This document shows, piece by piece, positions 1 to 40,794 of a stretch of 40,794 nt of DNA. Origin of the DNA: a virus. Taxonomy: Duplodnaviria > Caudoviricetes. Positions within the stretch are counted from its first letter, which is position 1; each line of letters opens with the position of its first letter. The translations under genes and the position numbers were made by a program. Location of the stretch: IMG/VR virus record IMGVR_UViG_3300012943_000045, positions 1 through 40,794 of that record; one strand, written 5' to 3'. The notes below the pieces were generated by a model. It saw only the letters and a list, made by a program, of their open reading frames with translations, searched no databases and was not told where the DNA came from.

Positions 1-17
1 CAAGCGATAAGCGAGTG

Positions 18-479
18 CTAAGGGAAAACGGTACTTCCCACATCTGAAATGTTCGTCATGTACGGGAAGGATGCCAGGGACACGTATACAATGGGGCGGC
101 TGTTCGCCTCGCTAATGGTGAAGCTGCCACCGCCAAACTCTTTGGAGATGGAACTCACGTTGGGGAGAGTCTTGCCCAGCAGGAGCTGGTTTGCCATCGA
201 GCCAGCAGTTCGAGCGGCACGGGCTGTCGAGCCCAGAGAGTAGATTCGGAAGATAGAGTAGTACCCATCATTAACCGGGCCACAAAACGACGTGTCGCCC
301 GACTTGGGCAGGAGGTCCGAGAACTGTACGACCCAGGTTGTTTGGCGCTCGCCATCCTCTTGCTGAATCTCGAAGGCGTCGTCAATATCGCCTTCGACCA
401 CCTGGTAGCCAGCCGGGGCATTGGCTTCAATGAAGTCGAAGATGCCATTCTGCGCTTCCGCAATGCTTAGCCCGCTCAA
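18..479 (-). CDS. Putative tail terminator / tail completion protein
   Basis: 153 aa; fourth gene of the head-tail connector series; start overlaps the upstream stop. Call rests on synteny. Confidence 0.55.
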   Translation of the reverse strand: MSGLSIAEAQNGIFDFIEANAPAGYQVVEGDIDDAFEIQQEDGERQTTWVVQFSDLLPKSGDTSFCGPVNDGYYSIFRIYSLGSTARAARTAGSMANQLLLGKTLPNVSSISKEFGGGSFTISEANSRPIVYVSLASFPYMTNISDVGSTVFP

Positions 480-874
480 AGCACCCTCGCCAACTCTTCG
501 GACAGTCTGCGAATCAGGTCTTCACGGAACACTGGGTACGCATCCATAAAAGCATTCATCGCTGGAACCATGTCCCCGCCGAGATGCCTGAATCCGTCCT
601 CCTGGAGGCTAAAGTAAAGCTCGTGGTCCTTCCAGCCAACTCCGCCATGAAATGTTCCGCCAGACTCGTCCATCTCGGAGAAAACACTATCCAGCATCTT
701 CCCGGTAACAACACGCCCAGACTTGCCGCTTTTTGGGGTCCCCCTGGTCGCAATGAAGAACTGGATAACACGAACAGCTTCCTCAAGTGCATCACTGAGG
801 GCCTTCTCAATCGCGTATTCAACCTGCCGCTGCGTCCTTGCTGCGTCAAAAGTTGACGTGAACTTTACGCCCAT
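476..874 (-). CDS. Putative neck / minor tail protein (HK97 gp10-like)
   Basis: ATG at 874 overlaps the upstream TGA; GRVVTGKMLDS and Y..LQEDG motifs resemble gp10-like proteins; synteny. Confidence 0.55.
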   Translation of the reverse strand: MGVKFTSTFDAARTQRQVEYAIEKALSDALEEAVRVIQFFIATRGTPKSGKSGRVVTGKMLDSVFSEMDESGGTFHGGVGWKDHELYFSLQEDGFRHLGGDMVPAMNAFMDAYPVFREDLIRRLSEELARVL

Positions 875-1386
875 CAGCTCACCGGCCTTTGTGGCCACGA
901 CGACGTATCATAATTCGGCCGCGACTCCAGGTCCACAAAAGTGTTAATCGTTCGCTGCCAAGCCATGCTGGAGTTGAGCGCACCGGTGACAACATACTTG
1001 TTCAGCAACAGGTAAGGATCATTGCCGCCATCGATAACCACCATCTCGTATCCGGGACGCACATCGGGTATCGTCTCATCGGCGGGGAAGTCAATCCAGA
1101 ACTGCACGGTTCGTTGAGTCGTGCTGTCCACAGCCTTTTTCACCGTCACATCAGTGCGCAGCGGCTGAACACGCGACCAGCCCACCCACAGCGGCTCCAC
1201 GGTAACGGATAGAATGGCCTCGGTAACGGAGTCGCGGACCACAACTTTTGCTAGTGGATCAATGATTGCCACCCACGCCTGCTCGATCCACGGCTTGAGC
1301 AGTGGCCGCATGAAGTCCAGGTAGCCCTGAGCATCACCCAGCACGATATTCGGCAGAGCCGGGAACGCTACCACGGGTGCCGCCAA
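874..1386 (-). CDS. Putative head-to-tail stopper
   Basis: 170 aa beta-rich protein (LWVGWSRVQPL) directly after the adaptor; synteny. Confidence 0.55.
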   Translation of the reverse strand: MAAPVVAFPALPNIVLGDAQGYLDFMRPLLKPWIEQAWVAIIDPLAKVVVRDSVTEAILSVTVEPLWVGWSRVQPLRTDVTVKKAVDSTTQRTVQFWIDFPADETIPDVRPGYEMVVIDGGNDPYLLLNKYVVTGALNSSMAWQRTINTFVDLESRPNYDTSSWPQRPVS

Positions 1387-1817
1387 GGACGCGCAGAAAG
1401 CTCAGGCCAGTCCTTGCAGTGGTCCTGGATACCAGTGTCTGTGATGTACAAGGCATCCTCACCGGCAGCGGAACTATCCGCGCGTCCGAACCATAGGGCT
1501 GCAATCGCACGCAACTCAGCAGGAGTCTTGCTCATATCCAGCCGAAGATCGTCCGACGCCCACGAAACGGCAGAACCAGCAGCAGCGCCAGCAAGCCTTA
1601 AGTACGCAAACCCCACAGCACCCGTCAATACGCCACCAGACGCCTCCAGAAGCGACAGAAGCTCCCCGTCAGAGAACGCTGCGTAATTCTGGAAACCCGG
1701 CTCTACGGGGTCGTAGGGAACGCTCGCGGTGTCGCCAACGAGAAACCGGAGTTGACCCACGGGTGTAGCCGGGTCAATCGGGTAGACACCTGGGTTTCCC
1801 TCAGGGTAAACAGCCAA
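1368..1817 (-). CDS. Head-to-tail adaptor
   Basis: DPATPVGQLRFLVGDT and FSDGEL motifs typical of actinophage adaptors; AGGAG RBS before TTG. Confidence 0.7.
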   Translation of the reverse strand: MAVYPEGNPGVYPIDPATPVGQLRFLVGDTASVPYDPVEPGFQNYAAFSDGELLSLLEASGGVLTGAVGFAYLRLAGAAAGSAVSWASDDLRLDMSKTPAELRAIAALWFGRADSSAAGEDALYITDTGIQDHCKDWPELSARPWRHPW

Positions 1818-1858
1818 GTGATCTCCTAACGTATAGGTTCTATTCTACCAGGAAACAC

Positions 1859-1902
1859 AGAACACCCCAAGGGAGCGGATAAGCTCAACCTTGGGGTGTT
1901 CT
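1859..1902 (-). terminator. Intrinsic terminator after the head-fibre-like genes
   Basis: 14-bp inverted repeat AGAACACCCCAAGG/CCTTGGGGTGTTCT with a T-rich tail on the minus strand. Confidence 0.7.
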
Positions 1903-1952
1903 TGCAGCACCGGGAGAGGAGGGGTTTGGCGCTACCTAGAGTTTATCACAGA

Positions 1953-2393
1953 CTAGGGTCCGGCCACCCAGGAGACGATTCCATTCACGGACTGGAGTAC
2001 GAATGTGCCGGTCGCAGGCGGTGAGCCATTCGCGGCCACGATTATCCCCCCAACGTCACCGCCTGCTGGGTCTGGGGCCACTAGCATCACTGTTCCAGAA
2101 CCCGGTCCGGCCAAGATTTGTACAGACTTTTGTCCCGGCTTACCAAAATCACTGATAAGGGAAATTGCCCCTGGGTCAACGCTGGATAGGGTCTCCCCGG
2201 AGATGGGCGAACCTACGGTAACCGCTCTGGTGAAAGTCTTCCTTCCGGTAATCGCCTGATCGCCATCGAGGGTTACCTCGTTGCCGCCACCGCCCCCACC
2301 AAATCCGTAAGCCGCAACCGGAATAGCGCCCTCGGGAGCGTCAGCGGCATCGCCAGAATCTGTGGCTACAATCGGTACGGGGTTCAATGCCAA
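1953..2393 (-). CDS. Head fibre/decoration-like protein, paralogue 3
   Basis: Shared N-terminus MALNPVPIVATDSGDAADAPEGAIPVAAYGFGGGG; fibre-like VTLDGDQAITGRKTFT; C-terminus PPATGTFVLQSVNGIVSWV. Confidence 0.6.
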   Translation of the reverse strand: MALNPVPIVATDSGDAADAPEGAIPVAAYGFGGGGGGNEVTLDGDQAITGRKTFTRAVTVGSPISGETLSSVDPGAISLISDFGKPGQKSVQILAGPGSGTVMLVAPDPAGGDVGGIIVAANGSPPATGTFVLQSVNGIVSWVAGP

Positions 2394-2432
2394 GGGTTGC
2401 TCCTGATTTTATTGGTAAAAACTATCATGGTG

Positions 2433-2831
2433 CTAAGCTGTCGGAACCCAGGAAGTGATACCGTTCACGCTTTGCAGCACGAAGGTTCCAGTAGCGGGCG
2501 GCCTGGGTGTTCGGGTGTCCAGGTCGTGGTGAAGGACAACGCCCGCAGGAGACCACGAAGAATCTAGCGGGTTGCCGTTTTCATCTGTGAGCAGGCTGGA
2601 AAGAACGCCACCCACGTCTAGAATGCGGAAGATGCCTTCACCGCTCGCAGTAGTGACTGACGCCTTGAAAACCTCGTCCTCACCGGCAACTGCAACCACG
2701 GAACCGTCCAAGGACTCGATCTGATTCGAAGCGCCACCGCCGCCACCGTAGAACGCGAGCGGGATTGCCCCCTCTGGGGCTTCCGACGCTGCCCCGGAAC
2801 TGGTTGCGACAACTGGAATCGGACTTGACAC
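2433..2831 (-). CDS. Head fibre/decoration-like protein, paralogue 2
   Basis: N-terminus MSSPIPVVATSSGAASEAPEGAIPLAFYGGGGG; C-terminus PPATGTFVLQSVNGITSWV. Confidence 0.6.
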   Translation of the reverse strand: MSSPIPVVATSSGAASEAPEGAIPLAFYGGGGGASNQIESLDGSVVAVAGEDEVFKASVTTASGEGIFRILDVGGVLSSLLTDENGNPLDSSWSPAGVVLHHDLDTRTPRPPATGTFVLQSVNGITSWVPTA

Positions 2832-3316
2832 TACGGAGCAGTCTCAAGCGCAACAACACGCGCCGCAAGATCCGCAAGAACAAGCTGCACGTTAGCACCA
2901 ACAATGCCAGCACCAGCAGCAACCGTAACCGTAGTAGCGGCCTGGGTGTGGTTCGTCGCTGCCGCACCCACCTGCGCGGCCGTAGGGAAGATGTGGACGT
3001 GATCCGCACGCGCAGCCGTCGTACCCGTTCCGACAGCAGCGGTAGCGCCAAGCGCGGCGGGGGCAGTGGTAGCAACGGCAGGAATCACCGTGTTGCCCGC
3101 AAGAGCAGTGGTGGCCGAGGTCCCGAGAGCGCGGATGGACGGTGTTGCGGCAGCCTGCGCAGCAGTAAGGGCGGCAGGAACGCCAGTCACATCAGCCCAC
3201 GCCACGTCACCACCCGCACCGCCGAAGCCATAAGCAGTCACGGGAATCGCACCGTCCGGTGCATCTGCCGCCTCACCAGACGCGGTGGCAACTACGGGAA
3301 CTGGGCTAAGCGCCAT
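2831..3316 (-). CDS. Head fibre/decoration-like protein, paralogue 1
   Basis: N-terminus MALSPVPVVATASGEAADAPDGAIPVTAYGFGGAGG; fibre-type motifs VAWADVTGVP and AARADHVH; C-terminal LAARVVALE helix. Confidence 0.65.
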   Translation of the reverse strand: MALSPVPVVATASGEAADAPDGAIPVTAYGFGGAGGDVAWADVTGVPAALTAAQAAATPSIRALGTSATTALAGNTVIPAVATTAPAALGATAAVGTGTTAARADHVHIFPTAAQVGAAATNHTQAATTVTVAAGAGIVGANVQLVLADLAARVVALETAP

Positions 3317-3363
3317 TGTGAAATCTTCCTGTCGGGAACGTATCCCTCCATTTTACCATAGGG

Positions 3364-4023
3364 CTAGATGTGTGACCAAGTTTCACGGTTGTATGCAGCA
3401 ACAATCGTTGGTACGCTGACATTGAATTTTCGAGCCATCTGTGAATAAAAGCCGTGATATTTCTCAACGGCTCGAATCTCGTGGACCTGAACTTCCGTCA
3501 GTACCGCTCGGGCGTTCAGTGCGCCCTTGTGCGCATCTGACATTTTCTTTTTCGTAGACTCAGAAGCCTTACCCTGAAATGATCGTGCATAATCCATAAG
3601 CTCCTTGCGCTTGCGCCCATACATATGGTTACCGCTTCCTCGCATTTTTTCTGATGCACCGGGGTTTCGGTGACCCCGGGGCTGTGCCCCGCCCTCAAGT
3701 ATGTTGGTAAGATCCTGACCCGATTCACGAAAGAACTTTATCCAATATATTTCCCGCTCGTCCAACTCGCTCTCTAGGCACTCCTCCAACACACTAAAAA
3801 CTATGCTATCCGGGCCATGCTTTCGAATCCATCGGGAAGTTTTGCTCTGGTAGCTACTTGAACTCTCCGTTCGTGCATGCCATAGATGAACTGACCACCT
3901 AGAGTTCAGACCCTTTGAGGTCAGTCCGACGTAACGCACCCCACCCTCCGGGTGGCAAATGCACCAGGCCACGTAAATGACGTTCTTGGGTGTGGCAATA
4001 GTTTTGCGTGATACTGTACTCAT
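3364..4023 (-). CDS. Free-standing GIY-YIG homing endonuclease with NUMOD3-like repeats
   Basis: VIY...RYVGLT...RW..H, catalytic E in LDEREIYWI, LTN motif; SESTKKKMSDAHKG repeat; lower GC than flanks. Confidence 0.88.
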   Translation of the reverse strand: MSTVSRKTIATPKNVIYVAWCICHPEGGVRYVGLTSKGLNSRWSVHLWHARTESSSSYQSKTSRWIRKHGPDSIVFSVLEECLESELDEREIYWIKFFRESGQDLTNILEGGAQPRGHRNPGASEKMRGSGNHMYGRKRKELMDYARSFQGKASESTKKKMSDAHKGALNARAVLTEVQVHEIRAVEKYHGFYSQMARKFNVSVPTIVAAYNRETWSHI

Positions 4024-4094
4024 GTGGGTGGTCCTTTCCTAGCCTACGGCCCTCGGGTGTTGGCGCATCGCGGAGGGCGACTCCACTGTAACAC

Positions 4095-4129
4095 AAAACT
4101 CCCCGGCCTCAAGCGGGCCGGGGAGTTTT
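4095..4129. terminator. Intrinsic terminator after the major capsid gene (possibly bidirectional)
   Basis: AAAACTCCCCGGCC-N7-GGCCGGGGAGTTTT. Confidence 0.85.
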
Positions 4130-4150
4130 GTTACTAGATGTTGCCAGGTG

Positions 4151-5308
4151 TTACGCGGCGCTTCCGTCGCTGTGGACAACGGCATCCTCGCTGAAAAGAC
4201 CAGCGTTGACGAACATGCGGAGCTTCAAATCCACGGAGTCGTTTTCGAAGCTGTACGCCTGGAACGGGTTGCTCGAAGCACCACCGGCAATGGGAGCACC
4301 GTTGAAGTTCGAGACGTACACCTCAGGAGCCGTGTACCCGGCAAGGCGAACCTTGATGAGCGCCGGTCGGTCCGTGGAGCCCTCTTCGGGGACCAGGTAC
4401 CAGGCGTTGCCGGTGATGAACTCGGACTCGATGACGCCCACGATGCGACCCAGCGGGTCAGCCGGGGTGCCGGTGGCACGGTACGTAACCAGGCCATCCT
4501 GGACCGAGTACAGCCCACGTGCGAGGCCGAGAGCCCAGTTCACGCTGTCCGAAGCGCCCTGTGCAACCACGAGACGGAAACGAGCTGGCGTGGGAACGCG
4601 GTTGCCGTTGGCATCGGTACGGTCGCCAATCTGGCGAATCGCAACACGAAGCGCAGCAGGCGTTGCGGGAGAGTCCGCAGGAACCGTATCGCCGGAGATG
4701 AAGTCAACCTGACCACCGATAAGCTCGGAAGCGGACGTTACACCGTTGATGAGTGCGCGGATAACCACGTACTCTTCGGTCTTGGTCGCAACCCGAAGCA
4801 TGTCGCCGGGGAAGCGGTTGACGAGACCGAACGGGTCGTTCACGCCGCGCTCTAGCGACCAGCCCACGCGGAATCCACGCTTCTCCACCGCGATGGAGGT
4901 GTCTTCCTGGGTGTACCCGAAGGCGTACTGGTACGTGTCCAGCTCAGCGACCTTAGGGGCCACTCGCTGTCCGTCGTTGTCCTTGCCGTGCTCCAGGCCA
5001 GCAAAGTTAGGAGTCAGGCTCCAGAACGTTGCGGCGTTGAAGTCGGGAACGATCTCGGTCGTGGTGATCGGATCGAAGTCCGGCACGATCTCGTCATACA
5101 TCGGGAGGTTCCGGAGGTTGACAAGGTGGGTGTAGGCGTGAGGCGCGTCCGAGGTGGAAAGCGTCTCCTTGAGGTCGGTGCGTGCACGGTCTCCCGCGTA
5201 CCCACCAAGCTTGGCACCCTTGACCATTTCGGCCATCGCGAGCACCTTGCGCTCATTTACGAACGGTCCGACAGTGAGTCGTCCACCCGCAGTAAGGTCG
5301 ATACTCAT
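4151..5308 (-). CDS. Major capsid protein (HK97 fold)
   Basis: 385 aa, strongly biased codons, follows scaffold and cement genes; ETLSTSD, EKRGFRVGWSLE..VND, NAWYLV, ENDSVDLKLR motifs. Confidence 0.85.
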   Translation of the reverse strand: MSIDLTAGGRLTVGPFVNERKVLAMAEMVKGAKLGGYAGDRARTDLKETLSTSDAPHAYTHLVNLRNLPMYDEIVPDFDPITTTEIVPDFNAATFWSLTPNFAGLEHGKDNDGQRVAPKVAELDTYQYAFGYTQEDTSIAVEKRGFRVGWSLERGVNDPFGLVNRFPGDMLRVATKTEEYVVIRALINGVTSASELIGGQVDFISGDTVPADSPATPAALRVAIRQIGDRTDANGNRVPTPARFRLVVAQGASDSVNWALGLARGLYSVQDGLVTYRATGTPADPLGRIVGVIESEFITGNAWYLVPEEGSTDRPALIKVRLAGYTAPEVYVSNFNGAPIAGGASSNPFQAYSFENDSVDLKLRMFVNAGLFSEDAVVHSDGSAA

Positions 5309-5757
5309 GCAGGGAGCACCTCTCCGATCAGGACGGGGGCAACCCCGCCGACGATGACGCCATCATCGATAACGCCAATCTTCACTCCGCCAGCGGTGGC
5401 GAGCGTGTAGACGCCCGTAGCCGTGGTGCGGTAAACAGCCGTGCCCGCAGGGGTTCCAGCGGTTCCAGTGGCAGGGTTCGTGTCACCGTTCACGACGGTA
5501 GCAACCGTCAGGAGCCAGGAGCCATCAACCGCGACAGTGGCAGAGTTGGCCTTGTTGCCAGCGCCACCGTTAGCGATGGTTCCGCCGGTGATCCCAGGGA
5601 TGCCTGCCGCAATGGTGGAGTCACCACGAGCGGTCAGCGTAACGCCAACCTGGTTGCTGATCGGGTGGAGGACCACGGTGCCAGCCTGCGTGCCAGCGGC
5701 AACGGGCCACTCACGGCACTTGGACTCAGTGTACTTCTTGTACATGTTGGTAGCCAT
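5305..5757 (-). CDS. Capsid cement / decoration protein (DUF2190-like)
   Basis: MATNMY start, Gly/Thr/Ala-rich, ATVAVDGSW and GTAVY motifs; lies between scaffold and capsid genes. Confidence 0.7.
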   Translation of the reverse strand: MATNMYKKYTESKCREWPVAAGTQAGTVVLHPISNQVGVTLTARGDSTIAAGIPGITGGTIANGGAGNKANSATVAVDGSWLLTVATVVNGDTNPATGTAGTPAGTAVYRTTATGVYTLATAGGVKIGVIDDGVIVGGVAPVLIGEVLPA

Positions 5758-6665
5758 CAGCCAAACACCTTTCCAAGGTCAGTAGCGTCCTGGACCGTGC
5801 CGGACTTGAGGGAACGACCAGCGTCCTCAAACGACTCGGAAAGAACTTCGCGAGCTTCCTCGAAAGTCTTCGTGGCGTCCTCAAGGAGCGGCTGAATGTC
5901 AGCACCCTCCCGAGCGGCCTTCCGCAGCGCAGCAATCTGCGACGGGAAAAGGTTCTCGCGAGCAGCCTCGATGAGCGCAGTCTTCGAGTCGTAAGACTCA
6001 ACAGCGTCCTTCGCGGCTTCCGCAAGGGCATCGGCGTCCGCCTCAGCCTGAACCTTCTCCACAGTCTTGGCTGCGGAAGTGGTCACGAAGCTCTCGAAAA
6101 GGGCGATAAGCTTATCCAGCTTCTCTTCCATTTTCTGATCTTCTTTCTCCTGTGCTGAGGTCTCAACACCAGGCTCTTCTGTGGAATCGAGCAACCTTGC
6201 TGATTCCACCAAACTTTCAACTTGCTCGCGGAGGCCGGAGCCTTCGAGGCCAGCAGCGCCTACAAGGTCAATACTGTTCGCGCGACTCGGGAATAGTTCA
6301 AGAACGTTACCGTCCTCATCCCTGGTCCCCTGAACACGGATGCTGGCCTCAGCAAGTGGGCCGACCTCATCAATAACGTCCTGCCAGTGCTTGAATGGCT
6401 GAAGTTCGGCCACAAGCTCCTGGTTGGCTTCGTCCCAATATGTACCATCGGGGTAGGAGCCGACCATATCCTTGATGCTGCGCTTCGGGTCGTGATCGAA
6501 GTAAGCCTTGGTCCCGGCAGGGAGTGCGGCCGGGCCAAAGTCGCGCAGAACCTCGGGCGAATACGATCCAGAAGAACCCTGACCTGGGCGGGCGACGACG
6601 ACGCGCCACCGCTTTCCCTTTTTGACTGGTGCCTCAGCAACAGACTCAGTAAGTAGTGCTCTCAT
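5757..6665 (-). CDS. Capsid maturation protease / scaffolding fusion
   Basis: N-terminal protease-like motifs (GQGSSGSYS, YFDH, SIR, SIDLVGAAG) and an acidic helical C-terminal half. Confidence 0.75.
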   Translation of the reverse strand: MRALLTESVAEAPVKKGKRWRVVVARPGQGSSGSYSPEVLRDFGPAALPAGTKAYFDHDPKRSIKDMVGSYPDGTYWDEANQELVAELQPFKHWQDVIDEVGPLAEASIRVQGTRDEDGNVLELFPSRANSIDLVGAAGLEGSGLREQVESLVESARLLDSTEEPGVETSAQEKEDQKMEEKLDKLIALFESFVTTSAAKTVEKVQAEADADALAEAAKDAVESYDSKTALIEAARENLFPSQIAALRKAAREGADIQPLLEDATKTFEEAREVLSESFEDAGRSLKSGTVQDATDLGKVFG

Positions 6666-6699
6666 TCTGTAGTCTAGTGTATCACAAGACAGTAGTCAA
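6663..6699 (-). promoter_or_regulatory. SigA-like leaderless promoter for the scaffold-capsid operon
   Basis: TTGACT-N17-TAGACT-N5-ATG on the minus strand; no RBS. Confidence 0.75.
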
Positions 6700-6700
6700 G

Positions 6701-8284
6701 CTAATCTTTACTTGCTTCCATTCGGACCAGACGCTCCAGAATTTCCTCTAGAAGATGGTTGCTGGCGAGAGCGTTCGAGAGGACATCGGAACGTAAGTCG
6801 TTAGCGTTTCCACCGTTGCCCACAAAAGCACTCGGCTGGCCCTGGCCGCCCGTGCCCGTTGGCGCACCATCGGTGTCGATGTCCTTGCGTGGGAGCGAGA
6901 ACTCATTGTTCGGGAGCAGGACCCCGGCCGGAGCGTTAGAGCGCTTCGGGTCAATATTCAGAAGCTCAAGGGAGCGCTCGCGGTCTTCGTCTGGGTGGAG
7001 AACACCCATCGCCCATGCGGTGGCAAGCATCTGCATCTCGCGGAACGGATCGCGGTCATCAATCTCGGGGAAGAAAATCTCGGGACGCTTCCTAGCGCCC
7101 CACTCGATAACCTCACCCAGGAACTCGACCCAAGTATTCTGGCGGATACGAGCGTTACGCTTGGTCGGCGCATCTAGGTTGCTTGCGCTACCGTAGGACG
7201 ATCCCGAAGCGCCGGGGTCCGCAAGAATGTGAACAACAGACACACCCAGCGCCGCCGCAACCTGAGCGGCCATAGCGCGACCACTGTCGAAGTCATAACC
7301 CCTCCCAGCAGACGCAAGTGGTGTAAGATCCTGCCCCTCGGTAAGACTTGTGGTCTGTCCGGAACCGCGCGACTTGGAGACCTTAACAGCAGAAGCTTTT
7401 GCGCCAGAGGCTGTCTTGTTGACGATCTTGAACGCAAACTTTGCCAGACTCTCAGACATCACCTGCCCGTACTTTACAAACTGCGAGTACATCAGAGCGT
7501 AGGCGACAGCGGCCAGCGCATCGGGGATGCCCAGCGGCCACCCTACCTGCTTGTTCACCCCTAGGTCAAAGATCGTGCTTACGGGGTCGACGGCGTACCT
7601 TGCTCCGTCTACTCCAATACTCTTACGGCGAGTGCCCGAGAAGCGGTTGGTGTAATACCAACGGACACGCATCTTTGACGGGTCCGGTACGGTGGTGTCT
7701 TTCCAGGTACGCTGGTAGGCCCAAATCTCTTCCGGGAAATCCGGGTTGACCAGAACGTCCGTAATCTCAAAAATCGGGATCCGGCGAATCTGACGGGTAA
7801 CCGAGTTGCCCACAAGAATAACGTTGCCGTCCGCGTAGAGCGCACGCTCCAGTTGGCCGCGAGCATCCGGAGAGAAGACGCTGGCACGGTTTACGGGGTC
7901 TGCGCAAAACTTCTGCAAAAGAGTGGGGGAACCCGTGGCGCTTGAACTGCGCACCGACCCCTGGATAACAACACCCTTGGACCAGACGTTGCCGATGCGC
8001 AGCTCGGAGCCCTGCTTGAGCAGCGACTGGCCCGTCAGTAGCGGGCGAATCCTAGTGCTTGCCTCTTGCAGTTCGCCGAGGGTGATCCCCTCCATCCGAT
8101 CCAGGCTGTGGTCAAGAATGTTCTGCCAGCCACGATCCTCAAACCTCAGCGTCTGGATTACATCCGCCAAGGCCTCGTGAAGTTGGCCGTTTTCCTGGCG
8201 GATAGCCTCGAAAGCTTCTTGAGTTAGCTCCACAGCCCTCGACTCGTCAAGCTCGACCGGGGCAGATTCCTCTAAAGCGTCCAT
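6701..8284 (-). CDS. Portal protein
   Basis: 527 aa after the terminase; RFEDRGW, LYADGN, GWPLGIPD, HILADPG motifs typical of actinophage portals. Confidence 0.85.
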   Translation of the reverse strand: MDALEESAPVELDESRAVELTQEAFEAIRQENGQLHEALADVIQTLRFEDRGWQNILDHSLDRMEGITLGELQEASTRIRPLLTGQSLLKQGSELRIGNVWSKGVVIQGSVRSSSATGSPTLLQKFCADPVNRASVFSPDARGQLERALYADGNVILVGNSVTRQIRRIPIFEITDVLVNPDFPEEIWAYQRTWKDTTVPDPSKMRVRWYYTNRFSGTRRKSIGVDGARYAVDPVSTIFDLGVNKQVGWPLGIPDALAAVAYALMYSQFVKYGQVMSESLAKFAFKIVNKTASGAKASAVKVSKSRGSGQTTSLTEGQDLTPLASAGRGYDFDSGRAMAAQVAAALGVSVVHILADPGASGSSYGSASNLDAPTKRNARIRQNTWVEFLGEVIEWGARKRPEIFFPEIDDRDPFREMQMLATAWAMGVLHPDEDRERSLELLNIDPKRSNAPAGVLLPNNEFSLPRKDIDTDGAPTGTGGQGQPSAFVGNGGNANDLRSDVLSNALASNHLLEEILERLVRMEASKD

Positions 8285-8306
8285 ATACTACCATAATAGC
8301 AGCAGT

Positions 8307-10946
8307 TTACAGGGGGAACCCGCCACCATCAACACTCATTAGCCCCATAATCTCCAACGGGTCCCGCAAAACCACATCACCCTTAGACAATCCGCCCGCC
8401 CGCTCATCATCCTCCCCATACCCGTACAGATCGATGAACGCGAGTATCGCAGAGTCTAGGTTGTCAGGAGATTTCAGCCCAGCCTTGCGCATCTCGTCCT
8501 TGGGCGTGATCTGGATGGCTCGCCTCGCATTCAACTTGAACGTTTGTGCGCTCATCTGATCCCGCAACTTGGTATCCACCGTGATATCAAGGTCAATCTC
8601 GCCCATCTGCATGGCGCGGCGGAACATGTCGTAAGACCACGAGCGTGCCTGCGCCCATGCTCCAATATCTAGTGAGCCCTTGCCCCCTTGGAATCCGTAC
8701 AGATCGTAGGGGGCGCTAGCAAACTGTGGCTGCGTCTTGAGGAGACTGTACACACCGGCACCCGGCCCCGAAGCGTCCACATTCACCTCGTCCACACCAT
8801 GCTTGAGCGCCATCGCGTGAACGTTCTCAGCCTGGACCATATAATCAGCCTCGCCATTGTACGATTCCAGGAACCGGATACGGCCACCCTCGTTCAGATA
8901 GAAACAGGTGTCGTCTTCACCCGCAAAAGCAAGGTCAACACCCAGTCTGCGGATATCATCATCCGTCGGGTCAATATCCGTGTTGCCAGCCGTGGTGATC
9001 GCTGCCTGGGTGAAGAAAGAGCTGGTGCTGTCCTTCGGGAACTCACCCTCAACCTTCGCTAGGTAGACGTTGGGGTGCGCTTCGCGCTTCATGCGGTCAG
9101 CCCAGTCCGGCTGAATCATGTACGTCTTTACGAGCTTGTCACGCTCAAGGTCGTCCGGGTAGATGATCTCGCCGGTGAAATTTGGAGTGTCGAACGCCGA
9201 GATGGTGTGGCGCTTCCACTGCGAGTACTTGTCGTCCTCGTTCGAAAAGCGCCGGTGGAACCCCGTGTTCAACTCATCCGGGTTGCCGATTGCGAGAATG
9301 GCTGTGTGCGCGTTGGTCGTAACTGCGTTTGCGCCGATCCACAAGTCCTCGGGCAGGCCCCCAGCCTCGTCCATGAGCACGAACACGAAGCCATCGTGAG
9401 TACCCTGGAACGAACTGATCAGGTTCTTGTCCGCGGGACGGCGACCCATGATAATGTCTTTAGGCATCAACCCGGGGCCACGGTCAAACCGAACGGCGGG
9501 GTCCGAGACGACACGCCCCGGCAAGAAAAAACCCCGCGCAGCAGCCTCAGAGTAGTTGTCTGTGATGTACTTGAAGGCGTTCTGGCTAATCTGTGTGAAT
9601 ACGTTTGCTGTAGCCAGCACCGAGGTGTCAAGCGGGTCGTGGACGCTCACCGCCCACGTCATCAAGTCAGCGCCTAGCCGTGTGTTATGCGTTGGGATCA
9701 TCCACTCCGAGGCCAGGTATAACGACCTCGGGGAGTCTACCTGCACGCACGCCGTAGCTACCGTGTCGATGCGCTCGACAGAAACCACCGTGCGAACCGT
9801 CTTGCGGCTCTCCTGCGCCCCCACCAGCTTGAACTGGTCACTCTTGTAGCAACTCTTCGAAAAGGGGCTACGCTGCGGGTTGAACACCATCCTGTACCGG
9901 ATGCCAAACTTTTCGGAACCCAAATAAGAATCAGCAGCCGTGATAGAGATACGCACTCCCAGCGAGCGCACCAACTCTACGGTGCCACGAGCCAGCGCCT
10001 CATTGGTGAAGTCAATGCCGCATGTCGATGATCCAGGCTTTACGAATCCATCTGTGTCCATTAGGCCACGCAGAAGCTCCCAGCGCTGCGCCACGGAGGC
10101 CCGCAAGTACGCATCTGGTATGTGTTTGTTGTTTTTTAGGTTCAGCGGACGTATGTCCTGCATAAAGTTTTGATGAGTAAAGGTGAATCGCAAATCCCCA
10201 CTCACGCCACTGGTGGGGGCATGGCGAAGCTCGTATCCCCGTTCAGCAAATTCATCGACGATGAAGCGCGCATGACTTCCAGCAGTCATTGATGCGTCAG
10301 CGGAGGCCCCATCCCCAAGCCACGCGCCCAGTATGTATGGATCAACCGGCAGGTCAGCCCCTGCGCCAACGATCGCACGGTTAATGGGTATGGCATGGTT
10401 TCGCGCATTCGACGGACGCAACGTGTCCGCAATGTCAACAGTAGTAAGTGTGGCCGACTCCTCCCAGTGGTCACGCCAGTCCAAGACGTGCCGACGGCGA
10501 CTAATGTTCCCCCGCACTTTTTGCGTCAGCGTATTCCACTGGTGCGGACCCGAGGCGACTATCTCAGCACCATCACTAAACTTCACCAGATAAGTATCGT
10601 CATACTGCACGTCAGACTTGAACGTGACGGCTGTCGGCTCGCCGGTCTCGTCCAGCAGAATGTCGCCGGGCTGAACCTCGCCCATCGTTGTCCAGCCCGT
10701 AGGCGTCGGCAGTGGAGTATCTAGACTCAGCGCCTTGCCCACGCCGTTCGCTGACTTCACAAGCGTAAAGGTCTGGCCCGTCCCGTCACCCACAACGTCA
10801 ACAGCAATCTCAGCCTGCCTGGACCACCAACGGCGACCCATAACATCGGCCATCCACGCCTCAGCGTCACGCTGGTAAATCTTCTTCCGGGACTTCTGCC
10901 GAATCTCTTCTAACGCAAGCTCAGCAATCCTGCTTAGACCGCTCAC
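8307..10946 (-). CDS. terL: Terminase large subunit containing an intein (529 aa after splicing)
   Basis: Walker A SANGVGK/T split by the intein, Walker B VLMDEAGG, AIGNP, nuclease motifs LGVDLA, VDASGPG, SPDNLDS. Confidence 0.93.
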   Translation of the reverse strand: MSGLSRIAELALEEIRQKSRKKIYQRDAEAWMADVMGRRWWSRQAEIAVDVVGDGTGQTFTLVKSANGVGKALSLDTPLPTPTGWTTMGEVQPGDILLDETGEPTAVTFKSDVQYDDTYLVKFSDGAEIVASGPHQWNTLTQKVRGNISRRRHVLDWRDHWEESATLTTVDIADTLRPSNARNHAIPINRAIVGAGADLPVDPYILGAWLGDGASADASMTAGSHARFIVDEFAERGYELRHAPTSGVSGDLRFTFTHQNFMQDIRPLNLKNNKHIPDAYLRASVAQRWELLRGLMDTDGFVKPGSSTCGIDFTNEALARGTVELVRSLGVRISITAADSYLGSEKFGIRYRMVFNPQRSPFSKSCYKSDQFKLVGAQESRKTVRTVVSVERIDTVATACVQVDSPRSLYLASEWMIPTHNTRLGADLMTWAVSVHDPLDTSVLATANVFTQISQNAFKYITDNYSEAAARGFFLPGRVVSDPAVRFDRGPGLMPKDIIMGRRPADKNLISSFQGTHDGFVFVLMDEAGGLPEDLWIGANAVTTNAHTAILAIGNPDELNTGFHRRFSNEDDKYSQWKRHTISAFDTPNFTGEIIYPDDLERDKLVKTYMIQPDWADRMKREAHPNVYLAKVEGEFPKDSTSSFFTQAAITTAGNTDIDPTDDDIRRLGVDLAFAGEDDTCFYLNEGGRIRFLESYNGEADYMVQAENVHAMALKHGVDEVNVDASGPGAGVYSLLKTQPQFASAPYDLYGFQGGKGSLDIGAWAQARSWSYDMFRRAMQMGEIDLDITVDTKLRDQMSAQTFKLNARRAIQITPKDEMRKAGLKSPDNLDSAILAFIDLYGYGEDDERAGGLSKGDVVLRDPLEIMGLMSVDGGGFPL
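9684..10733 (-). mobile_element. Class 3 intein, 350 aa, with LAGLIDADG endonuclease
   Basis: Begins ALSLDTPLPTPTGW, ends PTHN/T; W in block B (HQW), C in block F (TACVQV), T in block G; YILGAWLGDG and LLRGLMDTDG motifs. Confidence 0.92.
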
Positions 10947-11443
10947 GGGGCATCTTCAACGTAAGTGCTGGCAATCGCAGCAATATCCGCATTGAACTGC
11001 TCCACCAGTTCAGCCTGGTCAACCTCCGGGTACAGCGCCTCAAGCCTGCCAAGTTGCTTATAGTACGCCTTCTCGACAATACTCACCAACTCATGGGCAC
11101 GCCTACGGTTGACCTCCTCCACGTCAACCTGAGACGCCTTCTCCTGATCACGCAGTTCCTTGAGGATACCCGTCCACAGGCTACGCACAGCGTTAACCGC
11201 AGACCCGTACTCACGGTCGCCAAGATTGGAAAGGCGAACTTTCGCGTCCTCGGCGAGCAACCCCATCTGAATGATAAGGCGCGCACGCATCTGGTTGAGG
11301 TCAAGGTAGTCCAAAGACTTGAGAAGAGCATTCGTCTCCCGGAGAACCTCTTCCGGGGAAATGCCCAGCTCCTCGCCCAACTGCTCCGCAGTCTTGAGAC
11401 CAGCGTAGTTGATAAGAGTTCTTTGTTTAGCGCCAAGGTCCAT
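10943..11443 (-). CDS. Terminase small subunit (putative)
   Basis: N-terminal HTH (TAEQLGEELGISPEEV) and coiled-coil helices; directly upstream of terL; probable leaderless ATG 8 nt after TGGTAGAAT. Confidence 0.65.
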   Translation of the reverse strand: MDLGAKQRTLINYAGLKTAEQLGEELGISPEEVLRETNALLKSLDYLDLNQMRARLIIQMGLLAEDAKVRLSNLGDREYGSAVNAVRSLWTGILKELRDQEKASQVDVEEVNRRRAHELVSIVEKAYYKQLGRLEALYPEVDQAELVEQFNADIAAIASTYVEDAP

Positions 11444-11468
11444 AGACCCACATTCTACCAAACAATCG

Positions 11469-11546
11469 TGAAGCGCCAGGGATTCGGACCCTGCTCCGTG
11501 CCGTGCGCCTTAACGCCTTACGTCACGTCGAAACCAAGTGCGCCCC
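11469..11546 (-). ncRNA. Minimal tmRNA-like RNA (tRNA-like domain only)
   Basis: GGGGCGC-ACUUGGUUUCGA-CGUGACGU..ACGGCACG-GAG-CAGGG UCCGAAU CCCUG-GCGCUUC-A; G3.U70 pair and A73. Confidence 0.75.
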
Positions 11547-11663
11547 AGTAAAACTACGCCTGCCGGATAGAAGCCAGCCCAGCCTGCGAGCTAAACCTAC
11601 GAGTCGAGTCAGCTACCACTACGTCCATAGCCGAAGTGGTATCGCCCCCAGGAGCGCTGCGGA

Positions 11664-11912
11664 CTATCCCGCCACTGTCGTACACAGGGTGGTCGCTGGG
11701 AACTCGTTCGCTCTCCCACCCCCCCCCCCCTCAATGCGGGTTCCATTGAGAAAGGGTCGTAGCGGCGGGGCGCTCTCCGTCAACTCAACCACCTCCGGCC
11801 CTCGCGAAACATCCGCAACACTCAAATCCGGGTCCGGCGCAACCACCTGCTGAATCTTCCGCAAACTGCGCTCAATCCTCGTCAAAAGACGAACAATCTC
11901 TTTGTCACTCAC
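11664..11912 (-). CDS. Hypothetical protein containing a G12 tract
   Basis: Probable GTG start overlapping the previous gene (MSDKEIVRLL); the 3' end depends on the homopolymer length. Confidence 0.5.
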   Translation of the reverse strand: MSDKEIVRLLTRIERSLRKIQQVVAPDPDLSVADVSRGPEVVELTESAPPLRPFLNGTRIEGGGGGRANEFPATTLCTTVAG

Positions 11913-12108
11913 GTCCCGCTCCGATCTCAAAGTCGTACTGGTCAAGTGCCGCATCAAACAAACTACGGTGGTCCGGGTCCGCCGCCGTCTCCACGTAAAA
12001 CAACAGCCGCTCCCTGGGCGAGGAGACCAACCACACCCACGACTCAACGTCAGAAAGAAACGGCTGGTACGTCAACTCCAGATCAATCGCCCCGAACCGC
12101 ATATTCAT
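11905..12108 (-). CDS. Hypothetical protein
   Basis: 67 aa; TAATG coupling to the upstream ORF. Confidence 0.55.
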   Translation of the reverse strand: MNMRFGAIDLELTYQPFLSDVESWVWLVSSPRERLLFYVETAADPDHRSLFDAALDQYDFEIGAGRE

Positions 12109-12254
12109 TACCGGATCACGTTCTCTTCAAGCTCCAGCAACTCAATCTTCGCCCACAAAGATTCAGTCTGCGAATTGACGGGAGCCATCACCCCACGGAA
12201 CCCCACATAAATATCTGCAAGCAGATCATGCAGATCGCCACTCTTCAACTTCAC
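12108..12254 (-). CDS. Hypothetical protein, 48 aa (not in the ORF track)
   Basis: GTGA overlap with the peptidase stop; MKLKSGDLHDLLADIY...; fills the gap exactly. Confidence 0.55.
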   Translation of the reverse strand: MKLKSGDLHDLLADIYVGFRGVMAPVNSQTESLWAKIELLELEENVIR

Positions 12255-12784
12255 TTCATAAGCCTTTCCGCGCTATACTCGATCACTTTCGCCCCAGTAT
12301 ACACATCAAACTCCGCAGCAATCCGCACAGCGTCCTTCGGAGTTGCTCCAGCGCGCAAAGCACCCAACGCATATGACGAGCCGGAGCCGATGGCGGCAAA
12401 CCTCGCATTGCCAATTAGGGCAAAATCTGACCCCAGCGTGAACAGGCGACCATTCACGGCCAGCAGGGCCTCGTAATTTGAGCTTACTTCTCCATTATCG
12501 TTTTCCAGAGCGCCCGAGTTGGTCAACTCTTTTTGTACTGCCGGGACGAGTTCGGTTATCAGCCACCTCTCCAGTCGCACGCCCTTCAAGCCCACAGGGA
12601 TCTGTGGAAGCTCAGCGAATCTGAGAATGTCAGAGACTCGGCAAGCACCGGCAACGCCAAATACCACGGAACCGTTCGCGAAGACCTTGGTCCTACCGGC
12701 AGTGGCACGTGCTCCAGCGGTAGACTGCGTGTCGGAAGCGAATGCAACATCTCCGAAATACTCTTTTGCAATGATCGTGGTCAA
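12251..12784 (-). CDS. HslV / proteasome-beta-like Ntn peptidase
   Basis: TTG start after GGAG gives (M)TTIIA; ASDTQ, TKVF, GVAG and AIGSGSSYALGAL motifs. Confidence 0.8.
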   Translation of the reverse strand: MTTIIAKEYFGDVAFASDTQSTAGARATAGRTKVFANGSVVFGVAGACRVSDILRFAELPQIPVGLKGVRLERWLITELVPAVQKELTNSGALENDNGEVSSNYEALLAVNGRLFTLGSDFALIGNARFAAIGSGSSYALGALRAGATPKDAVRIAAEFDVYTGAKVIEYSAERLMK

Positions 12785-12990
12785 ATTTTCTCCTCCTGGG
12801 CATCCGCCCACTTCGTCAGTTGTGCAGCTAAGTAGTGGGCGTGCTCGGGCTCAAGTTTAAATGTGGAATATCCAGTTTCACTTATCTCTAAAACTCCGTC
12901 TGAAATAAGGTAGATGCCACTCTCATTCTGGCCGCTTTCCGGGATTCCCTCAAGGCTCAGAATTTCCATACGCTCACTCGCGCCGCTCAC
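12781..12990 (-). CDS. Hypothetical protein
   Basis: 69 aa; 4-bp overlaps on both sides. Confidence 0.6.
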   Translation of the reverse strand: MSGASERMEILSLEGIPESGQNESGIYLISDGVLEISETGYSTFKLEPEHAHYLAAQLTKWADAQEEKI

Positions 12991-13280
12991 GGCAGACTCG
13001 AAACGTGCGCATCAATCGTGTCCTGGACCATCTTCGCCACGTAACTAGAGTTGATCTGGGCAATTGGAATGTAGGGAATACTGAATCCACGCTTCACGCC
13101 ATCCATCTCCAGAGTCACACGAATCCCCTGTTCGGCAAAGGACAGTGATTCGCCAGCCTCCCGGAGCGCAATTAGGCCCTCCCTTGCCTCTTGAAGACCG
13201 GCTAAGACGACCCTGTTCTGCTCACATAGCCTGTCCATCAAATCAACCAAATTAGGACTGATGCCAACATTCTCACTCAT
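12987..13280 (-). CDS. Hypothetical protein
   Basis: Probable ATG (MSENVG) overlapping the previous gene's end. Confidence 0.6.
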   Translation of the reverse strand: MSENVGISPNLVDLMDRLCEQNRVVLAGLQEAREGLIALREAGESLSFAEQGIRVTLEMDGVKRGFSIPYIPIAQINSSYVAKMVQDTIDAHVSSLP

Positions 13281-13548
13281 TTCCACCACTCTCCCCAATG
13301 CGCAACAGAATCAAATAACCAATCAAATCCAACACAGTGTCCTCACCAGCATCAGACCCCCGAGCCAGACGGGACAGTTTGTCGTCGATGCGAACACGCA
13401 GTCCATCAGAAGCGCTCGCCGAAGAAAACACACGCAGCGGCTCCAAGGCGGAATTACCGTACGCCTCGTTCTTGCTGATTAGCACCTCCCGCACAGTCGC
13501 CAACTCACGATCCACGCTATCAACAAACTCAGAAACAAAAACAGCCAT
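13273..13548 (-). CDS. DUF1599 / nucleotide-modification-associated domain 1-like protein
   Basis: KNEAYGNS, RIDDKLSRL, EDTVLDLIGYLILL motifs. Confidence 0.78.
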   Translation of the reverse strand: MAVFVSEFVDSVDRELATVREVLISKNEAYGNSALEPLRVFSSASASDGLRVRIDDKLSRLARGSDAGEDTVLDLIGYLILLRIGESGGNE

Positions 13549-13703
13549 CAGGCAACATCCTCTCTACCCAGCTCAAACAAACTCACGCCGACCAGGTAAC
13601 GCTTATTATCTGGCCCCACCCACACCAGCGTAGAACCCTCCTCCGAGATGTCGGGAACATTCTCCACTAATTCATCACGCAAAAACGGGAACATATCAGC
13701 CAC
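13548..13703 (-). CDS. Hypothetical protein, 51 aa (not in the ORF track)
   Basis: GTG after GAGGA; TGATG coupling to the next gene. Confidence 0.5.
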   Translation of the reverse strand: MADMFPFLRDELVENVPDISEEGSTLVWVGPDNKRYLVGVSLFELGREDVA

Positions 13704-13705
13704 GA

Positions 13706-13846
13706 CTAATCCTCTCCCAACTGCTCAATTTCGTAATTGTCACTCAACAGATAACGCTCCGGGATATCCTCGTACCGCTCATACTCACCCACAGTGACGT
13801 AAGAACAATACTCGTCCGCCTCAATCTGAGTCACCATATAGGTCAA
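13706..13846 (-). CDS. Hypothetical acidic protein, 46 aa (not in the ORF track)
   Basis: TTGA overlap with the upstream gene; open to TAG at 13706. Confidence 0.45.
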   Translation of the reverse strand: MTYMVTQIEADEYCSYVTVGEYERYEDIPERYLLSDNYEIEQLGED

Positions 13847-14052
13847 TTCAATGGCCCCCAAATCTCATATGCCGCGTGAGAGCCACAGTACATCGCTGCT
13901 AGCGAAAAAGCTACCATGACCAAGCCTGCCAGGGCTGGGCCAGTGAACTCACCCGATTCCCGCTTCTCGAAGAGAATCCAAATCGAACCCCCTCCCCACA
14001 CGGCGGCAACCATGGAAGCCACGAAGCCCAATAGCCATAAAACTAAACTCAC
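13843..14052 (-). CDS. Small membrane protein (2 TM)
   Basis: Two hydrophobic segments; first gene after the leftward promoter. Confidence 0.6.
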   Translation of the reverse strand: MSLVLWLLGFVASMVAAVWGGGSIWILFEKRESGEFTGPALAGLVMVAFSLAAMYCGSHAAYEIWGPLN

Positions 14053-14076
14053 CTCAACACCCCTCTCGTTTCAATA

Positions 14077-14106
14077 AACCTACCAGCTCCGAATCAGGGA
14101 AAGCAA
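14077..14106 (-). promoter_or_regulatory. Leftward promoter
   Basis: TTGCTT-N18-TAGGTT with TG extension. Confidence 0.6.
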
Positions 14107-14484
14107 GTCTAGGAGCAAAAAGTTTGAAAAGAAAAAATGAGGCCACGGATCGCCCAACAACACAAGTGCATTGCAGAGAGATGCGTTACGCCATGGGCTA
14201 GAAAAAGTTCACAATAAAAAATTGGATGCGAGGGTGCCCCACGCCCATTTTCCGTGCATCTTACACCAAAATCCGAGTTCTTTCAATCCTTTTCCAAAAC
14301 TTTCCCGCAATCCCCTGCGCTCGCTCATCCACTTGCCTTCCCTTCGCTCATCTGCTATGCTTTCCGCCCTGCGCCGTACCAGTTGACCAGTCTCTTCCGT
14401 CGCCTGTCACGCGCTCCCCTCTCAGCCGTGCCATCTCGGCGCTGCCAACCAGCTCTGCCATCTACTCTTTGCCCACTTTCCCTA

Positions 14485-14522
14485 TTGACTTCCTTGCTCT
14501 CGCTTACTAGGCTGGGACCATG
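14485..14522 (+). promoter_or_regulatory. Rightward leaderless promoter
   Basis: TTGACT-N17-TAGGCT-N6-ATG. Confidence 0.75.
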
Positions 14523-14825
14523 ACAACACACACTCTTCCCCCCGTTTCTCGTACCGTTCACCGTACGCGCCTGGCGCTAGCTATCGTCGCCGGTGTTGCG
14601 CTCGGCTCTACTGTCGCTACCGTGAATCACTCGGTGATCTCAGTGCCAGCTCCCGCCACCGTCTCCACTGTCTCGCCTGCTGCCCTCGTGTCGTCCTTGT
14701 CTCCTTGTGCTACTGAGGACTCGCGCGATTGCTATTGGCTTGCCAGTGAGCACGGCAACCGCTCCGGTCGATCGTTCATTGACGTTGGGGGCGAAACTAT
14801 TTACCTCGATGGGCTTGACAAGTAA
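14520..14825 (+). CDS. Membrane-anchored or secreted small protein
   Basis: N-terminal TM/signal segment; C-terminal PCATEDSRDCYW..GN..GRSF motif recurrent in actinophage early genes. Confidence 0.7.
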   Translation: MTTHTLPPVSRTVHRTRLALAIVAGVALGSTVATVNHSVISVPAPATVSTVSPAALVSSLSPCATEDSRDCYWLASEHGNRSGRSFIDVGGETIYLDGLDK

Positions 14826-14844
14826 GAGTCACCCGTCGTAGACT
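14815..14844 (+). promoter_or_regulatory. SigA-like promoter
   Basis: TTGACA-N18-TAGACT. Confidence 0.7.
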
Positions 14845-14853
14845 TGTGGTACA

Positions 14854-15079
14854 CACCAACACAAACAAGGGGTAGAGATAATGAACGCGATCAACAGTAC
14901 GCCGCATATCAGTCACTACAGCGATGCTTGGCTGTTGCGTGAGGTTCGTTCTACTGCCAGGCTGAGTAGGGGGGATGCGGCACGGCGCGAACTCGCTCGA
15001 CGCGGCATCATCGCCCCCGCGCCCAGGATCACGACCAGCGCCCGCTAGCCACCAACACAAACAAGGGACAGGGATAATG
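14854..15079 (+). repeat. Duplicated start-associated leader
   Basis: CACCAACACAAACAAGGG..AG.GATAATG at 14854-14883 and 15050-15079. Confidence 0.9.
14881..15048 (+). CDS. Hypothetical basic protein, 55 aa (not in the ORF track)
   Basis: ATG within the first leader repeat; MNAINSTPHISHYSDAWLLREV...ARRELARRG. Confidence 0.65.
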   Translation: MNAINSTPHISHYSDAWLLREVRSTARLSRGDAARRELARRGIIAPAPRITTSAR

Positions 15080-15436
15080 ACAACCTACGCACGTAATGCA
15101 ATCTACTCGACCGACGACCTTATCGCCGTCTCGGACGCTACAGGGGGATTCTTCTTTAGCGCTAAGACTATGAAATTCTGGAAGACGCGCGTACTGAACT
15201 ATCTGCGGGCTGTTGACGGCTACACATGCGAGCCCGGCGGGCGTTACGTCTTCATCACTAGCGACGTGTTCGGCTACGATGCGGTGCGCCAATACAGTGT
15301 GCGAGTGATGACCCTCGGCACGCGGGGGGATGGCCGCGCGTTTGTCAACTTCGACACTATCGAGCACTATTCCACGCGGGGGCAGGCGATTAGCGCGGCT
15401 GATGTTTACGTGGCGAACATTCCGGTTAACGCCTAG
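15077..15436 (+). CDS. Hypothetical early protein
   Basis: ATG within the second leader repeat; FFSAKTMKFWKTRV, FITS, RQYSVR motifs. Confidence 0.75.
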   Translation: MTTYARNAIYSTDDLIAVSDATGGFFFSAKTMKFWKTRVLNYLRAVDGYTCEPGGRYVFITSDVFGYDAVRQYSVRVMTLGTRGDGRAFVNFDTIEHYSTRGQAISAADVYVANIPVNA

Positions 15437-15444
15437 GAAGCATC

Positions 15445-15648
15445 ATGTACAAGATCATCGACACCACCAATCGCTTCGCCACCATGGCGGTTCCAGACCG
15501 GAGCGACATCATCGAATTCGTACGCCCCATGTTCGAACCGGGCCGCTCCCTTGAGGTTGACAGCGCGCTGAATATGCTGGAGCTGGCAATTGCGCGGGAG
15601 CTGCCCACGGGTGAGCTTGAGGCGTTCCTGGGTATCACCATTCTGTAA
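15445..15648 (+). CDS. Hypothetical protein
   Basis: AGGAAG RBS; 67 aa. Confidence 0.7.
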   Translation: MYKIIDTTNRFATMAVPDRSDIIEFVRPMFEPGRSLEVDSALNMLELAIARELPTGELEAFLGITIL

Positions 15649-15650
15649 CA

Positions 15651-15710
15651 AGTCGAAACACGCTCTCGGGCGTGTCCTCCCGCGATAGCCGTTCGGGAGC
15701 TGATGAGACT
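15651..15710 (+). ncRNA. Type II hammerhead ribozyme
   Basis: Stem II AGUC/GACU, GAAA, stem III ACACGCU/GGCGUGU, GUC site (C15676), stem I CUCCCG/CGGGAG, CUGAUGA core. Confidence 0.93.
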
Positions 15711-15746
15711 AGGCGAAAGAAACAACGATCTTAAGGAAGCGTTAAA

Positions 15747-15878
15747 ATGTCGCAATCTTTCGAAGCTAAAGCAGTTTACGTGTCACGCAAAGTTGCGGAC
15801 CGTGAAAGAACTACGATTCTTAAAGCAGCGCGCACCGATAAGGCTGTCGCGCGTGCATCGTTCGGGGGTGCACGATGA
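15747..15878 (+). CDS. Hypothetical basic protein, 43 aa (not in the ORF track)
   Basis: AAGGAAG RBS; ATGA overlap with the next gene. Confidence 0.6.
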   Translation: MSQSFEAKAVYVSRKVADRERTTILKAARTDKAVARASFGGAR

Positions 15879-16078
15879 TCCCGTGCGAGGTCTGCCACAA
15901 CCTATCTGATAGGCATGACACCTATTGCCCGCGACAGGCCGGAGCTTTCCCAGCGCCCCGGCCTGGTGACAAGTGCCGCTTCATCGGAAACCATCAGGTC
16001 GAGCACGCGGACGACTGTGACCAGTGGGGCAAGGGCGTCGTCACCGATGCCCGCACCGGAAGGCGGGTTCGCTCGTGA
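15875..16078 (+). CDS. Small Cys/His-rich protein
   Basis: CxxC..HxxxC and C..HxxxC pairs; 4-bp overlaps. Confidence 0.6.
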   Translation: MIPCEVCHNLSDRHDTYCPRQAGAFPAPRPGDKCRFIGNHQVEHADDCDQWGKGVVTDARTGRRVRS

Positions 16079-16206
16079 TTCCTCTGCCGGACAACCCCTT
16101 CTACCGGGCCATGGCGATTCTCCACCTTGAGGAGACCGGCCACCCCCTAGATGCATTGCTTGACACAACAAAGGTAAATGATCGGATGATCCGTTACTGC
16201 TGCTAG
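16075..16206 (+). CDS. Hypothetical protein
   Basis: GTGA overlap; ends just before the terminator. Confidence 0.5.
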   Translation: MIPLPDNPFYRAMAILHLEETGHPLDALLDTTKVNDRMIRYCC

Positions 16207-16213
16207 CCCTGCC

Positions 16214-16250
16214 AGAAACGCCCCCGCCTACTCTCGGGGGCGTTTCTTTT
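16214..16250 (+). terminator. Intrinsic terminator closing the early operon
   Basis: AGAAACGCCCCCG/CGGGGGCGTTTCT followed by Ts. Confidence 0.85.
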
Positions 16251-16757
16251 GCCCGCAAACACGTCGGTAAGTCTTGACTTTCGGGCAAACCTGTGGTATC
16301 ACGCGCGCGCATCGCGAGGGAAGACACCTGTCAACGCTTGAAGTTGCACGTCACAGGACGCTCCCTCACGTCGCGTACGCGCGTATAGCACACCCTGGCA
16401 CGATCAACCGCTCCCAGGACGCCACGGGGGCATTGCAGGGCGCTACGGGGTGCATTGAGCCGCATTACACAACCCACGGTTTCAACGACATAGCTCTAGG
16501 AGGTCACAGAATGCGATCTAAGCGACTTGCACTGGAAAGTGACACAAACACCCGTGGAGACGATCTAAGGGCTTCTACGGGCATTCTGTGGCCTGTGGGG
16601 GGCTATTCCCGCCTTGGACGGTGGCCCGAAGCGCACACTGGGGACCGGAGCGAAAAGTGACCTGGGAAGCGTGACATCGAGAAGAGTTCGGGAATGACGC
16701 CTAATAGCGACTTCACGCCTCAGAACCACGGGGCCTTTTTTGAACTTTCGGATTCTG

Positions 16758-17190
16758 AGAGTTATCCACATGCTGTAGCGCAGCGAAAGTACTTTGTATC
16801 AATGTTTGTCATAACGCCCTATACGTATACCCTTCGAAAAATACCTCTATTTTCTAAGATGACAACTAGTGATGAGAGATTATAAATGTGTATTAAGAGA
16901 ACCCCCCCTCATCCTCTCCCGCTTGTTTACTGCCTTATTTTCTTTTTTCCAGAAAGCTACCAAGTCGCTTACCTCGGTTTTCGACCCTCCTTTTTGCCAG
17001 AACACTATTTAGAACACTATTTTGTTTGCAACAGAATAGTCGTCTGCCAGAGTGCTCTGGCTCAGTAGTGATCTGCAAGAGGCCACCATAAGTGTTTTAT
17101 GCCTTGTTGACACTGTCCACTTCGCTACCGACAACTTTTTTGTTCGGTGCTGATTGAAGAGTTATCCACATGCGAGCGAAGCGAGTAAGG
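16758..17190 (+). promoter_or_regulatory. Origin-like region with two consensus DnaA boxes
   Basis: TTATCCACA at 16762-16770 and 17162-17170 in the shared context AGAGTTATCCACATGC; AT-rich DNA between them. Confidence 0.55.
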
Positions 17191-17214
17191 AGCGCCAGCG
17201 ACCCGCTTTGGGCA

Positions 17215-17288
17215 ACAAGGGGTGCAAGGGTGACACCAGTGACAAGGGGTAAAAAGGTGACACCAGTGACAAGGGGTGCAAGGGTGAC
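17215..17288 (+). repeat. 27-bp tandem repeat, about 2.7 copies
   Basis: ACAAGGGGT(GC/AA)AA(G/A)GGTGACACCAGTG starting at 17215, 17242, 17269. Confidence 0.92.
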
Positions 17289-17338
17289 TGGGTAAAATCC
17301 TGTGCGTAAAACGAGGCGGTAAAAAGGTTGCCAAGGTG

Positions 17339-17367
17339 TTGCGTTCGGACCGACGTAATAGTAGACT
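17339..17367 (+). promoter_or_regulatory. Promoter of the long rightward operon
   Basis: TTGCGT-N17-TAGACT. Confidence 0.55.
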
Positions 17368-17402
17368 CGGGCGAGAGCGCAATTAGAGGAAGGGGTCTTC
17401 AG

Positions 17403-17711
17403 ATGAAACCAAGGAACAGATTCAAAGCCACTATTACTGTCATCGATTTGATGAACATGGACAGAAGTGAAGTGGAGATGGTAGTACGGGATGGTAAAAA
17501 CAAACTTAGGGTAGCTGAACTTTTGAAGGTCGATCTGCACGGGCCAGGGTTGCCCGCAATCGTTAGTAGCCGCACCACGCTGAAGAACGGATTTCGTTGG
17601 TACGGGACACATAGTTACCCAAGCAGCACCTCGCCAGTGGAGATTTGGCTAAAGTCGAAGTTTGCCGACAGGCCTCTACATGTGGATGGCAAGAAAAGGG
17701 GGAACAAATGA
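17403..17711 (+). CDS. Hypothetical protein
   Basis: ATG after GAGGAAGGGG; overlaps the next start. Confidence 0.6.
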   Translation: MKPRNRFKATITVIDLMNMDRSEVEMVVRDGKNKLRVAELLKVDLHGPGLPAIVSSRTTLKNGFRWYGTHSYPSSTSPVEIWLKSKFADRPLHVDGKKRGNK

Positions 17712-18388
17712 GCACCACAGAACCAGAGACGTGCACCCCAGCGCAGGCTGCTAAAGAATACGTTGAGCACCCAGCAATAGGTGAGCCGACAATAACAATT
17801 GCCAACCCTGGTTACGTGCTAGCTGTCGAGGCGGAGAGCAGGCGCAACGCGGCAATCGCTCAGCTGCGCGAGGTCCAGAAGTTAGCCCAGGGCCACAAGC
17901 ATCGAGCAGACAACGCGGAGAAAGAGCGTGACCAGGCGATAAAAGCATTCGCAGCGCTCAAGGAGTCGTCCGCGAAGTGTGACGTGGAGCGTATTGACCT
18001 ACGGGCGGAGCGCGACCAGTTGCTAAGCGACCTGCTAGAGGAGCGCGCTCAAAGTCAGGCGGACGCGGCGGTAGCCATTGGGCGCATGGCGAGTGAGGTT
18101 CTTGGCAGGGAGGCGATGCGGGCTTTGAGCTTTGCACTCAAGATGAAAGTTGATTACGAGGATTCCGAGGAGGAAGTAGTGAGTAAGGTTGAGCAAATAG
18201 AACTCCGTGCAAAGGACTTGAAGGTTGGTGATAGCGTCCAGGTTTCAAAAACGCCTCAGGCTGTTGTTACAGTGCCGCGGGAGGGTCTTTACTTAGTGGC
18301 CGAGGGGGAGCAGGTGGAAATCCACCTTGGGGGCGGTTCGGCCATTCTGTCTCGGAGCGAGTGGGATGAGATAGTGGGTGCGCTGTGA
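17708..18388 (+). CDS. Coiled-coil hypothetical protein
   Basis: Long Ala/Glu/Arg helical region; C-terminal RAKDLKVGD motif. Confidence 0.7.
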   Translation: MSTTEPETCTPAQAAKEYVEHPAIGEPTITIANPGYVLAVEAESRRNAAIAQLREVQKLAQGHKHRADNAEKERDQAIKAFAALKESSAKCDVERIDLRAERDQLLSDLLEERAQSQADAAVAIGRMASEVLGREAMRALSFALKMKVDYEDSEEEVVSKVEQIELRAKDLKVGDSVQVSKTPQAVVTVPREGLYLVAEGEQVEIHLGGGSAILSRSEWDEIVGAL

Positions 18389-18702
18389 TCGGAAAGATTA
18401 TGCGCCTAGAAAGTGGCGTGATTGTGGTGCCATATCGGTGGAACTGGGTTTCGTATGATGCTGTTGTCGTTTACGACCCGCTGGATCCGAGGACTCGGGG
18501 TGAAACCTTTCTCATTGATGCGGATGCTATTAACGCTGGGATAGAGCTTTCTGCTCTCAAAACAAGTACTGACAGTGGGAAGCTTCTCAGCCCGCACTTG
18601 CTCGCAAGGGGTTATGGAGGCGGGAAGGGTTACGAGCGATTCAGTATCGAAAGCGAATGGGTTGAGGTTGCCTACCCGGAAGACATGGAGCCATGCTCAT
18701 GA
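18385..18702 (+). CDS. Hypothetical protein
   Basis: GTGA overlap; operon continuity. Confidence 0.6.
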   Translation: MIGKIMRLESGVIVVPYRWNWVSYDAVVVYDPLDPRTRGETFLIDADAINAGIELSALKTSTDSGKLLSPHLLARGYGGGKGYERFSIESEWVEVAYPEDMEPCS

Positions 18703-19028
18703 GCCGCTACCTGAGTGAAGAATTCAAGGCGATCCAGGCTGATGTGGAACAGGAATACGGTCCGGCATCCCGGTGGGTTTACGCCCGACAGTGGTGGAGG
18801 CGTGTTGGGAAGGCGCGTGTCGTCGCAGCCGATGCCTCCTGGTTGGCGGACAGGCTTCTCCATGACATCCACGCGGCTGTGTTCCAGAACGACCCGAGGA
18901 TGTTCGGGCTGCTGTTAGCAGCACGCGACGCGACTCGCGAGCTTTCAACCGAGCTCGCCCAGGACAACTACCGCCGATTCCAAGGCCGCCCTGAATCGCA
19001 GGGTTCCGAGACAGGGAGCGACCGATGA
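18699..19028 (+). CDS. Hypothetical protein
   Basis: ATGA overlap with the upstream gene. Confidence 0.6.
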   Translation: MSRYLSEEFKAIQADVEQEYGPASRWVYARQWWRRVGKARVVAADASWLADRLLHDIHAAVFQNDPRMFGLLLAARDATRELSTELAQDNYRRFQGRPESQGSETGSDR

Positions 19029-19177
19029 TCATCAACCCTGAGCGCGAGACGAGCGGCGTCGATCCCGTCACTGCCTATCGCTGGTACTGCGCGGCGTGCG
19101 ATGAGGTCGGCATCGAGTTCGACTCGGGCGACGCAGAGCAGAGCCTCTACGAGCACGAGGACGAGCGTCATGACTGA
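19025..19177 (+). CDS. Small acidic CxxC protein, 50 aa (not in the ORF track)
   Basis: GGGAG RBS, ATGA overlap; YRWYCAACDE...H. Confidence 0.6.
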   Translation: MIINPERETSGVDPVTAYRWYCAACDEVGIEFDSGDAEQSLYEHEDERHD

Positions 19178-19201
19178 GCGCAAATCGCAGGGTTCCGAGA
19201 C

Positions 19202-19444
19202 ATGACGTGCACAGAGAAATGCTGGACACCGAAGCCATGCCCTGATCATGGCGACAACATGGCTCCATTCGGGCGCAGCGTCAGTGCCTACGAATACGAG
19301 TGCTGCGAGAACCGGATGGACAGCAGCATAAATCCCCGCCACCTGTGGAGTGTCCACGACTCGACGCGCTACTACACCGACCCAGACGGCTGGGCAGCGC
19401 ACGAGCAGGGTTGCGCTGAATGCCGACCAAAGCTTGACGAGTAG
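19202..19444 (+). CDS. Cys/His-rich hypothetical protein
   Basis: 80 aa with several C/H pairs. Confidence 0.6.
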   Translation: MTCTEKCWTPKPCPDHGDNMAPFGRSVSAYEYECCENRMDSSINPRHLWSVHDSTRYYTDPDGWAAHEQGCAECRPKLDE

Positions 19445-19502
19445 AACTAGCCAATGTAGGGTTACGCATAATGGGTAGCCGATAGAAAAAGAGGAGGGCA
19501 AA

Positions 19503-19685
19503 GTGTTCGATAGCGAGCAGATCGATGAGCTGCGCAAGTTGATTCGAGAGTACGGGTTGGCGGAGTGGAACGAGGGGGTGCAGGCTGCGAATGACCAATC
19601 TGAAGACCATGAGCTTTCGATGAAATTGTCCCGGATGGCGCTTGAGGCGATCAATTTCCAGCTAAATGAAATGGGCCTACTGTGA
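19503..19685 (+). CDS. Hypothetical protein
   Basis: GAGGAGG RBS. Confidence 0.65.
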   Translation: MFDSEQIDELRKLIREYGLAEWNEGVQAANDQSEDHELSMKLSRMALEAINFQLNEMGLL

Positions 19686-19936
19686 TCGCAACGCCTGATG
19701 TTATTGAGCGGATCGAGCTGAACTTTGACCAAGAGCCCGCGTGCGAGGCTAGGCATAACCCCAGAAACACTCTGATGTGTTCAGTTGAGGTTGTTGCTAA
19801 ATACTCAAGTTGCCAGCGAGGCGGTATTCTCGTTTGCCAGCGCGTGGTTGATTTTACAGAACTTCACGGAAACGAGCCGTGTGGAATGCTGTGCACCAAT
19901 ACGGTTGCCGACTGTTGGCGCATTATTCCAATTTGA
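19682..19936 (+). CDS. Cys-rich hypothetical protein
   Basis: GTGA overlap. Confidence 0.6.
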   Translation: MIATPDVIERIELNFDQEPACEARHNPRNTLMCSVEVVAKYSSCQRGGILVCQRVVDFTELHGNEPCGMLCTNTVADCWRIIPI

Positions 19937-19952
19937 TTGAGGGGAGATTGAA

Positions 19953-20186
19953 GTGATTTTCACTGTCGTATATTTCGCTGTTATGTTGGTGGCACTGGTC
20001 CCAATGACTTTGTTGGCGCACCGATTTGTGGAAGATGAGAGATATCATGAGGGCGATCTATGGGGCCAGACCCTGTCCAGAGCTATTGGCTTCTTGCTTT
20101 CCATGATCTGGCCCGTTTCCCTGCTTATGGTTTTCGTGCATTTCATCATCATGAAACTGAGTGGAGGGCAAAATGAAAGAGATTAG
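19953..20186 (+). CDS. Small membrane protein (2 TM)
   Basis: Hydrophobic segments with an IWPV motif; GGGGAG RBS. Confidence 0.65.
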   Translation: MIFTVVYFAVMLVALVPMTLLAHRFVEDERYHEGDLWGQTLSRAIGFLLSMIWPVSLLMVFVHFIIMKLSGGQNERD

Positions 20187-20562
20187 TGTTACTGATATTC
20201 GCAAGGGTGACAGGATTAGGTGCGTCGCACTTTCCAGTGGTGGACGTGAGTTCACGGAGGAATACACTGCTGAGTACAGTGAGGAAGCCCCCGTTCTGCT
20301 CATTAGCTACGATGGACACGAGGTCTATCTGATTGACCGACCGTTACCCGAGGTTCCGACACGTCCATATTCAATGATTATCCCGCCACGAGACTTACGC
20401 ATGCTTGATTATTACTGCGCTGTCCTTGAGCCAGAGGGCCTATCGGGCACCACGTGGTATGAACCTTACAGCGGCCGAGCTGTTCCAGTGGATTCTGTGC
20501 GAGAACTCATCTCTGAAGGTTGGACAGTGATCGAGGGGCCAGAGCTGGAGGATGGGGAGTGA
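20173..20562 (+). CDS. Hypothetical protein
   Basis: GGAGG RBS; DIRKGDRIR and YLIDRP motifs. Confidence 0.65.
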   Translation: MKEISVTDIRKGDRIRCVALSSGGREFTEEYTAEYSEEAPVLLISYDGHEVYLIDRPLPEVPTRPYSMIIPPRDLRMLDYYCAVLEPEGLSGTTWYEPYSGRAVPVDSVRELISEGWTVIEGPELEDGE

Positions 20563-20855
20563 GTCTCCCGGAGAGCCTTGAGGCTGAGGCGAGTAACATC
20601 ACTGTCAACTGGTACCGGGCTACCACAACGAGGAAGATTGGGTTGGGATCATCCTACGATCCTATTCCGGAGGGTGCGTTGGGCTGGGTTCGTATGATCG
20701 CCCCCAATTGGGCTGTATTTACTCCAGAGGAGCATGGCGGCTGGCCCGGCAGAATTTCTCTGACGCTAACAAGCGTAAGAATAGATATGGATGACTATGT
20801 TCAGCAAACATATATTCTCCCAGACAGCTATTGGGCTTCCGTTTCTGACGAATAA
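20559..20855 (+). CDS. Hypothetical protein
   Basis: GTGA overlap; GGAGG RBS. Confidence 0.6.
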   Translation: MSLPESLEAEASNITVNWYRATTTRKIGLGSSYDPIPEGALGWVRMIAPNWAVFTPEEHGGWPGRISLTLTSVRIDMDDYVQQTYILPDSYWASVSDE

Positions 20856-20894
20856 GCGCTAGTGTAGGGCTAACAAACTTTTGGAGAGGAGTTT

Positions 20895-21353
20895 ATGATG
20901 ACGAACAACCAAGAACTGATAGCCGAACTGCGTGCGTACGCGAGCGAGGAGGTAGCGCCCCAGTACGACGACGATGGCGATCTAATCCTCGACTACCAGT
21001 ATCTGGATGGGGTGAATGGTGCCCGGCGGGATGTTCTGAGGATTCTCGACAGGCACGCCGCCCTCACCCCTCGTGTGGTGTCCACGGTGGAGGGCGAATG
21101 GGAGTACGCGGTTGTCCTTGCGAAGGGCACGTGGGTGGATGCCGCTCGCTTCCCGTCTGAAGAAGCTGCCCGTTCGTCGTGCCACGAGTACGCGTCGGGT
21201 GATGCGTCGGTGGTACGACGGCGGAAGCCTGGAGCGTGGGAGCCAGTTGAGCAGCCGAACGCCCCAGAGCACAGCCTCGATCACATGTTCGGTGACGTGT
21301 CTGCCCAGTTGGCTGCCCTCACCATCCGTAGGGAGGGGGATAGCCATGGCTGA
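20895..21353 (+). CDS. Hypothetical mosaic protein
   Basis: GAGGAG RBS; EWEYAV...VVRRRKPGAWEPV module. Confidence 0.7.
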   Translation: MMTNNQELIAELRAYASEEVAPQYDDDGDLILDYQYLDGVNGARRDVLRILDRHAALTPRVVSTVEGEWEYAVVLAKGTWVDAARFPSEEAARSSCHEYASGDASVVRRRKPGAWEPVEQPNAPEHSLDHMFGDVSAQLAALTIRREGDSHG

Positions 21354-21708
21354 GCCGACTGCACTCGTTGAGTTCGGGAATCCGAGCACAGCACATCCGA
21401 ACATCCGACCAATGACGATCCTGTGCAGCGAAGGCGACTACGTAATCTTCGCGTCACAGCGCACTGATTCTACCGATGCGGTCGATGGTGCGCGGTGGAT
21501 TCGCGACCATCTCGATCAGCACAAGCCAGGGCGTGCGATGGACATCGCCGTGGACTGGGAGGTCAGTGCGTGCTGCAACGTTTGCGAGGACGAGATCGGT
21601 GACGTAGAGACCGATGATGGCGAGACTCTGCGCTGTCGGGAATGCGGCACGACATGGAACATCGACGGCACCAACGGTGAGCGGGAGGAGGGGAACGATG
21701 CTGAGTAG
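21346..21708 (+). CDS. Zn-ribbon hypothetical protein
   Basis: CNVC..CRECG..W; RBS before ATG 21346. Confidence 0.65.
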   Translation: MAEPTALVEFGNPSTAHPNIRPMTILCSEGDYVIFASQRTDSTDAVDGARWIRDHLDQHKPGRAMDIAVDWEVSACCNVCEDEIGDVETDDGETLRCRECGTTWNIDGTNGEREEGNDAE

Positions 21709-21961
21709 GGAGTTGCGCGTGGCCGTGCGTGACTGGATGGAAACCAGAAACACCGGAGCATTATTCGCGGCGGTGGCTGAGCGTAACCGTGCAGCAGCCA
21801 ATGCTGCGGCGAAGAACGCGCTCGAAGAAGCTGCCACCGACTGGCAAATCAAATCCAACAAACTAGGGCAATGGTGCGAGCATCCAGTATCTGAATGGCT
21901 CCTTGCTCGTGCGGCGTCCATCCCCACCATAGCCGAGGGGGCTGAACGTGAAGCTCGGTAA
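21698..21961 (+). CDS. Hypothetical protein
   Basis: GGAGG RBS; helical; WLLARA. Confidence 0.6.
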   Translation: MLSRELRVAVRDWMETRNTGALFAAVAERNRAAANAAAKNALEEAATDWQIKSNKLGQWCEHPVSEWLLARAASIPTIAEGAEREAR

Positions 21962-22181
21962 CGAAGATTTCGCGCTCATGTTCCCCGAGCTCGCCCAACC
22001 CACGGCAAGCAAGAGGCGTTGCAGATGCGGTCACACCGAGTGGAACCACACGAAGCAGCATCCGATTCGCTCCGGCATCAGCGTTTGCCTGGTGCGGGGA
22101 TACGGATTCCTAGGGCTGGGTCGATGTCTCTGTGCCGGATTTCGGAGCATCCCCACCACAACCAAGGAGAACGAACGATGA
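21948..22181 (+). CDS. Small Zn-finger-like protein
   Basis: CRCGH...H..C..CLCAGF motif. Confidence 0.6.
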   Translation: MKLGNEDFALMFPELAQPTASKRRCRCGHTEWNHTKQHPIRSGISVCLVRGYGFLGLGRCLCAGFRSIPTTTKENER

Positions 22182-22471
22182 GCGAAGTAAGCAGGTTCCG
22201 GAAGAAGCCCGTCGTCATCGAGGCGATGCAAGTTCTCGATGATATTCGTGCGCACCAGCAGATTTGCGAGTGGGCGGCACGCGGCACGCCCTCGGGCGAG
22301 GTGATCCCTGTCGTGATGAGCCGATTCGATTCGCACCTGATCATCCACACGCGCGAGGGGACGATGCACGCCGAACTGGGCGACTGGATCGTCAAGGGCG
22401 TGGCCGGCGAGTTCTACCCATGCAAGCCGGAAATCTTCGAGCAGACATATGAGGCGGTTTCCGATGACTGA
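22178..22471 (+). CDS. Conserved phage protein (FRKKPVVIEA family)
   Basis: FRKKPVVIEAMQ, IHTREG.MHA..GDWIVKGVAGEFYPCKPEIFEQTYE. Confidence 0.85.
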   Translation: MSEVSRFRKKPVVIEAMQVLDDIRAHQQICEWAARGTPSGEVIPVVMSRFDSHLIIHTREGTMHAELGDWIVKGVAGEFYPCKPEIFEQTYEAVSDD

Positions 22472-22661
22472 CGAATCCCTGAAAGAGCAGACCCCCTACA
22501 CGCCGACCTACGAGGTTCTGGGCGGGCAGGGCCACATGGTTATTGGCCGAGGGCTAACGCGGGGGCAGGCCGAGAAGTTGCGCCGCGACTTCGACGAAAA
22601 GTGCTCTGCCTACGGGCTGCACAATCCACCCACATGGATAAAAGAGGAGGTGCGACGGTGA
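22464..22661 (+). CDS. Hypothetical protein
   Basis: GAGG RBS; overlaps neighbours. Confidence 0.55.
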   Translation: MTDESLKEQTPYTPTYEVLGGQGHMVIGRGLTRGQAEKLRRDFDEKCSAYGLHNPPTWIKEEVRR

Positions 22662-23032
22662 CTGACGATTACACGCCGCCAACGGAGGACGTGCGAAACC
22701 ACTACGCCCATGGATGCGGCCCAAAGCATACCCGGGAAGAGTCTCGGGCGGATTTCGATCGCTGGCTTGCTGCCCATGAGCAGAAGGTGCGGGAACCGTT
22801 GGAAGCGAAGTTGGCGGAGGCCGACAAGCTCGCGAAGGACTGGTACGAGGCGTACGAGCGTGCCAGCGATCGCGTAATCGCGCTGCGTGAGCGTCTAGCC
22901 GAGTGGCGCGACGAGAACCAGGCCCACGAGATCTACCCGGCGGACGAGCATCAGGCCGAGGAATGCACCGACGAATGTGCGTGGTGCGCGCTCGACGCCA
23001 TCCTCAATGACACCCCGAAGGAAACCCGATGA
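22658..23032 (+). CDS. Hypothetical coiled-coil protein
   Basis: TDDYTP..VR..Y, FDRWLAAH module; GGAGG RBS. Confidence 0.7.
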   Translation: MTDDYTPPTEDVRNHYAHGCGPKHTREESRADFDRWLAAHEQKVREPLEAKLAEADKLAKDWYEAYERASDRVIALRERLAEWRDENQAHEIYPADEHQAEECTDECAWCALDAILNDTPKETR

Positions 23033-23214
23033 GTGACAAGACCAACGAAAAGATTGTGGCCGACGCGATGGCGAATGCGGGGGCACCGCTGATGCATTCA
23101 CGCATTGAGGAGGCCGTTGTTGCTGCTCTCGAAGCCGCTGGTCGTCTTCTGGGTAAGCCGACAGACGAGCAGGTGGAGCGGGCGGCGGTTGTGCAATCTA
23201 AGTCAAGGGTGTAG
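23029..23214 (+). CDS. Hypothetical protein
   Basis: ATGA overlap; PTDEQVERAA module. Confidence 0.55.
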   Translation: MSDKTNEKIVADAMANAGAPLMHSRIEEAVVAALEAAGRLLGKPTDEQVERAAVVQSKSRV

Positions 23215-23257
23215 TGTTCTTGGTACAAGGTTTTTCCACACAACAAAGGAGGACATC

Positions 23258-23443
23258 ATGAACACTCTCGGGCACAACCTAATCTGGTACAAGGGGGAGC
23301 ATGCGCCCCGCAATATCGCGTTTTATGCGGAGTGCAGCTGTTCGCAACGTGATGATGCTGGCTACCCCGATGCGGGTTGGGCTGGTAGCGTTTCTGATGT
23401 TGTGGATAGCTACGCTGAGCATGTTGAGGAAGTCCTGGTCTAG
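23258..23443 (+). CDS. Small CxC/His protein
   Basis: AAAGGAGG RBS; H..AECSCS..W..H pattern. Confidence 0.7.
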   Translation: MNTLGHNLIWYKGEHAPRNIAFYAECSCSQRDDAGYPDAGWAGSVSDVVDSYAEHVEEVLV

Positions 23444-23483
23444 TGGCTGGGGAAATATCGGTTTGAGGGAGAAGGAGTTTTAC

Positions 23484-23969
23484 ATGGAGATTTCGACAGC
23501 ATTTGGGTTTGTCCCCGAGGTGACCCTTTCGTGCGACGGAATGGCGTGGAGTCACCCCGCAACGAGTACGGGAATTGGTCAGGTGGATTACTATTTCGTG
23601 GCAGTCAACGGTGGAGAGGTTACCGCCTATACGCCCGGAGAGGTTCTGGATATCGCGTGGCCGGAGGATGGCAGTCAGGTTCTTGTCACTCTCCAGGGAT
23701 CATACGAGCCTGGGCTCAAGCACCAACTTGGACAGACGAAGCGGGTGGAGCCGGAGGAGTGCAACGAAGAGATCCCGCTCCCCGAGGAGCCTGAGACCCC
23801 CGCTCCCGAGGTTACCGAGACCACGGTCCAGGTGCCAGTGGGCACCCTGGAGGCAACCCTGCCTGCGACCGGAGCGGACTTGCTAACTGGCTCAGTTTTT
23901 GCCGTCGTTCTTCTTGTGGCTGGTGCCTCTTTGGCGCTCAAGCAGATGGTGACAGGGAGGGTGGAGTGA
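23484..23969 (+). CDS. Protein with an LPXTG-type C-terminal sorting signal
   Basis: AAGGAG RBS; Pro/Glu/Thr stalk, LPATG, hydrophobic helix, short K/R tail. Confidence 0.7.
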   Translation: MEISTAFGFVPEVTLSCDGMAWSHPATSTGIGQVDYYFVAVNGGEVTAYTPGEVLDIAWPEDGSQVLVTLQGSYEPGLKHQLGQTKRVEPEECNEEIPLPEEPETPAPEVTETTVQVPVGTLEATLPATGADLLTGSVFAVVLLVAGASLALKQMVTGRVE

Positions 23970-24448
23970 TGGTTGACAAGACCAACGAACAGATCGTGGC
24001 GGAGGCGCGTGATGTCGCCGAGTCCATCCAGGGGTGGCTCAACTCCTTGCCACCACACGAGCGCAATAGCGGCGACAAGGATTTTGACCGCCGAACCCTA
24101 GCAAGCTTGCGGGCAGTGGCCAACGCCCTCACTGCTGCTGGTGTCGCCCCACAAGCGCCGGGTGAGCACGACGATGCGTGCCGTGATCTGGGTCACGCAG
24201 GCACGATTTGCTGGGGCGAGTGCCTCGCTTCCGAGCACACCACGCCCGTGTACGACGTGGACAAGCTCGCTGAGGTGATTGACGAGCAGTTGGTGGATGC
24301 AGTTGGTGGATGCGTCTGCCATGAGGCGTACACGACCCGCAATATGCGTGACCCCGATTGTGAATGGCATGGAGTAAACCCACGCGACGAGTTTCCGCTA
24401 GAGGTTGCACGTGCCGTTGTCGCTTACCTGGGAGGAGAGGGGAAGTGA
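23966..24448 (+). CDS. Hypothetical mosaic protein
   Basis: GGAGGGTGGA RBS; CVCHEAYTTRNMRDPDC..H module. Confidence 0.7.
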   Translation: MMVDKTNEQIVAEARDVAESIQGWLNSLPPHERNSGDKDFDRRTLASLRAVANALTAAGVAPQAPGEHDDACRDLGHAGTICWGECLASEHTTPVYDVDKLAEVIDEQLVDAVGGCVCHEAYTTRNMRDPDCEWHGVNPRDEFPLEVARAVVAYLGGEGK

Positions 24449-25071
24449 AAACACCGATAGAAGATCTCATCACGCAGGCCCGCAATTCGTCCGACGCCCT
24501 GCGGCACGCACCGTTCAGGATAGACCGCGAGACCTTCGCAGACGGGGTTGACGCGCTTGCGGATGCTCTCGCTGTTCAGGCCGCCCGCATCACCGAGCTA
24601 GAGGCCGAGCAGCCGCCCTGTGACGGTGGATGCAGCTATGGAGACGGCCCCGAAGAGACGTGCTCTCTCCATGGTCGCAAGGTATCTGAGGTGTGGGAGA
24701 TTGCTTCCTCGGTAGGTGCCGAGCGGGACGGGTACGCCGCCGTGATCGAGGAGATTCGGGCCGCAATAACTACCGACGAGGAGATATCTGGGGCTGCCGA
24801 CTGTGCAAGTGGAGCACCGGAACGACTGCGAGCGCTGACACATCGGTCACTGAATCGCATTGAGCGCATCCTCGATTCAGTCGATACCTCCACCGCTGTT
24901 CAGGCGATCCGAGACAGGGCGTTCGAGGAAGCGGCGGTTTTGGCCGAGAGTCGGGCCGGAGGGCAGCCGATCAACTCTGATGATCGACTCGATTGGGGCG
25001 AATGGCGAGCGTTGCGACAGTTTGCCGCTGCTATCCGTTCACAGCAGGGAGGGAAAACCAATGGCAACTGA
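24445..25071 (+). CDS. Hypothetical mosaic protein
   Basis: GTGA overlap; CDGGC..GPEETCSLHGR module within coiled coils. Confidence 0.65.
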   Translation: MKTPIEDLITQARNSSDALRHAPFRIDRETFADGVDALADALAVQAARITELEAEQPPCDGGCSYGDGPEETCSLHGRKVSEVWEIASSVGAERDGYAAVIEEIRAAITTDEEISGAADCASGAPERLRALTHRSLNRIERILDSVDTSTAVQAIRDRAFEEAAVLAESRAGGQPINSDDRLDWGEWRALRQFAAAIRSQQGGKTNGN

Positions 25072-25543
25072 GCAGGATGTCACCCAAATCGCAATCGCTA
25101 AGGCTATAGCGACGATCGCCCATAGCAGGCAGGTCGATAAGGCCGGTGAGCTGTACATCGGGCATCCGCAACGAGTCGTGGCCCGACTAGGGGCAGCGGC
25201 AAGCCCAGAAACGATTGCGACTGCATGGTTGCACGACGTTCTTGAGGACACCGACATCACCCGCGATGACCTGCGCGCGGCGGGCATCACTTGGAGGGTC
25301 ATCCACTGGGTGGAATTGCTTACTCGCCAAGACGGTCAAAGTCCGGAGGACTACTATGAAGCACTCAAGAACGGACCGGTGGGAGCGTGGAGAGTGAAGT
25401 TGGCCGATATCGAAGACAACACCGACCCGAGCCGCCTTGCACTGTTGGATGACGAGACTATCGTGCGACTCACCCGAAAGTACGCGAAAGCACGACTGCT
25501 ACTTGGGGCTGTAACCGAAGGGGCGGGGGATAGCCATGGATAA
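25061..25543 (+). CDS. HD-domain hydrolase, RelA/SpoT small alarmone hydrolase-like
   Basis: AH..Q.DK.G..YI.HP..V, AWLHDVLEDT, VELLT, VKLADIEDN. Confidence 0.88.
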   Translation: MATEQDVTQIAIAKAIATIAHSRQVDKAGELYIGHPQRVVARLGAAASPETIATAWLHDVLEDTDITRDDLRAAGITWRVIHWVELLTRQDGQSPEDYYEALKNGPVGAWRVKLADIEDNTDPSRLALLDDETIVRLTRKYAKARLLLGAVTEGAGDSHG

Positions 25544-25844
25544 TCTTGATGCGCGCTTACCAGATATGCGAAAGCGGGAGGCGCTAATTGTTCACATCGA
25601 GGGGTTGCAGTCAGTCCTGAGGCAGCGTAACGAGCAGATCGAGCGTTTACGCTGGCAACTTGCAGAAGGCGGTGAATCCCCCGCCGTCCAGGCGGCAGTT
25701 AAGAAAGCATTCAAGAGCGGCTGGAAGGAATGTGCCCAACGTCTCGCCGCTGCAACAGCTGGCGCTGCTCGCGAACTTACTTCCATCAACGGGGCGGCCT
25801 GGGAGGAGTATCACGCGGCGGAGAGGGAGGGGATTGATGTCTGA
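25536..25844 (+). CDS. Hypothetical coiled-coil protein
   Basis: RBS GGGGGA; overlaps neighbours. Confidence 0.65.
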   Translation: MDNLDARLPDMRKREALIVHIEGLQSVLRQRNEQIERLRWQLAEGGESPAVQAAVKKAFKSGWKECAQRLAAATAGAARELTSINGAAWEEYHAAEREGIDV

Positions 25845-26040
25845 GCAGTGGGAAATGTTTTTGCTGCTCGCCGCGTATTTCGGGTTGCTTGTCGTGTCTG
25901 TTGCAGCGTTTTGGAGTTTTGTTTGGGTGATTTCACGTGGAGAATCTCAAGATGAGGCAAGTCGAGAGCTGCCCGAAGTCCCGCTATGCCGATACACGCT
26001 GCCACCTGTTGATCCTGATCGCAGTGATGTGCAGTCATAG
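25837..26040 (+). CDS. Small membrane protein (1 TM)
   Basis: GGAGG RBS; hydrophobic N-terminal half. Confidence 0.6.
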   Translation: MSEQWEMFLLLAAYFGLLVVSVAAFWSFVWVISRGESQDEASRELPEVPLCRYTLPPVDPDRSDVQS

Positions 26041-26114
26041 ATACATCGACGTGACAATTTATGGGGTACGCGGTAGGCTGTGTACACAATGTGAAGACTT
26101 TAGAAAGGAGAACA

Positions 26115-26651
26115 GTGGGAGCGCCAAGGAAAGTTAACCCGGCCCAGCAGGGAAAGCTGGATACGCTGGCCGCTATTTCGGCGGAAGAGCGGGTGTTCAG
26201 GGATAATGCTCAGGCTGAGTTTCAGGTAATGCTGCGCGAAAAGGCGCGCGAGTTCGATATTCGCAAGGCTCAGATCATTCACGAGCTCAGGGCTTCGAGC
26301 GCAAACATTCGTCCGGTACCGCACCAGGCCATTCAGAAAGCGGCTAACGCGGTCAACTGGAATCGCTATACGGAGCTCATGTCCACTGCTCTCCCAGCTG
26401 GTCCGGTTGAGCCTGTGGATGTGCCAGAGTTCGTGGTAAATGTTGACGGCACTCTGACCGTGAACTGGTGGAATAGCCCAGAGGATCGTCGCATTGACTG
26501 GCAGATGACGGGCAAGTGGTTTGCGGACCCCGACACGCTGACGACGGGCGTTAGCATGGATGAGCCCGAATGGGATGCGGCAGTACGCGAGCCCTGGTTC
26601 GCTAATAATGTTGCGCCACGTATTCTTGAGGCGATTGAGGGGATGTCATGA
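26115..26651 (+). CDS. Hypothetical protein
   Basis: GAAAGGAG RBS before GTG. Confidence 0.7.
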   Translation: MGAPRKVNPAQQGKLDTLAAISAEERVFRDNAQAEFQVMLREKAREFDIRKAQIIHELRASSANIRPVPHQAIQKAANAVNWNRYTELMSTALPAGPVEPVDVPEFVVNVDGTLTVNWWNSPEDRRIDWQMTGKWFADPDTLTTGVSMDEPEWDAAVREPWFANNVAPRILEAIEGMS

Positions 26652-26907
26652 AATTGCTTTGTAGCGCGTTAACCACACTTGTCGGGGTGGCCATCATTGT
26701 TGCCGCACAATCTGAGCTTGTTGAGTCGGAGGTGATGGCAATATTCCTGGCCTGCGTTGGGGGTGGCGTCACGGGGTCTGGTCTTTGGTGGGTAGTTTTC
26801 GGGGGGCATGGTCGAGATTAACCCACTGCTCAAACAATTAACATGTGATGACGAGTGCTGCAAAAGGCGCGATTTGGTGGCAGATTTTCTAGATAAGGAG
26901 GGTAGGC

Positions 26908-27105
26908 GTGAATGAACAGGAGCACGCGCCTTACGAGGTTGTCTTTGAGCCGATGACCAGCGAAGGTGTTATCCTTGGGAATGCTGATCCTGCCTACCGG
27001 GAGATTATGTGCGGCTGCACCGAGGAGCTGCGATTCCGGTGGGCGGACCATCTAGCACTTGCAGACAGGGAGGGCCTGGATGAGTGGGAAGACATTCTTC
27101 GATAG
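26908..27105 (+). CDS. Hypothetical protein
   Basis: AAGGAGG RBS. Confidence 0.6.
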   Translation: MNEQEHAPYEVVFEPMTSEGVILGNADPAYREIMCGCTEELRFRWADHLALADREGLDEWEDILR

Positions 27106-27385
27106 CATCGGTGCGCCCTACAGGCTCCAGTCTGGTTCGATTCGAACGGTAGCTCCGGTTGACGTTGGCGAGTTCGCTCCAGCAACCAGGAAGCAAGTCG
27201 GCGCGGGGTTTGATGCGAAGAGTGTTCTACTTTCCCGCCATTCGCAGATTATGCAAATCGTCCATCATTTACGCACCGGGGGTTTTGCGGGGGTTGCGCA
27301 GTGCTCTAGTGCCTGGGAGACTGGCGAGCCGATTGAGGTTACCGTGGACCAGGACACGGGTGGCTGGCTGGTTGCTGAGCTTTAG
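27080..27385 (+). CDS. Hypothetical protein
   Basis: GGAGG RBS; ends before the terminator. Confidence 0.55.
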   Translation: MSGKTFFDSIGAPYRLQSGSIRTVAPVDVGEFAPATRKQVGAGFDAKSVLLSRHSQIMQIVHHLRTGGFAGVAQCSSAWETGEPIEVTVDQDTGGWLVAEL

Positions 27386-27393
27386 CTCAAAAG

Positions 27394-27429
27394 AAAAAGC
27401 AAGTCTCTTTCGGGGAGGCTTGCTTTTTT
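27394..27429 (+). terminator. Intrinsic terminator
   Basis: AAAAAGCAAGTCTCT-TTCG-GGGAGGCTTGCTTTTTT. Confidence 0.8.
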
Positions 27430-27476
27430 GTTTCTGCGCCACTAGGGTTGAAGCACCGGAAAAGAAGGAGGAGACA

Positions 27477-27707
27477 ATGAACGAGAAAATGGAGCAGGTC
27501 TACAGCGACCTCTACCGACTGACTGATTCTATCTACGTGGCTACGGGTGAGTGGTTCGATTTCACGCCGGTCCTCGTGGACGACGAACCGCCGATGGTTG
27601 AGGTGACTAGCGCGGATGAGCATCGGATCGGCTTCAAGGAGGTTGTCCCTAGCGTGGACGCTGCCTACAGGTGGGCTGATGAGTTCATTGAGCGGGTGCG
27701 CTCATGA
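27477..27707 (+). CDS. Hypothetical acidic protein
   Basis: AGGAGGAG RBS. Confidence 0.7.
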   Translation: MNEKMEQVYSDLYRLTDSIYVATGEWFDFTPVLVDDEPPMVEVTSADEHRIGFKEVVPSVDAAYRWADEFIERVRS

Positions 27708-27833
27708 CTCGCGAAGAGGTTCTGCTGAACACTGGCAGGCACGTTGTTGACACGGCCACTGGAGAGCGTGGAGAGCTGTGTGGGCTGTGGGGTCAGTACG
27801 CCCAGGTGATTCAGTCTGCGGGCGCTCTGCGGC

Positions 27834-28070
27834 TTGTTGAGATTGAAGGGCTGGAGCTTGACGTTGAGTAGGCCGAAAGAGTTGTTCTGGGTTGAGATGA
27901 AGCTGAGTGGGAGTAAGATTCCGTATCGCCTCAATTCTTCTGGAGTTCGCGGTGGCAAGCGAAGTAGCTTACGGGCATGCCTGGAGTCACGCGAGCAAAT
28001 ACTTCGCGCTGATCCGAACGCTACAGTGCGGATTTACAAATCAACGGTTCACTGGGAGGAGGTAGTTTGA
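27834..28070 (+). CDS. Hypothetical protein
   Basis: Overlaps the helicase start; exact start uncertain. Confidence 0.5.
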   Translation: MLRLKGWSLTLSRPKELFWVEMKLSGSKIPYRLNSSGVRGGKRSSLRACLESREQILRADPNATVRIYKSTVHWEEVV

Positions 28071-29524
28071 CCAGGCTCACTCCGCATGACTACCAGGAGG
28101 AGGCTCTTGAGCTTATGCTTGCAGAGCCGACCAGGGCGTGTCTGCTGGCCTCGGACATGGGGCGTGGCAAGACGCTCATGGCCGTGGAGTTCGCGCTCAG
28201 AATCAAGGCAGAACTTGTTTTAGTAGTTGGCGTGAAAGACACTTGGGGGCAGTTCAATGAACGCTTTCTTGCGCAGTCCGGGGGGACTGTGGGCGTGAAG
28301 AACATAAACAGCACCGCCAGCGGCAAGAGGGCCGAGGCGGACTTGCTGTGGGGAATTCCAGGAGTGTACTTCATCGGGGCGCAGCTTCTGACGCGAAAAG
28401 ACTGGGCGAACGAGAAGAAGATTCGTGACGGAAAAGAAGTTTCTGTTGGTCGTCGCCTAAAGACTTTCGACAACCTTGAACTTGACTTGGTGATCGCAGA
28501 TGAGGTTCACCTGTACGGAGCGCCGACAAGTCGTGGTCGTAAGACGCTGATGGGCCTCAATCCGAAGTATCGTGTAGCAATGAGCGGCACGTTCTACGGC
28601 AACAAGTTCCAGAACGCGTGGGCACCAACAGCTTGGCTCTGGCCGGACATTGTGGACCAGAACTTCTACTCATGGAAGGCCCGCTGGTGTCTAGAGGAGG
28701 CGGTTCTGACGCGTCGCGGCACTGAGCTCAAGAAGACCCTCAAGAGCGGCGAGCAGGTGGTTATCAAAGAACTCAAGGGCGAGATTCCGCCAGAGGGTCG
28801 CTACGTCGCAAGCCTGCCGCTGTACATTCGGCACGAGGATGACATGGAGCTTCCCGAGCCGCGCATTGTCGAGGTGGATTTGCTGCCCGAACAACGGCGC
28901 ATGTACTCCGAGCTGGAAGATAACCTTCTGACGTGGATCAAAGGCCACCCGTTCGCGGTGGAGTTCCCAAGTACGCTTGCGGGGCGGTTGAGGACGGCAA
29001 GCCTGGGCTCGTTCTCTCTCGACCCGGAGACGGACGAGATTACGTTCGATGAAGACATGGTGAGTAGTAAGCTTGACGCACTGCTGGCCGAGATTGAGCG
29101 TGCAGGTGGTGAGCGACAGGTGATTGGCACGCACTCGAAGCGATACGCTCGTGAGGTTGCACGAAGGATGCAGGGCGCTGGGTTACGCGCAGTCGTCTGG
29201 ACTGGCGACACGTCCACGAAGAAGCGCTCCGACATCAAGCAGATGTGGCTGGATGGTGACATTGATTTCATCGTGACCGTCATGAAGTCTTTCAGCACTG
29301 GCCTCGACTGGGCCAAGGACGGTTGCAATCGGATGACCGTGCTCTCACGCCCCGTGGGTGACGGCGTGACCTTCGATCAGTGGATCAAGCGTGTTTTCCG
29401 TCCCGGTGGAGACCGTGAGAAGTTTGAGTGGACCGAGATTATTGCGCGTGACACCTACGACACTGGAGACTTTGCCAGCGCTGAGCTTGCAGCGGCCGTT
29501 AGGCGGCGGAGTATGGGTGCTTAG
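28067..29524 (+). CDS. Superfamily 2 (SNF2/DEAD-like) DNA helicase
   Basis: PHDYQ, DMGRGKT, IADEVH, AMSGT, SSKLD, STGLD, QWIKRVFRPG. Confidence 0.9.
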   Translation: MTRLTPHDYQEEALELMLAEPTRACLLASDMGRGKTLMAVEFALRIKAELVLVVGVKDTWGQFNERFLAQSGGTVGVKNINSTASGKRAEADLLWGIPGVYFIGAQLLTRKDWANEKKIRDGKEVSVGRRLKTFDNLELDLVIADEVHLYGAPTSRGRKTLMGLNPKYRVAMSGTFYGNKFQNAWAPTAWLWPDIVDQNFYSWKARWCLEEAVLTRRGTELKKTLKSGEQVVIKELKGEIPPEGRYVASLPLYIRHEDDMELPEPRIVEVDLLPEQRRMYSELEDNLLTWIKGHPFAVEFPSTLAGRLRTASLGSFSLDPETDEITFDEDMVSSKLDALLAEIERAGGERQVIGTHSKRYAREVARRMQGAGLRAVVWTGDTSTKKRSDIKQMWLDGDIDFIVTVMKSFSTGLDWAKDGCNRMTVLSRPVGDGVTFDQWIKRVFRPGGDREKFEWTEIIARDTYDTGDFASAELAAAVRRRSMGA

Positions 29525-29525
29525 C

Positions 29526-29554
29526 TTGACTTTGAAGGGTGCGGGGCGTAGTAT
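29526..29554 (+). promoter_or_regulatory. SigA-like promoter
   Basis: TTGACT-N17-TAGTAT. Confidence 0.7.
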
Positions 29555-29587
29555 TTTGGTAATGGTTTTTCTGGGAGGGAGCTTTTT

Positions 29588-30064
29588 ATGAGCGAGATTG
29601 ACATTGACGAGACGACAGGACTTCCGCGCCTGCCCGAGGACCACTTTTGGAGGATCAGGGAGCGCGGATATCACAGTTACCCGGAATCATGGGGTGACCA
29701 GGGATGGGTTGGGCAGGTCTCCGTTTACGCAACAGAGGGTCCAGGCATCTGGTCCGAGTGGCGCAACAAGGTGACCAAGGGCCAGGACTACAACACGGAT
29801 TACGAATATCGCGAGGTGGTGACACGTAAGAGTATTTTGTCGACTTTTCGCGTGAAGAACACTATCAAGCAGGAAAGAAGTAGACCCTCGGGGAGGGATC
29901 GGTTCGTATTCTCCTCCGCTGAGTGGCAGGACGAGAGGAATACAGTTTCTGCTAAAAACCTCGTCAATCGCTGCCAGGAGGTACTTCATGCATGGAATGA
30001 GAGCATCGAGCGTAATAAGATTTACGGGGACTACCCGCCGAAGCGTTTGGGCGATGATGATTAG
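29588..30064 (+). CDS. Hypothetical protein
   Basis: GGAGGGAG RBS; LPRLPEDHFWRI...GDYPPKRL. Confidence 0.75.
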   Translation: MSEIDIDETTGLPRLPEDHFWRIRERGYHSYPESWGDQGWVGQVSVYATEGPGIWSEWRNKVTKGQDYNTDYEYREVVTRKSILSTFRVKNTIKQERSRPSGRDRFVFSSAEWQDERNTVSAKNLVNRCQEVLHAWNESIERNKIYGDYPPKRLGDDD

Positions 30065-30248
30065 CACGCGAAGGGCGCGTCAGATCAGGCGTGGGATTGT
30101 AATGGCCCGCATAATGGCTGAAAGTGCACCAGAGTGGGTAAAGCCGACCCTATGGCATTATTTGGACATGTACCGCAAGTGGGTTCCCCTGTCGTCGCGC
30201 CAAGCATACGACCGTGAAGCGGTAAACATTATCAAGGAAAGGCTTTAG
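30054..30248 (+). CDS. Hypothetical protein
   Basis: ATG overlapping the previous gene's end. Confidence 0.5.
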   Translation: MMISTRRARQIRRGIVMARIMAESAPEWVKPTLWHYLDMYRKWVPLSSRQAYDREAVNIIKERL

Positions 30249-30349
30249 ACAATGGCACCAGAAGATGTGGCGGCAGAAATCGTGCGCGGCATGGTCGCAC
30301 CCGTAACTTATCGAGATGTGCTGGACTACGACTGGTACGAGGACAGCGA

Positions 30350-30892
30350 GTGACAGCAAATAAGGGCGGTCGCCCCACCAATAAGCAACTCCAGGAACGT
30401 GCAGACCACCTGGACCGCGCAGCGCGGTACTCCGAACAGGAAGCCAAACGTGCCAACCGTATCCAGATAGACACACGGATTATGCAGTTCGCGTGGCTCG
30501 TGGGGGTTGGAATCGCATTCGCCACCAGCGCTGTAATCAGCTTCAACGGAATTGCAGCCGTAGCCCCACTAGTCGGTATCCCCGACTGGATGAGCAACCT
30601 ATTCTTCTTCTTTGTGGAGTTCATGTATGTACTGTTCCTTATCGCATACTTGAACCTGGAGTCGCGTGGGGAGATGAACCTACGTGGGCCACTCATTGGG
30701 ATGTGGTTTTTTGCCGGAGTGGCAATCGTGTCTAACGGCTACCATACGGTCAAGTTTCACGACTGGGACTGGACGAGTCCTGACCTGTGGTGGGGACTCG
30801 TCCTGAGTGTGAGCGCACCTATCGCTATCGTCAGTATCACCAAGCTGATGTCGCGAGTAGTTTTCGCAAAGGCAGTGACAATGAATGAGTAG
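30350..30892 (+). CDS. 4-TM membrane protein (DUF2637-like)
   Basis: AFATSAVISF, N..H and AP motifs across four hydrophobic helices. Confidence 0.65.
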   Translation: MTANKGGRPTNKQLQERADHLDRAARYSEQEAKRANRIQIDTRIMQFAWLVGVGIAFATSAVISFNGIAAVAPLVGIPDWMSNLFFFFVEFMYVLFLIAYLNLESRGEMNLRGPLIGMWFFAGVAIVSNGYHTVKFHDWDWTSPDLWWGLVLSVSAPIAIVSITKLMSRVVFAKAVTMNE

Positions 30893-31535
30893 GGAGCACA
30901 AGATCGGAAGTGAGTGCCGACTCGGGCACATCCTGACCGCAGAGAACACTGAATGGTACGAACTCAAGCGGGGCCGGGCGCTTAGGTGTTTAGAGTGCTC
31001 TAGGCTCTGCCGCAGTGGAAAACACGTCATGGAGGGCGAGAATGTTCGCTCCTACGCTGGCAAGACGTGGAAGCGTTGTGCTGCCTGTGAAAATGATAGG
31101 TCTAAGGCTAGAGTTCATGTCAAGCGGGACAGAAGTCACATCAAGAGTAGGCCTAAGAGCCCAGAGCAGCTAAAGCAATACCAGGCAGCAGAAATTAGCC
31201 TAGGCTGGCGCAATGCTAAGATTGTCGAGAAAGTCGACGCTAGGGGGAATATGGCTGGGCCGATTCGGTACGAGTACTTGTCGCCAAAGGGTGCCTCACT
31301 TGAGGCGCTGAACAAGCTCAACGAGGCAATGGAAGAGATTAGAACACCGTGTTTTGACGATCCAAAAGAGTATATGGATTGGGATGAGGATAGCCCACCG
31401 TCAAACCGCAGGGCGCAGGATCTGTGCTTCGGGTGCCCGGTGGCCAAGCTGTGTGAGGACTACGGGCGCAAGTCTCGTGACCGTGGAGTCTGGGGTGGCG
31501 TGGTCATTCTGGATAATGGCAAGATTCAAAGATAG
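30885..31535 (+). CDS. WhiB-family regulator with two N-terminal Zn-finger-like repeats
   Basis: C-terminal PC...AQDLCFGCPVAKLC...GVWGG; N-terminal 2x C..G(K)H....EN...RC..C. Confidence 0.82.
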   Translation: MSREHKIGSECRLGHILTAENTEWYELKRGRALRCLECSRLCRSGKHVMEGENVRSYAGKTWKRCAACENDRSKARVHVKRDRSHIKSRPKSPEQLKQYQAAEISLGWRNAKIVEKVDARGNMAGPIRYEYLSPKGASLEALNKLNEAMEEIRTPCFDDPKEYMDWDEDSPPSNRRAQDLCFGCPVAKLCEDYGRKSRDRGVWGGVVILDNGKIQR

Positions 31536-31544
31536 GGAGAGATT

Positions 31545-32264
31545 ATGACTGAGAATAAGACTGAGAAGCTGATCTACAAGAAGATTATTGCTGTACTCAA
31601 GGATGTTGGGGCGGTGGCGAAGAGCGAGAAGAACGTTGAGCAGAAGTTCAATTATCGAGGCATCGATGCGGTAGTGAACGCGGTGAATCCGGTACTCAAG
31701 AAGCACGAAGTGTTTATTGCGCACAATGTTCTTCGACACGAGACTGAGCGATACGAGAACGCGAACAAGAAGATTGTCACTGATGCCCAGGTTGAGATTG
31801 AATACACCTGGTACGCGGAAGACGGCTCTAGCCTGTCGAATACGGCAGTCGGTGAAGCTCGTGACTTTGCGGATAAGGCTACAGCTAAGGCGATGTCGGT
31901 GGCGTTCCGAACACACCTGCTCCAGCTACTTGCCCTTCCCACGGACGAGCGTGACCCAGACTCAGAGTCGCTGGAGGTTACCGTGGGTGATAACGGACGT
32001 GCCAAGCCAGGAAGCAAGCCAGCTCAGGCGACACAAGCCGCAACAGCGCCCACCGGACCCAGCCTGGGAGACTTCCAGGCAACGATTCGTCAGATCATCA
32101 GCAACGACGAGGTGGTGAACGAGAAAACTGGTGCGGTTGTAGACACCTCGAAGATCACGGCTCTCAAGCTGAACGAGATGGGAACCAAGCTTGTGCCGGA
32201 GGGTGTTGACTACAAGCGTGACGCCAATGCTCTCCAGAAGCTGATCGAGGAGATTCTTGGCTAA
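31545..32264 (+). CDS. ERF-family ssDNA annealing protein
   Basis: K..KN..QKFNYRGIDAV, GEARDFADKATAKAMSVA, LPTDERDPD. Confidence 0.88.
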   Translation: MTENKTEKLIYKKIIAVLKDVGAVAKSEKNVEQKFNYRGIDAVVNAVNPVLKKHEVFIAHNVLRHETERYENANKKIVTDAQVEIEYTWYAEDGSSLSNTAVGEARDFADKATAKAMSVAFRTHLLQLLALPTDERDPDSESLEVTVGDNGRAKPGSKPAQATQAATAPTGPSLGDFQATIRQIISNDEVVNEKTGAVVDTSKITALKLNEMGTKLVPEGVDYKRDANALQKLIEEILG

Positions 32265-33051
32265 GCCAGAGTTAGCCCAGTACTACTCCGAGAAGCAGGA
32301 TGACGGCAGGGCATACAAGCACCCGCTAACGGGCGAGACCGTGCCCTCTGTCACCACCGTGCTTAAGATGGCAGACAAGTCAGGGCTGGCCCAGTGGGCA
32401 GCGGACAAGGCGGTTGAGTGGTGTGTGCTGAACTGGCACCTACTCGGGTCACGCTCTGATGAGGATGCCTACCGCGCGGCGCGTTGGCAGTGGAAGAAGG
32501 TTCGGGACGAGCGTGCGCAAGTTGGCACGGGGGTCCATGAGGCCATCGAGGACGAGCATTCCGACACGTTCAATATGCCGGAACTAGACGAAGAGCAGGA
32601 GCGCATTATGCTCCAGTGGGAACAACTCAAACTAGAGCACGAGATTGTTCCCGTGATGTCAGAGATGACCGTCTGGGAGCCTGGGCTGTATGCTGGCACG
32701 AGTGACGGTCTGTGGTGGATTGACGGGGTGCTCACGCTGGTTGATATCAAGACCAGCAAGAACATCTGGCCGGAACACTTCGCACAATTGGCTGCACTGC
32801 TTTTTGCGAGCAAGCTCATGGTCAAGGACTCCAAGACAGGTGCGTGGTCAGAGGAGGATCGCCCCGACCCGTCACAGGCTGCTATCATTCACCTGCGTGA
32901 GGACAAGCACGAGATTATCATTGTGGAAGATCTGGACTTGCATTACGATAAGTTCATGGGGTACCATCAAGTGTGGACAGCCACACAGGCAGTAAAGTCA
33001 AGAGAAAAAGCCAGACTGGCTGAGGGAAAACAGGAGGATGGTAAGCAGTGA
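32257..33051 (+). CDS. PD-(D/E)XK (Cas4-like) exonuclease
   Basis: VPSVTTVL, GTGVHEAIE, YAGTSD, LVDIKTS, QLAA. Confidence 0.88.
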   Translation: MAKPELAQYYSEKQDDGRAYKHPLTGETVPSVTTVLKMADKSGLAQWAADKAVEWCVLNWHLLGSRSDEDAYRAARWQWKKVRDERAQVGTGVHEAIEDEHSDTFNMPELDEEQERIMLQWEQLKLEHEIVPVMSEMTVWEPGLYAGTSDGLWWIDGVLTLVDIKTSKNIWPEHFAQLAALLFASKLMVKDSKTGAWSEEDRPDPSQAAIIHLREDKHEIIIVEDLDLHYDKFMGYHQVWTATQAVKSREKARLAEGKQEDGKQ

Positions 33052-33254
33052 GCAGGCTTAAAAGTAGACACGATCTAGTGGCAATCGCAGAGGATATTTT
33101 GTCCGATTACCTCTACGACAACGACATCGAGTACAGTACCGTTTATGAAAGCGAGCGGGCTGCGGGCCTCACGGAAGACGATCAACTTGAGGTCCACAGG
33201 CTGGTGAACTCAGCTAGTATTAGTTTTGTAATTGGGAACAAGGAGGATAAGTAA
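33048..33254 (+). CDS. Hypothetical acidic protein
   Basis: GGAGG RBS; GTGA overlap. Confidence 0.65.
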   Translation: MSRLKSRHDLVAIAEDILSDYLYDNDIEYSTVYESERAAGLTEDDQLEVHRLVNSASISFVIGNKEDK

Positions 33255-33255
33255 T

Positions 33256-33579
33256 ATGGCGTACATCAACATTCGAGGTGCGGTTGTCGAGCGCGAGTTC
33301 AGCGGCGGCAAGGGTTTTGCCATCGCAGAGAAGTTTGAGGACCGTGAGGGTAACCAGCGCTCCAAGCCTTTCACTGTATGGTTCGACGAGCCGCGAGAGC
33401 TTCCGGTGGGTACGGTTGCTGATTTCAGCGGACTCTACTCCGATAAGATCGAGAAGTTTAAGAACGATAAGGGTGAAGATGTTCACGTAATCCGTCGCAG
33501 CATCAACAGCGTGAAGGTTGACAACGAGGTTGCTCCAGGCGGAGCATCTGCTGGCGGGGAAGCGGAGACGCCTTGGTAG
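33256..33579 (+). CDS. Single-stranded DNA-binding protein (OB fold)
   Basis: AGGAGG RBS; FTVWF, G....FSG pattern; flexible tail ending ETPW; follows ERF and exonuclease. Confidence 0.75.
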   Translation: MAYINIRGAVVEREFSGGKGFAIAEKFEDREGNQRSKPFTVWFDEPRELPVGTVADFSGLYSDKIEKFKNDKGEDVHVIRRSINSVKVDNEVAPGGASAGGEAETPW

Positions 33580-33774
33580 CCTAGAGACTTGCAAGTAGCC
33601 CCTAGGTGGTCCACTTTTTCCACGTAGGGTATGCCTCGCAATCCGAAGTCCATCGGGGCAAGAAAACGGACACATTGCTGGGCGTCGTCCTGCGGGATTG
33701 GCGCAGTCGGTAGCATCGCTGGTGCGCTACCTCCTTTTACACCCCGAGGCTCTAGACAACTTGGGCAGCCAGCA

Positions 33775-33846
33775 CCCTGCCACGACCGGCGTCAAGTTTG
33801 AATAGGCGTAGGTGCGGTTCTAGCGGTTCAATTCCGGTGGCAGGGA
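33775..33846 (+). ncRNA. tRNA-like element lacking a D arm
   Basis: CCCUGCCAC/GUGGCAGGG acceptor-like stem, A discriminator, CGG-UUCAAUU-CCG T arm, one irregular central hairpin. Confidence 0.55.
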
Positions 33847-33849
33847 CTA

Positions 33850-33945
33850 GGTGGGATGGAGTCAACGTGGGGTTACTGACATTGACCACGAAGGCTGACT
33901 GGGGTTCTCCTTTGCCCTGTAGCGGCAGACCTGCTCCAACCCACC
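33850..33945 (+). ncRNA. Structured RNA (three-way junction), family unknown
   Basis: Closing stem GGUGGGAUGGAG/CUCCAACCCACC with two internal hairpins. Confidence 0.5.
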
Positions 33946-33977
33946 AAAACTTTTAGCAACCAAGCAACAAGGAGGCC

Positions 33978-36395
33978 GTGAACACGTTGGCAAAAGATAA
34001 CCTGACAGTGGCCCTCGGCCTAGCCAAACTCGGCCTCCACGTCTTCCCGTTCACAACGTTTGTGGACTCAACGGGTAAGACCAGGAAGCGTCCACTAGTC
34101 AAGAACGGTCACCTCGACTCGACCACCGACACAGACACAATTGCTACCTGGTTCAGCATGGACTTCACGGCACCCTCCACTGGCGTTGCCGTCCACTGTG
34201 GCCCGTCAGGGCTGGTTGCACTCGACGTTGATGTGAAAGACGGCAAGAACGGCTTCGACACCGTAGACAGCGAGTGGCTAGAGGTCCCCGACACCTACCC
34301 GCAGGACACTCCCACGGGCGGCAGACACTACGTGTACGCAGCCCCAGCAGACTCTACGGGTCTTGGTCCCGCAGCGCCCTACAGGGGCCTAGAGGGGCTC
34401 GACAGACGCGCAGGCTCCAGCTGGATCGGCTGGTACTCTGGCGTCCCCGAGAGTCGCGACGCATTCACCACCGCCCCCGAGTGGCTACTGGACCGCGCGG
34501 CAGACCGGGACGCATCGGGTTTTAGCGACGGCTACAAAAAGTGGCTGGAGGCCATTCCCCAGGGCGACCCCACTGAGACCGTCAAGCAGATCATCACCGA
34601 CCTGCCCACAGACAACTTTGGGCACCAAGAAATTGTTGAGATTACCTACCGACTTGTGCGACTCGCTGCCGAAGGACACACTGGTGTCAACTGGGCACTC
34701 GACAAGATGCACGAGAAGTGGGTCCGCCCACCCTATGACCAGCCCGAGAACATCAAAGAACTTCGGGACGCAATCTCTGGCGCAGTACGGAAGGCTGGGG
34801 CGGAAGACGCCCAAATTGCAGCGCTGCCAACCTACTCGGAAGCCCTTGACTCGCTCCCCGCACAGTTCGACCTCACGAGCATTTCTGGGGAGAAGTGCAG
34901 CAAGGCTGAATGGTTCTCTGCCATCAGGTCACTTGTCACCCAAGGCTTTGACGACAATACAATTGCCGCCCTCGTGTGGTCCGCCCCGCGCCTGAAAGCA
35001 TGGTCGCGTGACTGGGGGCTCGACTACCTCATTCAGCAGATTGTCATGGCGCGCTCAGACATCGCTTCCGTTGGCGTGAACCCGGTTGCTGACGAGCCAA
35101 AGCAGAATCGACCGAGCATCTCCCTGCTCACCGATGCTGAACGAGCTCAGGCGGACGCGGAGTATACCTTCATCGACCGCTACATGGAGTGGATCGACTC
35201 ACGCCTAGACAAATATAACGCTCCCTACCACCTGTTCTCGGCCTGGACTATTTGTTCACTGGGTATGGGCATGTTCGGGTTCCTGCCCTACCAGTCGCGC
35301 AACCACGGCGTCAACTTCTTTGGTGCAGCGCTAGGCGAGAGTGGAACTGGAAAGTCGGACGCGCTGGGGATGCGTGCCAAGGTTGAGAAGGAAATGTTTG
35401 CCGACGACCCCAGCTACGACATCGGGTCCGACGTAACGATCCAGGCCCTCCAGGCTGTTCTTATCGAACGTGACGGAAAGCCAAGCTTCTTCAACGCTGA
35501 CGAGGCTGCCGGAGTGTTCAAGCAGATCAGCGAAACGAAACATCTTGACGGGCTGATCGACCGCCTAACCGACTACTACGAGGGCTACGTCAAGCCCGTG
35601 CTCCGAACTGGGAACAAGGAGTTGAGCGGCAAGAGTGCTATGACCAGTCTGAACATTGCGATGATCGGAACCCCTGATCGTGTGACTGAAGTTCTCACCA
35701 AAGACCTGTTCCTGTCAGGCTTCCTGGCACGGTTCGGTTGGTGGATCGGCGACACCATCGAGGAGTCGGACAGCCAATACCAGGAGTCGCAGGCCGAAGG
35801 CGTCCAGGCGGAATCTGATACTGACCCCGTGGCGCAAGCACTAGCGTTGGACATCAAGGTTGCGCGTGGCCTAATCGGAGAGACCAAGCGGCACCCCGTG
35901 AGGGGAACCCCGGCAGCCTTGGAGCGCATGGGTCTCAATCGAAAAACAATGAAGGTTTCTGTTGAGGGTGAAGAGAACTACCAGATCATGGAGCCTTCCG
36001 TTCGCCGCCTTGGTGACATTGTGCGCAAGTTCAGTGCGCTACTCGCGCTCTCGGAGGGTCTGGCCACGTTTGACGTTAGGCACGTTTTAGTGGCGATTCA
36101 GCACGCAGAATACCTCCTCGAAAACTTGATAACTGTCAGTGGCATGATTACCTCGGGGGCATTCGAGCGTGAGTGTGCGGAGATTGAGGCGTGGATTAAG
36201 TCCAGCTCTAACGGTGGGTCGGCGTCTGAGGCGCAGATTTACCACCGCTTCCGCAGCCTTATCAAGTTTGATGCGCGGGAGCTGGATAGTCGCTTGCATT
36301 TCCTGGAGCGTTCGGATAGGCTCGTCAAAATCGAAGCCACCGGCTCCAAGGGAACTAGGTGGGCAATCAACATGAACAGGGGGAGCAGTGACTGA
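33978..36395 (+). CDS. Bifunctional DNA primase/polymerase fused to a P-loop helicase-like domain (DUF3987-like)
   Basis: VFP, LVALDVDVK, TPTGGRHYVY, LDRR; GESGTGKS, NADEA, SGFLARF; C-terminal wHTH-like region. Confidence 0.9.
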   Translation: MNTLAKDNLTVALGLAKLGLHVFPFTTFVDSTGKTRKRPLVKNGHLDSTTDTDTIATWFSMDFTAPSTGVAVHCGPSGLVALDVDVKDGKNGFDTVDSEWLEVPDTYPQDTPTGGRHYVYAAPADSTGLGPAAPYRGLEGLDRRAGSSWIGWYSGVPESRDAFTTAPEWLLDRAADRDASGFSDGYKKWLEAIPQGDPTETVKQIITDLPTDNFGHQEIVEITYRLVRLAAEGHTGVNWALDKMHEKWVRPPYDQPENIKELRDAISGAVRKAGAEDAQIAALPTYSEALDSLPAQFDLTSISGEKCSKAEWFSAIRSLVTQGFDDNTIAALVWSAPRLKAWSRDWGLDYLIQQIVMARSDIASVGVNPVADEPKQNRPSISLLTDAERAQADAEYTFIDRYMEWIDSRLDKYNAPYHLFSAWTICSLGMGMFGFLPYQSRNHGVNFFGAALGESGTGKSDALGMRAKVEKEMFADDPSYDIGSDVTIQALQAVLIERDGKPSFFNADEAAGVFKQISETKHLDGLIDRLTDYYEGYVKPVLRTGNKELSGKSAMTSLNIAMIGTPDRVTEVLTKDLFLSGFLARFGWWIGDTIEESDSQYQESQAEGVQAESDTDPVAQALALDIKVARGLIGETKRHPVRGTPAALERMGLNRKTMKVSVEGEENYQIMEPSVRRLGDIVRKFSALLALSEGLATFDVRHVLVAIQHAEYLLENLITVSGMITSGAFERECAEIEAWIKSSSNGGSASEAQIYHRFRSLIKFDARELDSRLHFLERSDRLVKIEATGSKGTRWAINMNRGSSD

Positions 36396-36708
36396 CTTCG
36401 AATACCTCAACATTTACCCCTGGTCGCTATGGCCCGAATGGCAGGAGCGCGTCAAGGAGGCAAAAGGCTCCCTTGAAACTAATATCAAGGTTGTTCCGCG
36501 TGAGGCTCGTCCGGGATGCGGCAGAGTGCTTGCTTTCGAGGAGCCACCATTCGCCTGCGAGTACGGGCTAATCCAGTCTGGGGCGGGTCTGGCCAAGGCG
36601 CTAGAGTGCTACCTGGGGCTGGCAACGTCGTCACAGTGGCGCACGATGGCCGACTCGCTCGCCACAATGGACCCCAGGCTGATCGGCACAGAAGAGATCC
36701 ACCAGTGA
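36388..36708 (+). CDS. Hypothetical protein
   Basis: GGGGAG RBS; overlaps the primase end. Confidence 0.65.
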   Translation: MTDFEYLNIYPWSLWPEWQERVKEAKGSLETNIKVVPREARPGCGRVLAFEEPPFACEYGLIQSGAGLAKALECYLGLATSSQWRTMADSLATMDPRLIGTEEIHQ

Positions 36709-37199
36709 CGGCCTGTGGCTATCAGATGATCCCGCCTGGCAAGAAGTTCGTTGCCTGGGAGTGTGAGCGTCCAGAGGGGCACCAGCCTCCTGAGGACCAC
36801 GGCTTCGTTGACTTCGAGCGTAGCGACCGGGACCGCTTGCGCGCGACATACGCAGATGCTGGCAAATCTGATAAAGTTGAGGCTCGCGAGGCTACCGTAC
36901 TGGTCCCACAGCATAGAATCCCGATGACAGATGTTCTGACCCGCACAAAGACAGGCGCATGGTCACAGTCCAGTGGTGTCGGCAAGCTTGTGGCGGTTCT
37001 GGAGGGTCTGGGATACGAGATGCATGCGATGGAGTCCCAATATGCGGTCGGTGTGAACGAACCGGAGACTGAAAGGTGGGTTATCGCTGGGAAGCATGGA
37101 TCAAGAATCAAGGCCAGCAAGACCGGTGGTTCATGGGTCTATCAACACAACGGAAGCATTGTTGCTTTACCGGAACTAATCAAGGAGGTAGTGGCGTGA
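36705..37199 (+). CDS. Hypothetical protein
   Basis: GTGA overlap; C..CERPEGH...H motif. Confidence 0.6.
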   Translation: MTACGYQMIPPGKKFVAWECERPEGHQPPEDHGFVDFERSDRDRLRATYADAGKSDKVEAREATVLVPQHRIPMTDVLTRTKTGAWSQSSGVGKLVAVLEGLGYEMHAMESQYAVGVNEPETERWVIAGKHGSRIKASKTGGSWVYQHNGSIVALPELIKEVVA

Positions 37200-37420
37200 T
37201 TGTAAAGACTGAAAGTGGCAGCACGTACGAGTTCAATGACAAAGTGACCGAAGTTAGGCGTTTCGGTGCCGGGGAGCTGCGTCGTGACCAGGAGTGGCTT
37301 GCTGTTGAGCCGTGGTTCCCAATCGAGGTCGGGCGGATGATGGTGCTTGCCCTGGAACCCTTGGGTGACGGTAACTTGACTATTCGACAGACGACCCCTG
37401 TTGTTGAGGTGCTACCGTGA
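37196..37420 (+). CDS. Hypothetical protein
   Basis: AAGGAGG RBS; TESGSTY...TTPVVEV family pattern. Confidence 0.7.
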   Translation: MIVKTESGSTYEFNDKVTEVRRFGAGELRRDQEWLAVEPWFPIEVGRMMVLALEPLGDGNLTIRQTTPVVEVLP

Positions 37421-37686
37421 CACTGGCACTGAGGCAGGTGATGCTGGAATATGCCCAGGCCATTCGTGGTGACTGGAGTGACTTCGACGGCAGGAGTGAG
37501 AAAGGGATCATAGAGTCCTGGGTCAGCGAGATGGACTTGCCGGAGGAGTCCCATACACCTGCATGGTGGCGCGATGAACTAAACCTATGCCCAGACGGAA
37601 ACGGTCACTGGGTTGGGTTCATATACGGACACTGTAGCGTGACTGAATGCCCAGTGTCTGCTGAAAGGGAAGGCGAGAATGAGTGA
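37417..37686 (+). CDS. Hypothetical protein
   Basis: GAGG RBS; GTGA overlap. Confidence 0.6.
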   Translation: MTLALRQVMLEYAQAIRGDWSDFDGRSEKGIIESWVSEMDLPEESHTPAWWRDELNLCPDGNGHWVGFIYGHCSVTECPVSAEREGENE

Positions 37687-37921
37687 ACTGCATGAGGTGA
37701 CGGCCAATATTCGACTCCACAGGCTTCGTCGGTACGTGGATGGAGAGATTGAGCGCTGGGAGCGGGAAAGGGCCTCGCTAGACGGAGACAATGGCATTAG
37801 GCAGTATAGGGGGTATGCTGACGGCAGAATCGATGCACTTAGAAATCTACAAACGTTCTACCTATTGACGCCAGAAGAGGCTTCTGATGCAGAAGCGATG
37901 CGCAGGGAGATGTTTGGGTAG
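37679..37921 (+). CDS. Hypothetical protein
   Basis: Overlaps the previous gene; Y.GYADGRIDAL helix. Confidence 0.6.
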   Translation: MSELHEVTANIRLHRLRRYVDGEIERWERERASLDGDNGIRQYRGYADGRIDALRNLQTFYLLTPEEASDAEAMRREMFG

Positions 37922-37961
37922 TGTGGTAGCATTTTTAGGTTGGTTATCAATAACTAAATAA

Positions 37962-38095
37962 CGGCTGATAGTTCAACAGGTGTAGCCTTCGCAACCGACA
38001 GACCCGATTCTAGACACTCGTGGTAACTGGGATTCATGCAAGGTTCAGAACACTGGGAGTTGCCCCAGAGATACGGTTCGATTCCGTGAAGCCGA
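37962..38095 (+). ncRNA. tRNA-derived RNA with a ~65-nt D-loop insertion and a degenerate anticodon loop
   Basis: CGGCU/AGCCG acceptor, UAGUUCA...GAAC D stem, CUGGG/CCCAG stem with 6-nt loop, ACGG-UUCGAUU-CCGU T arm. Confidence 0.65.
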
Positions 38096-38098
38096 CAA

Positions 38099-38260
38099 TG
38101 CGAGACAAAGCTCAGTGATTGCGCTTACCAGGATTTTCTGGTGTGAGAACGCTCCGCTGGGTGGAGAAGGTTGCAACCCTCGCAGAAGACCCGGTACTGA
38201 CGTAAATGGCGAAAGCCCAGTCAGCTAAGTCAAATTACAGCCAGGCACCTTTTTGTAACT
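38099..38260 (+). ncRNA. Structured RNA, family unknown
   Basis: UGCGAG/CUCGCA, ACCAG/CUGGU, CUCCGC/GUGGAG, CUGAC/GUCAG capped by GGC-GAAA-GCC. Confidence 0.5.
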
Positions 38261-38285
38261 GTGTGTCAATGGGGAGGAGATTTGA

Positions 38286-38870
38286 ATGAAGTATCTAATG
38301 AGCTTCGACGGCGGCGGCAGCACTGGTATTGTTTTGGGCGAATACGATGAGCTAACACCCTACCGACCTGTCAAGGTGTGGCAGCCCACAGGCGGAGTAA
38401 GCGGTTTTCTTGACTGGTACGAGGAGTACTCTATTCCCCCCGATCCAGAAGATGGTTTCTACGGGGGCTGGCTGTTTGGGCTCGATAGGGAGATGATCTA
38501 CGAAAGCCAGATAGAGTTCGTGTCGGAGCGCTTTGTGCCCCTTTCGGGCGGCGGCTTCAATCAGTCGAGCGCATCAGTGGAGCCACTACGAGTCGAGGGT
38601 GCGCTTATTGCCCTGGGGCTCCTTCCGCACGACTACACGAGCAAGCGATGGCAGCGCGCATCCTGCCAGGTTCTCGCGGGAGGCAAGACGCCGGCGGAGC
38701 GCAAGAAGAATACAGACAACCTGCTACGGAAGCACGGGTACTGGCACACTGGCAAGCAGATCGGCAAGCCCGATGCTAACGACGTGAATAGTGCCATGAA
38801 GCACGCGCTCTACTATATGACCCGAACGCTCAAGCACCGGCCAACGATAGAACTACTGTTCCCCGAGTGA
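38286..38870 (+). CDS. RuvC-like Holliday junction resolvase
   Basis: SFDGGGSTG, FVSERF, PLRVEGAL, DANDVNSAMKH. Confidence 0.75.
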   Translation: MKYLMSFDGGGSTGIVLGEYDELTPYRPVKVWQPTGGVSGFLDWYEEYSIPPDPEDGFYGGWLFGLDREMIYESQIEFVSERFVPLSGGGFNQSSASVEPLRVEGALIALGLLPHDYTSKRWQRASCQVLAGGKTPAERKKNTDNLLRKHGYWHTGKQIGKPDANDVNSAMKHALYYMTRTLKHRPTIELLFPE

Positions 38871-38872
38871 CA

Positions 38873-38902
38873 GAGGGCCCCCGGCGCAAACCGGGGGCCC
38901 TC
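38873..38902. terminator. Hairpin terminator between convergent genes
   Basis: GAGGGCCCCCGG/CCGGGGGCCCTC, 12-bp stem. Confidence 0.8.
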
Positions 38903-38917
38903 CTTTGTGCGTGGCGG

Positions 38918-39166
38918 CTACGACTCTTCTACGTGCCTACCAGGCTCCTGCGCGTCAGAAGCTTCACCGACGTGCTTGGGGAGAGTAAAACTGGTCCCAA
39001 CACTGATAAGGGCGGCAAGCCCTGCGATGCTGAGGACGCTAATCCACTCGATCTCGTGAATACCAGTAGCGCCAGTGGCAATAATTGCGGCAATCGCTGC
39101 CTGGACAAACGTCTTAGCCGAGCGTTCGGCAACGCCCTTCCAGAAGGCTTTAGTTGAAATGCTCAT
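38918..39166 (-). CDS. Holin (r1t-like)
   Basis: FWKGVAERSAKTFVQA, two TM helices, W..VLS.AGLAALIS..TS; leaderless TAGAAT-N6-ATG. Confidence 0.88.
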   Translation of the reverse strand: MSISTKAFWKGVAERSAKTFVQAAIAAIIATGATGIHEIEWISVLSIAGLAALISVGTSFTLPKHVGEASDAQEPGRHVEES

Positions 39167-39257
39167 TCTACCATTCTACCGCATCCGAGCAAAAGAAAAC
39201 CCCCCAAGTGCGCATCGTGGAGAGGCGTGGGGGGTGTAGTGTCCCTAGTCTAGCAGA

Positions 39258-39326
39258 CTATTCGCACGCCTCGCAAATCGTCAGGTCGGCGGGATCGGTG
39301 GGCACAAGGTACTCGTTGTCGTTCAA
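39258..39326 (-). CDS. 22-aa acidic micropeptide ending in CxxC (not in the ORF track)
   Basis: AAAAGGA RBS, TTG start, MNDNEYLVPTDPADLTICEACE; upstream TAAACT; downstream hairpin and T tract. Confidence 0.6.
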   Translation of the reverse strand: MNDNEYLVPTDPADLTICEACE

Positions 39327-39362
39327 TATCGTCCTTTTCTCGAACTACTAGTTTACACCAAA

Positions 39363-40571
39363 TCAGATAATGCGAAGGTTAGACCACTGCCCATCACGCA
39401 CATCAAAAGTGGTCATTCCCTGACGCGCAGACTCGCCCGTTCGGTTGGTGAACCAGTCCGAAGACGCGTCCGAGGAGGACACGCCGATGATCCATCGCCC
39501 GTTTCCGCTCTGCTCTACTCGAAGGGAGTGATAGTGCGCTGTGACGAGAATGTCCGCATCCCAGCCAGCCATACGTCCATGGGACTGTCCAGCCCACCAC
39601 TTGCCGTGCCCATTCGGACCAGATGACTGGTGTCCGTGGTGGAACGCAAGCTTAGTGTTGCTGGTTTCGATAACGGCGGTCTCATCAAGTGACTCGGGGC
39701 GAACAAAGGATACGTTCTGGAGATATGGGTTCTCGGCAACAGCGTCCTCTAGCTGGTAACTAATCTCCAGCCCGAAGTCGGCATCAACGGTTCCCCCGGG
39801 GGACTTGTAGCCGGTGCGTGCTTGCCCGTGGTTTGAAGGCACCGCCACGTATACCAACTCGGGGACCAGTGGCGCGATGAGCTTGATGCCCTCCAGCATG
39901 AGTCTGCGGAAGACGCGAATCTGTTCGGGCACAGGAAGATCGTTGGTTACTAGCTGTGATGGAACGTTGAAAACATTCTCGATGGGGTCTCCGCCGTCAA
40001 CGAGGATTACTCGACTAGGGGTTGGACCTTCCTGAATGGAGTCCGCGAAGGTCTCGAACGACTGGCGAACTCGGGCGACCGTCTCTGGGGTCCCCCCGCC
40101 GCGTTGCATGCTTTTCCCCAGCTGTAAATCGCTGGCATTCAGGACTGACGTGAAGCCGCTATCGAAATCGTCATCGAAGAAAGATGTGGTGCGCGGGAAC
40201 CACCCCTCCAGCGCCTCCGCCAGGTCATCAAACTGGAGCGCATCGTGCAACGCCTTCGCGTTAGGCTTCCATGTAACCTTCTCCCAGCTGCCGGTGAGCG
40301 GGTCACGGATGCTCATGCCACGCGACTGCACCGCCTCGACGGGGATGCCGTGGAGGTTCAGGAAGTCTTCCGGGTCCGGGTGGTTATCGGTACGCTCCAG
40401 TGTCACTCCAGGAGCCGCTGTACGGCCCGCAGGAGCATGTTTCAGGTGACGACGAACGGAAGCTTCACTGACACCGATCTTGTCCGCCCAGGCCACCTTG
40501 GAGCGGCTTGTATCGATCTTCTTGCCGGTCTCTTGCTCCCAAAGGCACGAGACGCAAACACTTTTTGCCAT
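39363..40571 (-). CDS. Calcineurin-like metallophosphoesterase with an N-terminal HTH
   Basis: SDLQLGK, DGGD, SNHG, FHHGH, TAHYH; IGVSEASVRRH. Confidence 0.85.
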   Translation of the reverse strand: MAKSVCVSCLWEQETGKKIDTSRSKVAWADKIGVSEASVRRHLKHAPAGRTAAPGVTLERTDNHPDPEDFLNLHGIPVEAVQSRGMSIRDPLTGSWEKVTWKPNAKALHDALQFDDLAEALEGWFPRTTSFFDDDFDSGFTSVLNASDLQLGKSMQRGGGTPETVARVRQSFETFADSIQEGPTPSRVILVDGGDPIENVFNVPSQLVTNDLPVPEQIRVFRRLMLEGIKLIAPLVPELVYVAVPSNHGQARTGYKSPGGTVDADFGLEISYQLEDAVAENPYLQNVSFVRPESLDETAVIETSNTKLAFHHGHQSSGPNGHGKWWAGQSHGRMAGWDADILVTAHYHSLRVEQSGNGRWIIGVSSSDASSDWFTNRTGESARQGMTTFDVRDGQWSNLRII

Positions 40572-40641
40572 GCGCAGGATTCCTCCCTAGAACCGCCTCA
40601 AAGTGCGGGCGACACTACACTACCACGAGATGTGTATTTGA

Positions 40642-40794
40642 CTAGGGGAGAACGTTCAGCAGCGTAATGACCGCAAGAACAATAGCCCCGAGACCCGCGA
40701 TCCCACCAACGACGGTGAACCACGGAGTCTTGGGACTCTGTTTCGCCTCGATGCGTTCTACTGTTTGCTCCAGTTTACGCACCCGCTCGTCCAA
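40642..40794 (-). CDS. Partial membrane protein (C-terminus), probably lysis cassette
   Basis: LDERVRKLEQ coiled coil then a TM helix PWFTVVGGIAGLGAIVLAVITLL; truncated by the window edge. Confidence 0.65.
   Translation of the reverse strand: MDERVRKLEQTVERIEAKQSPKTPWFTVVGGIAGLGAIVLAVITLLNVLP

What the first reader, a model, noticed from the sequence alone, without database searches (positions are those of the whole stretch)
11466..11546. 78-nt mini-tmRNA: intact tRNA-like domain with the whole mRNA/tag domain missing
Seen: the minus strand reads GGGGCGC ACUUGGUUUCGA CGUG-A-CGU AAG GCG UUAAGG CGC ACG-G-CACG GAG CAGGG UCCGAAU CCCUG GCGCUUC A CGA. This gives a 7-bp acceptor with G3.U70 and A73, a stemless D loop with GGUUUCGAC, a helix-2-like stem, a 3-nt linker and a 5-bp T arm. 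Known: GGGG..GG(U/A)UUCGAC with a stemless D loop is the tmRNA (ssrA) signature bound by SmpB, and G3.U70 is the AlaRS determinant. Bacterial tmRNAs carry a long pseudoknot and tag region in helix 2; here a 6-nt loop closes it. Inference: it could be an SmpB decoy that blocks trans-translation, or a rescue RNA that adds Ala with no degradation tag. CCA is not encoded and would need host addition.
Basis: partly seen in the sequence, partly recalled or inferred. Interest (0 to 1): 0.92.

Follow-up and report, generated by a model that had tools for sequence, protein, structure and literature searches.

The report
Phage tagless mini-tmRNA, divergent copy
A soil phage carries a real 78-base gene that keeps only the alanine-accepting, tRNA-like head of the bacterial ribosome-rescue RNA (tmRNA) and has no tag message; this kind of RNA is already published from one other phage and is common but unannotated in phages, where it likely competes with the host's rescue-and-tag system, and this copy is unusually divergent and may be weakened.

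Summary
Confirmed, but a known kind. Window 11546-11469 (minus) is a tRNA-like-domain-only (TLD-only) tmRNA gene just upstream of the predicted terS of a CMP1/Cassita-like actinophage. A covariance model built from 25 other phage copies scores it 61.7 bits (next window hit 14.5, ordinary tRNAs at most 19.7) and finds the published TLD-only tmRNA of phage DS6A at 63.1 bits with the same layout. The family is large: 162 unique IMG/VR copies from two pattern scans, strong covariation, G3.U70 and A73 in 93 of 93 copies where the pattern left them free, unannotated copies in cultured Streptomyces phages, and a chromosomal copy beside a full tmRNA in Poribacteria. Most likely it is processed, binds host SmpB and competes with host tmRNA, lowering SsrA tagging (inferred; published for a similar RNA). 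Tag-free rescue and incipient decay are the rivals. This scan has reported the same kind on other DNA at least eight times.

The parts
11469..11546 (-). TLD-only (tagless) tmRNA gene, 78 nt from G1 to discriminator A73
   Evidence: Model R1 61.7 bits over all 77 positions; structural parse
11540..11546 (-). Acceptor stem 5' strand (G1-C7); pairs with 11470-11476
   Evidence: pair probabilities 0.99 or more
11528..11539 (-). Stemless D loop: 4-nt variable prefix, then the conserved tmRNA-type octamer; predicted SmpB-binding elbow side
   Evidence: elbow binding from PMC3968760 passages; binding not tested
11497..11527 (-). Helix 2 (7 of 8 pairs, one A.G mismatch), AAG bulge and 3-4 bp inner hairpin, in place of the whole pseudoknot/tag domain
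   Evidence: family helix-2 pairs 2-6 paired in 442 of 465 cells against 37-47% when slid
11494..11496 (-). 3-nt linker GAG (family: GAC 66, GAA 12, GAT 10, GAG 1 of 93)
11477..11493 (-). T arm, 5 of 5 pairs, loop with C at position 55 (13 of 93 family copies share C55)
11469..11476 (-). Acceptor 3' strand with U70 (G3.U70), U71 (G2.U71 wobble, unique to this copy among 97) and A73
11466..11468 (-). CGA at the CCA positions: CCA is not encoded and would need host addition
   Evidence: 42 of 93 family copies encode CCA; a Streptomyces full tmRNA also lacks it
11452..11461 (-). Likely extended -10 promoter of the predicted terS (hexamer at 11457-11452, ATG 8 nt further), downstream of the RNA
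   Evidence: the same octamer type occurs 7 times in the window (2 of 100 shuffles reach 7); consensus match only
10943..11443 (-). Predicted small terminase subunit, 166 aa, by position before terL; no PHROG hit
   Evidence: one 95% identical relative P0001

Best explanation
This is a phage gene for a 78-base, tag-less tmRNA of the DS6A kind, whose RNA likely binds the host's SmpB protein and competes with the host's own tmRNA, so that fewer stalled proteins would be tagged for degradation during infection. Steps: (1) shown: sequence and fold of a tmRNA tRNA-like domain, no room for a tag frame, membership of a covarying family; no smpB in this contig (44% complete) or in five cultured carriers, so the partner would be the host's. 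(2) Inferred from tmRNA biology: it is cut from a longer read-through transcript by RNase P, trimmed and given CCA by host enzymes. (3) Inferred: SmpB binds the D-loop/T-loop elbow. (4) Inferred from the invariant G3.U70/A73: family members are alanylated and so also compete at AlaRS, EF-Tu and the empty ribosomal A site; this copy's G2.U71 probably lowers charging, which pushes it towards a pure SmpB sponge. (5) Published for a similar RNA: inhibition of tmRNA whether or not it can be charged.
For: Family membership: R1 61.7 bits versus 63.1 for DS6A at JN698994 28478-28557 and at most 19.7 for tRNAs. Selection on structure: 96.8% of 493 cells paired, 0 of 500 shuffles as high, slid controls 38-57% (the 25 training rows); 98.0% of 1585 cells on 82 model-fitted rows (leans to the model). 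118 of 119 pattern hits had a full acceptor and T stem although the acceptor 3' strand was not in the pattern. Copies sit beside an intact rescue system: full tmRNA plus smpB in 5 of 5 carrier genomes and a full tmRNA in 3 of 5 more. No smpB in 5 of 5 cultured carriers or the own contig and no full tmRNA in those 5. PMC4131195 (passage): a similar molecule, chargeable or not, strongly inhibits tmRNA, perhaps by titrating SmpB; PMC11915505 (passage) says the same of the DS6A form in E. coli.
Against: A pure sponge does not explain why G1-C72, G2-C71, G3.U70 and A73 are kept in 93 of 93 copies: SmpB binds the elbow, not the acceptor end. Poribacteria keep a chromosomal copy (22 loci), which is hard to read as sabotage. 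The inhibition result is known to me only from two citing passages; the primary paper is not held. This copy has three rare states and a weak fold z, and C55 may loosen the D/T-loop contact needed for SmpB binding (inference). Why a lytic phage would gain from less tagging is not shown.
Confidence: 0.5

Rival explanations
1. Tag-free rescue: the RNA is alanylated, enters stalled non-stop ribosomes with SmpB and EF-Tu, accepts the nascent chain and frees the ribosome by drop-off or another release factor, adding one or a few alanines instead of the tag. It would help rather than block translation of abundant late phage proteins.
For: Alanine identity set invariant in 93 of 93; position 2-71 stays paired even when changed (A2-U71 in L202). 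Copies lie in tRNA arrays (16 of 83 long loci have a tRNA neighbour) or among head, packaging and lysis genes. Chromosomal copy in Poribacteria with a promoter-like site. One Saccharibacteria bin has a 70-nt copy about 590 bp from smpB and no other ssrA found. CDS-less tmRNAs persist in mitochondria and some plastids (PMC11915505 passage).
Against: The one published test of such an RNA found inhibition (citing passages). With no stop codon a release step is missing. The Saccharibacteria bin is 0.5 Mb, incomplete, and alone in its family among held genomes; PMC11915505 warns of internal deletions in some MAGs. This copy lacks G2-C71, a listed bacterial alanine determinant (PMC9976931 Table 1).
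Confidence: 0.23
2. This particular copy is a decaying member: a once functional mini-tmRNA that arrived as a mobile extra gene and is losing function.
For: Most rare states of 97 copies (3; 77 copies have none) and fold z rank 86 of 97; rank 69 of 82 by R1 score; one-sided changes at pair 2, helix 2 and position 55; 10 of 10 tested relatives pass the RF00023 cut-off but this one does not ring. Related phages lack it: 0 of 5 whole records (positive control 5 of 5), 0 of 12 terL-related loci, 0 of 4 portal-related loci; all these relatives are distant (30-53% protein identity) and some loci end before the site.
Against: All 12 acceptor and T pairs, G3.U70, A73 and the D-loop octamer are kept; pair 7 is a two-sided change (C-G); C55 is shared by 13 of 93 copies, GAG and C7-G66 recur in 1 and 2 of 69 further copies; DS6A scores as low (63.1 bits, and 43.2 bits on RF00023, under the cut-off). 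The comparison set was gathered by a strict pattern, so it is biased to typical copies.
Confidence: 0.18
3. The RNA serves as bait or processing signal: a decoy for host defence nucleases that cut tmRNA or tRNA, or an RNase P/RNase Z cleavage site that separates upstream transcripts from the terS operon.
For: It sits at the junction where relatives carry a terminator-like hairpin or tRNA genes before terS; no terminator was found here and no convincing own promoter.
Against: Neither use needs the exact alanine identity set or the tmRNA D-loop octamer; neighbours vary widely across the family. No test bears on it directly.
Confidence: 0.07
4. An ordinary or decayed tRNA-Ala, an integration-site remnant of ssrA, or an assembly artefact that deleted the middle of a full tmRNA.
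For: No ARAGORN or Rfam tmRNA call. One GTDB hit (L159) could be such a collapsed ssrA.
Against: tRNAs score at most 19.7 bits on R1 against 61.7; no D stem or anticodon arm; both ends present; sizes cluster at 60-86 nt, with about 150 estimated hits at spacer 15-45 against 6 at spacer 46-76 (patterns differ slightly); a separate assembly shows the same letters; cultured, finished phage genomes carry the form.
Confidence: 0.02

Closest known systems
TLD-only ('standard, no CDS') tmRNA of mycobacteriophage DS6A (tmID 11587; PMC4131195, PMC11915505; located here at JN698994 28478-28557)
   Same: Gene order, size (80 versus 78 nt), acceptor with G3.U70/A73, stemless D loop, helix 2 with A-rich bulge and short inner hairpin, 3-nt linker, T arm, no encoded CCA, actinobacterial phage; both score 62-63 bits on R1.
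   Different: DS6A keeps G2-C71 and U55 but has an altered D-loop octamer and CAC linker; this copy keeps the octamer but has G2.U71, C55 and GAG. DS6A's copy lies after the tail and lysis block, this one before terS. The sequences are not close.
Standard bacterial tmRNA (ssrA; Rfam RF00023)
   Same: Both ends of the molecule: acceptor, D loop, helix 2a, linker, T arm. 10 of 10 tested family copies match model positions 1-374 with an internal deletion at 57-81 bits.
   Different: No pseudoknots, resume codon, tag frame or stop codon; this copy itself does not ring on RF00023.
CDS-less organellar tmRNAs (jakobid and oomycete mitochondria; about 65-nt Mallomonadaceae plastid genes; PMC11915505 passage)
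   Same: No tag frame, alanine-type tRNA-like domain, thought to act with SmpB.
   Different: They are the only tmRNA of their compartment; this one is phage-borne and would meet a full host tmRNA.
RqcH/RqcP alanine tailing (PMC8012679 passages)
   Same: Template-free addition of alanine to stalled chains is the closest known outcome to the tag-free rescue reading.
   Different: Uses ordinary tRNA-Ala on split 50S subunits and no SmpB; resemblance of outcome only, not tested.

Membership tests
TLD-only tmRNA (DS6A kind) | 5' and 3' tmRNA ends in standard order within about 60-100 nt, no tag frame | tested here: met
   78 nt, 31 nt between D loop and linker; full-length match to R1, which also finds DS6A
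TLD-only tmRNA (DS6A kind) | 7-bp acceptor with G3.U70 and A73 | tested here: met
TLD-only tmRNA (DS6A kind) | G2-C71 (secondary alanine determinant; 93 of 93 in the first IMG/VR set) | tested here: not met
   G2.U71; pair kept as wobble; one other copy has A2-U71, so the family tolerates change here; determinant listed in PMC9976931 Table 1
TLD-only tmRNA (DS6A kind) | Stemless D loop with tmRNA octamer, helix 2a, 3-nt linker, 5-bp T stem | tested here: met
   linker GAG and T-loop C55 are minority states
TLD-only tmRNA (DS6A kind) | Expressed, processed, binds SmpB, inhibits host tmRNA | not testable with these tools
   Needs RNA data and bench assays
Standard tmRNA (RF00023) | mRNA-like domain with resume codon, tag frame, stop codon and pseudoknots | tested here: not met
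   No room for it; ARAGORN 0
Standard tmRNA (RF00023) | Score at or above 47 bits | tested here: not met
   No match at E up to 10; may be partly a filter loss
Permuted two-piece tmRNA | T arm and acceptor 3' strand precede the acceptor 5' strand | tested here: not met
   Standard order
tRNA-Ala (RF00005) | D stem and anticodon arm | tested here: not met
   Absent in fold; no ARAGORN or RF00005 hit

The most novel reading that the evidence does not exclude
Tag-less tmRNAs are not saboteurs but a second, tag-free branch of trans-translation: charged with alanine, they take over stalled ribosomes with host SmpB and release or alanine-tail the chain without the degradation tag. Phages spread them as free-standing genes among late genes and tRNA arrays, Poribacteria keep one as a chromosomal partner of their full tmRNA, and this copy, with its G2.U71 pair, is a natural variant that has uncoupled SmpB binding from charging.
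Probability: 0.23. Interest if true: 0.75.

Novelty: new member of a known kind. Interest (0 to 1): 0.38.

Why it matters
The kind is published from one phage and 9 of 97,179 curated tmRNA sequences are 'standard, no CDS' (PMC11915505), yet 162 unique phage copies turned up in two exact-pattern scans, and finished Streptomyces and Stenotrophomonas phage records carry it with no RNA annotation. That makes phage control of ribosome rescue look common and testable in laboratory Streptomyces. This copy adds a natural variant at the alanine identity pair and the T loop, useful for asking whether charging is needed, and shows that standard tools miss divergent copies. As a single find it is not a new system.

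Tried and rejected
ARAGORN and Rfam on the window: no tRNA or tmRNA call. blastn of the element region against 50,697 phage records: 2 chance hits. Search for close relatives of the phage: a first terS query used the wrong reading frame (discarded); the right frame found none in IMG/VR; portal gave 4 distant loci, terL 12, capsid none in metagenomes; none carries the RNA. A metagenome pattern for this copy's T loop gave 2 hits: the window's own sequence (L209) and one non-member. A pattern for U71 copies gave 10 hits, 1 of them a family member. Sequencing runs: no RNA holder listed, which says nothing on expression. The contig of the 95% identical terS relative P0001 could not be fetched. ARAGORN's 320-340-nt tmRNA calls over 4 of 121 loci were rejected: Rfam places the match on the short element in the 2 checked (L008, L046). 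A dedicated promoter for the RNA was not found (two TANNNT hexamers 4 and 47 nt upstream, no convincing -35). No fixed partner gene across phage loci (88 of 220 cluster representatives scanned). Literature: 'mini-tmRNA' 0 papers; tmRNA+tagless+phage 3 unrelated listings; Poribacteria+tmRNA 6 unrelated listings; searches showed no survey of the family in their listings. Mao et al. 2009 is not held. The held supplement of PMC11915505 had none of four search terms; the sequence database itself was not seen, so which 9 sequences form the no-CDS class is not known to me.

Full report
Observation. It folds into a 7-bp acceptor (G1-C72, G2.U71, G3.U70, G4-C69, C5-G68, G6-C67, C7-G66; A73), a 12-nt stemless D loop, a helix of 7 of 8 pairs with an AAG bulge and a 3-4 bp inner hairpin, a 3-nt linker and a 5-bp T arm. 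CCA is not encoded. Standard tools see nothing: ARAGORN 0 genes, no RF00023 or tRNA hit at E up to 10, and folding energy is unremarkable (z -0.50). One 678-nt contig of public run X1 spans the element with no other letter, gap or joint; X1 may be the source sample, so this checks the assembly, not the distribution.

Setting. The window is a linear phage contig, 44% complete by CheckV, with terL, portal, maturation protease, WhiB-like, Erf and primase genes. Its terL is closest to Clavibacter phages CMP1 (51%) and CN1A and Microbacterium phage Cassita, so an actinobacterial host is likely (inference). The RNA lies between a block of small same-strand genes and the predicted terS (ATG 11443), 10 nt before a likely extended -10 box of a type found 7 times in the window (2 of 100 shuffles reach 7). 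At the same junction CMP1 and Cassita have a hairpin and CN1A two tRNA-type genes and a terminator. None of 5 related whole records carries the RNA (the same search rings in 5 of 5 known carriers), nor 16 distant portal- or terL-related loci. It behaves as an extra, mobile gene.

Family. 118 of 119 parsed with 7 of 7 acceptor and 5 of 5 T pairs (L088 did not), giving 93 unique sequences of 60-86 nt. The pattern left the acceptor 3' strand free, yet G1-C72, G2-C71, G3.U70 and A73 occur in 93 of 93; acceptor pairs 5-6, T pairs 1-3 and helix 2 vary with compensation (helix-2 pairs 2-6: 442 of 465 cells paired, 37-47% when slid). A second, disjoint pattern gave 94 loci, 93 parsed, 69 unique (it fixed the last four bases, so it says nothing on identity elements). 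Longer spacers gave only 6 loci, all family-like, so size is tight. On the 25 rows used for the model, 96.8% of 493 cells pair, 13 of 20 pairs show two-sided change and 0 of 500 shuffles reach the score (relatedness can inflate this control, but slid controls fall to 38-57%). The inner hairpin is weaker (76.7%).

Membership. Model R1, built from those 25 rows without the window copy, scores the window element 61.7 bits over its whole length; the next of 17 window hits is 14.5. It finds DS6A 28478-28557 at 63.1 bits, and unannotated copies in Streptomyces phages Shaeky (70.7), LuckySocke (69.5), BRock (67.0) and Stenotrophomonas phage Jojan60 (67.9; overlapped by a hypothetical CDS); tRNAs reach at most 19.7. 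Ten of 10 tested copies also match RF00023 end to end at 57-81 bits. The DS6A 'TLD only' RNA is published: PMC4131195 (passages) and PMC11915505 (first fifth of the text and passages), which count 9 'standard, no CDS' genes among 97,179 and cite Mao et al. 2009 for inhibition of endogenous tmRNA, chargeable or not, perhaps by titrating SmpB. I could not read Mao et al.. So the element is a new member of a known kind. Eight earlier notes of this scan describe the same kind on other DNA; I had located the DS6A copy and the family before reading them.

What is special about this copy. It has three rare states at positions the pattern left free (G2.U71, C7-G66, linker G), the most of 97 copies, 77 of which have none; its fold z ranks 86 of 97 and its R1 score 69 of 82. 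G2-C71 is a listed bacterial alanine determinant (PMC9976931 Table 1 passage). C55 replaces the uridine that is modified in tmRNA T loops, and D/T-loop contacts are needed for SmpB binding (PMC3968760 passages); 13 of 93 copies, one marine clade, share C55, 0 of 69 in the second set. One other copy has U71, paired with A2 (L202). The comparison sets were gathered by strict patterns and lean to typical copies, and DS6A is about as divergent (43.2 bits on RF00023, under the cut-off). Weakening is plausible, loss is not shown.

Context across the family. 16 of 83 long loci have a tRNA gene within about 1.5-2.5 kb; others lie next to terS, terL, portal, protease, major head, adaptor or endolysin genes, with no fixed partner (88 of 220 cluster representatives scanned). 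No phage locus held has an SmpB match; 0 of 5 cultured carriers and the own contig have smpB and those 5 have no full tmRNA. In GTDB the pattern gave 46 loci: 22 in Poribacteria, 11 other intact copies (several in tRNA arrays), 1 aberrant and 12 chance or unrelated (most Poribacteria copies were read by eye because the parser missed them; two scored 60.8 and 60.6 bits). The Poribacteria copy is syntenic (a PLP-decarboxylase-like neighbour in 19 of 22 loci, a Ca/Na antiporter in 15), and 4 of 4 tested genomes also hold a full tmRNA beside smpB. Of 5 further carriers 3 have a full tmRNA and 2 incomplete bins show only the short form, one of them next to smpB.

Mechanism. Shown: anatomy, family, covariation, absence of a tag frame, absence of a phage smpB in what was searched. 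Inferred from tmRNA biology (PMC8012679, PMC3968760 passages): RNase P and 3' processing with CCA addition, SmpB binding at the elbow, alanylation, EF-Tu delivery. I commit to competition with host tmRNA for SmpB and stalled ribosomes, lowering SsrA tagging (0.5), because it is the only tested activity of such an RNA and does not need charging, which suits this copy. The invariant alanine identity and the Poribacteria copy keep tag-free rescue alive (0.23); decay of this copy 0.18; bait or processing signal 0.07; tRNA, integration remnant or artefact 0.02. Expression is untested.

Verdict. Real, correctly identified, known kind; interest 0.38. The value lies in the size of the unannotated family, the cultured Streptomyces carriers that make the open question testable, and this natural variant.

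Noticed in passing
L136-L178 (22 Poribacteria loci; e.g. L150:4001-4083): Conserved chromosomal 82-83 nt TLD-only tmRNA with a sigma70-like site upstream, syntenic between a PLP-decarboxylase-like gene and a Ca/Na antiporter; 4 of 4 tested genomes also have a full tmRNA beside smpB; one chromosome has two copies, one of them by cmr6/cas6 genes. No paper listing found.
   Followed up: partly
L145:3324-3393 (G006) and L210-L213: Saccharibacteria bin with a 70-nt tagless tmRNA about 590 bp from smpB and no other ssrA found; 5 of 41 genomes of the class show a match of 71-139 nt, 3 of them beside a full tmRNA.
   Followed up: partly
L127:2491-2569, L129:1991-2068, L130:1991-2068, L128:2492-2571: Unannotated mini-tmRNA genes in or beside the tRNA arrays of cultured phages Shaeky, LuckySocke, BRock and Jojan60: ready test systems.
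   Followed up: yes
window 15651-15718 (+): Type II hammerhead ribozyme match, 38.4 bits against a cut-off of 37, upstream of an ORF starting at 15748 region.
   Followed up: no
window 39199-39234 (-): Rfam abiF match (46.4 bits, cut-off 37) that reads like an intrinsic terminator followed by a doubled -10 box and a likely leaderless ATG at 39166.
   Followed up: partly
window 11709-11730 (-): A long G run in the ORF upstream of the RNA; the public contigs break here, so the reading frame of that ORF is uncertain.
   Followed up: no
window 8307-10946 (-) and 3364-4023 (-): terL of 879 aa probably holds an intein, as annotated for CN1A; a GIY-YIG homing endonuclease follows the likely capsid gene, as in Cassita.
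   Followed up: no
L002:5345-5418: An unannotated tRNA-like gene with a CAT anticodon-like loop follows the annotated tRNA-Trp of Clavibacter phage CN1A.
   Followed up: no
L046:1675-1736 (-): Pistol ribozyme (51.9 bits) about 105 nt upstream of a mini-tmRNA on the same strand.
   Followed up: no
L007, L012, L013, L023, L025, L026 and related loci: A clade of 74-nt copies with C55 lies 3 nt downstream of terS in 9 loci; the window copy also abuts a terS, on the other side.
   Followed up: partly

What the first reader, a model, noticed from the sequence alone, without database searches (positions are those of the whole stretch)
11466..38260. Candidate system: three non-decoding tRNA mimics, each abutting a separate structured RNA
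Seen: three intergenic gaps (11460-11660, 33580-33975, 37925-38280) each hold an element that keeps an acceptor stem, T arm and A discriminator. None has a usable anticodon, none encodes CCA (CGA, CUA, CAA), and each sits within a few nt of a multi-stem RNA. I saw no canonical tRNA in the window. Known: RNase P and 3' tRNA-processing enzymes recognise the acceptor/T coaxial stack. Inference: the mimics may be processing signals that excise neighbouring phage sRNAs, or decoys for tRNA-targeting defence nucleases and translation quality-control factors.
Basis: inference. Interest (0 to 1): 0.8.

Follow-up and report, generated by a model that had tools for sequence, protein, structure and literature searches.

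The report
Phage RNA docked on tRNA ends
This soil phage carries three unrelated tRNA-shaped RNA genes that cannot read codons, one of a known kind, and behind one of them sits a conserved, apparently undescribed folded RNA that many phages place exactly at tRNA 3' ends, where it likely cuts itself off to finish the tRNA.

Summary
The three elements are real, at the stated coordinates and beyond chance (3 vs 0.12 in shuffles), but they are not one system. E1 (11546-11469, -) is a message-less mini-tmRNA: known from phage DS6A, common in phages (91 distinct relatives), and found by this scan before on other DNA. Its upstream neighbour shows no structure signal. E2 is an orphan 12-bp acceptor/T stack in the slot where related Microbacterium phages keep tRNA-Leu. 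E3 is a conserved mimic (long D-loop insert, 6-nt loop) with one homologue showing compensatory changes.

The new part is the RNA behind E3 (38096-38247). I found 37 distinct copies in phages and prophages. Each begins with CAA at or within one base of tRNA positions 74-76, behind eight tRNA isotypes or behind non-decoding mimics. Two helices covary strongly, and a variable palindrome suggests dimers. It has no Rfam match, fails the HDV/theta ribozyme test, and my literature searches did not find it. Most likely it is a self-cleaving 3'-end trimmer working like theta ribozymes (about 40%); the main rival is a small RNA released by host tRNA processing (about 30%). No activity was tested and no RNA data exist here.

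The parts
11466..11546 (-). E1: TLD-only mini-tmRNA (78 nt to A73 at 11469, tail CGA): 7/7 acceptor with G3.U70, GGUUUCGAC loop, capped helix 2, GGAG connector, T arm; no message domain
   Evidence: same layout as the two ends of a Microbacterium tmRNA and the DS6A copy
11547..11663 (-). Spacer upstream of E1, claimed as a structured RNA; not supported
   Evidence: z -0.36 and +0.16; only a 15-nt match at E 0.37 in 401 loci
33580..33774 (+). Upstream part of the SSB-primase gap; two short pieces (about 33643-33672 and 33675-33713) recur in the RNA arrays of other phages
   Evidence: matches to L219/G306 (E 2e-6) and L326 (E 9e-6); folding z -1.30, -0.93
33775..33849 (+). E2: orphan tRNA-like RNA, 12-bp acceptor/T stack (7/5 with G.G, or 9/3), A73 at 33846, tail CTA, one internal hairpin
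   Evidence: (z -1.97); syntenic with tRNA-Leu of WaterT, Cassita, Lifes, LeeroyJenkins; no homologue
33850..33945 (+). Candidate structured RNA behind E2 (closing helix 33850-33861/33934-33945); orphan, not the E3 trailer family
   Evidence: z -2.42; no hit with model R1; no homologue
37962..38095 (+). E3: non-decoding tRNA mimic; D stem 37971-37974/38048-38051 around a 73-nt loop, anticodon-position stem 38053-38057/38064-38068 with 6-nt loop, T arm 38072-38088, A73 at 38095
   Evidence: homologue in L219/G306 with compensatory changes
38096..38247 (+). Trailer RNA (undescribed family): CAA 38096-38098; helix A 38099-38104/38179-38184; palindrome 38170-38177; GAAGA 38185-38189; helix B 38190-38195/38240-38245 (one C.A mismatch); CA 38246-38247; U-rich tail follows
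   Evidence: 44.8 bits, E about 5e-16, on a model built without the window copy; coordinates

Best explanation
The three tRNA-shaped genes are independent phage RNA modules, and the RNA behind E3 is a conserved 3'-end module that docks at position 74 of whatever tRNA or tRNA mimic precedes it and likely cuts itself off there as a self-cleaving ribozyme, doing the job of theta ribozymes with a different fold. Shown: the modules, their conservation, the register, two covarying helices, the palindrome, and free mixing of trailer and partner among related phages. Inferred: host RNase P makes the 5' ends; the conserved unpaired bases (CAA, GAAGW, CR) meet at the junction of the two helices and form the active site; the cut falls at C74|A75 or at the foot of helix A; the host CCA-adding enzyme heals and completes the end; the palindrome pairs two molecules. 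E1 likely is alanylated, binds SmpB and dampens host trans-translation, as reported for the DS6A form. E2 and E3 likely are stable tRNA-shaped carriers or decoys for proteins that read the elbow or acceptor end; their targets are not identified.
For: Register: in three scans whose patterns held no tRNA feature (tallied), 28 of 33 hits with both helices intact had a T arm 10-14 nt upstream, against 4 of 68 other hits (some sequences occur in two collections). Of 37 distinct copies, 30 have the canonical 12-nt spacing, 6 have 11, 1 has 13. Structure: 97% of cells paired, 8 of 12 pairs with two-sided changes, covariation 0.48 vs 0.12 shuffled and at most 0.09 for slid partners; helix B pairs 3-7, not in any pattern, 165 of 185 vs 90. 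Generic partner: 8 isotypes in 21 ARAGORN calls, 15 of 37 with no call; theta ribozymes likewise follow all isotypes and 4.5% encode CCA (PMC10879173). Small fixed core with free loops: 79-160 nt, 62 nt in a Cece copy. C follows helix B in 10 of 10 copies from the scan that left the 3' end free (9 CA, 1 CG), the place of the catalytic C in the HDV order of helices. The phage also carries a hammerhead. E1: 89 of 91 relatives 7/7 acceptor, 90 of 91 G3.U70, 91 of 91 A73; inhibition by the DS6A form per PMC4131195 and PMC11915505.
Against: No cleavage was tested. The HDV core is missing: a P3/L3 fits in 5 of 37 vs 9.4 in shuffles, and helix A starts with U in 34 of 37. The tail pseudoknot is weak (269 of 5000 partner shuffles as good; 2 of 200 letter shuffles). 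CAA, GAAGW and CC/GG were in most search patterns, so their invariance is partly built in; copies outside the model show AAAG and GGAG. About 40% of partners are non-decoding, which fits the rival that the tRNA shape serves the trailer. No CCA-adding-family gene in the window (record 44% complete). The window copy folds no better than shuffles (z -0.15) and holds the set's only mismatch at pair 3 of helix B.
Confidence: 0.4

Rival explanations
1. The trailer is a small RNA in its own right, a palindrome-joined dimer with swappable loops; the tRNA or mimic in front is the handle by which host RNase P and RNase Z-type enzymes release it with an exact 5' end.
For: 15 of 37 partners get no ARAGORN call; 5 of 7 related genomes scanned (two only in part) carry a non-decoding mimic plus trailer. 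Perfect palindromes of 8 nt or more in 24 of 33 copies found without that feature in the query vs 0 of 37 in two control segments; self-duplex -10.3 vs -4.5/-4.9 kcal/mol. The inner pairs cannot form within one strand. STAAG in the second loop in 18 of 37 vs 2.6 shuffled. Precedent: M. smegmatis YrlA is cut by RNase P and gets CCA (PMC4201824).
Against: All conserved unpaired bases cluster at the tRNA junction; loops share little (31 clusters among 37); no antisense target in the window beyond 12-nt matches; the same mimic occurs with and without trailer (WaterT vs Cassita; E3 vs its homologue).
Confidence: 0.3
2. The trailer is a cap that hides the tRNA 3' end (CAA in place of CCA, structured dimer) to delay maturation or to shield or decoy against toxins and defence enzymes that act on tRNA ends; mimics plus cap are counter-defence RNAs.
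For: Exact docking at 74-76; phage and prophage context only (8 of 8 bacterial loci tested have phage-family neighbours; 1 of 151 phylum-level genomes, the seed); phage tRNAs are proposed to evade tRNA-targeting defences (PMC10264068, search listing only).
Against: No target enzyme identified; decoding tRNAs must lose the cap to work; it does not explain the C after helix B.
Confidence: 0.12
3. The trailer is a mini-intron inside the CCA end: removing AA...GG joins C74 to the following CA and makes N73-C-C-A.
For: That excision gives CCA in 35 of 37 copies and 9 of 10 in the 3'-unconstrained scan; both would-be splice sites meet at one junction; Lifes reads A-CCA where three relatives read A-C-[trailer]-CA before the same downstream sequence.
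Against: 2 of 37 plus L288 would give CCG; the Lifes tRNA is a different one; the empty site behind the same mimic in Cassita reads CTT, not CCA; no intron family matched; host CCA repair makes splicing unnecessary (my knowledge).
Confidence: 0.08
4. The trailer is a selfish or neutral DNA insert tolerated at tRNA 3' ends, and E2/E3 are decaying tRNAs.
For: Patchy presence behind the same RNA; HNH genes near 4 of 8 prophage loci; E2 has no homologue.
Against: Two-sided covariation in two helices and a palindrome that changes sequence while staying self-complementary; one or two copies per genome; E3 keeps its odd anatomy with compensatory changes.
Confidence: 0.07
5. The three mimics and their neighbours form one coordinated system.
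For: All three are real, intergenic and non-decoding; mini-tmRNA relatives show some upstream structure (z below -2 in 21 of 59 vs 7 of 59 controls).
Against: Different families; 0 of 91 mini-tmRNAs carry the trailer; 0 of 5 trailer-bearing genomes match the mini-tmRNA pattern; the trailer model misses the E1 and E2 neighbours.
Confidence: 0.03

Closest known systems
TLD-only tmRNA of Mycobacterium phage DS6A (tmID 11587; PMC4131195, PMC11915505)
   Same: E1 has the same build: about 80 nt, G3.U70, A73, tmRNA-type loop, capped helix 2, T arm, no message, non-CCA tail.
   Different: E1 has GGAG where 68 of 91 relatives have GGAC (none GGAG) and a UCCG T loop. The 2025 database lists 9 unique 'standard, no CDS' sequences, while one partial scan gave 91 distinct phage copies.
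Theta ribozymes (minimal HDV-like; PMC10879173)
   Same: Phage RNA directly at the tRNA 3' end, any isotype, CCA almost never encoded; helix A of about 7 bp near the junction; C first after the last closed helix.
   Different: No P3/L3 (5 of 37 vs 9.4 by chance), U rather than G first, large helix B domain present where theta lacks P4, three fixed bases CAA before helix A, palindrome. Identified carriers are mostly Microbacterium phages/prophages and uncultured phage contigs, not gut Bacteroidota phages; many partners are non-decoding.
CPEB3 HDV-like ribozyme dimer (bioRxiv 2022.09.22.508989)
   Same: A palindrome just 5' of the P1 3' strand joins two molecules.
   Different: CPEB3 keeps P3 and a 7-nt L3 with a 4-nt palindrome; here an 8-nt palindrome has no closing stem.
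YrlA Y RNAs (PMC4201824)
   Same: Non-decoding tRNA mimics, also in mycobacteriophages; one is an RNase P and CCA substrate.
   Different: No Rfam YrlA hit, no Ro60 family among scanned proteins, and the acceptor here is formed by the two ends, not by an internal stem-loop.
9/3 allo-tRNAs (PMC5389517)
   Same: E2 can be read as a 9-bp acceptor plus 3-bp T stem.
   Different: E2 lacks the D, anticodon and long variable arms; allo-tRNAs decode.

Membership tests
TLD-only tmRNA (E1) | 7-bp acceptor with G3.U70 and A73 | tested here: met
TLD-only tmRNA (E1) | tmRNA-type unstemmed D loop (GG-UUCGAC), helix 2a, short connector, T arm | tested here: met
   same order as the ends of a Microbacterium tmRNA and DS6A; connector is GGAG, not GGAC
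TLD-only tmRNA (E1) | No message domain or pseudoknots | tested here: met
   78 nt in all
TLD-only tmRNA (E1) | Alanylation, SmpB binding, inhibition of tagging | not testable with these tools
   inhibition reported for the DS6A form via PMC4131195 and PMC11915505; no smpB in the record
HDV-like / theta ribozyme (trailer) | P3 closing L3 directly before the 3' strand of P1, with P1.1 | tested here: not met
   5 of 37 vs 9.4 +/- 2.6 shuffled; helix set
HDV-like / theta ribozyme (trailer) | G1 (G.U wobble) at the first pair of P1 | tested here: not met
   U in 34 of 37, G in 3
HDV-like / theta ribozyme (trailer) | P2 pseudoknot with the 3' tail | tested here: inconclusive
   269 of 5000 partner shuffles, 2 of 200 letter shuffles
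HDV-like / theta ribozyme (trailer) | Cytosine first in J4/2 | tested here: met
   C after helix B in 10 of 10 unconstrained copies, 37 of 37 overall (partly built into patterns)
HDV-like / theta ribozyme (trailer) | Self-cleavage at the tRNA 3' end | not testable with these tools
   needs an in vitro assay
Any Rfam 15 family incl. twister, twister-sister, pistol, hatchet (trailer) | Match to the family model | tested here: not met
   no hit at E<=5 in the window or E<=1 in 14 loci, 13 of them with trailers
Canonical tRNA (E2, E3) | Cloverleaf with 7-nt anticodon loop and 12-bp acceptor+T stack | tested here: not met
   ARAGORN 0; E3 6-nt loop and 11-position stack, kept in its homologue; E2 single internal hairpin
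YrlA Y RNA (E2, E3) | Rfam model match and neighbouring Ro60 gene | tested here: not met
   record incomplete
9/3 allo-tRNA (E2) | 9/3 stack plus D, anticodon and long variable arms | tested here: not met
   stack fits, arms absent

The most novel reading that the evidence does not exclude
The trailer is a new class of small catalytic RNA, active as or regulated by a palindrome-joined dimer, that phages bolt onto decoding tRNAs and onto a zoo of non-decoding tRNA mimics to make their 3' ends; in its boldest form it splices itself out of the CCA end (C|AA...GG|CA) and so builds CCA.
Probability: 0.4. Interest if true: 0.92.

Novelty: new variant of a known kind. Interest (0 to 1): 0.72.

Why it matters
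Few classes of small self-cleaving ribozymes are known (my knowledge), and theta ribozymes are the only precedent my searches found for a phage RNA fixed to tRNA 3' ends. A second, differently folded module in that position, present unannotated in cultured phages (WaterT, Cassita, LeeroyJenkins, Footloose, Cece), is testable in a day by in vitro transcription and then by genetics. Either outcome is useful: a new ribozyme class, or a dimeric phage small RNA released by tRNA processing. The work also shows that tRNA finders miss many conserved non-decoding tRNA mimics in actinobacterial phages, which bears on the open question of why phages carry tRNA genes. The mini-tmRNA alone is a known kind and would score low.

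Tried and rejected
BLASTN of the three gaps against 50,697 phage records gave nothing for gap 1, two chance hits for gap 2, and only the Footloose lead plus one T-arm hit for gap 3. The search for related loci with primase found none and with terminase two. The first motif scan gave 28 loci, 3 real; one search gave 27 loci with 6 distinct real; one search gave 49 loci, mostly chance. No RNA holder listed for the window; the one DNA run may be the source and showed no variants or joints: no evidence on expression. Two-piece tmRNA for E1 with the upstream spacer as message: rejected, no structure signal or homologue. E2's downstream RNA as a trailer variant (it has a loose CAA/GAAGG/CA look): rejected by the model. 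N73 pairing with the W of GAAGW: 23 of 37 vs 23.6 shuffled, rejected. Twister, twister-sister, pistol, hatchet, hairpin and hammerhead likeness: considered from recall, no Rfam support. Antisense targets of the loops in the window: none beyond 12 nt. T4-type RNA ligase family in 5 trailer-bearing genomes: 0, but the control did not ring, so uninformative. Model hits under 30 bits in ORFs (L293, L366, L367) are chance; L374 (26.6 bits) was not inspected. The TRAILER flag for CN1A is a false positive. Plasmid BLAST gave chance hits only. L021 was dropped as a near-duplicate of L005 (38 to 37). Literature: ten searches found no description of the trailer. In PMC10690425 seven supplementary files were searched without a hit, but files 1 and 2 could not be searched, so the motif may be among its 10,006 candidates; subscription papers and motif sets outside Rfam are not covered.


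Full report
Setting. The window is a 40.8-kb virus record rated 44% complete. Its primase is 33% identical to those of Microbacterium phages WaterT, Lifes, Cassita, BarnCat and LeeroyJenkins; its terminase is 51% and 41% identical to two contigs of the lengths of Clavibacter phages CMP1 and CN1A. It is thus most likely a phage of Microbacteriaceae. ARAGORN finds no gene and Rfam has no match in the three gaps.

Observation. The claim about neighbours holds for E3, is weak for E2 (z -2.42 downstream, no homologue) and fails for E1 (z -0.36, +0.16).

E1. It has the two ends of a tmRNA joined by a short capped helix: 7/7 acceptor with G3.U70, the GGUUUCGAC loop, a GGAG connector and a T arm, in the order seen in a Microbacterium tmRNA. 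Of these 89 have 7/7 acceptors, 90 have G3.U70, 91 have A73 and 40 encode CCA; lengths are 62-92 nt (the pattern fixed the G-run, the loop and part of the T arm, not the 3' acceptor strand). This kind is known: PMC4131195 (passages) lists DS6A as 'TLD only' and says a similar molecule strongly inhibits tmRNA, perhaps by titrating SmpB; PMC11915505 (passages) says the DS6A form inhibits endogenous tmRNA in E. coli. Mao et al. 2009 I did not see. Earlier notes of this scan reached the same reading on other DNA. E1 sits before the small gene preceding terminase, where L003 has two ordinary tRNAs. None of the 91 carries the trailer described below.

E2. It lies between an SSB homologue and the primase, where WaterT, Cassita, Lifes and LeeroyJenkins have an annotated tRNA-Leu. 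Three of them also have an unannotated mimic with acceptor and T arm but no cloverleaf interior, and Lifes has one with a 5-nt loop. E2 forms 12 stacked pairs, as 7/5 with a G.G mismatch or as 9/3; 9/3 allo-tRNAs (PMC5389517, passages) have arms that E2 lacks. I found no homologue in 401 loci, so relic versus functional is open for E2.

E3. It is a cloverleaf with a 73-nt D loop, a 6-nt loop at the anticodon position and a stack one base short. A homologue in a related complete phage (L219/G306; terminase 43% identical) keeps all three oddities. The T stem changes A-U to G-C and U.G to U-A, the anticodon-position stem changes U-A to C-G, and the acceptor changes U-A to U.G. Two sequences are few, but this is what selection on the fold looks like. 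There the trailer lies upstream, behind another mimic, so partner and trailer mix freely.

The trailer. A 26-nt match led to Footloose, where the same core follows tRNA-Leu. Pattern scans and phage records gave 38 distinct copies, 37 after dropping a near-duplicate, in 31 clusters; six more were seen outside that set. Layout: N73, CAA, helix A (about 7 bp), variable hairpin, palindrome, helix A partner, GAAGW, helix B, variable loop, C-A/G, often a pyrimidine-rich tail. In the three scans with no tRNA feature in the pattern, 28 of 33 hits with both helices intact follow a T arm, against 4 of 68 others; of the 5 exceptions two have variant T loops, one is cut by the contig end and two look like chance. 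Spacing puts the C at position 74 in 30 of 37 and one base off in 7 (that script allowed 10-14). On the alignment of 36 copies without the window, 97% of cells pair and 8 of 12 pairs change on both sides; covariation is 0.48 against 0.12 in shuffles and at most 0.09 for slid partners (relatedness inflates the shuffle contrast, the slid control keeps it). The model scores the window copy at 44.8 bits, next hit 12.2, and misses the E1 and E2 neighbours. Partners are 21 ARAGORN tRNAs of 8 isotypes, 1 undetermined and 15 without a call, one of them truncated. In bacterial genomes the copies lie among phage-family genes (8 of 8 loci tested, 31 ORFs given). The model hit 3 of 151 family-level and 1 of 151 phylum-level genomes, the seed included.

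The palindrome. A perfect 8-10-nt palindrome abuts helix A in 28 of 37 copies, and in 24 of 33 found without it in the query, against 0 of 37 in two control segments. Its sequence varies around TGCA, GGCC and GATC centres, and copies not used for the model add AGCT and GCGC. Since the inner pairs cannot close within one strand, pairing between two molecules is the simple inference.

Mechanism. The order of elements recalls HDV-like ribozymes, with a C first after the last closed helix (10 of 10 where the 3' end was free), and the context recalls theta ribozymes (PMC10879173, parts 1-2 of 7 and passages). Membership fails: no P3/L3 (5 of 37 vs 9.4 by chance), U first in 34 of 37, and the tail pseudoknot is only suggestive (defining features from the introduction of bioRxiv 2022.09.22.508989). 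I still favour self-cleavage (0.40), because the fixed unpaired bases all meet at the tRNA junction, the loops are free, and the partner can be any isotype. Against it: nothing was assayed, several invariant bases were in my patterns, and two in five partners do not decode, which suits a small RNA released by host enzymes (0.30; precedent YrlA, PMC4201824, passages). An end-masking cap (0.12), a mini-intron whose removal would give CCA in 35 of 37 (0.08), a neutral insert (0.07) and one joint system (0.03) follow. That host RNase P, RNase Z and the CCA-adding enzyme act on these RNAs, and that the last can heal cyclic phosphates, rests on my knowledge, not on a call. Helix names A and B are mine.

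Novelty. E1 is a new member of a known kind. The trailer matches no Rfam family, and ten literature searches and the scan's own notes held no description. Two supplementary files of PMC10690425 (passages and seven files searched) could not be searched and may list it. I rate the whole as a new variant of a known kind, a phage RNA fixed to tRNA 3' ends, with a real chance of a new ribozyme class. Interest 0.72.

Noticed in passing
window 15651-15718 (+): Type II hammerhead ribozyme above the Rfam gathering score (38.4 vs 37 bits), intergenic between small early-type ORFs.
   Followed up: no
window 39234-39199 (-): abiF RNA motif (46.4 bits, gathering 37) about 130 nt downstream of a 402-aa exonuclease/metallophosphoesterase gene; no AbiF-like family was hit among the scanned proteins.
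   Followed up: no
window 8307-10946 (-): Terminase has an insert of about 350 aa relative to G306 (matches 6-72 and 424-841), likely an intein as annotated in CN1A.
   Followed up: partly
window about 11718-11730: Run of 13 C (G on the coding strand) inside the last small ORF before E1; may be a slippery site or an assembly artefact.
   Followed up: no
window 33643-33672; L219 1773-1744: 30-nt element with GAAGTCC and a short hairpin, shared with G306 where it sits 3 nt before a mimic's 5' end; resembles half of the trailer core.
   Followed up: partly
L152 42391-42293 (-), L154, L156, L155: Unannotated anticodon-less tRNA mimics in cultured Microbacterium phages WaterT, Cassita, LeeroyJenkins and Lifes; the LeeroyJenkins copy is followed by a CTA-starting RNA that may be a distant trailer variant.
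   Followed up: partly
L391 5373-5425 (G307); L397 10685-10754 (G310); L400 19889-19981 (G308): A 53-nt minimal mimic, a tRNA with a shortened anticodon loop and a tRNA-Asn with a long D-loop insert, each followed by the trailer.
   Followed up: partly
window 38190-38245; L176: The second loop of the window trailer is shared with G307 (82% over 85 nt with flanks), and a CUAAG/GUAAG word occurs in that loop in 18 of 37 copies.
   Followed up: partly
L158 3305-8474 (phage Cece): Spacers of the large tRNA array hold several further unannotated T-arm elements and two trailers, next to RNA ligase and RtcB genes.
   Followed up: partly
L033-L151: Upstream flanks of mini-tmRNAs fold better than shuffles in 21 of 59 vs 7 of 59 controls, possibly neighbouring tRNAs.
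   Followed up: no
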